DNA of 64,000 nt from Lophium mytilinum (taxonomy: Eukaryota), in contig MU004195.1 of assembly GCA_010093605.1 (NCBI GenBank), positions 1,503,566-1,567,565 on the forward strand, read 5' to 3'. A program made the position numbers and the translations under genes. Under the pieces are notes generated by a model that did not search any database, was not told the DNA's origin, and saw only the letters and a list, made by a program, of their open reading frames with translations. This document shows, piece by piece, positions 1 to 64,000 of this stretch. How positions within the stretch are numbered: position 1 is the first letter of the stretch; each line of letters begins with the position of its first letter.

Positions 1-85
1 GCCAAGCACCTTGTCCGATGAGGATTTCGCAAACGGCGTCGAGGCCAACGAAGGTGGTTACGACTCGGCCGGGATGCATAGGTGA
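1..85 (+). CDS. Possible 3' end of an upstream gene (PSTLSDEDFANGVEANEGGYDSAGMHR*), partial
   Basis: Frame 2 is open from the window edge to TGA at 83-85 and is followed by AT-richer UTR-like sequence; no recognisable motif. Confidence 0.25.
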   Translation, partial: PSTLSDEDFANGVEANEGGYDSAGMHR

Positions 86-1597
86 GAGATACGGTATGTA
101 GTAGAGTATTCGCGATAGAATAAAGTAGTTGATGAGGGAATACACAGGCCTGTGGATTTTAAGTCAGTAATGGCATGTCATGGAGCTAGTTGCTACACTT
201 ACGGTCCAGACATGATTAAGACAATGCTCGCAATCATGACACCAAGACTTTCTGTATTGTATGCACCGTATTCGCGAGTAATAAAGCCTGACATCATCAA
301 GAGCGCTGCCCATGGCAGAAGAATAGTTGTTCTCCATGACTTATAGCGACTATGGAACACCGTTAATAAATCAGGCCTTGAGTAGTGCCGGAAACTCACA
401 TAGTTTGCCAAACATGGATGACTCCAGAGATGAAAAAGAGGACTATGAACACAATCGGAGCGACTTTGTTGGGCGCATAGTACCAAGTGCTACCAGGCGC
501 TATTGACAGTTAGTAAGAGTGCCTTGGGCCATGAAGAAGGTCCTACAATAGTCTCCTAATCCCATAGCGATTGGTCTCAGCAAGTTAGGTATTAGTGAGA
601 TGAGATGTTGTTTGCTTGGTTTCAGTTCGTGGATTGAAGACTGTTATGTAGGAAATGGAAGAAAGAAAATAAGCGGGTTCAATCGACGAGTTGGGGTATC
701 TCGCGTTCCAAGCTTGATATACGGCTGCTGGGAAGTCTGCTGGATTAATATACTGTCGTAGATTGGCTAGAACGTGTGCGCGTACCAAGATATGAGGCTG
801 TGTCTGAAGCTCGCTGCGTGTAGAACGCCATTTCTCAATGATAGCCCTATCACAATGCGTCTCTATCTATTAGGTCCACTGCGGGTCTACCATTGACTTC
901 TTGCTAAGTAAACGGCTACGTTGCAACAGGCAGTGCTGGGGTGTTCGTTTCGCGCAATGAACCCGTATAGAAGCATGAAAGCGAGGAATACGAAGATCTT
1001 GGCATGGAGCAGGCGACACCGTTTGGCGAGAACAAGGCACAACTTGCCTGCCTTATGCACAAGGCATTGCGTAAGGCTCAATCTATCAGGCATGCGACAC
1101 GAGAATACGAGAAGACGGAATATGTGGCTGATGTTTCTAGCGCATGACTAGGGATGAACTGCCACAGATCACCCGCAAAGCAATGCAAGTGGGTGTACAC
1201 TAAAGTATGATTGAAATGACTAGGTGGCAAGCAAGATCGGAGGCTGCTTCGTCTTCGAGCATGGCCACGAGGCTTTGAAAGGGAGAAGACGAAGATCAGA
1301 GAAAGCGGTCGTAAAGATCCTCCATTGGAGCTGATTACTTTGTCAACGCTATCCCGGTGGTTAGAAGATGGTATGGACTAGTCCAACAATGGCCACGCGC
1401 ATGTCTTGGCGCAAGATCTCACGGAGACGACCTCCACTCCCCTTCAACCTTTTATCTCAGCATTCGATTGTCCGAAACGCCACAATTTCACCCAAGGCAT
1501 ACTCGACCTTGTGGAGCGCCTCTTGATGTCTGCTGCGGTTAGCCATGCGACTCTACCTCACTTTTTTGCATAAATCCGAGTTATAACCGCTGATGTG

Positions 1598-4500
1598 ATG
1601 GAGAGCTCTAAAGTCACGGGTAATAACCCTGCTCCGGGGTTCGAAGCAATAATGTTAACACTTCTCAGTCGAATATCACGACCCATCAGGAGTATTTCCC
1701 TTGCTGTCATCGCAGCTAACATCCCGCCTGCCGCTTCGCAATCTTCACTGGAAATCTCCGTCGCGTCCACTACGGTCCATTGATTCTCTACATGTGGATC
1801 TCGTGCCTAGCAGCGAGTCTGCCGATGCATCCGCCAACTTGTCGCAGCCAGGCCAAGCCATTGATGGGGATGTTCATCGGCCCAACTCTGAGCATGGACC
1901 ACCCGGTGCTGTAAAATCGCAAACCAGCTCGGAACTTTTGAGAGGCCCAGCGAAGGAGAGGCGTCACCAGATTCCTGGCCTTCGTCGGACCCCGTATCTG
2001 AAAGTGTATCTTTTAAGATGTGACGATTCCGAAACGTACAAAGCTTCCTCTAGAAAGCTGCTCCGGGAGTGGGTGCGAATCCATACACCGCCTTCGCAAA
2101 GTAGCTCCTCGGCGAGTGCTCCAGAAAACCATGACGCATTTGAGTGGCTCATCCTGCATGTTGTTGTTCCCGATACACCGGCCGCAAGTCAGCCTCGTGG
2201 GAGTGGGGCTGCGGGCTCTAATTCAGGGACCACTGAGAAGTCAGGCAGTACCTCGCGATGGACACGTGGATCTACCACAATCTTTGAGAAGATACGAGCT
2301 GACTTCAACCACGCCTCCAAATCTGCGCCAGATCGTGTCGCCCAGGTGCGACTTCAGAAAGATGTCGTTCCGCCTCACATGCTGCCATCTGGCTCTGCAG
2401 TAGTGAGCTCACCATACAGCGAGAGCCCCCAAGAACAGAACAACGCTTGGAATGACGTGATAGCTAAATTCAAGACACTTATCCTACTGTCATTCAATCT
2501 GCGGGTCGGGCAGTATGAGGAGGATATTCGAGACAAAGAATCTCAGCGGTCACTTCCCGGATGGAACTTCTGTACTTTCTTCATCCTCAAAGAAGGCTTG
2601 GCAAGAGGATTTGAAAGTGTGGGTCTTGTCGAAGATGCTCTCATGGGATATGACGAGCTCTCCTTCGGGCTTGACTCCATCATTCGAGACCAGGCTAACG
2701 ATAGCAATCAAGATCAAGGCGGTGCATTTTTTCAATACACCAAAGATCTTCAGAAACAAGCTGCGCTCCTTCAAAAGCACTCAGAGAACTCAGAAGAGAA
2801 TGGCGAGAGCTTATTGCTGCCCGATGTGTTTGGGGAAAAGCCTTTAAATGCGGTTAAGAAGAACTATCGAGAGTCAATATTGTCTAGTAACATCTCTGTA
2901 TTCGACTTTCGGTGTTACATCTTCTCTCGACAGCTGTCGCTATTACTGAGGCTAGGGAATGCATATTCCGCTAGGACGGAACTAGCAGCAAAGCTAGCGC
3001 GACCGTCTGCCTCTGTCGCCCAGCGTTCCGTAGATGATTTGAGCATTGGAACCAAATCAAGCACAGTCTCTGAAACCTCGGAAGACCTGCTGTCCCTTTC
3101 GGAGCTCTGCCTGCGTAGTCTGAGTTTCGTGACATCCGTTGCTCGAGTCCTGAGGGACGATCTTAACACTGGGTATGTGACCCTGCTCATCATTATACTC
3201 GTTATCTAATTATCTCATAGGAGTACCATTTCGTCGAAGAAAATCCCGAGACGCCTTGTTGATAACTTAGTCTCTTCTTGGACATTCGCCGTAGCACAGC
3301 AGATACTAGATGAAACTGCCACATCTTCCTTGCCTGTGTCGAAGTTTCGGGGCGACGCTACATCAGGTTCCTCCGGGAAGATGTTATCTTATGGGGGCCG
3401 CGCCGAGGAATTGAAGGCGAATGTCCCGGAGCCGAAAACGATGATTCATCCGAGCAGATCTTCCTCTCTATCTCACCGGAGGACTTCCAATGCAGACCCT
3501 CCCTATGCTCATATTCCACCCTCCGGGCAAGTTGTGTTCGACCACGGCCGTTTTGAAGAACGACCTCCTCCGATAAGTCAACCAACTGTCGTGCCGATGA
3601 AGTCGGGCATCCACGATCTTGCGGGGAATAGAGCGAGACTATACATTGTCCAACGCCGCATTCTTGAACACATTGGTCAAAATTGCGGCTGGGCTGTTGG
3701 CTGGGCAGCATTTGCAGCTACAAAACACTCCCAGAAAGATGACTTCCGTGATATTGATCTAGATGAGACAAATGACGAGGAAGTCAAGCAATTGCGACAG
3801 GGAGGAGGTGCTGACGAGATCTCGTCGCCTACGCTCGGTCTATGCGTGGTTACTCTTAGGGACGCTCTATCCTCGCTTGGAGATTTTAGAGGGTTCTACG
3901 AGGTATGATCTCAATCAATCGCTATATACATGGTAAAACTAATGCTTCATGCAGAGGCTAAGTGATCTTGCCGTCAAACATTACATGACCGCCGGTCAAT
4001 CCAATTCCGCCGAAAGCATTCTCGGAGATCTTGCGGCGCTCAAGTAGTAAGTCACGCAGCTTTCCTAGACTCGTCTCAGACTAACATGAACTAGCGAGCT
4101 TGGTGATTATGCTGCTGCGGCGATGTATTTCAGTCGTATGGCCCCTCAATTTGCGGAGACTCGATGGAATTTTGTCGAAACTACTATGCTTAAGATGTAT
4201 GCGCAGTGTCTTAAAAAGCTCAACCGAAAGGACGAATATACGCGGACACTTCTCGATCTTCTAGCTAAGTCAGCAGCTAAGAAGATGTCGATCCGAATAT
4301 CCAGAAAATCGTTCCAGTCAATAGGAATACCAGATGAGAACGCCCAGAGTACTTTTAGCTGGCTCGACGATGACAAGGCCGACACCACGGGATTGTTCAA
4401 TGAGCTCTTAACATATTCCGAACAACTCCCGTATGATATCACGGTCCCTATGTCTAAGTACTTTGGGGACATTGCGGTCGAACCTTATGTCCGCCATTAC

Positions 4501-6548
4501 GATGACAGAGATGGCTTCCAGCTCCGCTTACAAGTTCGCCATATTCTTGAGGATGACATCTTGATCGAGAGAGCAAGGATACACCTTATCCATGTAACTC
4601 CAGGACAGGGTAAAGAAATGTGGCTAGACCTTGAAGATACAATGCTCATCAGAAAAGGGCTTTTCAAAGTCTGGCTTGATTCAAATGTAAGTCAAAGTCT
4701 GCTCAAAGTGTCACACTATACTAATGCGTGACAGATCAATACTACCGGCTCTTTCATTGTAGATAAAATCGTCATTCAAGCAAAGAAGATTGTTTTCTTG
4801 CATGAACCCATCGCTAAACCGGATACTACTACTCCACTAGGAATTTCCACGCCTTCAATCACAGCGCTGAAGATACCAAAAAAATCACGTATACTCTGTT
4901 TCCCCCGCATGGAGTCGTTCCAGGCTAAGGTCGCTTTGTCTCATTTCATACATATTGACCGAGCTAGATCGATAGAGATTCGATGTTCTAGTGGTTGGAA
5001 CGAGATCAAAAGCGCTGAGTTCCGACTACGAAGTGCGTCCGCAGGCCTGAGGCTCCGTACTGCAAATGCCGAAGTCGTCTCAGGAAATGTTGTCCTGAGC
5101 GATACATCCAAGCCAGGGGTCATCTCTATTGAAGACATGCCGAAGAACTCAAGCGCGACGCTCCGGATTCCTTACGAGCTTGAGAACATCCTGCCGGAGC
5201 TCTCTATCAGACTTGAGATTGATTACGTCACGGAACAGGGCCAGTTCGTGATGGTTGATTCCTCAGTGATCCCGATTGAGTTGCCTCTTGACGTCAACGT
5301 CCACGACCATTTCAAAGGAGACGCATTGTTTTCACGATTCAATATCAAGACAGCCGGCAGCACGCCGTTGGAGGTCCTCAATGTGAAGCTGGATGGCTCC
5401 GAAGTTTTCGACGTTCAGGCGCCGCGGAAAATTACGACACCTTTGTTCGTATACCCCAAGCAGCCGGTATCTGTCACGTACAAAATAACCACGAAAGGCT
5501 CCTCCGGGGCAACCTCCGTCCGTAACAACCGGGGGAAGCTGGAAGGCCCAACCCTAGGGTTGACAGTAGATTACCGTTGCCTGGATGAGGCTGTCCTCAC
5601 TCGAGCAGAAGACATATTTGCCGCCGCTGTAGAAGGAGGCCCACTTCGTCGCCTTGGCCGATTACTCGTGCCCGCATTCGTCGATCGTTTGGAGCACAAA
5701 ATCCTGCTAGGACAGTTTGAGAAGACAGCACTGCTCGGTGTGATCAGCCTGGGTTCATTCGAGGATCTGGCATGGTCGGACTATATCGAAAGCTTACCAA
5801 CAGTTATCCGTGACGACACGAGAAACTGGCTGAAGAATTGGCACGATGTAAGTATACACATACTCTTCGTTGACACCCTGCTAACTCAACTATTTTCCAG
5901 ACCTATCCATCCATCACTCTTGGCCCGAGCCCCGACTCGACCCACCAGCCCCTCACCTCGCGAACCATCGTGATAACCGTCGCCATTCCCCAAACACATG
6001 TCGTGCATACTGCCTCCCTCCGGCTTATTCATCAGGATCAAAACCTATCCCACACCACCATCATTTCAGGAGTTGGCAAGCCGCTCATGGCTGAGCTCCG
6101 CATCAAGCACACGCGCCGGTGGGCTGGGAGTCCAGATTCTCTCAAATCTGCTGCCCGTATCTCCGATATAAATGACCCTATCGACTTTGTTTACGACCTG
6201 GAAGCCAACCCGGATGTGTGGCTTGTGGCAGGGCAGCGCCGCGCGCATTTCTCCGCGCGAGAGGGGGAGGTGAGCACATTTCCGGTGATGCTACTGCCGT
6301 TGAGAGCGGGCAATCTGCTACTTCCGGGCGTGGATATTAGGGTGAAGCAAGGAAAAGACGGGAAGGAGGGAAAGGTAGATGGGGTGGGAGGGGAGGAGAA
6401 CTTAACTTCTGAGACAGATTTTCTGAGCCACGGGGAGACTGTGCTAGTGATCCCGGACCTGCAGAGCACGACGGTGGGATTGCACAGGTTGGGGCCCGGG
6501 GCAGGGAGTGTATTGTTGGAGTCAGAGGGTAGAGCAGGGGAGATATAG
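1598..6548 (+). CDS. TRS130: TRAPP II complex subunit Trs130 / TRAPPC10 (TMEM1 family), multi-exon
   Basis: ATG 1598; intron 1620-1668 joins MESSKVT to VEYHDPSGVFPL...LPLRNLHWKSP; family motif LPGWNFCTFFILKEGLARGFESVGLVEDAL; further ~50-nt GT-AG introns near 3172, 3903, 4046, 4687 and 5848; C-terminal WLVAGQRRAHF...LLPLRAGNLLLP; TAG 6546-6548. Confidence 0.93.
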
Positions 6549-7259
6549 TATTGAGTTGAGGGTAGGTAAGGTAAGTCCGACATCAAGTAGAGTAATTGTT
6601 GTAAAAACAGAACGACATTGACGTAGAGTCGCAAAACGTGGAGGGACTACAGGATCGCCATCGCCTATTTGACTCTCCTTTTTGTCTTATCTTGGTTTGA
6701 GCAGAAACCTATCCCGGCATTCCCTCCCATTCTCTCCTCTACGTTACGCTCCTTTACTATACTAAAACATTGATCTAGAATACCGTGGACCCTTGAGAAA
6801 TAAGTGTCATGTAGATTGTGGGCCATAACATCTCTGCATCGAACACTGATAAACTCCGAGAGTCCTCCAAAGCCCTGCGAAACCTCGCAGAGGAAACGGG
6901 ATTTTCAGAAACTCCAAACATATTATGTTGTTACTAGACTTATTCTATTAGCTGATCACGACATTCACTTGGTACATTCTTTGATACGGTGTCACGATCT
7001 GCTCAAGCATGATGGGAGATTTTATCAAATTTTGGGTAAGAGTCACGGAGCTTGTCCGCTGTATTGGTATGGAGTGCTAACGCTAGTGTTCTTAGAACTG
7101 GCGGTTTATCGCCTTCTAGCGCATTCAAGCGTTCTACTCATGATCATCGTCCATCATCGTACACTTTTCACATCGGGCCAATCTTTATCATCGATCTAGT
7201 GGGCAACCTTCTCGACCTTGGAAAGAGCTTCGAGCAAGATCAGTCATCTCCCAGTCGAA

Positions 7260-8360
7260 TTAGTTGCCGCGCAGGTGGTTCTTCGCCTCACGTTCTCGGA
7301 AGAACTGCGACTTGCATCGATCCGTTTGGTGTCCGAAAGCCTTGTAGTAGTCCCCGGCGGCGATGCATTTGTCGCATTTGACCTGCTCCTTGCAATTTAC
7401 CATGAGATGTCCATCTTGACTGCAACGGGTGCAGTAAATGTGGACTCCGACGTCCCAATCAACTTGCGGGTTGGACAAGGCCGCAGCCTTTACGTCCACC
7501 GTCAGCTTCGCCATTGCCATCTCGTTCTCGTACTGAGAGGCCACTTCCCGACCATTGTGCTTGGCCATTAGCAAAGCGCATATCATCGTAAACGCAATGT
7601 CATTTCCGCAATTGTGAAGTTCGGAGGGAGAGATGCCCAACTCATTGCATAGAGTTGCAAGCCCAATCACCTGTCGTCGGCGGGGACCGATACCAACGTT
7701 CTTGGCCATGATTTGAGTGTCGACCTTCTTCACAATCGTCCCGAACTGGTCCAGATCTAGACCCATCTTCTCCTTCAACTTGCGGATGTCGTTATGGAGA
7801 GCATGGCCAAGAAAGACGATCGGCCGCGGTCGAGGATCCTGGATGTCCTCGGCAGGCCAGTTGAAGCAGTCCGTCAAGATAGCTTTAGCTTGCTCCATCG
7901 TCACCCACACGGTGGTCCCCCACTGGAACTTCTCCGGGTTGCCCTTGGAGAACTGAAGATGCCCTGCCTCCTTGATTCGCAGGTGGTAGTACCAAACCTG
8001 CTTCATCCAATTCTCTCCATTCGTTCCGGGCTCCACGTTCTTGATGTCTCGGGAGTCGAGCACAGCGATACCTATCTCCGTCAGCTCCCCGCGCTCCCTG
8101 TCATGCCATTCTAGATCTATAGCATTGATCATGATGTCCGCGTCTTCGGTCAATGCATGCCGGAGAGCCTGCGTGTGGGAGAAGTTCAGCATGAGACGGC
8201 CCAGGGATGGGAACTTGCAGTTTGGCATCAACGAAGCTAAACCTGCTGACCACCCAGCTTCGGTACCCCAAGTGGCGACAGGGGGTGCTGCTTGTGCCCA
8301 CGATTGGACTTGGCTTTGCTGGGGAAGGCCGCTATTCGCAACCGAGGCCCAGGTGGGCAT
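7260..8360 (-). CDS. QIP (QDE-2-interacting protein)/Gfd2-YDR514C-family DEDDh 3'-5' exonuclease with C-terminal CCHC zinc knuckle, copy 1, intronless (366 aa)
   Basis: Motifs NAIDLEW..LTEIGIAVLDSRD, VFLGHALHND, KVDTQ, LHNCGNDIAFT, then CTRCSQDGHLMVNC; ATG at 8360 (MPTWAS) lies downstream of a TATAG-type element and a CA-rich leader. Confidence 0.82.
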   Translation of the reverse strand: MPTWASVANSGLPQQSQVQSWAQAAPPVATWGTEAGWSAGLASLMPNCKFPSLGRLMLNFSHTQALRHALTEDADIMINAIDLEWHDRERGELTEIGIAVLDSRDIKNVEPGTNGENWMKQVWYYHLRIKEAGHLQFSKGNPEKFQWGTTVWVTMEQAKAILTDCFNWPAEDIQDPRPRPIVFLGHALHNDIRKLKEKMGLDLDQFGTIVKKVDTQIMAKNVGIGPRRRQVIGLATLCNELGISPSELHNCGNDIAFTMICALLMAKHNGREVASQYENEMAMAKLTVDVKAAALSNPQVDWDVGVHIYCTRCSQDGHLMVNCKEQVKCDKCIAAGDYYKAFGHQTDRCKSQFFREREAKNHLRGN

Positions 8361-9097
8361 GATCGCAACTGGGCTGTAAGAATTGTTTAGGGTGTTGGGG
8401 TTTGGAATTGAAGAAATTGTAGAGTAAGGGGTGTGGTGGGGCTGGTGGTGGTGAGTCTGTGAGTGTTCTGGGAAACGATGATCTATAAAAGGAGGGCTGA
8501 AGCTGTTTATATGTGCCAGGGAAGCCTCATAGTGAATGTACGATCCGTGGAAGTGCAAGCATTGTAAGTATAGAAACACGCAGTCATAGACATTCACATC
8601 TTACATGCTATGCGCCCGTATGGTAGGCGGCAACGCTGAATACTGCACAACGCTTATAGTGCGAGCTATGAGAGGGACAGACCATATTACAGTACATGTC
8701 GGAGTCTTATATATTGTGCGAAAAGTGTGATTGCCCAGAATCGGTAGTTATACATACAATGTTGTTTGCGGTGAGGACAATGGCTAAATCAATGCACAGT
8801 AACAAGCAAGATTGTGGATTATGCTAGAAAGGGCAAGATTGCAACACTAATATTTAGTTCCAATTTTCTTCACACACATCACGGCGAGGTCATCTTTGTA
8901 TGCAACTTAAGTAGAACAGGTTCGTTTCATTCAAGAATCATCTAATTGATAAAGACAGAAGCGTTGCTTCAATGCCTTTAGAAGCCCAACGCCCTCGCAA
9001 GCCTAACGCCAGGAGTCGTATCCATGCCTCCGACTTTAGGAAATCCAAATCTAACAAGGCCATCATCGGGTGTGCATTGGAGCCACTGCAAAGTCTC

Positions 9098-10216
9098 TTA
9101 GTCCGCCAGCTTGATCGTGCGATTACGGAAGAATTCCGACTTGCAGCGCTCGGTGTCACGGCTGAAGACCTTCGATTTCCGCTCGCTAGCAGCCTCGCAC
9201 TTCTTGCAATGTAGCCGAGCCCGGCAGCTTTTCTTGAGATGGCCATCTCGACCACAACGAGTGCATAACATGATTACGCCCCAGCTTGGTGGACCGCGTG
9301 CGCGCCCTGCTGCCTTGACTTCCTCGGCGCTCTTCTCAATCTCCTGGCGCCAGGCCGGGGTACGGAGGATCTTGTCTTCTTGTACCATCAGCAACGCACA
9401 AAACATCGTGCATGCGATGTCATTGCCAGCGTTGTGAAGCCCCGTCGGGCTGATTCCGTGTTCGCGGCAGAGATCGTGTAGTCCGATGACTCGGCGGCCT
9501 CGCGGTCCAATATCCTTTAACTTTGCCATCACCTGGGTGTCAACAGTCTTGACAATAGTTCCTAGGGTGTCCAAGTCGAGGTCCAATGCCTTCTTGAGCT
9601 CAGCAGTATCGTTCCTCAGGGCGTGGCCGAGGAAGAGAATTGGACGAAGCTTCACGTTCTTTCCGTGGTTTAGATCAGTGCTCTCGGTATCCTCGACCAG
9701 CCAGGAGAAGCATTGAGTCAAGGCCTCTTTAGCTTCAGCCTTGCTGAGCCACACCGTGTTGCCCCAATCGAACCCCTCTGAGTCTGCAAGGGGATTGTCG
9801 AGATGTCCATGGTCCTTGATCCTGAAGTGGTAGAAATATACCTTGCGCATCCAATTCTCCGCATTCCGGCCTGGTTCTACGCCTCGAACGTCACGTGTAT
9901 CTAGTACAGCAAGTCCGATTTCGATCATGTCATGCGGCTCCTTCGTATACCAATCTACATCGATAGCGTTGACGATTAGGTCGGCCGATTTAGATCGGAT
10001 GGCGTGTCCGAAGGCTTCTACCTGGCTGTTCATATTCGCCATTAGGCGGTATAGCGCCGGAAACTTGCAATTCGGATCCACCGGTATCACATCGCCCCAT
10101 GGCGAAGGCGTGAGGTTGTCTATGGCCTCCGTGGCCCAGAACGATTCTGTAGGTTGGTGGGGCTGTGGACGAGTGGGAGCACGTCGCTTCTTGGGAACCA
10201 CTCGCCAATCCGACAT
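9098..10216 (-). CDS. QIP/Gfd2-family DEDDh exonuclease with zinc knuckle, copy 2 (tandem paralog), intronless (372 aa)
   Basis: NAIDVDW..MIEIGLAVLDTRD, LFLGHALRND, VDTQ, LHNAGNDIACT, CTRCGRDGHLKKSC; aligns by eye with 7260-8360 from PNCKFP to RCKSxFFR. Confidence 0.82.
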   Translation of the reverse strand: MSDWRVVPKKRRAPTRPQPHQPTESFWATEAIDNLTPSPWGDVIPVDPNCKFPALYRLMANMNSQVEAFGHAIRSKSADLIVNAIDVDWYTKEPHDMIEIGLAVLDTRDVRGVEPGRNAENWMRKVYFYHFRIKDHGHLDNPLADSEGFDWGNTVWLSKAEAKEALTQCFSWLVEDTESTDLNHGKNVKLRPILFLGHALRNDTAELKKALDLDLDTLGTIVKTVDTQVMAKLKDIGPRGRRVIGLHDLCREHGISPTGLHNAGNDIACTMFCALLMVQEDKILRTPAWRQEIEKSAEEVKAAGRARGPPSWGVIMLCTRCGRDGHLKKSCRARLHCKKCEAASERKSKVFSRDTERCKSEFFRNRTIKLAD

Positions 10217-11026
10217 GTTGTGGATTTTGGTAGTTGATTTTTTGTTCGGAATTTGGGAAGCGGAAATTTTGAGGTGTTGTGGTGGTGGTCCTAGAGCGTC
10301 TCAAAGGTGTGGTGAGTTATATATTGCAGTGTTCGAGCTGATTAATATATCCACAGGATCGACTCTCGAAGTAAATCTACAATATAGACGGAGTGTGAAT
10401 GGTATGTAAGGCATTGTAAGCGTTCATTCTGATATCCAACGTTTCCCTGTGAATGTTAGACTAATAGGTCGCCGAGTAGGTCGTTGTTGGACGCCGTCCG
10501 GTTCTCTTATGTACATGTACCTATATCCGCTAGCAAACTAGGTAAGACCAAGATACGTGCTCTAACAAAGCGAGAAACAAGACAATGCTATAGTATACGA
10601 GCTCAAATTCTAGAACAAACTTTCGAGATGCTTTGCCGTTATGTCCATTGATGTCACATTATGAGGACTAGCTAAATAAGTTTCTCAAAGGCTTCAGATG
10701 TAGCTGAAACCATGGTTTATTCATAACATCACTACAGTTCTCGGCGAAAGGATTGCATAGAACCTTTTGAGGGACATAGCTTCCAGTTTCCCGCTTGTTT
10801 GGATTGCGGCTAAAAAGCGCCTTCTTGCTATGTCGATAACTATAAGCAAAGCCATCTCGTTTGTCGTATAAATGAGATGCTGAAGGAAACCGTGAGTACA
10901 CGTGAATCCGCAAAAATGACCCAACCCATGCTATGCATCAAAAGCCACGGCGCTCGAAATCAAATCACCCCATACCATGTTACCACGCCAGTCGTCTAGC
11001 ACTGTCATGTTCGGTCCCCTTGCGAG

Positions 11027-12991
11027 CTATAAGTCTGTGCGAGCTTTCTTGTATAGCCCATTGGAGCTCACCTCGGCTTTCCGCTTGCCCAGTATCGAGT
11101 CGGGTGTCCCTCGACCGCCGCCAAGCCCGCTGCCTCTACTATACTCCTCCCAGCATGTCGCGTGATAGACCTTTTCGTTGACCTTGATAGCGTCCATCCA
11201 CACAAAGTCGTTAGCCTCAACGAGCCACTGCGGCTCGAACTTTTCTTGACAGATGGGACACGGTGCATGAACAAGAGCCGCGTCGGTCGGCACGTGAATG
11301 TATTGATCCTTCGCTTCCTTCTTTGCAGCAGCCGGCCCACCAGCTGACGTCCCATTCGAGACCGGAGCTGGAGCCGCCTCATCCTCCTCTCGAAACTCGA
11401 TCCAATCCCTCTCGCCAATGTACCAGTCTCGGTGGACTCCTCGCTTAGCGACGTCGGGATCTTTAACCTTGAAATGCCAGTCCATGTGCCTGGCCTTCAT
11501 CTCCTTACCCTTTGGCGAGCTCTCGAACCGTCGTCCGCACGTCACACACTGATTAGGTAGCGCCTCGTAAAGCTTCGATATCAGATGAGGTCGAGACTTT
11601 TTAGCGATTGAGGCGGTAGTAAGTTCTACATCGTTACCATTGCTTGGTGTTCCGGGCAGCAGCTTGTGCGTATTGAGAGCTTGAAGGAGCCAGTCGGCAC
11701 TGCCTATGGGAGTTGGCTGAGGTGGAGCTACGGGTGTAGGTGGGGGTGCATACTGTTGAAGTAGTTGGGCGAGACTCGGAGCAGCTGGTGGTGGGAGAGC
11801 GGGCGGAGGGAAGCTGGGGGGAGCCGACACAAAAGGAGTAGGCGTACTTGACGTCAGAAGGCTACTCAACCAGGCGGGGTCGAAACCTGGTGGTGGAATG
11901 GCAGGCTGTGGTGTACGTACCGAAGGAGGAGGGTGAAATCCCATCACCGGCCCTCCTGCTTCCCAGGAGCTGGTTCCTGGCATGTGAGGGGGAATGGATG
12001 TGACATATGGAGGCGGTGCGATGGAGACCGGGGGAGTTGGAGCTGGTGCGGGACTGAGCTGAATAATCTGCTGCTGGATCATCCTAATTTGATCAGGTGG
12101 CAGCTGCTGGGACTTGAGGATCGTTTGTAGATCGATTAGGGCCTTCAATTTTTGCTGTATGTGGGAGTCACCGGGGTTGCTGGCCCACTCCATCTTCGTG
12201 GTGTTGATAAGCATATCGAGATCGATATTGAGCTTGTTGAGGTCTATAGATGGCTGCATGTCGGGAAGAAACGAGCGCTGTTGTTGGGGAGGCGGGAAGT
12301 GATTTGGTGGAGGAGTTGGCGCTGGAGGGAACTGATCTCTGAGGGGCAGTTGCTGTCGTCGTGGGTCGTTCGTCGGTGTGTAGCGTGCAGCTGTCTGGGA
12401 AGGCGACGGCGTGTGGCGCCAAGGTGCACCAACCGGTGGTCGCGGAGGGATCGCATGCTGTAGTGCCTGCTTCTGAGAAAGAGCCTGCTGCTGAATCGCA
12501 ACTGTTCGGTACTTGATCAAGGCACTCTCGATGTCTCGAGTAACATCAGCGGAGAATACAGGACGAGGGTCCACGGATTCTGGAACCGGCTGCTTCCATG
12601 TCTTCAGTAGACCTTCCATGGCCTTGCGGGTGGACGCATCCACGATCGCATATGCACTCATGAACGTGCTGTAGAGATTTCGACCAAGAAAAAGGGTGTA
12701 TGGCGTTCCAACGTTCTTGACGATGGAGTCGAGGACGTAGAGAGCTGGGAGTTTCCACTCCGGTCGAGTCTAAGTAAGTTAGCTTTTTGTACTGCGTAAA
12801 AGTTCGCGAGAACCAATGACCTGTCTTACCGTCTGAATGTGTTTTTCGAGTTCTCGAGATATCCCCTGCGCATGCTCTGTATTCTCTTTCGCGATGATGG
12901 TTAGATTGCTAATTTCAGGTCTGCTGTTGATCTTCAGGTCTTGTAGAGCGTCTTTGAAGTCGGCAGCAACTTCAGCGGATGGTAAAGACAT
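11027..12991 (-). CDS. PCF11: mRNA cleavage/polyadenylation and termination factor Pcf11 (CID domain plus C-terminal zinc-binding region)
   Basis: ATG 12991 MSLPSAEVAADFKDALQDLKINSRPEISNLTIIAKEN; intron 12770-12829; KLPALYVLDSIVKNVG CID motif; C-terminal CVTCGRRF..HMDWHF and CPICQEKF..YHATC. Confidence 0.93.
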
Positions 12992-14168
12992 GGTGGGCAA
13001 CTGGTTTGGAGGCTACTTCAAGGCAAAACACAGGAGTTAGTGCTTCGGGGCTTGCTATGAAGGAAGTGGGCTGAAGTTTGTGAAAGCCGCGACGTCGGAT
13101 GACTGTGGACCGGATCCAGTGCAGGCTGACCCCAATGTCAGATGAATGAAATTCAACTTTTTCCTCTCGCACACAGGAATGAAAAGCTGTATGTATCGTT
13201 GCTAGCTATAATCCACCACGCAAGAACAGCAGTGGCTCCTGCGTTGAGTCACCAAGCTGTGATGAACCACTCCCTCCGCTCTGCCGCCACCTCAACAGCC
13301 CAATATAAGACCCGCCACTTGCGCAGTACCAGGCGCAGAAGGGCTTGCGTTCCGGGCAGTATCGCAGGCCCGTCAGACCAAGTGCAAGGCACGAGACAAA
13401 CAAGGAATCCGCGGGGTGTGTGGCTCGTGGATGGCGGTGGTGGTGAGTAAAGTGTCGTTTCTGGGGTGTGGGGTGTAAGCGAAATGAGGGTCCTCGGTGT
13501 CTGTCTTTGTTATAGAGGTGGTGTGTTGGCGGTGGTTGTGTGAGGTTGTCGGTCTTTGAGGTCGGAGCTGAGGTAAAGTGAAGTTACGGGCCGGGGCGCT
13601 AGCCTGGAATAAGTTGGTAGTCTCACGTGATCACAAAGAATCACGCATCTGCCCATGCAGGGCATAAAAAAGGTGGCACTCTATTCTACATAGGTGGTGT
13701 GCGTATGTATGCCACTGCTTGGAGTTCGTCAATGCATTTTCGGATATTCAAACGGGATCGAAGTTCTTCCTTCTGGGGTCTGAAGAAACTGGCTAAGGCA
13801 CTTCAAGCAGTGTTAAACAGGTGCATTTGAAATGTGGTAATTGAGCACTAATAGAGAGTGGCAGTCTATACTAAAAATCCGTGAGGTATATAGACTTGAT
13901 TTGTTTTCTGTATACGCTTGTCTAGCACCGCTTGAGGCTCTCCAGTATACTATTGCAATTCACAAAATGCCAGCTCTGGCAAGCCCTACTAGGAGGCAGC
14001 TCTTTGGGCCACCTCAGACAGTGTTAAACTGCTGTAGTGTGCCACTTTTTTTACGCCTAGCGTGCCTGCTTAGAATGACGCAGCCACATGCCACCTGCAT
14101 TTCTTCACAAACAACAACCTTCCTAACCTATCGCACACCTCAAACCTACCATCAAGCATACCGCAACC

Positions 14169-14576
14169 ATGAGATTCGCCATCTTCTCCATCCTCTTTGC
14201 GCTCCTTGCCGCTCTTGCCATGGCTAAAGCCCCTCTCAAGTCCGTCATTGTTAGCTATCCGGACAGCACACCGAACTCGGTCTTAGACAAGGCAAAGTCC
14301 GCTATTGTAGAAGCCGGCGGAATCATCACTCATGAATACAGTAAGTCTACACGCTGCTCTGAAACATCCACACGGCTAACAATATCGCAGATATCATCAA
14401 GTAAGTCACCAGTTCGCGATCGCATGGCTGGTACAATACTGACGCAGACCGAAAGAGCCTTTGCCTGTAACGCGCCTACGGCCGTCCTGGAGAATGTGCA
14501 GGCCTGGGGCAACGAGTATAATGCGCTGGTCGAGGAAGACTCCGTTGTCACGACATTCGGAGGAGGAAAGGAGTAG
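14169..14576 (+). CDS. Small secreted protease-propeptide/inhibitor I9-like protein (~100 aa after splicing)
   Basis: Hydrophobic signal peptide; VIVSYP..AKSAIVEAGGIITHEY; introns 14341-14390 and 14401-14455 flank a 10-nt exon giving Y-NIIK-AFA; ends VEEDSVVT. Confidence 0.8.
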   Translation: MRFAIFSILFALLAALAMAKAPLKSVIVSYPDSTPNSVLDKAKSAIVEAGGIITHEYSKSTRCSETSTRLTISQISSSKSPVRDRMAGTILTQTERAFACNAPTAVLENVQAWGNEYNALVEEDSVVTTFGGGKE

Positions 14577-15269
14577 GCGCTTTAGTCGCAATACTCCGCA
14601 AAACTGGGTCTTAAGTCTCTGATGCATATATGAAAACGGTTCGGCACAAACGGTGTTAGGGGCGTCTTACGGGAGGACTCTTTGGCTGGGGAACAGTCGG
14701 TGTTGGGATAAGGCGGTTGCATGAAAACCAACAAGGAGTACGAAGTCGAATTCACGAATATAATTATAGCTATAACAATGAAAATCTGATTATCGCCCGA
14801 TTCGCCAAGGCCGTGAATCTGCATGGCACATGTATGGCTTCAAGTCGGTGATATGCATGAGCAAGCCAGGTCTGCCCGAGCAAATGGCGGTCTCCCGAAA
14901 CGCCTCTAGAATAGAATGTTTCAGAGAAGAAGCAGCCCTTATGCGACCGCGACAATACCCATCTGCTGGATTCCCCGCTGCAATTTGCACATTACCTACC
15001 TTCCACCTGCATTTATCGTCGAGACCCCCGCAAAGCACTACCGGCCGCTGTGTCCCGCCTTCTCGAAGCCGTGCTGGGATTCGCTAGCGTCTCTAACTCC
15101 GCCGAGCCTCGAGCTTCGCGTTGACAATTCCCCCCGAGACGCCGTACCATTTATTTCACTAATGCTGTCTGCGCCCGCTCAATATGCATAGGAGCCGTCA
15201 TTCAGGAGCATCGACGCGACCATCAAATCACCACCGTTTCTGCACTAGAAACAACACGCGCCTGAGGCC

Positions 15270-18200
15270 ATGGACGACTTCAAGCCTGAGCTGTTAAAAG
15301 CTCTCCTGGAATGGGTGAGCTCCGTCCTCTTTCACCCTAAACCCCACGTCTGACTTCCCAGGTGAATACATTCGGCCTCCCCCAGAAGGTCACGCAGTGG
15401 AGCCAGCTCGAAGATGGCCAAATACTGTGGCAGATCCTCGCCGATGTCGACCCTGAATACTTCCACGGCGAGCTTCCAGAGACAGACCGCAAGAGCACTG
15501 AGAACTGGATACCACGATGGCAGAATGGTATGAGATAATTTCATTCTAAATACGGGGAGGACAAGAGCTGATACTGGCGTAGTAAAACACATTGACCGGG
15601 CGGTCACAACATATATCAGGGATGAATGCGGCAAGCTGCCAGTGCTGAGCAAGAAGATGACCCCTGACTTGAAATTGGTTGCACAAGAAGGGTCTCCTAA
15701 GCTCACAGCAAAGGTAAGCATGCATCTAGGTCTACCAGTCTCAGAACACTAGCTCACCTTCTGTAGCTGGCTATGTCTGTGCTGCTTGTCGCCTTTTACT
15801 CCTCCAACTCCAATCAGCGCATGATTCAAGTCGTGAGCAGCCTAGGCCAACAAACGGCGGGTACTATCGCTACTGCGATACAGGATATGGAGAGCTGGGA
15901 TCAAAGCATGGCGGACCTCGGTGTAGATCAAGAATTGACCTCCGAACCGGATACTTCTGACCCTGGACCACCTCCACGGTTATCTTCAGTGGAACGGGAT
16001 CCTGATCTCGAGCGGGAGGCCGAACTGATTCAGGCCAATCGAGAAATCAAGCAACTCACCTCGAAAATAGCCATCCTGACTTCCGACTTGGACACGTCGC
16101 GAACAAGGATCTCCACCCTCGAAGAAGAGCTGGTAGAATCAAACCTGATGCTCGATCGCGGAGTTCGAGAACAGTCCGATAACGATGACCTTGAGCGTTT
16201 CCGATCAGAGGCGTTGAGGGATAGACAGCATATTGCTGAATTAGAAGGCGAGCTTGCCGACGAGAAAGCTTTAGTCGCTAATCAAGAAAGGCAACTTGAA
16301 CGGTTAAAAACCGATGCGGATACTAAGCAAGACTTGCGAGACGAACTGCAGATGGTCAAATCGGAGCGAGATGAGCTCTCTCAAAAGGCCAAAGCAAATG
16401 AGAATTTGCACAAGAAGATCCGCGCAATGAACGAAGCAGCGAAGGCAAGCGAGGCCACGAGGCTAGATCTACAACAAACTCGCGAAGAACTTGACGAGCT
16501 TCGGCCATTCAAAGAGCGGTGCAATGCCCTCGAGAAAGTGAACAAGGAAAACCAAACGACTATTGAAAATGGCGAGCAGTCGCTTTTCGAGGAGAAGAGC
16601 CGCCGAACTCGTGTGGAGCATGAAAATCAAGTCCTCCTTAAACAGCTCGACCAAGCCAGAGACTTGCAAAATAGGGCAGAGGACTTCCGGAAAGAGCTAG
16701 AAGACAAAGTCCGAGAGCTAGAATCCAGTAACCACAACGGCCGAGGAGGCAGTCTAGAGGACGAACTAAACGTAGACGACAGCACAGAGATCATGGACGA
16801 GACGCCTAAAGCAGGGACTGACAGTATCGCCACATCGGAGACCATCATGCTCCACCAGAAGGTGGAACTTCTTTCCAATCGGTTGAAGTCTATCGAAAAG
16901 CAGTATCTGGATATGCTCCAAGAGAATCTTGGCCTGAAGTCAGATCTGAAGCACGGTATCAAGAGCGAAGAGAGCGAACGGTATGACGCTCAGTTCAAGT
17001 CAATATTCGAATCAACCCTTACTGACCCACTTCAGACCTTTCCTCGAGCAGAACGAAAAGCTCACAGCCACTGAAACTGAACTTCAAGAGCTGCAGCGAC
17101 AGTTCCGAGAGAAGGAATTAGAGAACGCCGAGCTTCGGAATGAACTCGCGAAAGGTCATTATAACCCTCGCTTGATCCAATTGATCTGACTGACCAAATG
17201 TCCGATAGGCTCCACGAGTACTGATACTGAAGGCCCTGAATTCCAAGCGCTTCGATTAAACAACGAGCGTCTCCTAAAGTCATTTAACGATCTACAGAAG
17301 CACAACAAAAATATCGAAGGCAGTTTGGACGAGAAGACTGGTCTTCTCCGTACCGCGCTGCTTGAATATGATAATCTCCCTGATGAGCTTCGCCAATTGC
17401 GATCTGCAGAGCTGCTGAAACAGATTCGTGAACAGATCGAGTCTGTCCTCCACGCGTCGCCCGAAGAAAAATCCAAGAGCTTGGAGTCGACAGCGATGGA
17501 TATCACAGACCGGCTTCAAACTGGGCAAGCTGCTCTCGATGCGGCGAAGAAGGTAAGCAAACATCTCTTAGAGCCGGACGATTCCAGCTCTTCAGAATCT
17601 ACTCTCCTGTCAACCTTCCAATCTACCTTTTGCATCCCTCCCTCTCCCATTGAAGAGGACACGGTCCTTCTTTCTCGGACATCGTCGCCGACGAAACTCA
17701 ATGTGAATGTCTTGGTCACGCTTTCACCCACAACGCTCTCTCCCGTCGAGCCATCTTATCTTCCTTCGCCGTATAGGTTGGGGAGGTGGTTCGGTTCGTT
17801 CAGGAGGGCGCCCAGGCGATGTTAGTCCCCTTGACTGGGACTCGACCACTTTACTACCCCCTCCTACCATTGTCACGAATGACTGCCATGTCTTTTCACC
17901 CGTCACCATACCTCCCACCCATTCGCCTAGAGTACTCGAATTAAGAAATATCCACTAACACGACATAGGAAATCCAAACCCACAAGTCAGCCATGGACGC
18001 CATGCGCCTCGAACTCGAAAAAGCTCAGCGAGAAGGAGGCGGCCCAGCTTCAGTATGCCCCCCTAAATTTCCTAACCCCTACCCTTTAATTTCACACATA
18101 TCTAACATTCTCCCCCAGGAATCCCTTCAGCAGGAAGTCGACAACCTCCGCCGCGAAAACAAGCTCATCACCACGGCGTGGTACGACATGACGACGCGGC

Positions 18201-18395
18201 TGCAAAGCAACACGGTGGTGCTGCAGCGGCGCAGCGAGGCGCCCAAGAGCTGGCTTGGCCGGCAGCGCGCTGTGGTGGGCGGGTTGGGAAGTTCCGTAAG
18301 TTGCATGATACTCTTTGATACTCTTTACACACATGTGTTTTCCTCCTCTCACGCAATTTGCTAACGTTTGTGCCCACCCTCAGGCCAGGAGATAG
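15270..18395 (+). CDS. hookA: Hook-family dynein/early-endosome adaptor (HookA/Hok1-like coiled-coil protein), multi-exon
   Basis: N-terminal ALLEW/VNTF..LEDGQILWQILADVDPEYF Hook domain; long coiled coil; C-terminal LRRENKLITTAWYDMTTRLQSNTVVLQRRSEAPKSWL; last exon GCC AGG AGA TAG at 18384-18395. Confidence 0.85.
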
Positions 18396-18741
18396 TCTAT
18401 TTTCCACGCAACACATTCCCACACCCCACACATTTGTAGAGAAGATGGACAGAGGATTTAGCATCAAGAGCTATCAAACACGCATTCTTGAACAGACCGC
18501 GAAAGGCTGGCTGGACATGGTAGATTTTTGTAAGGTTTTTTGTGTGTTGTCGGTTTTTTGTCATTATACCCCCCGGTCACATCTGCATTCAGCGCGGCGT
18601 TTTCGTTGCGCGTTGTGTGTGTTTTTGCGTTTCACTTTTCATCTATACACATTGTTAGTACGCGGGGGAACCTGGGCTCCGTGCGGGTATAGACTCTGTT
18701 ACAAACGTAGATATATATATATACAGCAGCACATCATCACG

Positions 18742-18768
18742 GCATCGCATCGCATCGCATCGCATCGC
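18742..18768. repeat. (GCATC)5 microsatellite
   Basis: Read directly, between the convergent Hook and TBCB 3' ends. Confidence 0.9.
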
Positions 18769-18895
18769 TCGGCTTATGGCTCTGTGCTATGAATTATGTG
18801 GCATTGGTATGACTGTCCTCCTCCAGCCTTTTAGCCCTACTCGCAATCATTCCCTCCGAACTGGAGTAGACCCTACCCCCCCTACCGCTTCTGTC

Positions 18896-18930
18896 NNNNN
18901 NNNNNNNNNNNNNNNNNNNNNNNNNNNNNN
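18896..18930. other. Assembly gap (35 N)
   Basis: Run of N immediately beyond the TBCB stop codon. Confidence 0.99.
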
Positions 18931-18933
18931 AAC

Positions 18934-21372
18934 CTACATCTCCTCATCCTCCCCCTCAACCCCCAACTCCTCCCACTCCCCCGGCTCGCACCGCTCCGGC
19001 CGCACAAACGCACCTTTGTTCTTCCCCGCCTCGAAATACCGCACCCCCTTGACGCTGCCGTCGTTCTTCCCCGTCGGTTCGTCCAGCGCCACGCCGACCC
19101 AGGGCCCGAGGCCTGGCAGCTCGGGGACTGGGCCGATGAAGCGGATTGTGCCGCGGCGGGCGTCGGTGGCGGGGAGGAGGCGGATGCGGGTTGAGGTTGC
19201 GAGGCCTGCGCGAAAAGGAAGGGTTAGTTAGTTAGGTAGGTAAGTAGGTAGCAGGGAAGTGGAATGAAGGGGGTATTGGGTCAGCAGGAAAGTGGATCAA
19301 GAGAATATTAGTTTCGCAGGGTTCGGCAGGGTGTTGTTGAGGCTTAGAGATAATAAACGAGGAGATTTAAAAGTAGAGATGGCGCAATGTGGGTTTTTGC
19401 TTTTGCGGGGAACGGGGGAGCGGGTGCCGGGTGGGTTTTAGGGTGTGGAGGTTGCTCCGAGTGGAGAGCGTGGCCTCGCGTGGTTGAGGAGAAGGTGAGG
19501 CGTATTTTTTGTGGCGGGACGGGAGTATGAGGCCTCGTGTCTCCGGGACCTGGGATTTGGTAATGACGTATACGATGTCATCGCGGCTTCTACGCGTATC
19601 GGATTGTTGAGAGCGGTAGGTCTGGGTTCTAGAAGAGTGAGGCCGGTGGCGTTGACGACGGCGAGTTGCGGAGAAGTCGCTATCGTTCACCATCTTGAAT
19701 GTTGGTGGCGGCTGGAAGAGTGGGCGTGAAGGCTAGGTTTGAGATGACCCTTGTTGTTGAGTTTTGTGAGGCTGGTGGCTGGATATGAAGGGTATGATCT
19801 ACGCCGATCGACCAAAGATCAACAATGTGACAGATACTGGGCGGCCGCCCTCGTGGAGCCCAGGCTTCCAGATTCGCGAGGTGTGCCATTGATCGCAAGC
19901 ATTACATGCTGATCCTCTATCCAATGTTTCGGCAAGCGTCCAAAAGAGGTCTTGTCCAGAACACTCGCCGTCGGAGATTTCGTCAGCCGTAAGAACGATA
20001 CGACGACGTCTGGTCAAGGTGTCTGATTGCGGGGTTCGAGTGGAAAGCCTCAAATGCAGCCGCGTCCCGAAATGGATAGCTGTGAGGTACGCGAGATGGT
20101 GATGCAGCGCCTCGGGAATCTCTCGAGCAAGTGGGGGCCGCAGCAGAAGCTCCCCTGCAGCCGCCACTCAAATACTTGACGAAACTCGTTGCTTTTGGCG
20201 GCCTGCAATCATGCGCTCTGGTCGGTTTGGGCGACCGGGGAATCTCTACTCACGACATAGGGACACGTTGGGGCAAGGATGCGGAAAAACAAAGATCCAT
20301 GCTGACGTTACGGTGCTTACCTCGCTCTTCAACCTCCCTTTCCAGGGCTCGGATCTTCTGCTCCTCGATGCTGGGCGCGTCCGGGTCGAAACGACCGAGC
20401 TTCTGCGCCTTTTTCCAGGCCAGGACACTGTCGCTGCGCGTCTCATATTCCGTGCTTGGCATGGTGTACTTGGCCACAGCAGAGACGTCGGAAAAGTCGG
20501 TTCGGGCCGACGGCGGGCGCGTGTCTACGACCTGGGAACATGATCAGAGCGGGTCTAGCTTGCGACGTTTGGTATTGCGTCAAATATGCTGCCGTCTCAA
20601 AGCGATAGGTGGTGAGATCAAAGCGGTGGGGTAGGGCAGGGTACGGGTACATGCGCGCAAAAGGCACTGCAAGTCTCGAAGCGCCGCAGGCATAAAAGTA
20701 AAAACGTTGGGGCCATGAAGTGGGAACAGATCACGGGCTTCTCCCGGATGTGACACGTCGGCGAACTGGTCGAGCAGGCGCTGACAGTGAGGCAGAGGTG
20801 TTTTGGGGCGGCGTCCGGGGTGCATGTTTCGGCATGGTAGCGAGGCTAAAAAGCAGCGCGCTGGCCGACGACAAGCGCTCCGTCATCAAGGTAATCCAGG
20901 GTCGTGGTGGCTTGTGAAGATGGGATTGCTGGCAGGGAAAAGCAAAAAGCAAAACGTGAATAATGGAGCCTCGACCGGGGATCCCGCCAGGTCCCAAAAC
21001 AACAGAAATGTGGCAGACGGCGATACGGCAGCACCGTTGGAATGGCCGCCACGGCTACGGCCACGGCCACGGCTACGGCTAAGGCGGCGCAGAGACAACA
21101 CGAAAGCGCATCCCACTTACATGTATTTCGGCGTAGGCCTGCAGCGGGAACGCCGCCAGCTGCGTGGTGTCCTCATCGGCGGCCTCGATGGCAATGGCAT
21201 CCTGCGAGCCAACACGTAGCGAGAGCTTCTGTGCTGAGGCCGGGATGCCCGTGATGGGCTCGAGGCGCGTCCGGAAGTGCGCGATGCTCCACGATGGCGT
21301 TACCCGGCGCTCAGACGATGAGTTTGCAGAGGTGATGAGGATGGGCACGTCGGCCGCAGATTGGAGAGACAT
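18934..21372 (-). CDS. ALF1: Tubulin-folding cofactor B (Ubl + CAP-Gly), 3 exons: 21372-21121, 20531-20321, 19205-18934
   Basis: Ubl part SSERRVTPSWSIAHFRTRLEPITGIPASAQKL; middle KYTMPSTEYETRSDSVLAWKKAQKLGRFDP; CAP-Gly WVGVALDEPTGKNDGSVKGVRYF; ends EEM*; GT-AG junctions are in phase. Confidence 0.92.
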
Positions 21373-21799
21373 TATTGTGACGGCGGACTTCTGGGGATAG
21401 ATTGGGAGAGAGAAGGGCTGCCGTTTCGGGAGAAGCACGGAGGCGGGCCAGCCAGAAGCGGACTGGGCTGGGCGAAAGGGATATATGAGGCACCAATTAT
21501 TACAGGTGAGCTCTGAGGGCGCTGCAGTATTGGGTTGCAAGTAATCCCCCGCGCAATAATCCTCAGGCTCGCGCGAGCAGGGGAACTCGGTGCGGGCGCT
21601 TGCAGCCGGCGTCGTCACGTCGTCAAATTGCAACGGCGCGCGTGAGAGTCCGTGAGCGTGTGGCGATGATTTGTTATTTGTTGGTGGCCTGTGGTGGTGA
21701 GGCCTGTCTGGTGTTGACCTCCGGTGTTTCGGAGCATCCGCGGAGATTTCCGAGTTCTGCTGACTACTCTGTCTTTAATTTGGAGGGCTTGGTTTGATT

Positions 21800-21825
21800 T
21801 GTAGGCGGATACTGTAGGCGGATAC
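21800..21825. repeat. Exact tandem 13-mer TGTAGGCGGATAC x2 upstream of TBCB
   Basis: Read directly. Confidence 0.85.
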
Positions 21826-24674
21826 CTATTGCTGTCACCGAGGCTCGAGGCGAGGCGAGCCCTTGGCAATGTGCACAGGGCCACGTGATTTGCACGGGGT
21901 CTGTCTCTCCATCCCGTTTCCAGGCGATCAGCACGGAGCTTTTGTCCGCCTCATCCCACGCCAGCCTGTCAATTGCAGCCCCCACGACCTATGCCCGCAT
22001 CGCCCGAACACATCCCCCACCGTGGGGTTGTCACAGGATACATTTTGGGCAGCATTCGGACGTCAGTCAGGCCCGTTGACGGCCTCGAGCCCGCTACTGC
22101 TTTCTTTTGTCCATTCATTCCTGTCCATGCTTCACTCTGCCTCACACTCCACTGTCCGCACCGTCAGCCAAGCCGGCAATTGCTCGACACAGACCGTCCA
22201 GGTTCCTCGGCACGCTCCTGGCCCTGCAATATCGGCCCTGATGCGCATTGGACAGCCAGCAACTCAACAGCGAGAGTGACAGCTGGTCATGGCCTCGATC
22301 AGGGCACCACTAACCTGGGCATGCTCCGGCGGCAGCGATCCTGACCACATCGTTGCGCTGGCATCAGGGACTCGCGGACAGCACGACGCAGCCACCTCGT
22401 AGTCCATGTTGTCTCCCAACGTGCTGCTTTGGGCAGGGCCTCACCGCCTATCCCAGCATCGAGCCCTAAAAATACAGCTCCAGCGCTAGAGCGGCCTCTG
22501 CAGACGTCTGATGAACTGGTTCACAGGCTGGGCTGGGAGAATCGGCCAGACAGCCAGCTGGCACTCCAGCCATGTCATCCCCAGATTGCCGCGTCCAACC
22601 ACAGTGGGCGTCGACCGCCAGACGTTGAGGGCTGCAACGAGGCTGGCGACGGGCCAATGGAGGGTCGCGGTATTTATGATGAGGCCGTCGTTGACGAGTT
22701 CCCGGGACCTCTGACCGGGGCGTTGGAAAAGCGATGGCCGCCCGCCCGTGAGAAACTGTGTATTGGCACCGACAAGCCAGCAGCAACGTCAACGTGCGCT
22801 TCCGCCTCATGATGCGATGAACTCTGGCTCCGTGCGCTGCCAGGAGGCCGGCTCATGCGCCGGCGGCGATGTCCTGCCCGCGATCGAGCCCCAAACCTCG
22901 TTCAACGCGCCAGCAGTGTGCCCACGATTCGAGCCTTGATTCAGGCTCTTTCACCGCCATACCCACCGTTCTTTCACTCGGCCGTCCAAGCCCTGCTGCG
23001 AGACTCATGCAGCTGCCCGCCGGGTTGCTGCGTCCGCAGAGAAGATTCCAGTGCCGCGCTGCAGCGGCGCGTCTGCACGTTGATATGTACTCTGTGCCAG
23101 ACGTGAGAACGCATCCCTCGCGGCACGGCATGGTCCCTGAACGACGTCGGGTTAGCTCACGTGGGAGCCCGTATGCTAGCGGTGCTCCCAAAATGCCTCC
23201 GACGGGTGAGGCCGGCTCTCGCGCACTGGCAGGGCCACAGGGCGTCCAGGAACAGCACGCTGGACGACGACAGCGGCCGGCCAGCTGGCCGGCAGTTCAC
23301 CGCTACTATAACGTCGTTGTTGTTGCAGCATTTCGCCGGGATGGGCGTGGCCGCGAGGAACCTTCACTGACGCAACGGGTCAAGCTTTATGCCACCTCAC
23401 CAACTGCACCGCCCTGTTCGCGAGGCTTGCCTGCCTTGAGATCAGACGCCGTAGGGCAGGGCGCGAGGTGCAGATCTTGTTCGCCTCAAAGCCGTCGCGC
23501 TTGACGTCTCGCGAGATGCGCGCTCCCTAGCATCCTTCACCGCCGTGACTGGCCGCCCTCCCTCGATCGCTGGCTGCTGGCTGCCGCGAGACAGCCATGG
23601 TCTGCTCTCGATCCTGCTGAAGCCAGCAGTCCAGCAGTCTGTTTACTGCGCCGTCCAAGTCCTGTCCAGGGTGTGCGACACGTCACTGCGCTGCTTTCGC
23701 TTTGCGCACGCCAGGCCCGCAACACCACCCACGACGCCTTTCTTTTGCTCCACACGTCGCTAGCTCTCCGCACGCCCTCCTGGATCAGCTGTGACTATTT
23801 TAGTACGTGGGTCATCCCAGCCGGAACCCTACCTCGGACGTGCAGTGTGGCGCCTGGGAGCTGCATGCCATTGTCGTTCCAGCAGTTTGCTGCATCCATC
23901 AAATCTTCCGCTTTCCAGGTCGCATCCCATCCTCCTGACGTCCAAACGTTTCTTCTTTCTTGTTGTCTTCAGTGGCTATGCCTCGAGCTTGCCCCCTCTG
24001 AACGATTGGCTGGCCATGTTTCACTCCCCTGCCAAACCGGCCCTGAACACTTCCTAAATAGCTTGCGAGGGCAGCCACTTAGAGCACGGAAGCTACATCA
24101 GTACTTGTAGTTGGTCACTTTCGTCCAACACGGCACATCTTAAGAACATCAAACTCACGGGCTCTCCACCCGCTCTATTCCCCGTACTTTCGCCTGCGTG
24201 TTGTTACCAGCAACCAGCGTGACTGTACATCGCTGGACAACACACCCTCCATCCCATCGAGTCGTCATCGTCACTGCAGCCGAAGAGCCTCGCGCAGCGC
24301 ACCGCTGTCTGCCTGACGAGTCAAGCCCAACGTCAAGCCTCACCTCGACCCGACAGCAGGCCGCAGCAGCCTCTCCGCCCTCCTTTGGGCCTACGAACGC
24401 TCGCCAAGTCACAGCATGCGACGTGCTTGACCGGAACTACCATCAACTATCTACTTCCATCGACTTCTCGGCGGTAGCGAGCTGTAGCGAGCTGCATTTG
24501 ATATTGGGGTCGCTGTCCGCCACTTCAGGTATCAACCCCAGCACTCATCCATTGACCTTTGCCCCAATTGTCATCTCGTTGCCATCTCGAACCTCTTGTG
24601 TGCAGCTTGGGCAGGAAAGAAAGTCACCGTCGATTACGAATGGGCTGGCTCACTGCTAGCCCACATCAGCCGTC

Positions 24675-26305
24675 GTGGATATCAATCTCCTACTCGAGCC
24701 TCGAGGCTCCGAGTCTCCCTCGAGTAAGAAGAGCACTAAAAGCACTAAAAGTGCTACATCAGTAGCTTCGTCTTCTGGTGCGACAAGGGCATACACAACG
24801 GCACCATCGGCGTATACGCCCTCGCCAGCATCGTATGCCACCACTTCTCCAGCGTTCGCTGCAGCATCTCCAGCATATGCAGCATCTCCGTACGCTGCTG
24901 CATCATCCTACACGACATCAGGACCGCCTTCCACCATCTCTATAGGCGTACCTTCAATGCAAGGCGGACCGGTACTGCAGCCGCTATCTGTTCTCCAGCA
25001 ACAGCACGCGCAATCTGACCCTTTACAGCATCCACAGAACTTCCGCCCGCTCTACTCTGGTCCACAGGGCGCAGCACCTCCCGCTTTATCCCATGGATCA
25101 CCACCACTACCGCCCATCAGACGTGCAGCTTCGCAGACTCCGCTACCTGAGGAGAGTCCAGCGAAGAGGCAGTCGAAATGGGGGCAAGAGGAGGACAATC
25201 TAATCATCGAGCTCAGAGGTACAGGAATGAAATGGGAGGATATCGCAAAGCACTTTCCCGGACGATCAGCCATCGCATGCCGATTACGATACCAAAACTA
25301 CCTCGAAAAGCGCGCAGTTTGGGACGAAGAGAAGAAAAACAAGCTCGCGAGACTCTATGCTCGGTAGGTCCCAACCCTCAACCACCGCCCTTCGAAACTA
25401 GACGAGGCGCGCAACGCTGCAAACATTTGGTCTACCACTTTCCTATCGCATTCCTTGCTCCCACGAGCACATTTGGATCTTGGTCATCATCTGCCACATT
25501 GCGTTCCACATCGTCCTGAGTCTATCCCTTCACTGCCCCTCAGACCTACCTGAGTTTAACTAACACTGCGAACAGATTCAAGGACCAGATGTGGCAGAAG
25601 GTCGCCTCGGAGATGCAAATCCCCTGGAGGTCCGCCGAGAGCATGCACTGGCAGCTGGGCGAGCAAGAAATGAGCGCCCGAGCCAACGCGCCCGTCTTCC
25701 AGCTGCACCCGTCAGCCACCGGAATTCCTTCGCCCCCTTCCGGTCGCCCAGCAACGCCGCACTTCACGCCCGCCAACATTCCGCAGAACCAAACCCCCGG
25801 GCCAGGCCAACACCACCATCCGCACCCAGCGCACCACCAATCGCACCCGCACGCACCTCATCTCCTCCATCAACGCTCGGATAGTGGGCCACCGCCTCGC
25901 CTTCGCCGCAACAGCTCCATCAGCCGCCGCCGCTCCGACGGGTCAGGGTCAAGATCGAGATCCAGCCTGCCTCCGCAGCTGGGCCCACAGCTACCGGCAC
26001 TGCAGCCAGTCTCTGAAAGCGAAATAGTGAGTGGTGGCGGCCCCAGGACGGCGCCCGTGCTTCAGGAGACGGGTCAGAAAAGGGATAGGGAGAGTGTAGG
26101 GTTTGTAGAACCGTATCTCAGAAAGAGAAGGGAGATCGAGATGGCGGGAGGTGAGGGCGGTGTTGCCAGCGCTGGTGGTGTCGAGTCTAGGGAGTCAAAG
26201 AGTGGGCCGAGAAGTCAGGGGACGAGAAGCCCGGAGAGTACATCACAGCGCAGTGGGACTGGGAGTGTGATGAAAGAGGAAGAGGTGGATGTTAGGAAGG
26301 AGTGA
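24675..26305 (+). CDS. Myb/SANT-domain transcription factor; intron 25364-25575; start probably GTG 24675 (first in-frame ATG is 24957)
   Basis: SKWGQEEDNLIIELRGTGMKWEDIAKHFPGRSAIACRLRYQNYLE and second repeat WDEEKKNKLARLYAR/FKDQMWQKVASEMQIPWRSAESMHWQLG. Confidence 0.88.
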
Positions 26306-27651
26306 TGAAAGAGATAGGGTCGGCTGACTAGGTCGGGGGCGCTTCGACATGACATCGGACTTTATGAACAAACCGCCTTCAAATCTGCTATGCAGTCTCG
26401 AGCTGGATGCCATGGCCGAAGCCCCACGATCAAGACGGCTGTAAAGAATTACGATTGTGCTTTGAAGGGAGTCTGCGAAGGATCAAGATTAGGAGTCGGG
26501 CAGTACACACGCACTCGGGCTGGAACCGATAAGAGCATGGGAATTTCACAGGGCATGGGCGGAACAAGGAATCAGTTTTGGTAGATACTTCGGTTCCGGT
26601 CGCGAGTTGGATGACATCTGGAGGATCGATTTTTGCTTTTCCTTGAAACCTCTTTCTAAATCTCTTGTCTTTCTCCACCTTTTTTTCCTATTTCGCGCGG
26701 CAAACGATTGTGGCATTTAGCGTTGGGCGGACAGCTGTCCTTTCTGTTTCACTTCTTCATCATCATTATCATCGTTGGTATTTTGTCTCATCTCACTCAT
26801 AGCAAGCGTCGGTCGGCTGGATATTTGTTTGTTTTCATGTTGTTTTCCTTGCCTAAACCACTATATCTAATTCACACGAACGCATTGGCGGTCATGATTG
26901 TGCATTTACACTAGCAAGCCCTTTTCTCTTTCCTCTTTCTTTCTCCGTTTCTAAGCTGTCTTTCCTAGATATCCTTGGTTCGTTTCCTTTGTTTTCTCCG
27001 TTTTTCTTAGTCGCAAGCATGAGCGTAAGGTTTTTTGGCTGCACAGGCGGGTTCTCTTCGTGGCATTTTGCGGATACACCGATATATAACTACATATATA
27101 GCTGGAACTCGGGACACTTGGGCAAGGGAACGGTGGATATACACAACAACAACAAACTACACTATATAGAAGAGGATTAAGGACAACACCGCCGTCATGG
27201 CTATGAACGTATGATTATCCTTTACATCCACCACTAAACTCCCTCTACCACAAAAATTGCTGTGAAATTCTCAGGATTTGAAAATTATGCACTGTCCAGC
27301 TTTCTAGCCAACGACCCACCGCCAACAGGCCAGCGGACAAGTGTTGTGTGGCACAGCATGCCACTACTCAGCCAGCCCCCAGGGGGTGGGAGGGCATCCT
27401 TCTCGATCTTTCCATGCAGGTCAGAGAGAATTTTTTTCCGCGCTTGACAGCTGTTTGCGCAAAAACTGAACCCCCCCCCCCCAGTAGCAGATCATTAGTT
27501 ACCAGCAAGCACGCCTTGTTTTCTCTTGTTTCTTCGCTTCGTGGACGGCACTAGTCGTTGGCGTGCAGGTGGTTAGCTCCTCCCTTAGTGCCAACACGCA
27601 ACGATGTAAAATTAGCTAGTTCTACAGTGGTTTTAGAAGACTTTTTTTTCA

Positions 27652-27729
27652 ATCGATCGATCGGTGGATGGATGGATGGATAACGCCCAACGCATACACA
27701 CATACACACACGCACGCACGCACGCACGC
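27652..27729. repeat. Compound microsatellite (ATCG)n-(GGAT)n-(CA)n-(CGCA)n
   Basis: Read directly. Confidence 0.85.
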
Positions 27730-30700
27730 TTGACGTAGTGTTTAGATGATGGAAGTGTTTTGTGTAGGTTGGTAGCGTACGTGGCCCATCCAGCGCTGCC
27801 AACGCGCGGCGGACAGCGGCTTTGGTTTTCTCCTTCACCGTTTTCTGCTAGGTTTGGGATGGTGGAGCCGAGTTGGCTTTTGGGGGGGTGGGGTGAGTCA
27901 ACGGAGGAAACACAGCCAACCCATACATGGACTGTACATTGCCTTTGTGGGGTTCCAACAGCCCTGTGGCAACCGTTGGGGTTGGCACAGCTGTGCATTG
28001 CAGCATTGGGGAGACCCACTCGCGCCGATGTTGTTTTCAAGGGACCCCCATGTGCGTCATACAGGTGACGGAGGTGGTGTTCTAAGTTGGGCGCGCATGA
28101 TGGAGTCAGGAGGGAGGAAGGGGGTGGAATGAGGCTGTGGAAGGTGGGTATGGGCGGTGTGGGTTGGGGCGATTGACGGTGTGTGCAGGTCGCTTTGAGA
28201 GGGATGCTGAGATGGAGGTGGAGTGAAGCTGGTTCAATCGATGTAAAAGCGCCTTTGTAGTGTAGGGTATGTGGAGGAACTTGAGCAATGGTATCAAACG
28301 GGTGCCGAGGATGCTGCGTAGAGTATAGATGAACTGATCGCGATCCCCGAGACGAGCGTCGAGGGCTTTGAAAAGGTTACTTGGTCAAGGAACTGGTCCA
28401 AGGGTGGAGGTCTGTCAGTGTGCTAGAATGTGGGGAATAGGGGGCCGAGTGCCGAAGTGATGCTGAGATGCAGGTGCGAGGGTTGAGTGGGATAGAAAAC
28501 GGTGTTGTGCGTCTTGTTGGGGGCCTGAAGGGTGGGACTGAGTGGTGAAGTACTTCTCCCAGCTTCACAACAAACCGACTTCACCACTCAGCAGCAGTGG
28601 GCCTCGAGTCGATTGCGCCCTCCCAACGACGCTTCGCCGCCAGTCAGCATAGAAGCACGCAGTCACGCGGAGGGAACGACATGGATGGTCATGTCTACAA
28701 TGAGGCGCCCGTTTGATAGGGAGCTGATCTCCTGGACGCTGGCGTGAATCTGGATCGCGCTGCTCCGGGGTGCGGCTCCCAAAAAGAGTACCCATTATCA
28801 CGAATCTAAGCAATTGGAAGTCCAGGAGCTGGCATTCTCGAATGGGAACGCCGTGAGTGGACGCTGTGGGCCTCGCTTGCTTGCTATCACTCTGTCACAT
28901 CGTCACTGACGGACATGAACGGCAGGGGAAGTGTGGGCGGCAACTGCATTATCAGCGGCATATTGCTGTCTCAGCACGATCCTGGCGTGTGGAGAGCTCC
29001 GTAGGCGCGTCGCACAGATCTCGAAGCAGGGTCCTGATATCGATGGTTGGCGAGGACACGCTCGAGCAAGCACGGACGGCAGTTTGAGCTGCGGAATGGT
29101 GAGGTTCTGGGGCTCCGAGGACGGGACGGGACGAGCTGACGTGATTTCCGCTTCACCGGAGATGTATTCGCCGGCTCTTAGTAGCCTATGGTGGTGTTGA
29201 AGCTGGGGATGCGGCTTTGCTTGGTCAGTGTTTGGCTTGGGGGTGGAGAAGTGACCTCGGATCGCCTGTTTGAGTGCTGTTAAGGTTCAATGATCACGAG
29301 GACTTGCTGAGTACGCCTGGGACTAGTTGTTCGGGAATATCCTTGCGCTCGGAAGCGGGTGTCCTGTGGAGAGGGGATGTGGGGGGCGTTTCGAAGATGG
29401 CGTCGAGCGGACGTGCCGCGGGAGCCGCCCGGGGCGGTGACCCCAGAGGGATATTAGGTAGGATGGTATGAGACTTCTGAACCTGGACTTGATACATTCT
29501 ATGCACTGAAACTATAGTTGGAGAGCAGGAATGTCGTCTGGTTGATGATGATTGGAGCAATGATATTGAAGTGTCGGATAGAGACGCTCACCACCCCTTT
29601 ACCGAGCAAAGCAGGTATGACTGAAGGCCCAAGTCTCTTTTCTACGCGAATTTCAATCTACAAATGCTAATGTCTTTTTAGAAGTTGTAGGAATGGAATC
29701 GAGGGTCCTCTTTCGTCGCTGAACCTCGTGATCTCGAGGCCACCCTTCACTCTTGAGCGAACGCGCATATTTTCCTTATCCAACAATGAACGACATGTCG
29801 TAGTGTCGGTACTGAGAGCCTAAAGGCATATCTCATAGTCACGTTGAATCACAACATTCGAGAGAGATAGCTTGAGATAGTGACGTTGCCCTAGTAGCAC
29901 AGCACATAACTGGGAGAGAGGGTATGCATCGTGCCTTGTACTGCTTAGCATTTGATCTTACGGTCATTATAGCATAAAATGAATGAAACAGTAGCTTAAC
30001 AGGTCATTCATCTCCCTTATCCAACATTCGACCAACAGGACCAGGATCACCACGTTCTTCTGCCACCCCAGTACCTCCGTCCTCCATCCACCACGCTCCA
30101 AACTTCAACAAAAACATCCACATGGCCACCCTTTGCTTACTCAAGCTCATTCTCTCTTACACTGCCATGGTAAAGAGAGGATTCGACCGGTTCAATCTCA
30201 TACTACAACTTGAACCGATTCAAAAGCTCTTCCGTCCAGGTCTCCATCCCCGCTCCCCCCTGGACATCGATCACGGCCTGATCAGCTCCCTGCATTCCGG
30301 CACCGCAGCAAGTCTCGATAGCAGCATCAATACTTTAATTAGTCTCGACACTAATAAAGTCACTGAAACTAATCATCGTACTTATCGCAAGGTAGAGCTT
30401 TCCAGGATTGAGATGACGTGGGAATCAAAGAAGCGTTTCGTGCCTCAAGATCGTCCACAGTCATTCGTTGTATTGGGCGAGGACTGAATGATTGTAGTCA
30501 GTATTGGATAGCTACTGTGGCGTGGTGGTAGATGGAGGCGCGAAAGATCGGACGTTAAGACAGAGGGAGCATGATATTGGGGCTGTGAGACCAAGAAAAG
30601 ATCTACGATTTGTGGGTGTAAGAGTGACAACTTCATGTACCTACGTACAATACTGCATTTCAAGATGACATTTTGATAAAACAACGAGATGAACATGTAC

Positions 30701-31680
30701 CTGTTCTTGCAAATGGCGAGCGAGGAGACAGAAGCTCATAGTGAGCTAATGTCCCTTGGGTCCTTTGTTTTAGCTCAGAAAGATGCATATAACTTCTCAG
30801 TCACATTTCGTCGTTTAGCATCCTGGCACCTCCATCTTCTCGGCTTTGATATCCCCCTAGCTCCTGGACTTCGAGGCTCTCCAATATCTATGGTTGGGTC
30901 TTGTGCGCATAGAGGAGGCCTTTGTTGCGAGTAGTTGATCGATCTATCCGCTCCAATAGTCACGTGACATTTTCCTTCTCCATTCCATCGTTCTCATATT
31001 CCGCTGACCACCACGTCTCCCATGGACCTCCTATCTCCCTACGATGTTCTGTATACTCCTCAATCCCTTCCAACGCCCACGACCACTGCCCTATCCAGCG
31101 TTACACAACATCACGGAAAGCCCGACCCGCAAAGCTTGAGCACCCGCAGCAAGCGCCAACCCCCTGCCCCCACTCCCGCATGATCACCTTTCCCCTGCCC
31201 AACGGTGTGCAACCACCCGTTCGGCTTCCTGACAGTCCGTTACGCCCTCTCATGCCCGTTCCCGCCTTCTCAAACCCACCGCCATTCTCCCGACGCAGGA
31301 GGCACTAGGGTCGAGATACTGCCACTCGCCGTGTGCAACAGTGCACAGGAACACATCACCACATACGCATGAGATCAAGGGGTGAACATGATCTAAAGAC
31401 CAAGAATCGTTGGACAGGTTGACCCAAAACAATGTGACTACGCAAGGCTAGCAAGAACACAGACAGTGGTATATCAAAAAGACCCCAAACCAGGTACCAA
31501 ACGCCCAAGAAACCATGACACCGTGACCTCGTGAGCCCATCCATCCAGACGGTCCTAAACGCGGGAAACAACAGGTAGTGGTACACACCCAGCGTCGCAC
31601 ACCGGGCTCTTGTAGCCAATTTTCTCCCATTACAGGAACGCATTACCGCAAATCGCAATAGGCAGGGGGGCGGTGTTGTG

Positions 31681-34619
31681 TCATGAGTCGTCAGAGGCTG
31701 ATTTCTCGCTGGCCTGCGCGAAGAAAAGCTGCGTAGGGCGCTCCGACGTGTTCTCGATGCTGTAGGTGTTTCCTGCATGATGCGAACCGTGGTTCACTCG
31801 TTAGCCTTTCGCTCTTCTTGCTGCATGCAGGGTGGATGCATGTACGACGCGGTGAGAGAAACAAGACGCGATCAGCGCCCATACGAAATTGAGTGCATGA
31901 AAATCAAGAGACCGGTGTAGAGTGCTAATAGAAGAAAGGAACATGAGGACATAGCAACGTCTCTCGTCTCGTCGGCCGCCTGAACCACAGCAGTCATCTT
32001 TGAACGTTGTGATAAGAGCGGGAAGCGAGGTGGCACAGCTCGCACGGCCAGCGCCACATGAGCCCCGTACGAAAACACACAGTGGGGGCGGACCGCAATC
32101 GCCAGAACACCAGACTGCCGTGCAACGTTGCCCTACGATAGCGCACCGCAAAACCCGGCCACGCGCAGAGCAATGGCCGAACAGGGGATAAGCATAAAGC
32201 GACCGCCGTCGTACAGACCGCGGACCGCCATTGCGCCAAAGCGATCCCGCTGCAAGCGCTTCGCCAGGCTGCTCATCGACTCGAAGGTCGAAGAAGTACT
32301 CAGCACTGAAAATGTGCTGAGGCGGCGGGACGAAAGAAGGAGAGACCGCGATGAAACAAGAGACATGCCGCAAGTGAGAAAATGAGAGTGAACTGACCTC
32401 GTGGAACTTGAAAGTAGCCGCCCTTGTGTACATTGAACCTTTCGTCTGATATCGTCACTTCTGCCGACCCCTCAAAGACGAAGAAAGCGAATTGCATTTG
32501 CCGCGCGTTCCTTGGCCGTTTGAAGCCCCCAGGAGGGAGATTGATTAGACCTGCGCCGAAAAAAGGGTGAAGATTAACCAGTTTGGCAAACTGGAACTGC
32601 CCCCCTGATACGTCTTTGAAGGGGATTCCTTCTTGTGACATCGCGATTTCTGTTCTGGAATAAGCTTTTTATGTGAAGACGTCAATTCTCAATGACTGAC
32701 CTTGCTCTTCTAGCTCATTCTTGGCTACGCCCAGTTCTGAGTTCCACGCAGTTACAGTGCCTGAAAGATGCCCAGGATCAATCTCCCAATCATCAAGCTC
32801 CACATCTTCTTCAATCTTCGCCCTGCGTTTCGATTTCCCGGCCCCTCTCTTTTTCCCGGCGGTTTCGGATTCCAACCGGTTATCTGCGCGGACAACCTCT
32901 ACGTTGTTTTTGTAATGATCGTACTTGATGGTTTCTCCCCGCCAAAAGTCTACAGGTTTGACAGAGGCTCTTCCGGATCGCGTCGTTCGCATGCCTACGT
33001 CCTCAAAGGGCGTGCCTTGTCGAAGCTGCTGAAGACCACGAACGATGGGGGGCCGTCTTGAAATTGTACTCGCAGTGGATGGCACTTCACTAACTGCTTT
33101 TGACACGCCTCTTTCTTGTCGTGAAGCTGCAACTGATCCTGATCTGGCGTTCGGATCGCGCTCGGAAGGTACTGCTTTTGGCTTCGGTTTCGGTTGCACC
33201 TTCCTTTGCGGAATTGCTGGAACCTTGAAGACCGACTCCTGCTTGCTGGCAGACGTGGAGTCACGGTGTACATTGACCTTGTTCTTTGGCGGCCTCCCGC
33301 GCTTTTGTGGTGGTGGCATTGGGACTGGCTCCTCTTCCACCGTACTCTCTTCCAAGACTACATCCGGTTCAGCCACGCTCTCCGTCTCCTCATCCTCGTC
33401 AACTTCCTCACCCTCCTCCTCCTCTTCAGGCTCTGGCTCCGGTACTTTCTTTTTGAGTTTGCTGGAATGCTGCACAGGAACACTTCTCCTTGGCTGAAGC
33501 AGCGCTGGGCTTGATTCCTGGGCAATTGAAGATCTCTTTGAAGGCTTGACTCTCGGTGCAGCCTTGGATTTGACTCCACCTTTTCGCACCTGGGTCGCTT
33601 TAGGAGTGGGTTCTCTAATCGAAGGCTCATCTTCCACAGGAAGTGCATTCGCTCTCGCCGTTTTGCCTATCCTACTCTTCTTTGCGGGTGGTGGCGTGAC
33701 CTCCGGTAAAGGTAGAGAATCCTCAGAAGATGCACCAAACGCGTTATCATCGTCCTCGGCTCCTTGCACAAATTGTAATGATTCGTCCTCAATAGGCGGA
33801 AATAGCGATTGCTCTTGCAGCCCATTGAACTGCAATCCCGAATCTCCATTTGTATATTGATCCTCTTGTACGATGCTTTCTTCATACGTCCTCTTTTGCC
33901 CACGCACTGGCGACTCCTGTAAATCATAGATATCTGGGCGCGCGGGCCCTCGTCCACCCTTCCCATTTGTGACCACGGGGGTTGATCGCGCAACAGTCAA
34001 GCTCGTCGGATCCTCCTCCGTACTGGAAAAGTCGAGACGCCGACTGACTACTGGGTGGGATGTGGAGCGATCGGGAGACCCCACAGACCTTCGCGCGGCG
34101 GACCTGGGGCCCATGGAAGATTGCCGGCGCGGAGAGGATCCGAGGTTTGTTTTCATCGGGGATCGGGAGACAGGCGGAGGGAAGACCGTCTTGCTTTTCC
34201 GGAGGAGGTTTTGAGACTTGATCGTCTGGGTTGGTTCGGGAATGGAGCCTGCGTCGCATTAGTTATTGTGCAACGCGCGCCGTGTCTAGGCAAACGCGCG
34301 TAAGGGCTGCTTTTCATACTCTCTTGAACCTCCATGGACTCGGATGTTGTGACCGTCCCGCCTGACCTGCGACCGGCCGGGCGCTTTGGGGGAGACTTCT
34401 CGGGCGACGAGAAGATGCCATCGAGTGGCTCCATGCCATACTCATCGCGAATCCCTTTGTCTTCGAGGGTGATTCCCGTTTTACTGCCCGAGTAGGTCAG
34501 CAAAAGCACCCAACAGCAGTGGGGCTCTTTGTTCCTTACCGTCCTTGCACGCCAACGTCGAAGTACTTGTTTCCCCCGCGAGTCTTGCGGCCCGGGGTGC
34601 CTCCAGGTGCGGGCGCCAT
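31681..34619 (-). CDS. MIF2: Inner kinetochore protein CENP-C/Mif2 with C-terminal cupin domain
   Basis: ATG 34619; KYFDVGVQGR/KTGITL..RDEYGMEPLDGIFSSPEKSP; AT-hook KRGRPPK; CENP-C motif TRSGRASVKPVDFWRGE; cupin FGAGLINLPPGGFKRPRN..YFQVPRG joined across intron 31773-32397 to NTYSIEN..QLFFAQASEKSASDDS*. Confidence 0.93.
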
Positions 34620-36163
34620 TGTCGCGGCAGCTGGGAGCCACTGTGAACGAGACGTGAGAAGACGCGTGAGCGAGGCTTGCGACACGGGCGTAGTTCTGTC
34701 GTGTTGGTGAGGATGTTGCGGTGGTGATTCACGATGTGCTGCAGGCGTGTTTGTTTGGGTGTTTTCGGCGGCGGCGCCGGAAACGAGCTAGTAGGCATGC
34801 GGGTCTTCTTCGGCGTCCCCAAGCTTGGTGCTACCGCACCGCAACATTCACTCTTCCATCCCATCAACTGTCTGATGTAGTTGACGCCAGCAGACAGGCT
34901 TCCCGTAATTATCTCGCCGACGCGGAGACTTGTGAATCGATCAGCCACCTCACAAGCACAGAGAGCTTCGTGAATCACGCAGCCAACCTTGCAAAAGCAT
35001 CAAAAAGTAACTCAGATCCAGTTGGCTTTAGACTCCAACTCCGTCCCTAGGCCTTGAAATCCGGTGTGACTACACTGAGCGGCGGAAATGAGCGTACGCA
35101 TCTCTCGAGAAGTCATTGCAAGTGGGCAAAAAAAGCCTCGTGGAAAGTCTGTCATGTGGCTTATTGACAGCTGTGGCTGTTCAATACGCTACCAGATATC
35201 AGAATGAGATGGGAGATGATTACCCTAACAAGCTTGCTGACCTTTTGAGCAACTTCTGACAGCCTTGCCTCAGGATAGCACTTGCAGAACTCTAATCGGC
35301 TCCGAAACACCATGAGCAGTGAGAAGAGGCACACATTTACAATACCTTGTTAGAGAATCTAAAGAGATCTACAGCCCTTTCACCTACGGAGAAGGATTTG
35401 GAGCGACGGCTCGCAACCCCGATCTGTGTGTACCTCTCTACCGCGGGCTGCCAAGTGGAGGTGGCATCGTGAGTGTAACGGCTCTTCAAGATCACTGGAT
35501 ACTATTTGAATTGATGATCCCCGCCTACTGTCAGGCACCATAGGCGACATGAAAACATTTTGACGCTCCTGGACAGGTATAGTCACGTGGTGGAAGATGT
35601 ATACTAGATACTCATCCCCTCCTGCCGTCATACAATACTGGCAGGACGCCTTCTGCTTGTGGAATCGCCGCCCTAGATTTGTTTCCGGAGGACCTAAGAC
35701 GCGCCTTCTATACCGTCCAATGGCTAGTGCTCAAACAGTGTAGTTTCCACTCTTCGCGATGTTACCTTGTCTCCTCTACTGTCTACTTCATCCGTATTCC
35801 AGCCTTCAGCTTCATCGATCGTTAAACATTGCTCCGACGATCATCCTTAGCAGAAAACGAAACCGAAGTGCCGTCATCAATACCTGAACAGTCCACTCAA
35901 CGCGCAAACTCTTTTACACAGGTTGTAGCACGTTTGCCTCCATGGAGTATTCCACGCCTAAAGCGGCGGGAGAACCGAATGCCAAGCCCATCGCAGAGGA
36001 AGACGTTCGACCTCAATTCTATGCTGAGCTCGAAGAGACTTTGTTCCACGATGATAAAATGGAGGATTGTGATGACTCCCACACATCTTCACAGTGAGTC
36101 ATTTTTCAGGGTCCTTTATCGGAAAGTCACTATAACAACATGATGACATGATATAGAGCTGGG

Positions 36164-37151
36164 ATGAAGGCTATTCCTACGCCACAAGATGTTTCATCTA
36201 GCATCTCACTTTTTGGGGGGGACCCATTCGAGATCGATGCAGTACCTAGTGGCGATAGCATTTGGCGATCCTCCTCGGATAACCTTGCAACGAGCCCTAA
36301 AATTCAGCCTGCTGAACCGGTAAAGTCGTTTTAATCTTCCCTCTTGGCCCTTTTGACTCACCTCGCAATCACAGATAGGCCGCCCTATACTAGTACGAGT
36401 TGGCCGTAAGCCAATTCGCAAAGACTACGATCGCCCTTCGGAATATCGCACGCTCCACTTCTCGAACCCACCCGATCTTATACCGACGCCTGATTCTAGA
36501 TACGCAGGCATGATACGCTTCCCGGATACATGCATCCCAGTGTTTGAAGCATTTGACAAGTGGATCCAAACCGGCGTCCTTGTCAAAATCAACGCCCAGA
36601 CTAGTCTTCCAAATGGCACGACTGTCCAAGATCTAGATGCATTGCCCGGCATCAAGCCCCATTGGATTGCTTTCACGCAAGTAAAGATCGCCTTCTTGTA
36701 CAAGTTTGGCAAGAGGTACGGCAATCTGAAGTTGAGGAGGGACGCCATGATCGCACTCCAACAAATGGACATCCTAGATTGGCGCAATGAGGTCGATCCA
36801 GCGGCATTTTTGCTCTTCGTGTACGAAAGGTTACCGCATTGTCATACTGACAACCTGTATAACTACATGTTGCGGACTACTGCGATTGAATGGGGTTCTC
36901 TTTCAGGGTTTGGTCCTCTTTCAATGTCCGACTTGCCCGTAAGGTCACATCAAGTCCATTGGTTTCGAACCATGGGCACAGACATAATGCGCGATATCAC
37001 GGCGGCCTCCACAGACCTCTTGTACCACTCTCCGCATCAAGCCGGTCGTACTGTCGTGCCTGGGTGGTGGTTGGTCGAGAATGCTTGCAGGTGGCACGAG
37101 CATGAGAATGTTCAGGATCTAGCTCAGTGTCCTTTGCGCCCGTGCCCGTGA
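36164..37151 (+). CDS. Divergent fungal BTB/POZ-like protein (5' end uncertain; intron 36320-36374)
   Basis: PILVRVG; IRFPDTCIPVFEAFDKWIQTG resembles the I.LP..DP..F..F..WLY.G BTB pattern; FLYKFGKRYGNLKLRRDAM; C-terminal ACRWHEH......C as in this fungal family. Confidence 0.6.
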
Positions 37152-37200
37152 AGAGGAAGGCGAGCGCACTCACTTCACCCTCCCTCCCCTTTGTCCCGGG

Positions 37201-37280
37201 GCATTCCATTTCGTTATGAGGAATTACAGCTCGTTGTCAGGCTTTACAGCTCATTGTCAAGCATTGCAGCTCGTTATGAA
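37201..37280. repeat. Degenerate 20-bp minisatellite, 4 copies (core TTACAGCTCGTTGTCA)
   Basis: gcattccatttcgttatgag / gaattacagctcgttgtcag / gctttacagctcattgtcaa / gcattgcagctcgttatgaa. Confidence 0.85.
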
Positions 37281-38031
37281 AAACCAAAAGGAGGTATGAT
37301 ATCCTGTTCAGGAGGAAATGAATAGATGAATACAGAATTACCATACCATAGCTCCGTTTGCCGTGGTGAATGCGCATATGCTGTATAGCATTCTACTACA
37401 ATGCCTCGCGATAAGCCGAGGCACGCTTGTACACCACTCTCTGACGCGCATCCCCGCTTTGTAGAATCCTCGACACAACATAAACCCTAAAGAGCCTGAG
37501 GTGGAGAGATCTCCATCGCGTCCAAGCGAAGTTTCTCGATGCTATTTGTGGTGGTCTAGCACATTATCGACGGCTCAGAGGAGAGGCGAAAGGGAGCGCT
37601 GGACAGGTGCGCTCGAATTATGTGTTTCTGTAATTGTACATAGCTTTTGCACATGCGGCTTTCACTGCGTGGGTTAGTCTGATACACTACCCAGAATCTA
37701 AAGCAAGTGAGCTAATGTTCCTCCAGAGTAGCCAATGATGATAACATCTAAGGTGAACCAGCAACTTCGCGGGTCATTCAACGTAGTAGCAGGATGCTTC
37801 TTCTCAGTTGTTAAACGGCGGAAGAGAACTTCTGAGAAACTGAGTCCTGGTGATGTGGTACCATTTTGTGCTCTATCTCAAGACGGAGAATTCCCGATCC
37901 TTCCTATGCCTAGCAATTGTTTAGACGAGAGTTTCAAGATGGAAACTCAAGCACAACCTGCGCACGTGGCCGCGGACTACTTAACAGGAGGCCGCCGTTG
38001 TTCAGTCACCCCATTCACCCAAACCGAAACC

Positions 38032-38637
38032 ATGGGACGAGAAAGGCTCAACCATTACATCACCGATTCCGCTATTATCGTCGAATTCGAAAATGAGACT
38101 CCAACCAAGACAGTCAGGCTCAATCTCAAAAGATTCCTAGAAGAATCCGACCTCCTTAGAAAAGATCTGTCTCCGACTCCGACGATAAAAATTATCAAAA
38201 CGCACGTCCTCAATCTCAAGACAGCGCATAAAAAAGCCGAAGGCGTAGACATCCTCAATGTCCTCAAATTCTACCTCGAGAACAATGCATTTACTTTGAC
38301 GAAACCGGACGAAACAATCACGATCACTGAAGTCCTGAATAGATGTTTAAAAGTCTACAAATTCGCCGAAGACTTTGACATGCCTAATTTTCAAAACGCG
38401 ATCATCGACTATCTTCAGGACGCTTTCCCGCCGAATCTCCATCGGGGTGTTGGGCTAGACACCCTCGATACTAATACACTTGAGAAACGCCCAGCTTGGT
38501 TTCGAATGCTTCTAAGATATGTCCTCGCCTGGGTTCACGTCGATCCACTGGACGAGAATTCGCTGCGTGAAAAGGACAAAGAGTTTCTGCTTCAGTTTCT
38601 TCTGGAAGTGGCACGAATCCATGGTGAGAGCAACTAA
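38032..38637 (+). CDS. Second divergent BTB/POZ-like protein, intronless (start may be further upstream in the same frame)
   Basis: ACCATGG context at 38032; ILNVLKFYLE...CLKVYKFAEDFDMPNFQNAIIDYL matches the LY.FA.KY....LQN..ID.L post-BTB helix pattern. Confidence 0.6.
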   Translation: MGRERLNHYITDSAIIVEFENETPTKTVRLNLKRFLEESDLLRKDLSPTPTIKIIKTHVLNLKTAHKKAEGVDILNVLKFYLENNAFTLTKPDETITITEVLNRCLKVYKFAEDFDMPNFQNAIIDYLQDAFPPNLHRGVGLDTLDTNTLEKRPAWFRMLLRYVLAWVHVDPLDENSLREKDKEFLLQFLLEVARIHGESN

Positions 38638-38935
38638 AGACACTCTGAGGAAGTCTTGGCGAGGAAAATTGGTTTGGCGATCAAGGCCCTTGCTTACTCC
38701 AGGCGCATGCCCGCAAGGAAGAAGAACAGACTTTGCCGTAGGGAATAGGAGGGAGGTTCGTAGATTAGAGTGTTGGAGAACTCTGCCCTAGAGAACTCGT
38801 TTGAGTTGGTCCAATACTAGACTAGATTAGGCCGCTATACTGCCCTCCCAATGGAATCATTACAACAATTCTTTTCCTGTCCTGATTCTCCGCAATAACT
38901 TCATATATATGCGAGATTCCGGACCGCCACATCCA

Positions 38936-38961
38936 ATCACGTGATCTTTAGCCACGTGATC
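38936..38961. promoter_or_regulatory. Tandem CACGTG E-boxes (ATCACGTGAT and CCACGTGATC)
   Basis: Two CACGTGATC copies 15 bp apart; function is inferred only. Confidence 0.35.
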
Positions 38962-39215
38962 TCCATTTACTGTCTGGCATGTTTGACATTCTTCTTCTAC
39001 ATGAACAAAGCGTGAAATGTAATAGATGATACACCATTCAGTATAGCACTGAGTTTGATAGAATCGCCTTGTCTTGAGTAACCCTTCCTAAAGTGGGTGC
39101 GCTTCCTTTAAGCTTGAGTCTACTATTTGATCACGCTGACTCCGAATCAGAGGAATGTTATGGAAGCATTCCTATAAGCTCCTAGCCAAATGATTTCATT
39201 CAGTCTTTGATTCCT

Positions 39216-39653
39216 CTACGCGCCCTTCGCAGCCGACACGGTAATCTCAATCCTAGCCGGCCCAGAAAGCCCCACCACCGAAACGCCGCACCAAGCCGGC
39301 CTATTATCCTTCAAGTACTTCGCCATAGCCGCCTCCAACCCTTCACCAGCTTCATCTATGCTGCCAACATGATATGTGGTCATCTTGTACACGCCCTGCC
39401 ATCCACCTGGGACACCGGCGGCAAGCAGCGCATTTTCGACGTTCTGGAACGCCTGCAGGACTTCGTCTTCGAGTGACTCAGGGTATTCAATGTCCAGGTT
39501 GCAGCCGGTATGGCCGCAGGTCTCGAACAAGGTGGCGTTGGGAGGGATGACGATGACGCTGGAGATGCCGTAGAGGGGGCTCAGCTTCTCGCCTAGACCG
39601 GGTGCGTTGATGCATTTTAGGCCGAGCTTGGTGAGAGGGCCTTGGTATTCCAT
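39216..39653 (-). CDS. Rid/YjgF/UK114 (endoribonuclease L-PSP) family protein, 145 aa, intronless
   Basis: ETCGHTG, EVLQAFQNVENALLAAG, VYKMTTYHV, RPAWCGVSVVGL, RIEITVSA. Confidence 0.85.
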   Translation of the reverse strand: MEYQGPLTKLGLKCINAPGLGEKLSPLYGISSVIVIPPNATLFETCGHTGCNLDIEYPESLEDEVLQAFQNVENALLAAGVPGGWQGVYKMTTYHVGSIDEAGEGLEAAMAKYLKDNRPAWCGVSVVGLSGPARIEITVSAAKGA

Positions 39654-40288
39654 GATTCTGGGATAGCACCGATTTGGACGGAGGAGAGAAGAAAAAAGGA
39701 GAGGAAGCGGAAGACGGCGAGTAGAATGTGGATTGAAGGCGGAAGATGGCAGACGAGAGATGAGAAATGAGTATCTAGTCCTCCTTATGGACGGACTCTG
39801 CAAAGAAACGGAGTTCTTGTATCTTAGCTGGTGTGTGCTCCGCATTCAGCATATCAAAGACTAGTCGGCAGTCAACAGCGAGTTGACAGTCGTTGACGAC
39901 CCCTGTGAGCACCGACAGTGGGGTTATTCTACCTGGGTCACGATGCACAAAACGGGCCGAGATACATCGAGTGTATATCATTGCAATGCTCAACCTCGAG
40001 TAGGGAGCTGGTTAAGCCAGGTACACTGGGACGGCGTAATTTAGTGCCTGACGTGCTATTGTCAGTGGGCAAAGATAGGCACAGCGATTAGATGCGCTCA
40101 GACACATAAAAGCGTCTATGCGCGCCGGAATGAGCAAGCGGTGGCGAGCAGACGATACCAGATACGAAGTAGCACCGACCAGCTTATCTCAAGAAACCCC
40201 ATCCACTCGTCCCCTCTACTCTTCCATCGTCCATTTCCGACACGCACTTCGCCCGTTCCGCTGCCGCTGTCTTAGCCATGAATCCAGG

Positions 40289-42169
40289 ATGATGCCTCCG
40301 GTGGAGCAACGACGGGGACCCTCACACAACAAGCCTCGCGTTAAGCGAGCCAAGACGTATTCCGGTTGCTGGACCTGTCGTTCACGCAAAGTCAAATGCG
40401 GTGAAGAGAAGCCATCATGCCGACGGTGCAATATAGCTTCACTGGTTTGTCAGGGCTACCGAGTGGAGCTCGTATGGAGTCCCGGCGATAGGGAAGATGG
40501 CGGTAGGAACTTAGTAACGCGCCGATCGATGCTAGATGGACACGAATCTTTGCGACCTGTGCTCAGTCATCGGGTCCTACAGTCGGCGTTGACCAACATC
40601 GATACCTCCAAGGGAGAGACCGATTTGCATGTTGGCCCCTTTTCCGTGTTTTCTCTCTCCCAGTCGACTGGATCCAGGGCTATCGTTTGCGAAGCACCTG
40701 TGCAGCATGGAAGCAATGCAAGCGCCGACGATGCCGATGAGAATGAGGCTCTTTCACCGGTCGATCCTAGCTCGATTGATTCGTTGTGTCAAAATAGCTT
40801 CAATGAGGGAGATGAGAATGCTTCACATGATATTGCCACCGTTGGAAATGATCTAGATGAGAGTATTCCCATTGAAGACGCCCCAGATGAGGAATCCATC
40901 GACGAAATCGTCCCAGATCGGGTCTCGGGCACAATCACAATGACAAGAGTGAAGCAAAGAATCACTCCACACCTCTTTTCGTACCTCTCATCATCCTCGC
41001 CCGAAGAACGCCAGCTTCTCCATTATTGGATTACAAACTTAAGCGGAATGATGATCCCAACACCACGTCAAGACAACCCTTTCCAGACCATATTTATCCC
41101 GCTGGCGTTGTCCGCAGCAGATGCCGGAGACTCCGCATCGGGAAATGCTGCCCTACTGCATGCTATCTACGCTCTCTCTGCGTTCAATCGAGCCCAAGTA
41201 TCGGCAACCAAAAACCATTTCCTCTCAGTCGGCACCAAACATCATTTAAAGAGCCTCGAATACTTGCGGTGTAATTTGGTGAAGACTGACGAGAGTCAGA
41301 AAGAAGCCCTTTTAGCTGCAATCATTGCTATGTCTTCGATTGAAGTCATTCGAGGCACTTCCTCATCCTGGCGGGTCCATCTGACCGGCGGACGAACCTG
41401 GCTCGAGGCTATTCACGCCAAGGACTGGACTGATAACTACAGTTCAAACACTCTTCACCAGATTTTCCTCTGTGTCGAGGCCCTAAATCCGGGAAATAGA
41501 AGAAGGGTAAGAGACGTGACCAGTCCGGAGGACGGAACCCCCGAAAGTGTTGCTCTAGTCGAAACGATGTCTAGCCCAGAATCCATCCGGTCCGGCTATA
41601 TCTTGGACAAAGTATTCGGCATTACAGAGCCCATATTCTACGCTCTCCAACGCATCAATCAACTATCACGACGTGCGTCGCCAGTGCCAACCGAACAGTT
41701 AGACGAGCTAGAACGCCACATCCGATTGAGCGACCCGGATGCCCTAATACCAAACGCCCACGAGCAATACGACCAACTCACCCAAAACCACGCCTGTGCC
41801 TTCTACAACGCCTGCTTAATCCATTTCCACCGTACGCTGAGAAGAACCGCTCCAGCAAGGCTTCAGCGCCTCGTCCAACGAAGCCTGTACCATCTCGGCG
41901 AAATCGAAAAACTTGAAACCGATCTGAATGTCTGCGGTCTCCTCTGGCCCCTTTTCATCACCGCTTGCGAGGTCGAAGGCTCTAGTAATCTGAGACAGGC
42001 GTGCATTCGCCTCTTTGAGAAAGGAGATCTTCTCGGTATCGGCAACATGTGCTCTGCCGCCACCATTGTCCTCGAAGTCTGGCGTCGAAGGGACGAGGAC
42101 TTGCTGGGTGCGGATGTTAATTGGCAAGACGTGATGGACGATCTAGGGGTTGATATTCTTCTCACGTAA
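40289..42169 (+). CDS. Zn(II)2Cys6 transcription factor (Arg81/Fungal_trans_2 type), intronless
   Basis: GCWTCRSRKVKCGEEKPSCRRCNIASLVCQGY binuclear cluster; C-terminal LLWPLFITACE, VLEVWRRRD, VNWQDVMDDLGVDILLT. Confidence 0.92.
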   Translation: MMPPVEQRRGPSHNKPRVKRAKTYSGCWTCRSRKVKCGEEKPSCRRCNIASLVCQGYRVELVWSPGDREDGGRNLVTRRSMLDGHESLRPVLSHRVLQSALTNIDTSKGETDLHVGPFSVFSLSQSTGSRAIVCEAPVQHGSNASADDADENEALSPVDPSSIDSLCQNSFNEGDENASHDIATVGNDLDESIPIEDAPDEESIDEIVPDRVSGTITMTRVKQRITPHLFSYLSSSSPEERQLLHYWITNLSGMMIPTPRQDNPFQTIFIPLALSAADAGDSASGNAALLHAIYALSAFNRAQVSATKNHFLSVGTKHHLKSLEYLRCNLVKTDESQKEALLAAIIAMSSIEVIRGTSSSWRVHLTGGRTWLEAIHAKDWTDNYSSNTLHQIFLCVEALNPGNRRRVRDVTSPEDGTPESVALVETMSSPESIRSGYILDKVFGITEPIFYALQRINQLSRRASPVPTEQLDELERHIRLSDPDALIPNAHEQYDQLTQNHACAFYNACLIHFHRTLRRTAPARLQRLVQRSLYHLGEIEKLETDLNVCGLLWPLFITACEVEGSSNLRQACIRLFEKGDLLGIGNMCSAATIVLEVWRRRDEDLLGADVNWQDVMDDLGVDILLT

Positions 42170-42283
42170 TGTGCTATAGTATCGTATTCCACTTGTGAAA
42201 TGACGACTCAAGATCTCATTCCCCTTCTCCCAGAACTCCGTCTATTCTTTCTACGCATCTCTAAAACCAAGCCCTCCCAACCG

Positions 42284-43387
42284 TCAACGCCCCTCTGCCA
42301 CCCACTCCTCGCTAAACGCATAATCCACATACCCGACAGGCGACCCTGCCGCATAAAACGTGCTCCTATCATACGCACCAAGCTCCAACCCCCGCCTAAT
42401 CCTAAACACCAAATCCGGATTCGCAATAAAGCGCCGGCCAAACAACACCAAAATCTCCTTATCCGGGTACGTCACATCAACGAGCTCCCTCGCCTCCTCC
42501 GACGTATACCCGCCCGCGACCAGCAGCGGGCCGTCCCAGAGCTTATACGCAAACTCAAGCCGCTCGTGGCCCGCCTCAGCGTCCTCAGCGCCGGAGATCC
42601 GCGACTCAACGAGATGGAGATACGCGATGCCAGCGCGGCGCGCTTTCACGATGATATCTGTGAACTGCGGGATCGGATCCGCCATCCGCATGCCCTGGAA
42701 CGTGCTCCACGGACTCAAGCGGAATCCCACGCGCGTTGGGCCGATGGCGGCAACGACGGCCGTGAGCACTTCGTCGAGCAGGCGGGACCGGTTCGCCACG
42801 CTCCCCCCATACGCATCGTCGCGGGTGTTGCTGACGTCCTGGAGGAACTGGTCGAGGAGGTAGCCGTTTGCGCCGTGGATCTCCACGCCGTCGAAGCCGG
42901 CGCGGATGGCGTTTTGCGCCGCGGCTACGAAGTCCTGCACGGTTTGCTGGATCTCGGAGAGGGTCATGGCATGGGGCACCGCGGCGCCTGGGTCGATTGG
43001 GATGGCGCTGGGGGCGATGATGGGGAAGCCGTCTTTTGCGGCGGTTGCGGCGTCGGCGGCGCGGCCCATGCCGAAGAGCTGGCAGAAGATGAAGCAGCCT
43101 TTGCTGTGGACGGCGGAGGTGATGGGTTTCCAGGCTGCGACTTGGTCGTCGCGCCAGAGGCCCGGGGCGTTGGAGAAGCCGCCGCAGTGGGCGGCTGATA
43201 TGGTGGTTCCCTCGGTGAGGATTAGTATGCCGGGCTCAGAGGCCCGTTGGGTGTAGTATTCCTTCATTAGGGGCGTTGGTACTCGATTGTCAGTTGCTCG
43301 TAGGCGAGTCATTGGAGCCATTCCGATACGATGCTGAACTTCCACGTTCCCGATCTTTAGCGGCTTAAAAAGACGTGATTTAGGCAT
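42284..43387 (-). CDS. Old yellow enzyme (FMN-dependent ene-reductase), intronless
   Basis: LFKPLKIG, MAPMTRLRA, AIRAGFDGVEIHGANGYLLDQFL, NTRDDAYGGSVANRSR, FGRRFIANPDL, YDRSTFY. Confidence 0.95.
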   Translation of the reverse strand: MPKSRLFKPLKIGNVEVQHRIGMAPMTRLRATDNRVPTPLMKEYYTQRASEPGILILTEGTTISAAHCGGFSNAPGLWRDDQVAAWKPITSAVHSKGCFIFCQLFGMGRAADAATAAKDGFPIIAPSAIPIDPGAAVPHAMTLSEIQQTVQDFVAAAQNAIRAGFDGVEIHGANGYLLDQFLQDVSNTRDDAYGGSVANRSRLLDEVLTAVVAAIGPTRVGFRLSPWSTFQGMRMADPIPQFTDIIVKARRAGIAYLHLVESRISGAEDAEAGHERLEFAYKLWDGPLLVAGGYTSEEARELVDVTYPDKEILVLFGRRFIANPDLVFRIRRGLELGAYDRSTFYAAGSPVGYVDYAFSEEWVAEGR

Positions 43388-43570
43388 GGTTGAGGAGTTA
43401 ATGGGGGCTCGTTCTCGAGTATGGCAAGTGAATGGAGGTATTGATACTTGAACATCGAGAATATAGAAGTAGTTATACTCGTCGTTTGATAGAAGCGCTA
43501 CCGCAACTGTCGGATGAGTGCGAAGTGGTTCTAAGAAGAGTTCTAACCAATTCGGGCAGAGAGATAGTTC

Positions 43571-43632
43571 CCGAAAGGGAACAGAGATGGCTCCGAAAAG
43601 GGCTTAGAGGTAGCCTAAAAGGGAACAGAGAT
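43571..43632. repeat. 15-bp direct repeat AAAGGGAACAGAGAT x2 with CCGAAA(A)GGG x2 upstream of the OYE gene
   Basis: Copies at 43574-43588 and 43618-43632; CCGAAA at 43571 and 43593. Confidence 0.75.
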
Positions 43633-44049
43633 ACTTCCATTTAAAGAAAGTGGAGACTGTGCTTAAACTTTCCAAGTGTGGTCCTGCATGTCTGGCCAAT
43701 CAATACCCAGATCGCCCGCTAATTATGCGCTAAGATCCTTGCGTCATGAGTGCAGTAAGCGGGCGATTACAAATGGGAAGACTAAACAGGTCAATACGCC
43801 AAGATTCACAAATAATGGGTTCTACCAACTTACCGCTGTAGACGAAGAAGGCATTTTGGACGTGCTACGTGTGATACAATGGGGCGAATGTTGAATGATT
43901 ATACCATTTGCTTTTACAAAGCAAAGGAAGAATTAGTCTCACACCACATGAACTTACCATCACTACCAAGGTAGACTATGGCTGTGGTTGGCCTACACGA
44001 GTATGAAGGGTTCCGAGACAGGAGACTTCCGGCCTGGCTGAGATAAAGT

Positions 44050-45758
44050 CTAGCCGGAAGTTTCTTCCCAGAACGCCTTAACCTGCGACATGAATGCGCT
44101 GTCTGACCAGATGAACTGCTTTAGGATTGCAAGCAATTCCGGCCATGATGTATACAAGCCTTGGAGCCTAGTGCTGCGGTTCGAATGCAACAGTACCACA
44201 TAGTCCGATCGTATAGTTCCGGTGGGGGCAAACGCTCCGCCGATGTGCAGGAGCCAAGCGAGCAAATCAGGTCGGTCGTCCCATAAGAGATCGTAGTTCG
44301 CTTGTTGTAATTTACAGAGAAGTTGTAGCGAAAGGTGGGACTATGCCATTCAGAGTCAGCGCTACCGATAAGGGACTGAGCGGCTTACGGGAATGGTTGA
44401 AGCGCGCCAAAGTTTGCAACGCAGCATTGTTGAGCATAAATATGCCGCTAGATGGCAGCATTCTGAGATGGATGAGCGATTCGGTAAGCTCACTAGCCGC
44501 GACTGAATGGATGCTTGGTGGTTGTCAACACGTGCCATCGATATCACATCCTCTGTACCGAAAAAAGTAGAGTCTCGGATACATTGCAACGCAGAGATGT
44601 CTTTGAGCACCTCAACAAACTCGTCACTCAGTAGATAGGACTGGCTTTGGAATCCAGGCGGCAGGATATAGAAGTTTGGCGAGGATTTGTCTCTGTGCCA
44701 CAGAAGTGCAGAAAAGGTTGTGTGATCCACAACTCGACTCGACCCTGTCAATACTGAGGCATTTAAGTCTGACCTGTTGACGAATGTAAGAATGAGCGGC
44801 CAACAAAGTCTTCATTGTCTCTCACCAGAAGATGGCACGTTTGATGCCGTCACTCAAATATACACCCTTTCTTCGGCACACGTCAAGAAGCTGCTGTATT
44901 GCTCCCATGTGAAGTTGGACTTGACGCGGCATCCCAAGCCGAGCCTATAACATAAAACAGTCAGCTATTCGTGCTGCATGCGGGCCAAAATTATGAACAT
45001 CAAAGGAGGAGGATTGCAAACCTCTACACCAGCGAGTAGCAGAATAGCCCCTAGTGTCGATTCGGAAGTAGCTCTATCCGGAGAACTCATCCTTTGACGA
45101 ATGGAACTCAAGGCCTCATTCTGGTACCCGAGATACTGCCTGTCAATGCTACTTGTAGTGACAGCAAAGGCAAATGTGAGCATGAAGGCACTTAGAAGAG
45201 CGTGATCATCTCGCCCCGTCCGAAGAACCGAGCGAAAGTTCTGGAGCACAAGCTCATCCGAAAGGCTGAAGACAGGTTCCGCAGTCTGCTGGGCCTTGTC
45301 TAAAGCATCCCATGTGAGCCTGTGCCGGGTATTTCTGAGTGTTGTGAAGATCTTACGCTGACTGTGCAATGCTTGTAGTCGCGGCGATTCTGCAGCAAGC
45401 ATCTGGAACGGGTCCGGCGCATCTGCGGAAAGGGAGAGTGGTGCTGCAACAAGAGTTTGGCGTCGTTTTCTTTCGCTCACGGGCCGACTAAGATTGTTTT
45501 CAAAAGACACTGCAAAGAAATTATGACCTGACTGTTGCTGAAGCTTTCGTTTCTTCTCGAGGCCCCGCGTGACAGCATGCGATCGGGCTATGCGCCTCGC
45601 TTTACGGTCATTGGTGTCGTTTAGATTTTTGATGGAAATGAAATGATATTGGCCACCTTGGAAAATGGAATTAGACACGAAATCATATTGCCTTGAAGTT
45701 TTAGCCTACCTATACTAAGTTTGTTAGGCTTCTCGGAAGGATGAGATATTAAGACCAT
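44050..45758 (-). CDS. Fungal transcription-factor-like protein lacking a Zn cluster (basic RxxxRSHA N-terminus, DPF motif), multi-exon
   Basis: ATG 45758; HFISIKN..RKARRIARSHAVTRG, PDPF, YQNEALSSIRQRM, STLGAILLLAGVE, ISECCHLAAYL, LLAWLLHIGGAFAP, ILKQFIWS; several GT-AG introns. Confidence 0.7.
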
Positions 45759-46248
45759 TTTGTCAGGCCATTGCAGAATGTGTATGTAGTTTAGCTTGGA
45801 AAGTCGGAGCTGGTTGCAGCAAAACCTCCACAAGCAAGCGATGAGGTCGGAGCATAGGAATGTTTTCGACGTCGATGACACGGGTGGCGGATTACAAATC
45901 GGAAGCTGGACAGTCACGTGAGGCGCAACGGCAACAACCCCTATTGTTTAAAAGCATAGCATCAATCTTTAAGGACGGGCAAAAAAGTTCCAACGAAACA
46001 ACACAAAGGTACCCTCGAGCTTGTTTTCTTCAGGCAATGGCTCATGCCTTGCTCGAAGATGCATGTCGATCTCCGGCAGGAAATATGGGTATTCTAGCTC
46101 GGATTTCATCTGGCATTTGTCAGCCATCTAATTGGACACCCTATTTCACGACTCTCATTTCTCACTCCCTCCGCTCGATTTGAACACGGAGCTGATACTA
46201 TACCAAAGGCCTATAGACCTGCATGATCAATTTGCTAAGTAAACAGCC

Positions 46249-47840
46249 ATGGATACGAATCGCGATCTGAATGAAATCGAGCTGGAGAATCCGGCCCAGC
46301 CAACATTCGAGGCCGCAGACCATCACATCGACCATCCGTTCCTTATTTCGCCAATTGCTCCTTCTCGTGAGGCACTCCTCCTCATAACCGTATGCTCGGC
46401 CCAGGCGCTTGTCCAAGCCTGTCTTGCCCAGGCCATTCTCCCTGATAGCATCATTGCACGGAGTTTCTCTGTCAGCGACACAGATGGCACCTGGGGCCCT
46501 GCGGCCTATGGCCTCACATCAGGGACATTCATGCTTCCCGCAGGCCGTGTGGGGGACATGTTTGGACACCGTCGCTGTTTCATTGTCGCTTGGGTCTGGC
46601 TTGCTGTCTCGTCGCTGGTCACGGGTCTAAGCGTGTACTCTCGTTCTTTCGTCTTCTACTCCGTGTGCCGGGGACTCCAGGGCATTGCAGCTGCTCTGCT
46701 CGTTCCCAACGCTCTGGCCATTTTGGGAACGGTATACAAGGAAGGGCCGCGGAAGAATCTCGTCTTCTCGTATGCACTTGCTGAAAACTTCCACCTAACC
46801 TACGAGATTGCTGATGTCGTCTCAGATTATACGCTGCTGGCGCGCCCATCGGTTTTACCATCGGTGCTGTCTTCTCTGGCCTGATCGCACAGCTGTCATG
46901 GTGGCCGTGGATGTTCTACTGTACGGCTATTGCATCGCTTCTCTTCGCTTTGGTATCCGCCATTGCGATCCCCAAGTTACCCGGGGAATTCTACCAAGCT
47001 CAACAACAGGACCCTAGTGCTGGCAAACATTGGCGCAAGGACTTCGACTGGCTTGGATGCTTCACAGGTGTCTCTGGCCTCGTTCTTTTCAACGTCGCCT
47101 GGAACCGAGCTCCTGCTGTTGGCTGGCAAGCCGCAGAGGTGATTGCGCTACTCGTTGTTGGTCTCGCTCTGTTCGTCGCATACCTCTTCGTTGAAGGCAG
47201 AGTGAAACAGCCTCTGGTCCCTATACATCGAATTTCCAAGGACGCAAGCTTCGTGCTTGTTATCATGGCTCTAGGCTGGTCCAGCTTCGGCGTCCTTATC
47301 TACTACGCCCTCAACTTCATCACCCGACTCCGTGAGCAGAGCATCCTAAGCGCAGCCGCCCAGTGCCTTCCGGTCCCTTTCGCAGGCGCCGCCGCTTCAT
47401 ATCTCACCAGCTTGCTCCTCAGCCGAGGGGTTCCGGCAAGTGACGTGCTGGCATTCTCCCTCGTTTGGTTCCTTGTCGGAAATATTATCTTCGCTACGAT
47501 GCCTGTGCACCAACTATATTGGAAGCAGGCGTTCTGGATGTTCGCCGTGGCGCCCTTCGGGATGGATATGAGCTTTCCTTCGGCGACGCTGATCATGAGC
47601 AAGCTCGTGCCACCGGATCAGCAGGGCATTGCTGCTTCTCTGATTGCGACGGTGGTGTACTACTCTCAGTCGATTGGGCTGGGAATTGCTGGAACCGTTG
47701 AGACATCTGTTGCCGGTACTAGCCCTCTGAGAGGGTACAGGGGTGCTTTCTACACTGGCATTGGGCTGAGTGGCATTGGACTGTTAGTAGCACTCTGGCC
47801 AGTTTTTGATTTACGGCATAAGCGACGAAGCTCTCTTTAG
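46249..47840 (+). CDS. MFS drug:H+ antiporter (DHA2/Atr1-like, about 14 TM); intron ~46770-46825
   Basis: AAYGLTSGTFMLPAGRVGDMFGHRR, RGLQGIAAALLVPNALAILG, FGMDMSFPSATLIMS, QQGIAASLIATVVYYSQSIGLGIAGTVE. Confidence 0.92.
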
Positions 47841-48990
47841 CTGTCCTTGATTATGTAAAAACTTTCGAAGCGAGGGTATGCCGATAATTTCAGAGGTAGA
47901 GGCGGCGGTCGCAGTGCTGTACCACAGTAGTATGGAGGGAGATACATTATCGACGCTGCTCTGTCGTCAGAATAGAAATCGCTAGCACCTCCCTTCGGAA
48001 CACCTCCGCGATTGACTAAGCCTAGGCTGACTGCTAGCAAGGGCTATTAATCATTTGCACGTGGCTAGCCGGGGAAGATCGCACGTACAGTATTTTCTAG
48101 GGTATCTCCCCTGCTCGCCTTACGCAAATCCTAACTCCTCTCTTCTCGACCTCGCTTAAATCACTCCGGCGGAACATCTTCACGTCGACTTCCAGATGGG
48201 ATCTACTTTATCAGCTTCGAAACTGACTCGAGACTTCCTTACCACCGTGAGGATATCCAATGAATCTCGCGATTGTCACGCCTTCAACTTTCTCTACATC
48301 CTCAACGCCCTCTGATGTGTCCTCAAGCATACTGATATGACTCGTGACATCGCAGCTCTCTTGGATTCGGAGCATTCACAAGGATCTTAAACCTTAATCC
48401 GCCACTGCATCACGCTTCTTTGGAGAAAATGAGGTCTGAATTCCTCGAGAGTCCACTCGGTCCTTGACTATCGTACCTGGATAGCTGGAGGCGTCGGATT
48501 GAAGGTAGGCTCGTCCGTGGTCATCAACTTTTTTACTCAATGCTTCTCCTTGACTTTGGGTGCCGTGTTGCAGATCTTCTACCCTACAAGGGCTTATTGC
48601 CTACCCTAAGCGGCCACAAAGTTTATTTTCTATGCAAGACACGGCGTCCGAGTGGCAATCGGCTCCTTATCAGGTCCATACCCTGCAAGAAAGTGGTCTG
48701 TGGTACTCTGAAGACATCTTCTCAGACCTTCCCACCCCTGAGATCCCCGCTTACATTCCTCCGACCCCAGGATTTCCTTCAGTGCTAGTGCGCTTTTGTT
48801 GTCACGGTTACAGGGGTACTGCATCTGTTACCGTGATCAGTCGCAAGCAAAGAAGCATATGCCTGATCTTGCGTACTCGCTGCGGTACCCTTTGTATGTA
48901 TGCGCTCTTATACTCCGTGGGAGGCCCTATCGCCCATCTTGGCTTCATCACTGTACCAACTCCCGATGAACTATCCGAGTATCAGGCAGT

Positions 48991-50627
48991 ATGGAGACTC
49001 CTACAGCCGCTTCAAATGATCCTCATACAAAAGTCGCATTCATTCTTGGGTTCTTGATTACGTTGACGACCTTGATGCTGATGTTTTTCGTTTTGCGGAT
49101 CTACGCCAGGCTCTCGATTATTGGGTACTTTGGGATTGAAGACTGGCTTGTAGCTGGTGCCGTGGTAAGTAACTTTACGTTCATCTGGTGGGAGCTGATA
49201 CACTGCCGCACTCATGCTGAATGTTTTAGCTCGGTATCTTGGTTGAGACCATCGATGGATGCGTGTCTACAAAATACGGTGCGGGTTACCATATTCAAGA
49301 TTTCAAGCCAGAATGGACAGTGCCCTACGCAAAAGTAAGTGGCATGTCAAGTTTTCCGAACACTTTCGCCCCTGTTCATCTTAGGCGATGAGAGAATCTG
49401 ACATGCTATAGACAAGTTTTATATCGGGAGCCGTCTTCCCCATTTGCGTCGCCTTCCCCAAACTATCTCTTTGCATAACGTACCTCCGAATCTTCCCTTC
49501 GAAGGGAAACCGGATCTTCTGCTATACTGCAATGATATACCTTGTTTGCTGGCTAATTAGCATTACTCTAGTTACGTTATTTGCTTGCAGGTAAGCACCT
49601 GCTTTCCGGATTAGGCCTCCGCAACACACACAATATCTAACAGACAGGCAACAGCCCAATAGCAGCATCGTGGAATCCCACTACCCCCCACGCCTCCTGC
49701 ATAACCTCCCGCAAATTCTACCTAGCCTCGGGCGCTCTCAACAGCTTAAGTGACTTCCTCGTCTTCCTCTGGCCAGCTCGGGCACTCTGGAAGATCCAAC
49801 TCCCCATAAAGCAGCGACTGGGGCTAATCACTGTGTTCGCGAGCGGATGCATGTGAGTTCCCCCTTAACCCTGAATCTCATTTCATCTTTAGCACTAATT
49901 AAATTCACCAGCGTCTGCGTAACAGCCGTGATCCGCCTCATCTACCTCGAGAAAGTCTTCACAGCGCCCGACTTTGCCTGTCCGTCTCCTTCTCCCTCTC
50001 CTCTTACCTTCCTCTTCCCCTTTCCGTCCCTACCCCCTTCCCCCAAACCCCCTACCCACACCCCTCTTACTCATCCAAACCGCAGACAACGGCGCCATAA
50101 TCTGGGCCACCACCTCCGTCGAACTCAACATCGGCCTCATTTGCAGCTGTCTGCACGCCGTCAAACCGCTGCTCAGCGCCTGGTTCCCGCGCTCCTTCGG
50201 CTCCTCGCGCAATCGCCATAACTCCGACTACCCCAATAACAAGCCGCGGAATTACGGCGTCATTAGTGATCGCTCGATTGCGTTTAAGTCGGTGGGCAGC
50301 GATGCTGCTATGGGGATTGAGCGCCCGAAAGCGACGGCGAAGAATCCTTTTCACAGTCGGACGAGGTCGAGCAGCTCGAGGGTGCCGGCGAAGGAGGAGT
50401 ATGGGGCTTGGGCGGAGGGTGGGGACGGGAGGGGGCTGCGGCCTTTGCATGGGATAACGTATACGCAGAGCGTGACGGTTGATACTCGGTTAGCAACTGC
50501 GACGGACGACATGGATGTTGAAAGGGCAGGGAGGAAAAGCGGCGATGAGGGGATAGGACTGCAGAGGGAAGTGAAGGACACAGATAGCCAGGAATGGATT
50601 ATGACCGATCAGGGGAGGCGAGACTGA
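48991..50627 (+). CDS. PTH11/SAT4-like rhodopsin-domain integral membrane protein without CFEM, multi-exon
   Basis: FFVLRIYARL..FGIEDWL, PKLSLCITYLRIF, LWKIQLPIKQRLGL, AVIRLIYL, VELNIGLICSCLHAVKPL; polar cytoplasmic tail. Confidence 0.85.
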
Positions 50628-50729
50628 AGCCCTAAAGTTTACAACTTATCATGACAATAATACCCACAACAAGGAGAAATCTAAACCTCTGAAAATGCTG
50701 TTCAAAGCGAAGCCTTCCCCTTATACATC

Positions 50730-53700
50730 TTACTCAAGCCCATCCGGAACCAACTTCGACAATCCCGCAATCTTCATCGCCAACGCCGCGATACTCGCAC
50801 CACTAAGCACATCAAACAAACTGACATCCGCCTTTACCTCCCGCATAATCCACGTCCGCGTCTCCACCGCCATCAGCGAATCCACCCCATACGAATGCAG
50901 CGGCTTCTCCACATCGATATTCTCCGCCGCCGTCTGCAGCCCCTTCGCCAGCCGCGCCGCCAGCGCCGCACTGATCGCCCTCCCGGCCTCCTGAACCGAA
51001 GTCGCCTGAGCAAGCACCACCTGCAAAGAATCCCCCTCCGGGCCGGCATCCCCATCTCCCTCTCCGCCCATAACATCTCGCAGCCCCGTCTTCCTCAGCA
51101 GCGCGAACCGCGGATCGTCGTAGTAAAACGGCATCTCCAACCCACCCCGCTTCAGCATCCCACCCGTCGGCAACCCCGTAACCAACTGCGTCGGCATCCC
51201 ACTCCTTCCAAACCCCCCCTTCATCGCCGCCGTGACGATCGCATGGAACTCGCCCTCATCCAGCCCCACCGCCTCCGACCTCCTTAGATTCGTGCCCCCG
51301 CCCCGCTCCGCGATCAGCCCAATCCCCAGCATCAGCCCGAGATCGATACTGACGGCCGCGAGGCCGCGCTGGCGGCGGTAGTGCGCGAGCGCGTCTTGGA
51401 ACGTGTTGCCGGCGGCGTAGTTGGCTTGGCTGCGGTTGCCGACAACGCCCGAGATGGAGGACAGCATGATGAAGAAGTCGAGATCTGGGGGCAGGTGCGT
51501 GTGCAGGTTCCAGGAGCCTTGGATTTTGGGTCCTACGGCGCCGCGCCAGAGGGCGTGCGTCATGTTGTCGTAGATGGAGTCGTTGAGGACGGCGGCGCTT
51601 TGGATGGCGCCGCGGATCGGGGGCATGTGCTGGGAGCATTGGGCGATGGCGGCCTGGACGGCGGCTGAGTCGGAGACGTCGCAGGCGTAGATGCGGGAGG
51701 TGGCGCCGAGGGAGGTGAGTTCGGTCGTCATGGATTGGGCGTTGGGGGAGTTGGGGCCAGAGCGGGAGAGGAAGACGAGGTGGCGGGCGCCGTTGGAGAT
51801 GAGGAGCCTCGCGAGGCTGCGGCCGAGGCCACCGAGACCGCCGGCTAAGATGTAGGTGGCGTTTGGATCCAGAGAGAGTGGATTCAGGGTACCGGGGGAG
51901 ATTGGAATCCGGTCCTGCTGGCTGAAGGAGAGGATTGCGCTGCTTGTGTGTTCCTGGCTAGCTAAAGAGGCGAAGGCATCAACGACTTGATCAGCAGAGA
52001 ACACTGACGGGGGCCTAATCGGCTTAATATCATGTTTAGCCAGGAATGTAGATAGCCCTTGAAGTATGTCGGACATCCGTGACGGGGTTTCTCGGACGAT
52101 GAGATCCATATCGATGGTCGAGAAAGAAGCACCCCCCCGCGAAGGTAGCGCGGTTACAGAAGAGTCAGTCGAAGCGGCTGCGTCTTGAATATTAACGAGA
52201 ATCCCAAATGAGGATATGCTGTCCCAGAAACGTCGCCAAGTCTCTCCAGTTTTCGACGTCGTGTTATTGAGGATCAAATCGCATCCTCGGCCATGGAACA
52301 GTGTGGCGATAGCAGCGGCCAACTCTTGATCCCCGTCATAGAGGATATGGTCTCGTGAGACACCAGATCTCTCTATAACAGAGCTTTGTTCGTCGGTTTC
52401 CACCGTAGCAAATATTATTGCTCCGTATGCCTGTGCCAATTTGACAGCAACCTGGCCGAGCGGACTAGCTGCAGCTCGGATGAGAACGGATTGACCTGGT
52501 TGCAGACGCCCAGTCTGGATGAGACCGAGATAAGCAGCCCCGTATGTAAGCGGCCACGAAGCGGCCTCCTCGAACGTGACTTTTTTAGGAATATGCTGGC
52601 AGAGACACTCGCTGGTTTTGAAGACCGTTCGGTAGGACCCAATGCCTGCGGCACAAACGCGATCGCCCGTTTTGAGGTTCGAGCAGCCTTTTCCTACCGA
52701 TTCCACTATACCGCTAAACTCTTTAACAGACATCGCGTCCTTGTCTCTGTAATATTATGTTAGTTATGTTTGTTCAATAGGAGCGCACCTATCTTACTTT
52801 ATAGCAACGGCTTTAACTTCAACAGCCACTTCGTTAGCAGCAAGCTCAGATGACGCGTTGGTATCAGTGGTAAAGAAGAACGTATCCGGTTGGTCCAGGC
52901 TCCCATGATTGAGCTCCAAGCCAGTTTTAGTTTCTCCCATGGCCATATACTCAGGCGAACCTGCTGTTTGGTCACTCAAGATCATCCGACTCATACCCTC
53001 ATCCGGGACCCATCGATTGATACAGAGGTGGCCATCCATCTCCACGAATTCCCGATCACCATTCGGGACCGTGGCTATTTTAGCGATGGCCTTTGCAAGA
53101 GCATCCGGCGATCGATCGGTCTTGTTCTCGAGGCGCAGGTAGCGAATGTCCAGGTTCAAGTTCTCGTTCTTCAACACCCTCAGGTACCCTAGGGATGCAT
53201 CCATAACAGGATCCTCTCCTATGGATACCCACAGCAGCTGGGGGTTCTGAAGAACAACGCTTTTTAGTATGTCGTAATCTTCCGCAGATATGTCGGCGCG
53301 CAGCGGTTCTTCTAATTGGAGTAAAGATACCAGCCGCTTTCCTTTCATGTCCGCGAGCGATGACGTCCATTCGACAAACTGTGCCTCCAATCCCTTGCTG
53401 GTAAGGCCGTCGACAACCGCATCACAGATTTGAGCTGCTCTTGCGGTTTTACTTTTTGCCTGGAGAACGTAGATAGGGTCACCATCGCGTTGTTCAGTAG
53501 TTGGATTCGTAGCGAGAAATAGAGCATTCTGCGTTGCCTCCTTGGAGGAATCCTCGGTATATAGGCATAAGGGGTGGAGCTTGAGCTTAGTTTCTGTAGC
53601 GTTCCAAGACCTAAATTGTAATCAGTACGAATCTTGCATTCGCCATAAGCGAGGTTCCACTTACGGGAGTACGCCTGCCGACGTTGCGTTCAAAACCAGA

Positions 53701-56700
53701 AGATATCCCGTCTCACTTAGCAGTCCCTGCACATTGCGAAATAGTGCTTCCCTATTTGCATCGTCGAGGGAGACGGCAGACAGGATAATAAAATTAAACG
53801 TGGTTTCTTGAGGCTCAAACCCTTGGAGATCGAAATTAGGACTCAGGGTCTTGAAAGTCATCAGAGGTTTCCAGTCCTGAAGCACTACCTCGGCAGCTTC
53901 CAGCTTCGAATTGTCGGCGTCGGCTAGCGTGTAACTTGAGAAACGCGGTGTGGCAGTGGCTGATTTCTGGAGCATGGACAGGACCGATAGTGGCAAGTCA
54001 GTTTCAGGAGCGCCGATTTGAAGAATTGATAAGTCGGGATTCTTATGTGCTGCAAGATTGATAATCTGTTGTAGTAAGTATAGAGTCATAGTTCCCGCTA
54101 ATACGAGCCAGATCGGATATTTTACCTCGCAAATCTGATTGTGGCGGTCCGGAATCTTCGTTGGATGTGTCCTGTCGGAGAACACCTCCGGAATCCGCGA
54201 CCCTGTCCCTTTCACAGCAGAGTTTGCGGTGCTGCTCGCAGTAATATACTCTTCTAGAGCAGTATGATCTAGAAGCGTTATGTCCGGCTTCCAAAGAAGC
54301 GTGCCGAACGGGGCCTTCGCAGCCCCGTCCGACAAACTCGATAAATTAGTTCTTGGGAGCTCTTTGCATCGTATGCCCTTGATTTGCACTTTTGGCTCAG
54401 CCCAGCTGGCATCCGACATGTACACATCCGCTACCACCTCACGTAGGCCGGCTCGTGTCGTTCGGCAGAACCCATTGAACTGAGCCCCCGCGCCAGAAGG
54501 CAGATCCATAGAAAGTGTAAGGCTGTCGAAAGAGATCGGAACGGCGGCATCTTGGAACTCCAGCTCTTCGGCACCCAGCCCAACAAACAGCGAATGGAAG
54601 ATAATGTCAAGAGTGGTAGGATGAATGAGATGCCCGCTCTCGATGTTTGATGGCATCACACTCTTCGTATCCGGAATGGCAATAGTGCAGCAGGCACGAC
54701 CGTGACCAGAGGAGATGTCCGTCAGGCCTTGGAAACAAGGTCCATACGCCAGGCCTGCCTCTTCAGTTCTCTTGTAGAAATCTTTCGGGTCGATCTTTCG
54801 TGTGCATAGTCGCTTGGAGTCTTCATACTCGCTCTTTATCGCTGCATGAAGCAAACTTTTGCCGGTGGTCCAGGGGCCGCTCTCATCAAATTTGTATTTG
54901 ATCTTGATCGATCCGAACGCATTCTCTTCAACATCTTGATCCTCGTGGCAGCTAGACACAGAGAAATCCCACCAGGCTCCCGAAGGCCCGCTCGATCCGG
55001 TACGTTGGGGCTGCAGCTGTAAGAAGCATTCGACACCCATCTGGTCGTCCGGTACAACCATAGCTTTAGTGATATGAACATCTCTTAGCTGAATGCTTTC
55101 TATCTGCTTCTCTTTGTCGGCAATCTGCTGTATCGCTTCCAGAGGCATCGCAAGAATGCCTGCCGCTGGGTACAATATGCTCGACTGGACAATGTGGTCC
55201 CGAATCCAGGGATTCTCAGTAGATCTGAGAAAATGTCTCCATCTTGGCTCTAGTTTGCTTGATGTAGGAGTCAGTGCGCCCACTAGGTCATGGCGGCCAT
55301 GCTCTCTGAAGCGGTAATTTTTGCTTAACCGGGACTCGGACCAGTATTTCAGAGAGTGATTCCACGGGTAGGATGGCAGGTCGAGGAGTGCTTTAGGTTG
55401 AGTTTGCAAGTCGTTGACATCTGAGATGGATATTGGGACACCGCGGATATACAGTGCTCCTGCCGCCATGATAGCCGCCTTGGTAGCAGCTTCACCTCGC
55501 ATGAGCACGGACTCATATGGGATATTCTTGATCTCTTGATGTTGCATAATCTGCCTTAAAGGACCCTTCAATGCAGCGTGCGGCCCGACCTCGAGCAAAA
55601 TGTCGAACGTCACCTCTGTCGTTCGAGCTGCTCGACGTCTGCGTTGCGTGGTATCTTTAGATAAGGCTTGAACAGCGTCGGAGAAGAGCACTGGAGAAAC
55701 AAGGTTTCGAACCCAGTAGTCAGGCCCGAGATCGGCATAGGTCGCAAGGGTACCGGTGACGCTGGAGGCCATTCTCATGTTCCCTTCCGATGGTAGTGAT
55801 CTGGTGGATATATCCGATATTCGCTCGCGGTATTTGTCTGCAATTGAAAGCATATGGTGGCTATGATATGCGTTCTCGACCTTCAGTTTGCGGCAGAAGA
55901 TGCCATCGAAGTTGAGGTTCTGAAGAAGCTCGTCGATTGCAGCCTCATCTCCAGAGATAGTGACGGAGGTTGGGGAATTGACGCAAGCCACAACAAGCTT
56001 GCCCTTCGTGATTGTTGCGAAATACTTCTCAGCATCGCTGGAAGATAATCCGACGGCCATCATGGCACCTTTTAATTCAGGTGCTTCTGTAGCCAACTCC
56101 GAGCACAGCTTTCCTCGCCAGTACGAGATCTTCCAGGCATCCTCTCGAGATATCGCACCGAAGCTATAAGCAGCTCCGATCTCACCGCTGGAATGTCCAA
56201 CGACTCCCACAGGTTTGATATTCCAGGATGTAAGAAGGTCAACAAGGGCAACCTGAAGAATGGTGCAAACGGGCTGACTGAATCTTGCAAGTTGAATCTT
56301 GGTAGCTCCAGCATCTCGTTCAAGCTCCTCAGTGGCAGACCATTCGCACCCCAATGTGCCCTTCAGATACCGGTCGGCAGCTAGAACACTGGCCCTAAAC
56401 ACTGAGTACTGCAAAAGCTCTACGCCCATCCTAGCCCATTGTGCGCCCTGGCCAGTAAAGACAAAGGCGATGCGAGGCGTAGTAGATGATCGTGTGGACG
56501 CGAATTTCGACACCGAAAGGGATTTCTTTAGGCCCTCGAGAGTTGAAGCAACCACGCATGCTTTCCAATTGAACTGAGAACGTCGTTTGCTCAATGTAAA
56601 CGACAAGCTGTCCATATAAGCAGTTTCTTCGGCTGCTTCCTTTAGTGTGGCCTTGGAATTAACTGATTCTAGATGTTTCAGGTATTGCGTTCTCATCCGG

Positions 56701-58313
56701 TCCAAAGCTGCGTCATCCCGAGCACTAAATATGAAGAGGCGCTGTTTGTGGACCGCTTTCCCATGTGTTTGAATTAATGCGTTGCGAATATGATCAACAC
56801 GCACGCCCAGCTCAGTAAGATAATGGCCGGCATCATCAAGGATCGCGTGCGCATTCGTACCGCCATAGCCAAAGGAGTTTACGCTCACACGTCGAAGGCC
56901 ATTGGAGGGCCATGGAATAGCCGACGTTGGAACGCGGATTTTCCAGTTGTCGAACGGTATTCGTCGGTTCGGTTTGTCGAAGTGGATATTGGGTAAGATG
57001 ATGCCAGTTTCCAACATCAAGACACACTTGATGAAACCAGCCAGCCCTGCTGCACCTTCTAGGTGACCGATCTAGCGAGAGGACATATTTAGCTTCAGCA
57101 CTTGTGTTTTACGCACAATATTGGATACTCACGTTCGATTTCACTGAGCCAACCAGAAGTTCACTACCAGGAGGGCGCCCTTTGGCGAGAGTTTTGGCAA
57201 CGGCGGAGAGTTCCAACGGATCTCCCACTGCAGTTCCTGTGCCATGGGCCTCAAAATAACTCGTTTGTGAAAAGTCGAGGCCCGCAGAACGATAGGTCGA
57301 TTGAATCAAACTAGCCTGCGCATCGCTATTCGGCAGCGTGATACCTGTTGTGTGACCATCCTGATTTATTCCTTTCAGGCTTGTCAGCTCACCCTGTGCA
57401 GCAAAACAGTTGCGATACATACCTGTCCCACGGATAACGGCGCGTATAGAATCACCGTCGCGCAGAGCATCAGCTAGAGGCTTCAATATGACGGTTGCGA
57501 TTCCTTCACCTCGACCATAGCCGCTGACCCCTTCCGCAAAAGATCTGGATAGCCCTTCCTTTGAAAGCATATGAAGATTGGACAGAAACATGGCTAACTC
57601 TGGACTGAGGATTAAATTCGCACCGCTCACCACGGCCACCTTGGACTCTCCTGCACGAAGTCCTTGGCAGGCTAGATGCAGACCGACGAGACTGGAAGAA
57701 CAAGCTGTGTCTAATGTCATGCTCGGGCCTCGAAAGTCGTAAAACCACGATACTCGATTTGACAGGAGTGAGAAACCAGTGCCGGTGCCCGCATACATGG
57801 GCGAGGTCTCAGCATCTCGCATGAGCATTTCATGATAATCCCGAGTAAAGCAGCCAACGTAGCAGCTGGTGTCGCTTCCTGTGAGGTTCTCAATGGGCAA
57901 GCCGGCGTTTTCGAGTGCCTCGTAAGTGACTTCAAGTAGCATCCTTGCCGTCGGGTCCATGGCCTTTGCCTCATGGGCTGTGACGTTGAAGAAAGGGGCA
58001 TCGAAGGAGGAGACATCTTGGTCTAGAAAGTGGCCGCCTGTGCAACTCAGAGTGTTGAGTTTATCGCCGCCTCGGTGGTGGAAAGCTTTGGCATTGTAGC
58101 GGCTTTGAGGCACTTCAGAGTATGCAGCTAACGAAGGGACGCGTTAATTCCTAGCATTGACAGGAGTCTGTTAGAGGTAGAAGGCGTACATTTCCGCTCA
58201 TATAACAAGTCCCAGAACTTGGTGGAATTTGAAGCACCGCCGGGGAAGCGGCAAGCGAGGCCCACGACGGCGATATCAGCTACCTCAACGTCGCCTTTCG
58301 AGGATGACGCCAT
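50730..58313 (-). CDS. Highly reducing iterative type I polyketide synthase, KS-AT-DH-(psiMT)-(ER degenerate)-KR-ACP
   Basis: KS DTACSSS, HGTGT, GHLEGAAG; AT GHSSG, AYHSH; DH WIRDHIVQSSILYP and HPTTLD; KR GGLGGLG, LND, YAAGN; ACP YGVDSL; exons join in phase across short introns near 58128, 57374, 57071, 54066, 53611 and 52748. Confidence 0.95.
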
Positions 58314-58371
58314 GGCAGTTTAGATTATGAATGGGCTAAAAACTTGAACGGAGGATACGGAAACAATCATG

Positions 58372-58388
58372 GAGAGAGAGAGAGAGAG
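58372..58388. repeat. (GA)n tract, reading (CT)n on the PKS strand, in the PKS 5' region
   Basis: Read directly; CT-rich boxes are common near fungal transcription starts. Confidence 0.7.
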
Positions 58389-59348
58389 GAAATACGACGT
58401 GTTACTGCCGATCTAAACTAAAGGGTATCTTTGAAACAATTGGGAGATGGCCGCGCTGTCGGTGGCCTTTTACTCTTCTAGACATCCTCCACTACCACCG
58501 AAAACGACAAAAGACCTATCTGATGCTGAACGGATAGTTGTATGCCCTAAGAGATTTTGGTCCCGCAGCCGCAGAGCCAGAGCTGAGAAACGCAGCCATG
58601 CCGAAAAGCACTGGGCGAAATACGCCTAGGCCGACCTATAAAATAGCCATAGCCTCGTCGTATGCAGATAGCAGTGCTGAGGCCGTTGATCTTTTGCAGG
58701 GCTGAAATTCGGAACACACAGGGGAGTCGTGAGAAAAGACGAATGGTAGAGGGCTCGGGTTGTTTATCAGCACAGGGTCTAGCGATCAGCCAGCCACGAA
58801 AACCCTCGGACGGGGTACCCGCAGGCGGTGAGAGAGAGGGCGTCCTGATGCGGGTTGGGTGCGCTGGAGTTGATCCCTAGACGCCTAAGCTGCTGTCAAA
58901 AACGGTCTTACAGCCAGCCACAAGCCCAGAGCTGCACAGTGCGACGCCGTCTTTTTCGGAAGAGCCGGCTAGTTCTACCCACGCACCCACGCAAGCCACC
59001 AGAAAGCGGGGGTTTGACGACGACGTCCCTCCCCACCACTCCCATCCACTCCCTCACCACGACTCAATCGTCCAGAAACGATGCAGCAACAGACGGCTAT
59101 CCCGAGCCTCCAAGCCTCGCCCACGACGTGGCCCTACGTCCGGTCCATGCACAAGGCGCCACGCAGACCCAACAACCCGTCCCCAGGATGAGTCGACCCG
59201 AGATAAGAAAGACAGACCGACTGGCTTCAAAGCCGACTGAAGATCATAGCCACACCCTTCCTCAATCATCGCCTGTCTGGGACCTCGTTGATACTTCTTC
59301 CCCGCCATCACGTGTCGGCACGTGACCCAACAGAAGCACATTTCCACC

Positions 59349-60226
59349 ATGCGTTTCCTCTGCTTGCATGGCCGGGGAACTAACTCTGATATCTTCGAAA
59401 GCCAGCTAGGTAAGAGCGTGAAGCTATTAGGATAGATGGACCAGATGCTAATTTCCTCATCCCAGCACCACTATTCTCACGCGTCTCCCCTCACCATACT
59501 TTTGATTTCGTAGATGCTCCCTTCGACTGCGTGGCCGCTCACGGAATATCCCAACTCTACCAGCCGCCCTATCTGACCTGGCATACTCAGTATGAGCCTC
59601 AGCACGTCGAGCCAGTGCATGACTTCCTTCGCACCGTAATCGAAGAAGACGGTCCCTACGATGGTGTAATTGGCTTCTCGCAAGGAGCAGCACTAGCTGC
59701 AAGTTTCTTGCTTTGCCATGAACACTACGCACAGATTCGCGATCCAGGCCGTCGTCACAAGCCTCCGTTCAAGGTAGCCATATTCATCAACAGCGTCATG
59801 ACGTTCTCGCCGTCCGAGCACATTGGCAGCAACATCAGCCAGCATATAAAGAGCCAAGAAGAGAAGCACATGGCATTCATTGAGGGCGTAGATTCCTTGG
59901 GAGCGGAAGACTTTACACCTACGGAGACATATACGACAATAGATGGCGACTCGATTTACGGTTTTCCCAAGGACACTTTTGCGCCGCGCATTTCAATCCC
60001 GACGCTGCATCTTTATGGGACAGAGGATCAGTTCTTGGAACATTCGGAGGAACTAGTCGGCTTGTGTCGAGGAGACAGAACAGAAGTGCTGCCTGTTAGG
60101 GGTGGGCACGAGCTGCCTCGCACCAACCCAGCTTGGGACAAATTCGCCGCACTTTTCGAAATGGTGGCCATGACAGCTGCCCTCATGGATCCAAGTAGCA
60201 GAAGGGGGTCTGCCACGACATCATAA
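59349..60226 (+). CDS. FSH1/LovG-type serine hydrolase (candidate trans-acting polyketide thioesterase); intron 59410-59465
   Basis: MRFLCLHGRGTNSDIFESQL, GPYDGVIGFSQGAALA (GxSxG), IPTLHLYGTEDQF, GGHELP; transcribed divergently from the PKS. Confidence 0.92.
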
Positions 60227-60862
60227 CGTGTCATACGAGGATAGAGTTGCGCTTCATAGATTTCATGGTTACTCACCCTCTATACCAGTCATAATGTCAT
60301 GTCTTATTCAGGTTTATATGCCAAAAACACAGACAACACAAGTATGATCTTGACCATGGAAGAGCACCAGAGGAATGTACCTTTCCGTTCAACCTCAGTA
60401 CCAAGGTTCTCTCACATCTACCGCCTAGCCCACTTCGGCATCACGCATGGAACTCGTATTATCGACCACTTTTCAGCTGCACTCGGCGCACTAAACTAGT
60501 CAAGAGAAGGCGCGTGGCAGAGGGATCTTTTGGGCAGAAGCGACTTGCCATGTCAGCCAGACAGGGTTCCGACGTGAAGGACGCATGCGCTAGTAACACC
60601 CAATTGCTTCACCCTGTCAGCTGTATGCACGCTCGGCAAGTCCGGGGTGTAATAGTGGGGCGGGATGGACCACTGCTCGAAGGGTTACCAACATAGTTCG
60701 AGGACCTCTTACTTCGCTGGTAAATAAAACGTCTTACTCTTCTGTTCCATACTTTTAACGGCCTCTCTGATTGAAAATCTGCCTTGATTTCGACGTCTAC
60801 TATTCTTTTATTTTTCTACCGATTTTCTAAGTATCGACGCTTGCACTGAGTACTTGAGCAGG

Positions 60863-63800
60863 ATGGTTTCTACTGCCACTCCGGTGGATAACAACCGACT
60901 TATCCCAAATGTGATTGACCTTCGTGCTCAGAGGAATCCACAAGACATATTCGCAAAAGTGCCGACTTCGACTACTAGCTATGGATCTGGATTTCGATCG
61001 GTCACCATTGTTGAACTTTCCAATGCCATCAACAGAGTAGCATGGCTTCTCCAAGAGCATTTGGGAAAAGGCCAGGACCATGAAGCTTTGGCATACATTG
61101 GACCTACCGATCTGCGCTATTCCATCGTTGTCATTGCAGCTATAAAAGTTGGCTACAAGGTAAGGGACACTGCCTAATGTATCAACTGCACTCTTACTGA
61201 CTGCTTCGTTCATATACGTTTCTGCCATCTCCCAGAAACAGCAAAGCCGCCCACATCTCCCTTCTATCAAGACTTGCATGCAAGATTCTAGTTACCACCC
61301 ATCCGGAACCTCCTTGTGTTCCTATGATTTTAGAAGACTACAGCATGCGAAAGCTTCAAATTCCTTCCCTCGATGAACTGCTTTCCAATCAGGATACTCC
61401 GCATTATCCCTATGAAAAGACATTTGAAGAGGCAAAATATGACCCAGCATTCATTTTGCATACATCAGGATCCACAGGTTGTCGAGTCATACCCCATCAT
61501 GCGTCCTTTGCTAACTGCGTATAGGAATACCCAAGCCCCTGACGTATAACCACTCCTTCATCACACGTATTGCAAACGTTACGTCTCTTCCTCCGCCGGA
61601 AGGCTTTCAGAGCTTGGATAAATATTTTCGTTCGGGAAGCTTCTTTATGACCCTGCCCGGATTCCATGTAAGCAATCCAAGGGCGTATCAATTCGCTTCT
61701 ATATTACATAACAGCCGTAAACTCGTACTCAAAAGCCCTTTAGGTTGCTGGCATAGGCTTCTCGCTCATTGTGCCTGCCTTCAACAGTTCTGTCCCCGTG
61801 TACCCTCTTCCAGGGCCTCCCCCAACAACCGCCGCCTTCATTGACGCCATAAATAACGCAGTGATCGACTGGGCTTTCTTGCCACCAGTGGTAATCGATG
61901 AGCTAGGCAAGGACCCGGAATTGCTAGAAGCAGTAGCCAGCAAGCTGAAGTAACTTTACTACACCGGGGGTAGTGTCCCAAGATCGTCAGGCGATGCTGT
62001 TGCAGCTCGAATGCCACTTTATCAAGTAATGGTATCGAGCGAATGTGCCACATTCCCTCTCGTGAAACGGGGGCACGACGAAGATGGTCACGACTGGAAC
62101 TACATTCAGGTTCACCCCTCAGTCCAAGCGGAATTCCGGCACCGCTTCGAGGATTTACACGAGCTTATCGTAGTGAGGACCTCGGAGAACGAGTCCTACC
62201 AACCGGTATTCCTCCACTTTCCCGATCTGAAGGAGTACGAGACGCGAGATCTTTTCACGCCGCATCCAACGAAACCAGGGCTTTGGACGCATCGAAGCCG
62301 GGTCGACGACGTCATCGTGTTCTTAAATGGAGAGAAGACAAACCCTGTCTCTTTCGAGCACGAGGTCGCCAAACATCCCGAAGTTGGAGCCGCGTTAGTG
62401 GCTGGCCAGCAACGTTTCGAAGCCTCGCTTTTAGTTGAGCTCGTCGATAACAGTGCCGCCACACCCAAAGACCGCCTTGAGATCGTTGACCGAATATGGC
62501 CTAACGTACAAAAAGCGAACAGTCAATGTCCTGCTCATGCCAAAGTCTCCAAGTCGAAGATTATATTGGTGGATCCGGAAATGCCAATGCTCCGCGCCGG
62601 GAAATGGACTGTTCAGCGGCAAGCCACCTTAGATTTGTACTCAAAGATATTGGATGAGGTCTATGCTGAGGATGACCTGGACGTTTTATGGATCCCAGCA
62701 GAAGACATTGTTAGTGAGTCCTTCGTTGCGGACACAGTGCGGGAAGCGGTTAGGAGCGTGACTGAGTGGGCGGAATTCAATGACGATGACGAGTTTTTCT
62801 CCCTAGGAATGGATTCTCTGCAAGTCTTCAAACTAAGACGCCAGCTCAAGGCTAAGTTGCCGCAAACTATCAGCATAGCAACTATATATGGAAACCCTTC
62901 AATCACGCTGCTTGCGAAGGAAATCTGGAAATCGGCATCTCACACCCAAGCATCAGAATCTGAAATTCAACGAGCCATGCCAGACGAAGCTGCCGCGATT
63001 ACCGCAACCATCCAAGAATACGTCAACCAAATAGACGCAATCGCAACGCCCCCCCAGACGGACTCACATCCGATAGCAAAACCGTCACCAGCATCCGAAG
63101 TCATACTGCTCACAGGATCAACGGGCACGCTGGGCTCTTTCATACTTCACGACCTCCTTGCCCAGAAAACCAGTGCTCACATCTACTGCCTAAACCGAGC
63201 CCCAAACTCCTCACAACTCCAAACAACCCGAAACCAGTCCCACCAACTCCCCACCAACTTCCCCCTCAACCGCGTCACCTTCCTAACCGCCGACCTCTCC
63301 AAACCCTCCTTCGGGCTCTCAGAACCCCTCTACACCACCCTCCTAACAACAACCACCCGCATCATCCACAACGCCTGGCCCGTCGACTTCAACCGCACCC
63401 TCCCCTCCTTCCACCCCAGCCTCTCCACCGTCGTCGCCCTCATCGCCTTCGCCGCCCGCTCCCCCAAATCCCCGACTCTGTTCTTCATGTCCTCCATCAG
63501 CGCCACCATCAACTACAGCGCGCCCCTGATCCCCGAAGCCGTCATCACAGACCTCGCCTGCACCGCGCCAATGGGCTACGGGCAGAGCAAATACGTCGCC
63601 GAACGCCTCCTCGACCACGCGGCCCGCACCCTCGGCGTCGACGCCACGGCCGTCCGTATCGGGCAGATCGCGGGCACGGCGGAGAACCCGCGCGGCTGGA
63701 GCCGGAATGAGTGGCTGCCGAGTTTGGTGCTGAGCTTGCGGTTCGTGAGCGCGCTGCCGGATTCGCTGGGGGCGATGGACGCTGTGGACTGGGTGCCGGT

Positions 63801-64000
63801 TGATAAGCTGGCGGGGGTGCTGAGGGAATTGCTTTTCGGGGCTTATGGTGGAAAAGAGGGTAACGGATTGCGGGTGTTTCATGCCGTCAATCCGGCTGTT
63901 GTTTCGTGGGAAACGCTGCTTCCTACCGTTAAAGAGCTCTTGAGTGAGCACGGAGAGGTGGCGGTGCTGTCGTTCCCTGCTTGGTTGGACCTCCTGAAAT
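60863..64000 (+). pseudogene. NRPS-like carboxylic acid reductase (A-T-R), disrupted as assembled; runs off the right edge
   Basis: A: LAYIGPTDLRY, FLPSPRNS, ILHTSGSTG/IPKP, TRDLF.PHP, RVDDVIVFLNGEKTNP; T: FFSLGMDSL; R: LLTGSTGTLG, IIHNAWPVDF, GYGQSKY. Intron 1 ends CATAT instead of CATAG at 61215; in-frame TAA at 61951-61953. Confidence 0.8.

What the first reader, a model, noticed from the sequence alone, without database searches (positions are those of the whole stretch)
42284..64000. Unrecognised polyketide system: ER/MT-degenerate HR-PKS + trans-hydrolase + carboxylic acid reductase + ene-reductase
Seen: an HR-PKS with no release domain, a divergently transcribed FSH1 hydrolase, an adjacent A-T-R enzyme, plus OYE, MFS exporter, PTH11/SAT4-like protein and regulators. 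Known: LovG-type hydrolases release HR-PKS chains as acids, and fungal A-T-R enzymes reduce acids to aldehydes, mostly characterised on aryl acids from non-reducing PKSs. Inference: an unmethylated polyene or polyol acid is released, reduced to an aliphatic enal and then trimmed or detoxified by the OYE. I do not recognise a characterised cluster with this set, and the right-hand part is not visible.
Basis: partly seen in the sequence, partly recalled or inferred. Interest (0 to 1): 0.8.

Follow-up and report, generated by a model that had tools for sequence, protein, structure and literature searches.

The report
Fungal polyketide cluster with dead reductase
This is a real, transcribed fungal polyketide gene cluster built around a synthase, hydrolase and acid-reductase trio that many ascomycetes share and nobody has characterised, but here the reductase gene is broken.

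Summary
There is a KS-AT-DH-(dead MT)-(dead ER)-KR-ACP highly reducing PKS (50730-58313, minus strand) with no release domain. An FSH1 serine hydrolase is transcribed divergently from it (59349-60226). An A-T-R NRPS-like reductase follows (60863 to beyond 64000). An OYE, an MFS transporter, a Fung_rhodopsin (PTH11/SAT4-like) gene and two regulator-like genes lie to the left.

The PKS, hydrolase and A-T-R genes form a conserved adjacent trio. I found it in Eurotiomycetes, Dothideomycetes, Leotiomycetes and Sordariomycetes, and in 5 environmental fungal contigs. The PKS belongs to a well-supported clade in which all 25 members lack the ER NADPH motif.

No member of this clade is characterised; Preu1 is only a name. 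The same release-then-reduce logic is known from fusaric acid (FUB1/FUB4/FUB8), so the gene set is not unprecedented.

In this genome the A-T-R gene carries two lesions: an in-frame TAA where the orthologue has Tyr, and a lost intron-1 acceptor (AT instead of AG). The TAA also stands in spliced RNA contigs.

Nothing I could test shows that the OYE is conserved with the trio. The unseen right flank probably holds no conserved cluster genes.

Verdict: a new variant of a known kind, of moderate interest.

The parts
40079..42169 (+). Zn2Cys6 transcription factor (open frame; the likely start lies inside it)
   Evidence: Zn_clus 37 bits and Fungal_trans_2 186 bits. The RNA contig record 6 begins 1987 nt before position 42200, so it runs over this gene.
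42284..43387 (-). Old Yellow Enzyme ene-reductase, 367 aa, with the canonical H-x-x-N-x-Y motif (HGANGY)
   Evidence: PF00724, 297 bits. CDS from Met. Best solved relative is 4qnw, chanoclavine-I aldehyde reductase, at 351.6 bits against about 280 for yeast OYE1. Covered by RNA contig.
44050..45758 (-). 473-aa regulator-like protein with no DNA-binding domain; five introns supported by RNA contigs
   Evidence: Joints at 44341-44388, 44772-44823, 44944-45020, 45300-45356 and 45655-45707. Spliced frame. Only a weak Fungal_trans_2 hit: 17.5 bits, below the cutoff of 21.
46249..47840 (+). MFS transporter, 511 aa, one intron at 46770-46825
   Evidence: MFS_1 and TRI12 hits. Intact spliced frame. 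RNA contig piece 46826-47983.
48970..50627 (+). Fung_rhodopsin (PTH11/SAT4-like) membrane protein gene with several exons; gene model not resolved
   Evidence: PF20684 scores 43.1 bits on 49412-49594 and 57.3 bits on 49641-49856, and 15.3 bits on the last exon.
50730..58313 (-). Highly reducing PKS, 2414 aa: KS-AT-DH-(degenerate MT)-(degenerate ER)-KR-ACP, no release domain, six introns
   Evidence: Pfam domains. Active-site motifs. A 7750-nt RNA contig carries six CT..AC joints. The spliced translation is identical to P0121.
59349..60226 (+). FSH1-family serine hydrolase, 273 aa, one intron at 59408-59463, divergent from the PKS
   Evidence: PF03959, 113.6 bits. Catalytic triad invariant in 18 of 18 relatives. 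RNA contig with the spliced intron. Spliced translation identical to P0241.
60863..64000 (+). A-T-R NRPS-like carboxylic acid reductase, a transcribed pseudogene that runs off the window (about 80 more codons according to P0001)
   Evidence: Domains. 82% identical to the intact 1069-aa Mytilinidion orthologue P0002. Introns 61476-61522 and 61668-61743 are spliced in RNA contigs.
61951..61953 (+). In-frame TAA in the adenylation domain, where the orthologue has Tyr (KLK-Y-LYYTGGS)
   Evidence: No differing letter in DNA contigs X1 and X2 or in RNA-like contigs X3.
61160..61215 (+). Intron 1 of the A-T-R gene with a destroyed 3' splice site: AT at 61214-61215 where AG is expected
   Evidence: All 8 intron-bearing homologous loci end this intron in AG at exactly this place. 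Retaining the intron gives a stop at codon 105. The next AG (ending at 61235) shifts the frame and gives a stop at codon 146.
39216..39845 (-). RidA/L-PSP family gene at the left edge; whether it belongs to the cluster is unknown
   Evidence: PF01042, 33.3 bits.

Best explanation
The locus is a genuine, transcribed fungal secondary-metabolite cluster. Its conserved core is a three-gene cassette: an HR-PKS with dead ER and MT domains and no release domain, a divergently transcribed FSH1 serine hydrolase, and an A-T-R NRPS-like reductase.

Inferred mechanism for the cassette as a family: the PKS iteratively builds an unmethylated chain that keeps its double bonds or hydroxyls, because KR and DH are active and ER is not. 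The FSH1 hydrolase cleaves it from the ACP as a free acid. The A-T-R enzyme adenylates that acid, loads it on its own carrier domain and reduces it with NADPH to an aldehyde.

In this particular genome the A-T-R gene is a pseudogene, with a nonsense codon and a lost intron-1 acceptor. Here the pathway most likely stops at the free unsaturated acid, or the cluster is beginning to decay.

The OYE is a canonical enal/enone reductase that sits nearby and is transcribed, but its link to the pathway is unproven.

Shown: gene content, domain states, conserved adjacency, transcription and splicing, and the two lesions. Inferred: the chemistry, the inactivity of the ER, and the roles of the hydrolase and reductase.
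For: Domains and motifs. KS Cys, AT Ser, DH His, the KR GxGxxG and Tyr, and the ACP DSL are intact. The ER GGVG motif is absent in all 25 in-group PKSs and present in 7 of 9 out-group PKSs. MT motif I is present in only 2 of 34.

Tree. On a KS-AT tree of 75 PKSs, the window's PKS sits in a 25-row clade with support 100, and all 25 are ER-degenerate.

Conserved adjacency. Of 23 other clade PKSs that carry a contig length, 16 share that length with an A-T-R hit, 11 share it with an FSH1 hit, and 9 share it with both. Locus tags are consecutive in Exophiala bonariae (LTR84_013032/33/34) and E. spinifera (PV08_09989/90/91). They are adjacent in Polytolypa hystricis (AJ80_01316/17).

Environmental contigs. 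Five of 65 related metagenome loci hold all three genes together (L001, L009, L010, L011, L016). Three short contigs hold A-T-R plus FSH1.

Hydrolase. The catalytic triad is invariant in 18 of 18 relatives.

Precedent. LovG releases the product of ER0 LovB (passages in PMC8374128). Fusaric acid uses FUB1, FUB4 and FUB8, and Fub8 reduces trans-2-hexenoic acid (passages in PMC10967133 and PMC9605436).

Pseudogene. The TAA replaces Tyr. The acceptor is AT where 8 of 8 homologous introns have AG. Every way of reading the gene ends early.

Reads. Neither the DNA contigs nor the RNA-like contigs of a second study show any differing letter. The RNA-like contigs skip 16 introns, all with canonical ends among the 15 printed; the DNA contigs skip none.

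Intact partners. The PKS and FSH1 spliced at the RNA-supported introns equal the database proteins exactly.
Against: - There are no product data for any clade member.
- ER inactivity is inferred from one motif and sub-threshold Pfam scores.
- Equal contig length is only a proxy for co-location on Mb-size contigs. Searches list only their best 120 hits, so misses are not absences.
- Three loci from one organism (L003, L004, L012) have a 52%-identical A-T-R gene with no PKS or FSH1 within 10 kb. The reductase family is therefore not always tied to the trio.
- The A-T-R frame shows no excess missense decay: 4 of 124 invariant columns are changed, against 0-5 in leave-one-out controls. The lesions are recent, or the gene product is still used in some truncated form.
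- The lost-acceptor argument assumes the intron sits where it does in relatives.
- Contigs cannot give expression levels, and the RNA status of X3 is inferred from its spliced joints.
Confidence: 0.6

Rival explanations
1. The acid is released, the adjacent A-T-R enzyme reduces it to an aliphatic enal, and the OYE then reduces or detoxifies the enal.
For: All the genes are present and transcribed in one RNA-like data set. The OYE is canonical, and its best solved relative is an enal reductase of secondary metabolism, EasA 4qnw.
Against: The A-T-R gene has a TAA at codon 304 of the orthologue-guided model and no usable intron-1 acceptor. The TAA is also in the RNA contigs. No co-conservation of the OYE was found: 0 of 65 loci, and 0 of 8 nearest relatives on trio contigs.
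Confidence: 0.08
2. The cassette does not make a polyene. Enoyl reduction is supplied in trans by an unlinked LovC-type enzyme or, unusually, by the OYE, giving a partly saturated chain as with LovB/LovC.
For: LovB is an ER0 PKS that depends on the trans-ER LovC (passages in PMC8374128). The degenerate ER domain is kept at full length across the clade.
Against: No MDR-type trans-ER was found among the 46 frames scanned in the window, nor in the flanks of 4 trio loci (39 frames). OYEs are not known to act on ACP-bound enoyl thioesters (recalled).
Confidence: 0.15
3. The whole cluster is a decaying relic in this strain and makes nothing.
For: Two independent lesions lie in one core gene. Another clade member, P0141 from Rhinocladiella mackenziei, has lost the KS cysteine and the KR tyrosine, so copies of this cassette do decay.
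Against: The PKS (2414 aa) and FSH1 (273 aa) are intact, correctly spliced and transcribed. The MFS and OYE are also intact.
Confidence: 0.15

Closest known systems
Fusaric acid cluster front end (FUB1 PKS, FUB4 serine hydrolase, FUB8 NRPS-like reductase; also FUB6, FUB9, two Zn2Cys6 factors and an MFS)
   Same: The same three enzyme types sit in one cluster, with Zn2Cys6 and MFS genes. Fub8 reduces a PKS-derived enoic acid, trans-2-hexenoic acid, to the enal (passages in PMC10967133 and PMC9605436). Database relatives at about 41% (PKS) and 43% (A-T-R) identity to the window's proteins carry automatic FUB1 and FUB8 names.
   Different: The PKS here belongs to a separate clade with a dead ER. 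No aspartate kinase, homoserine acetyltransferase, PLP enzyme, MDR reductase or FMN oxidase of the FUB type was found in the 46 window frames scanned.
LovB / LovG (lovastatin nonaketide synthase with its FSH1-type esterase)
   Same: An ER0 HR-PKS without a release domain, whose product is released by a discrete esterase encoded in the cluster (passages in PMC8374128).
   Different: LovB has an active MT and needs the trans-ER LovC. No LovC-like gene is seen here. Lovastatin has no A-T-R reduction step.
Preu1 of Preussia isomera (nearest named homologue, P0133, 47% identity over the large exon)
   Same: It lies in the same 25-member ER-degenerate clade.
   Different: It is only a name. The paper expressed Preu3, Preu4 and Preu6, not Preu1, and says the Preu1 cluster resembles no known cluster (passages in PMC9116485).
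Aryl-acid carboxylate reductases paired with non-reducing PKSs (clade VI in PMC9605436: AtCAR, StbB, AscB and others)
   Same: A-T-R architecture and an acid-to-aldehyde reaction.
   Different: Those enzymes reduce orsellinic-type aromatic acids. This one is paired with a reducing PKS. Its adenylation domain has the acyl-CoA-ligase-like LPGFH motif (my reading of the sequence).
EasA, chanoclavine-I aldehyde reductase (PDB 4qnw)
   Same: It is the best solved relative of the OYE, at 351.6 bits. It is an OYE that reduces an enal inside a secondary-metabolite pathway. Tyr196 is kept here, as in canonical OYEs (passage in PMC13107220).
   Different: Ergot alkaloid context. Similarity of this degree is common among fungal OYEs and does not tie this OYE to the PKS.

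Membership tests
Fungal highly reducing iterative PKS | KS Cys-His-His, AT Ser, DH His, KR NADPH motif and Tyr, ACP Ser | tested here: met
   DTACSSS, GHSSGE, DHIVQSSILYP, GGLGGLG, NYAAGN and GVDSL are all present. Pfam domains score above their cutoffs.
Fungal highly reducing iterative PKS | Functional ER (HxAxGGVG NADPH motif) and a functional C-methyltransferase | tested here: not met
   The ER reads LIRAAASPLGQ, and its Pfam hits are below the cutoffs (26.3 against 31.8, 26.2 against 27, 20 against 23.5). There is no methyltransferase hit at E <= 0.01, and motif I reads IGAPETD.
FSH1 / LovG-type trans-acting hydrolase | PF03959 fold with a Ser-Asp-His triad, encoded next to a PKS that lacks a release domain | tested here: met
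   113.6 bits. S92, D208 and H235 are invariant in 18 of 18. Adjacent to the PKS here and in relatives.
FSH1 / LovG-type trans-acting hydrolase | Hydrolyses the acyl-ACP thioester of its partner PKS | not testable with these tools
   Needs an enzyme assay or co-expression.
Carboxylic acid reductase (A-T-R NRPS-like) | Adenylation, carrier and thioester-reductase domains in one open frame | tested here: not met
   The domains are present, and the orthologue P0002 is intact. The window's gene, however, has a TAA at 61951-61953 and no intron-1 acceptor.
Fusaric acid (FUB) cluster | Amino-acid branch genes (aspartate kinase FUB3, homoserine O-acetyltransferase FUB5, PLP enzyme FUB7) and the FMN oxidase FUB9 | tested here: not met
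   None was found among 46 frames of the window scanned against Pfam. The unseen right flank is not covered.
Old Yellow Enzyme | PF00724 TIM barrel with His/Asn substrate-binding residues and the Tyr196 proton donor | tested here: met
   297 bits. The HGANGY motif is in the translation. The top PDB hits are OYEs.

The most novel reading that the evidence does not exclude
The trio of ER-dead PKS, FSH1 hydrolase and A-T-R reductase is a self-sufficient, widely spread three-gene pathway. It gives ascomycetes of at least four classes a free polyunsaturated aldehyde (a polyenal) with no need for tailoring enzymes, since housekeeping genes directly flank the A-T-R side in relatives. This strain would be a natural reductase knockout that makes the acid instead.
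Probability: 0.3. Interest if true: 0.55.

Novelty: new variant of a known kind. Interest (0 to 1): 0.35.

Why it matters
The cassette defines an uncharacterised PKS clade that is well supported on the tree. Its fixed partners are conserved in many genomes, including black yeasts that infect people (Exophiala, Fonsecaea, Madurella) and common Penicillium and Aspergillus species. One expression experiment could therefore assign a product to dozens of orphan clusters. It would also extend the fusaric-acid type 'release, then reduce' logic to polyene chains.

For this genome the practical points are two. The public gene model of the reductase (996 aa) hides two inactivating lesions behind invented introns. 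Cluster-mining software would therefore score the locus as complete when it is not.

Tried and rejected
- Whole genome: none is held for this window.
The PKS-distal side of related clusters, where the OYE would lie, stays unseen.
- Earlier findings of this scan: nothing by place, by words or by sequence.
- Sequencing runs: no RNA holder is listed on record. X3 is labelled 'RNA?' and I treat it as RNA only because its contigs carry spliced joints.
- X3 gives no cover over 48203-50203, the Fung_rhodopsin gene. My depth arithmetic suggests none over most of A-T-R exon 1. I draw no conclusion from either.
- Missense decay of the reductase: 4 of 124 invariant columns are changed, against 0-5 in controls, so there is no excess.
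- OYE co-conservation: representative search plus look-up of 8 nearest relatives. None is from a trio contig, but clustering at 50% hides close orthologues, so this is weak evidence.
- Papers read in passages and found irrelevant: treconorin (PMC10682982), subrubines (PMC13107220; used only for OYE Tyr196) and spirotetramate (PMC12616698).
- The primary fusaric acid enzymology paper was not held under the DOI I recalled. I rely on passages in two secondary sources.
- A characterised member of the ER-dead clade in print: 9 full-text searches found none. Subscription journals are mostly not in the library, and no MIBiG or antiSMASH comparison was available.


Full report
**What is there**

The window is fungal. 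The protein search lists proteins identical to the window's PKS and hydrolase under the name Lophium mytilinum, on a 1,734,399-bp contig. Positions 1-39000 carry housekeeping genes: TRAPPC10, two DEDDh exonucleases, Pcf11, a ubiquitin-like protein, a Myb protein and Mif2.

From about 39 kb to the window's end lie, in order:
- a RidA/L-PSP gene;
- a Zn2Cys6 factor (40079-42169, plus strand);
- an OYE (42284-43387, minus strand);
- a 473-aa regulator-like gene (44050-45758, minus strand);
- an MFS transporter (46249-47840, plus strand);
- a Fung_rhodopsin gene (about 48970-50627, plus strand);
- the PKS (50730-58313, minus strand);
- an FSH1 hydrolase (59349-60226, plus strand);
- an A-T-R reductase (60863 to beyond 64000, plus strand).

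**The PKS**

Pfam finds KS, AT, DH, KR and ACP above their cutoffs. The ER-type hits are all below their cutoffs, and there is no methyltransferase hit.

I aligned 34 PKSs. The KS, AT, DH, KR and ACP catalytic motifs of the window's enzyme are intact. The ER NADPH motif reads LIRAAASPLGQ where functional enzymes have HAAAGGVGQ. None of the 25 closest PKSs (P0121-P0145) has the GGVG motif, while 7 of 9 more distant ones do. MT motif I is intact in only 2 of the 34.

I built a FastTree of the KS-AT part from 75 rows. These were P0121-P0199 minus four proteins shorter than 2200 aa. The window's PKS falls in a 25-row clade with support 100, and all 25 rows are ER-degenerate.

The protein ends about 50 residues after the ACP serine, so it has no release domain.

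**The trio is conserved**

Searches searched with the reductase, the PKS and the hydrolase. I compared the contig lengths they report. Of the 23 other clade PKSs that carry a contig length:
- 16 share it with a reductase hit;
- 11 share it with a hydrolase hit;
- 9 share it with both;
- 5 share it with neither (P0124, P0131, P0138, P0141, P0144).

Searches list only their best 120 hits, so these misses are not absences.

Locus tags prove adjacency in Exophiala bonariae (LTR84_013032 reductase, 013033 hydrolase, 013034 PKS) and in E. spinifera (PV08_09989/90/91). They also do so for Polytolypa hystricis (AJ80_01316/17) and Fonsecaea multimorphosa (Z520_08259/61).

A scan of metagenome contigs with a reductase alignment returned 65 loci. 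By tblastn with 13 window proteins:
- five hold all three genes within a few kb. L001, L010 and L011 have the window's layout; L009 and L016 have a rearranged one;
- three short contigs hold the reductase and hydrolase;
- seven more hold a reductase with a more distant PKS hit and no FSH1 hit;
- none of the 65 has a hit to the window's OYE, MFS, Zn2Cys6, RidA, regulator-like or Fung_rhodopsin frames.

These loci reach only 10 kb either side of the reductase, and the window's OYE lies 17 kb away beyond the PKS. This last test is therefore weak.

Past the reductase, four trio loci run straight into housekeeping or unrelated genes (39 frames scanned): ISN1, PBDC1 and an ABC transporter in L001; La and KH proteins in L010; Ulp1 and TPR proteins in L009; an F-box protein in L016. 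The part of the cluster that the window cuts off is therefore probably small or empty.

**The reductase is broken here**

The intact Mytilinidion orthologue (P0002, 1069 aa, 82% identical) reads ASKLK-Y-LYYTGGS. The window has TAA at that Tyr codon, at 61951-61953.

Exon 1 ends at 61159 (AAG|GTAAGG). The next exon should start at ACG at 61216, but the two bases before it are AT, not AG. In all 8 related loci that have an intron here (L001, L002, L003, L005, L006, L007, L017, L019), the intron ends in AG at exactly this spot. Five other loci have no intron there.

Reading the gene three ways gives a stop each time:
- with the intron removed as in relatives, at codon 304;
- with the intron retained, at codon 105;
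- with the next AG used as acceptor, at codon 146.

The public 996-aa model P0001 avoids both lesions. It jumps from exon 1 to 61390 and cuts out 33 bases around the TAA. Neither jump is among the 15 joints printed for the RNA contigs. The sixteenth, unprinted joint is accounted for below.

At invariant positions of the orthologue alignment, the window's frame differs in 4 of 124 (G332V, G523W, G794T, S902L). Leave-one-out controls give 0-5. There is no wider decay, so the lesions look recent.

**Reads**

Three runs hold the stretch. X1 and X2 are DNA contigs that may be the source of the assembly, so they are not independent. X3 comes from another study.

I laid them on 42200-62199. All three show no differing letter. 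X3's contigs skip 16 short segments; the 15 printed have GT..AG or CT..AC ends, and the DNA contigs skip none. I therefore read X3 as RNA.

X3 gives:
- a 7750-nt PKS contig with six introns;
- a hydrolase contig with its intron;
- reductase introns 2 and 3, both spliced;
- an MFS piece;
- one contig running over the Zn2Cys6, OYE and regulator-like genes.

Spliced at these joints, the PKS and hydrolase translate exactly to P0121 and P0241.

My arithmetic on the depth table supports two further points. The bin holding the TAA has depth 82.2, which equals 93 x 581/657. That is a depth-93 contig covering everything in the bin except the 76-nt intron, so the TAA is in the RNA. The one joint not printed is accounted for by the MFS intron. 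The bin 60876-61542 has depth 48.0, which equals 93 x 344/667. That is 64 nt more than exon 2 plus the start of exon 3, and it fits a contig that runs unspliced through intron 1. This last point is inference, not something the tool displayed.

Contigs say nothing about expression levels.

**How it most likely works**

The hydrolase keeps its Ser-Asp-His triad in 18 of 18 relatives. A cluster esterase, LovG, releases the chain from the ER0, release-domain-less LovB (passages in PMC8374128).

In fusaric acid biosynthesis a PKS (FUB1), a serine hydrolase (FUB4) and an NRPS-like enzyme (FUB8) act together, and Fub8 reduces trans-2-hexenoic acid (passages in PMC10967133 and PMC9605436). Database relatives of the window's PKS and reductase, at about 41-43% identity, carry automatic FUB1 and FUB8 names. 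One of these is the Fusarium graminearum PKS FGSG_10548, which has an FSH1 gene at FGSG_10545.

By this analogy the cassette builds an unmethylated, unsaturated acid, releases it by hydrolysis and reduces it to an aldehyde. With the reductase dead, this strain should stop at the acid.

The OYE has the canonical His/Asn/Tyr motif. Its best solved relative is the enal reductase EasA (4qnw, 351.6 bits against about 280 for yeast OYE1). Its 8 nearest looked-up relatives come from unrelated fungi on other contigs, so nothing ties it to the pathway.

**Comparison with what is known, and novelty**

The nearest named homologue, Preu1 (47%), was never expressed. Its cluster was reported to match nothing known (passages in PMC9116485).

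The locus is not a fusaric acid cluster. The amino-acid branch genes and the FMN oxidase are absent from the 46 frames scanned, and the PKS is in a different, ER-dead clade.

Nine full-text searches found no characterised member of that clade. The library lacks most subscription journals, and I had no MIBiG comparison.

I file it as a new variant of a known kind: the 'HR-PKS, trans-hydrolase, A-T-R reductase' logic. The local twist is that the reductase is a transcribed pseudogene.

Noticed in passing
window 60863-64000 (database protein P0001): The public 996-aa gene model of the reductase bridges both lesions with ad hoc introns: 61160-61389, and 33 bases around the TAA. Neither is among the 15 RNA-contig joints printed. 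It lacks 73 residues relative to the orthologue.
   Followed up: yes
P0141 (Rhinocladiella mackenziei PKS): This clade member has DTGSSSG instead of DTACSSS at the KS active site, and SHAAVN instead of NYAAGN at the KR tyrosine. It also has the third-longest tree branch flagged by the tool. It is probably another decaying copy of the cassette.
   Followed up: partly
L003, L004, L012 (10001-13350): The same 52%-identical reductase gene appears in three metagenome records with no PKS or FSH1 hit within 10 kb either side. The reductase family also exists outside the trio.
   Followed up: no
window 39216-39845 (-): A RidA/L-PSP (enamine/imine deaminase family) gene sits directly left of the Zn2Cys6 factor, at the border between housekeeping genes and the cluster. 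Whether it belongs to the cluster is unknown.
   Followed up: no
window 7260-8600 and 9098-10300 (-): Two neighbouring frames both hit the DEDDh_C exonuclease domain (158 and 126 bits), which suggests a tandem duplication.
   Followed up: no
window 20000-26000: A G+C-rich stretch (0.57-0.62, against about 0.50 elsewhere) holds a run of long plus-strand frames that end in a Myb DNA-binding domain. Most of these frames have no Pfam hit.
   Followed up: no
window 40214-45760 (RNA contig record 6): One 5435-nt RNA contig runs over the plus-strand Zn2Cys6 gene and the minus-strand OYE and regulator-like genes. It includes a spliced 52-nt segment (43782-43833) between the latter two. This suggests overlapping or read-through transcripts.
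   Followed up: no
L001 10001-10350: The homologous intron 1 in L001 and L002 starts with GC rather than GT (caag|gcaagt), so it is a GC-AG intron.
   Followed up: no
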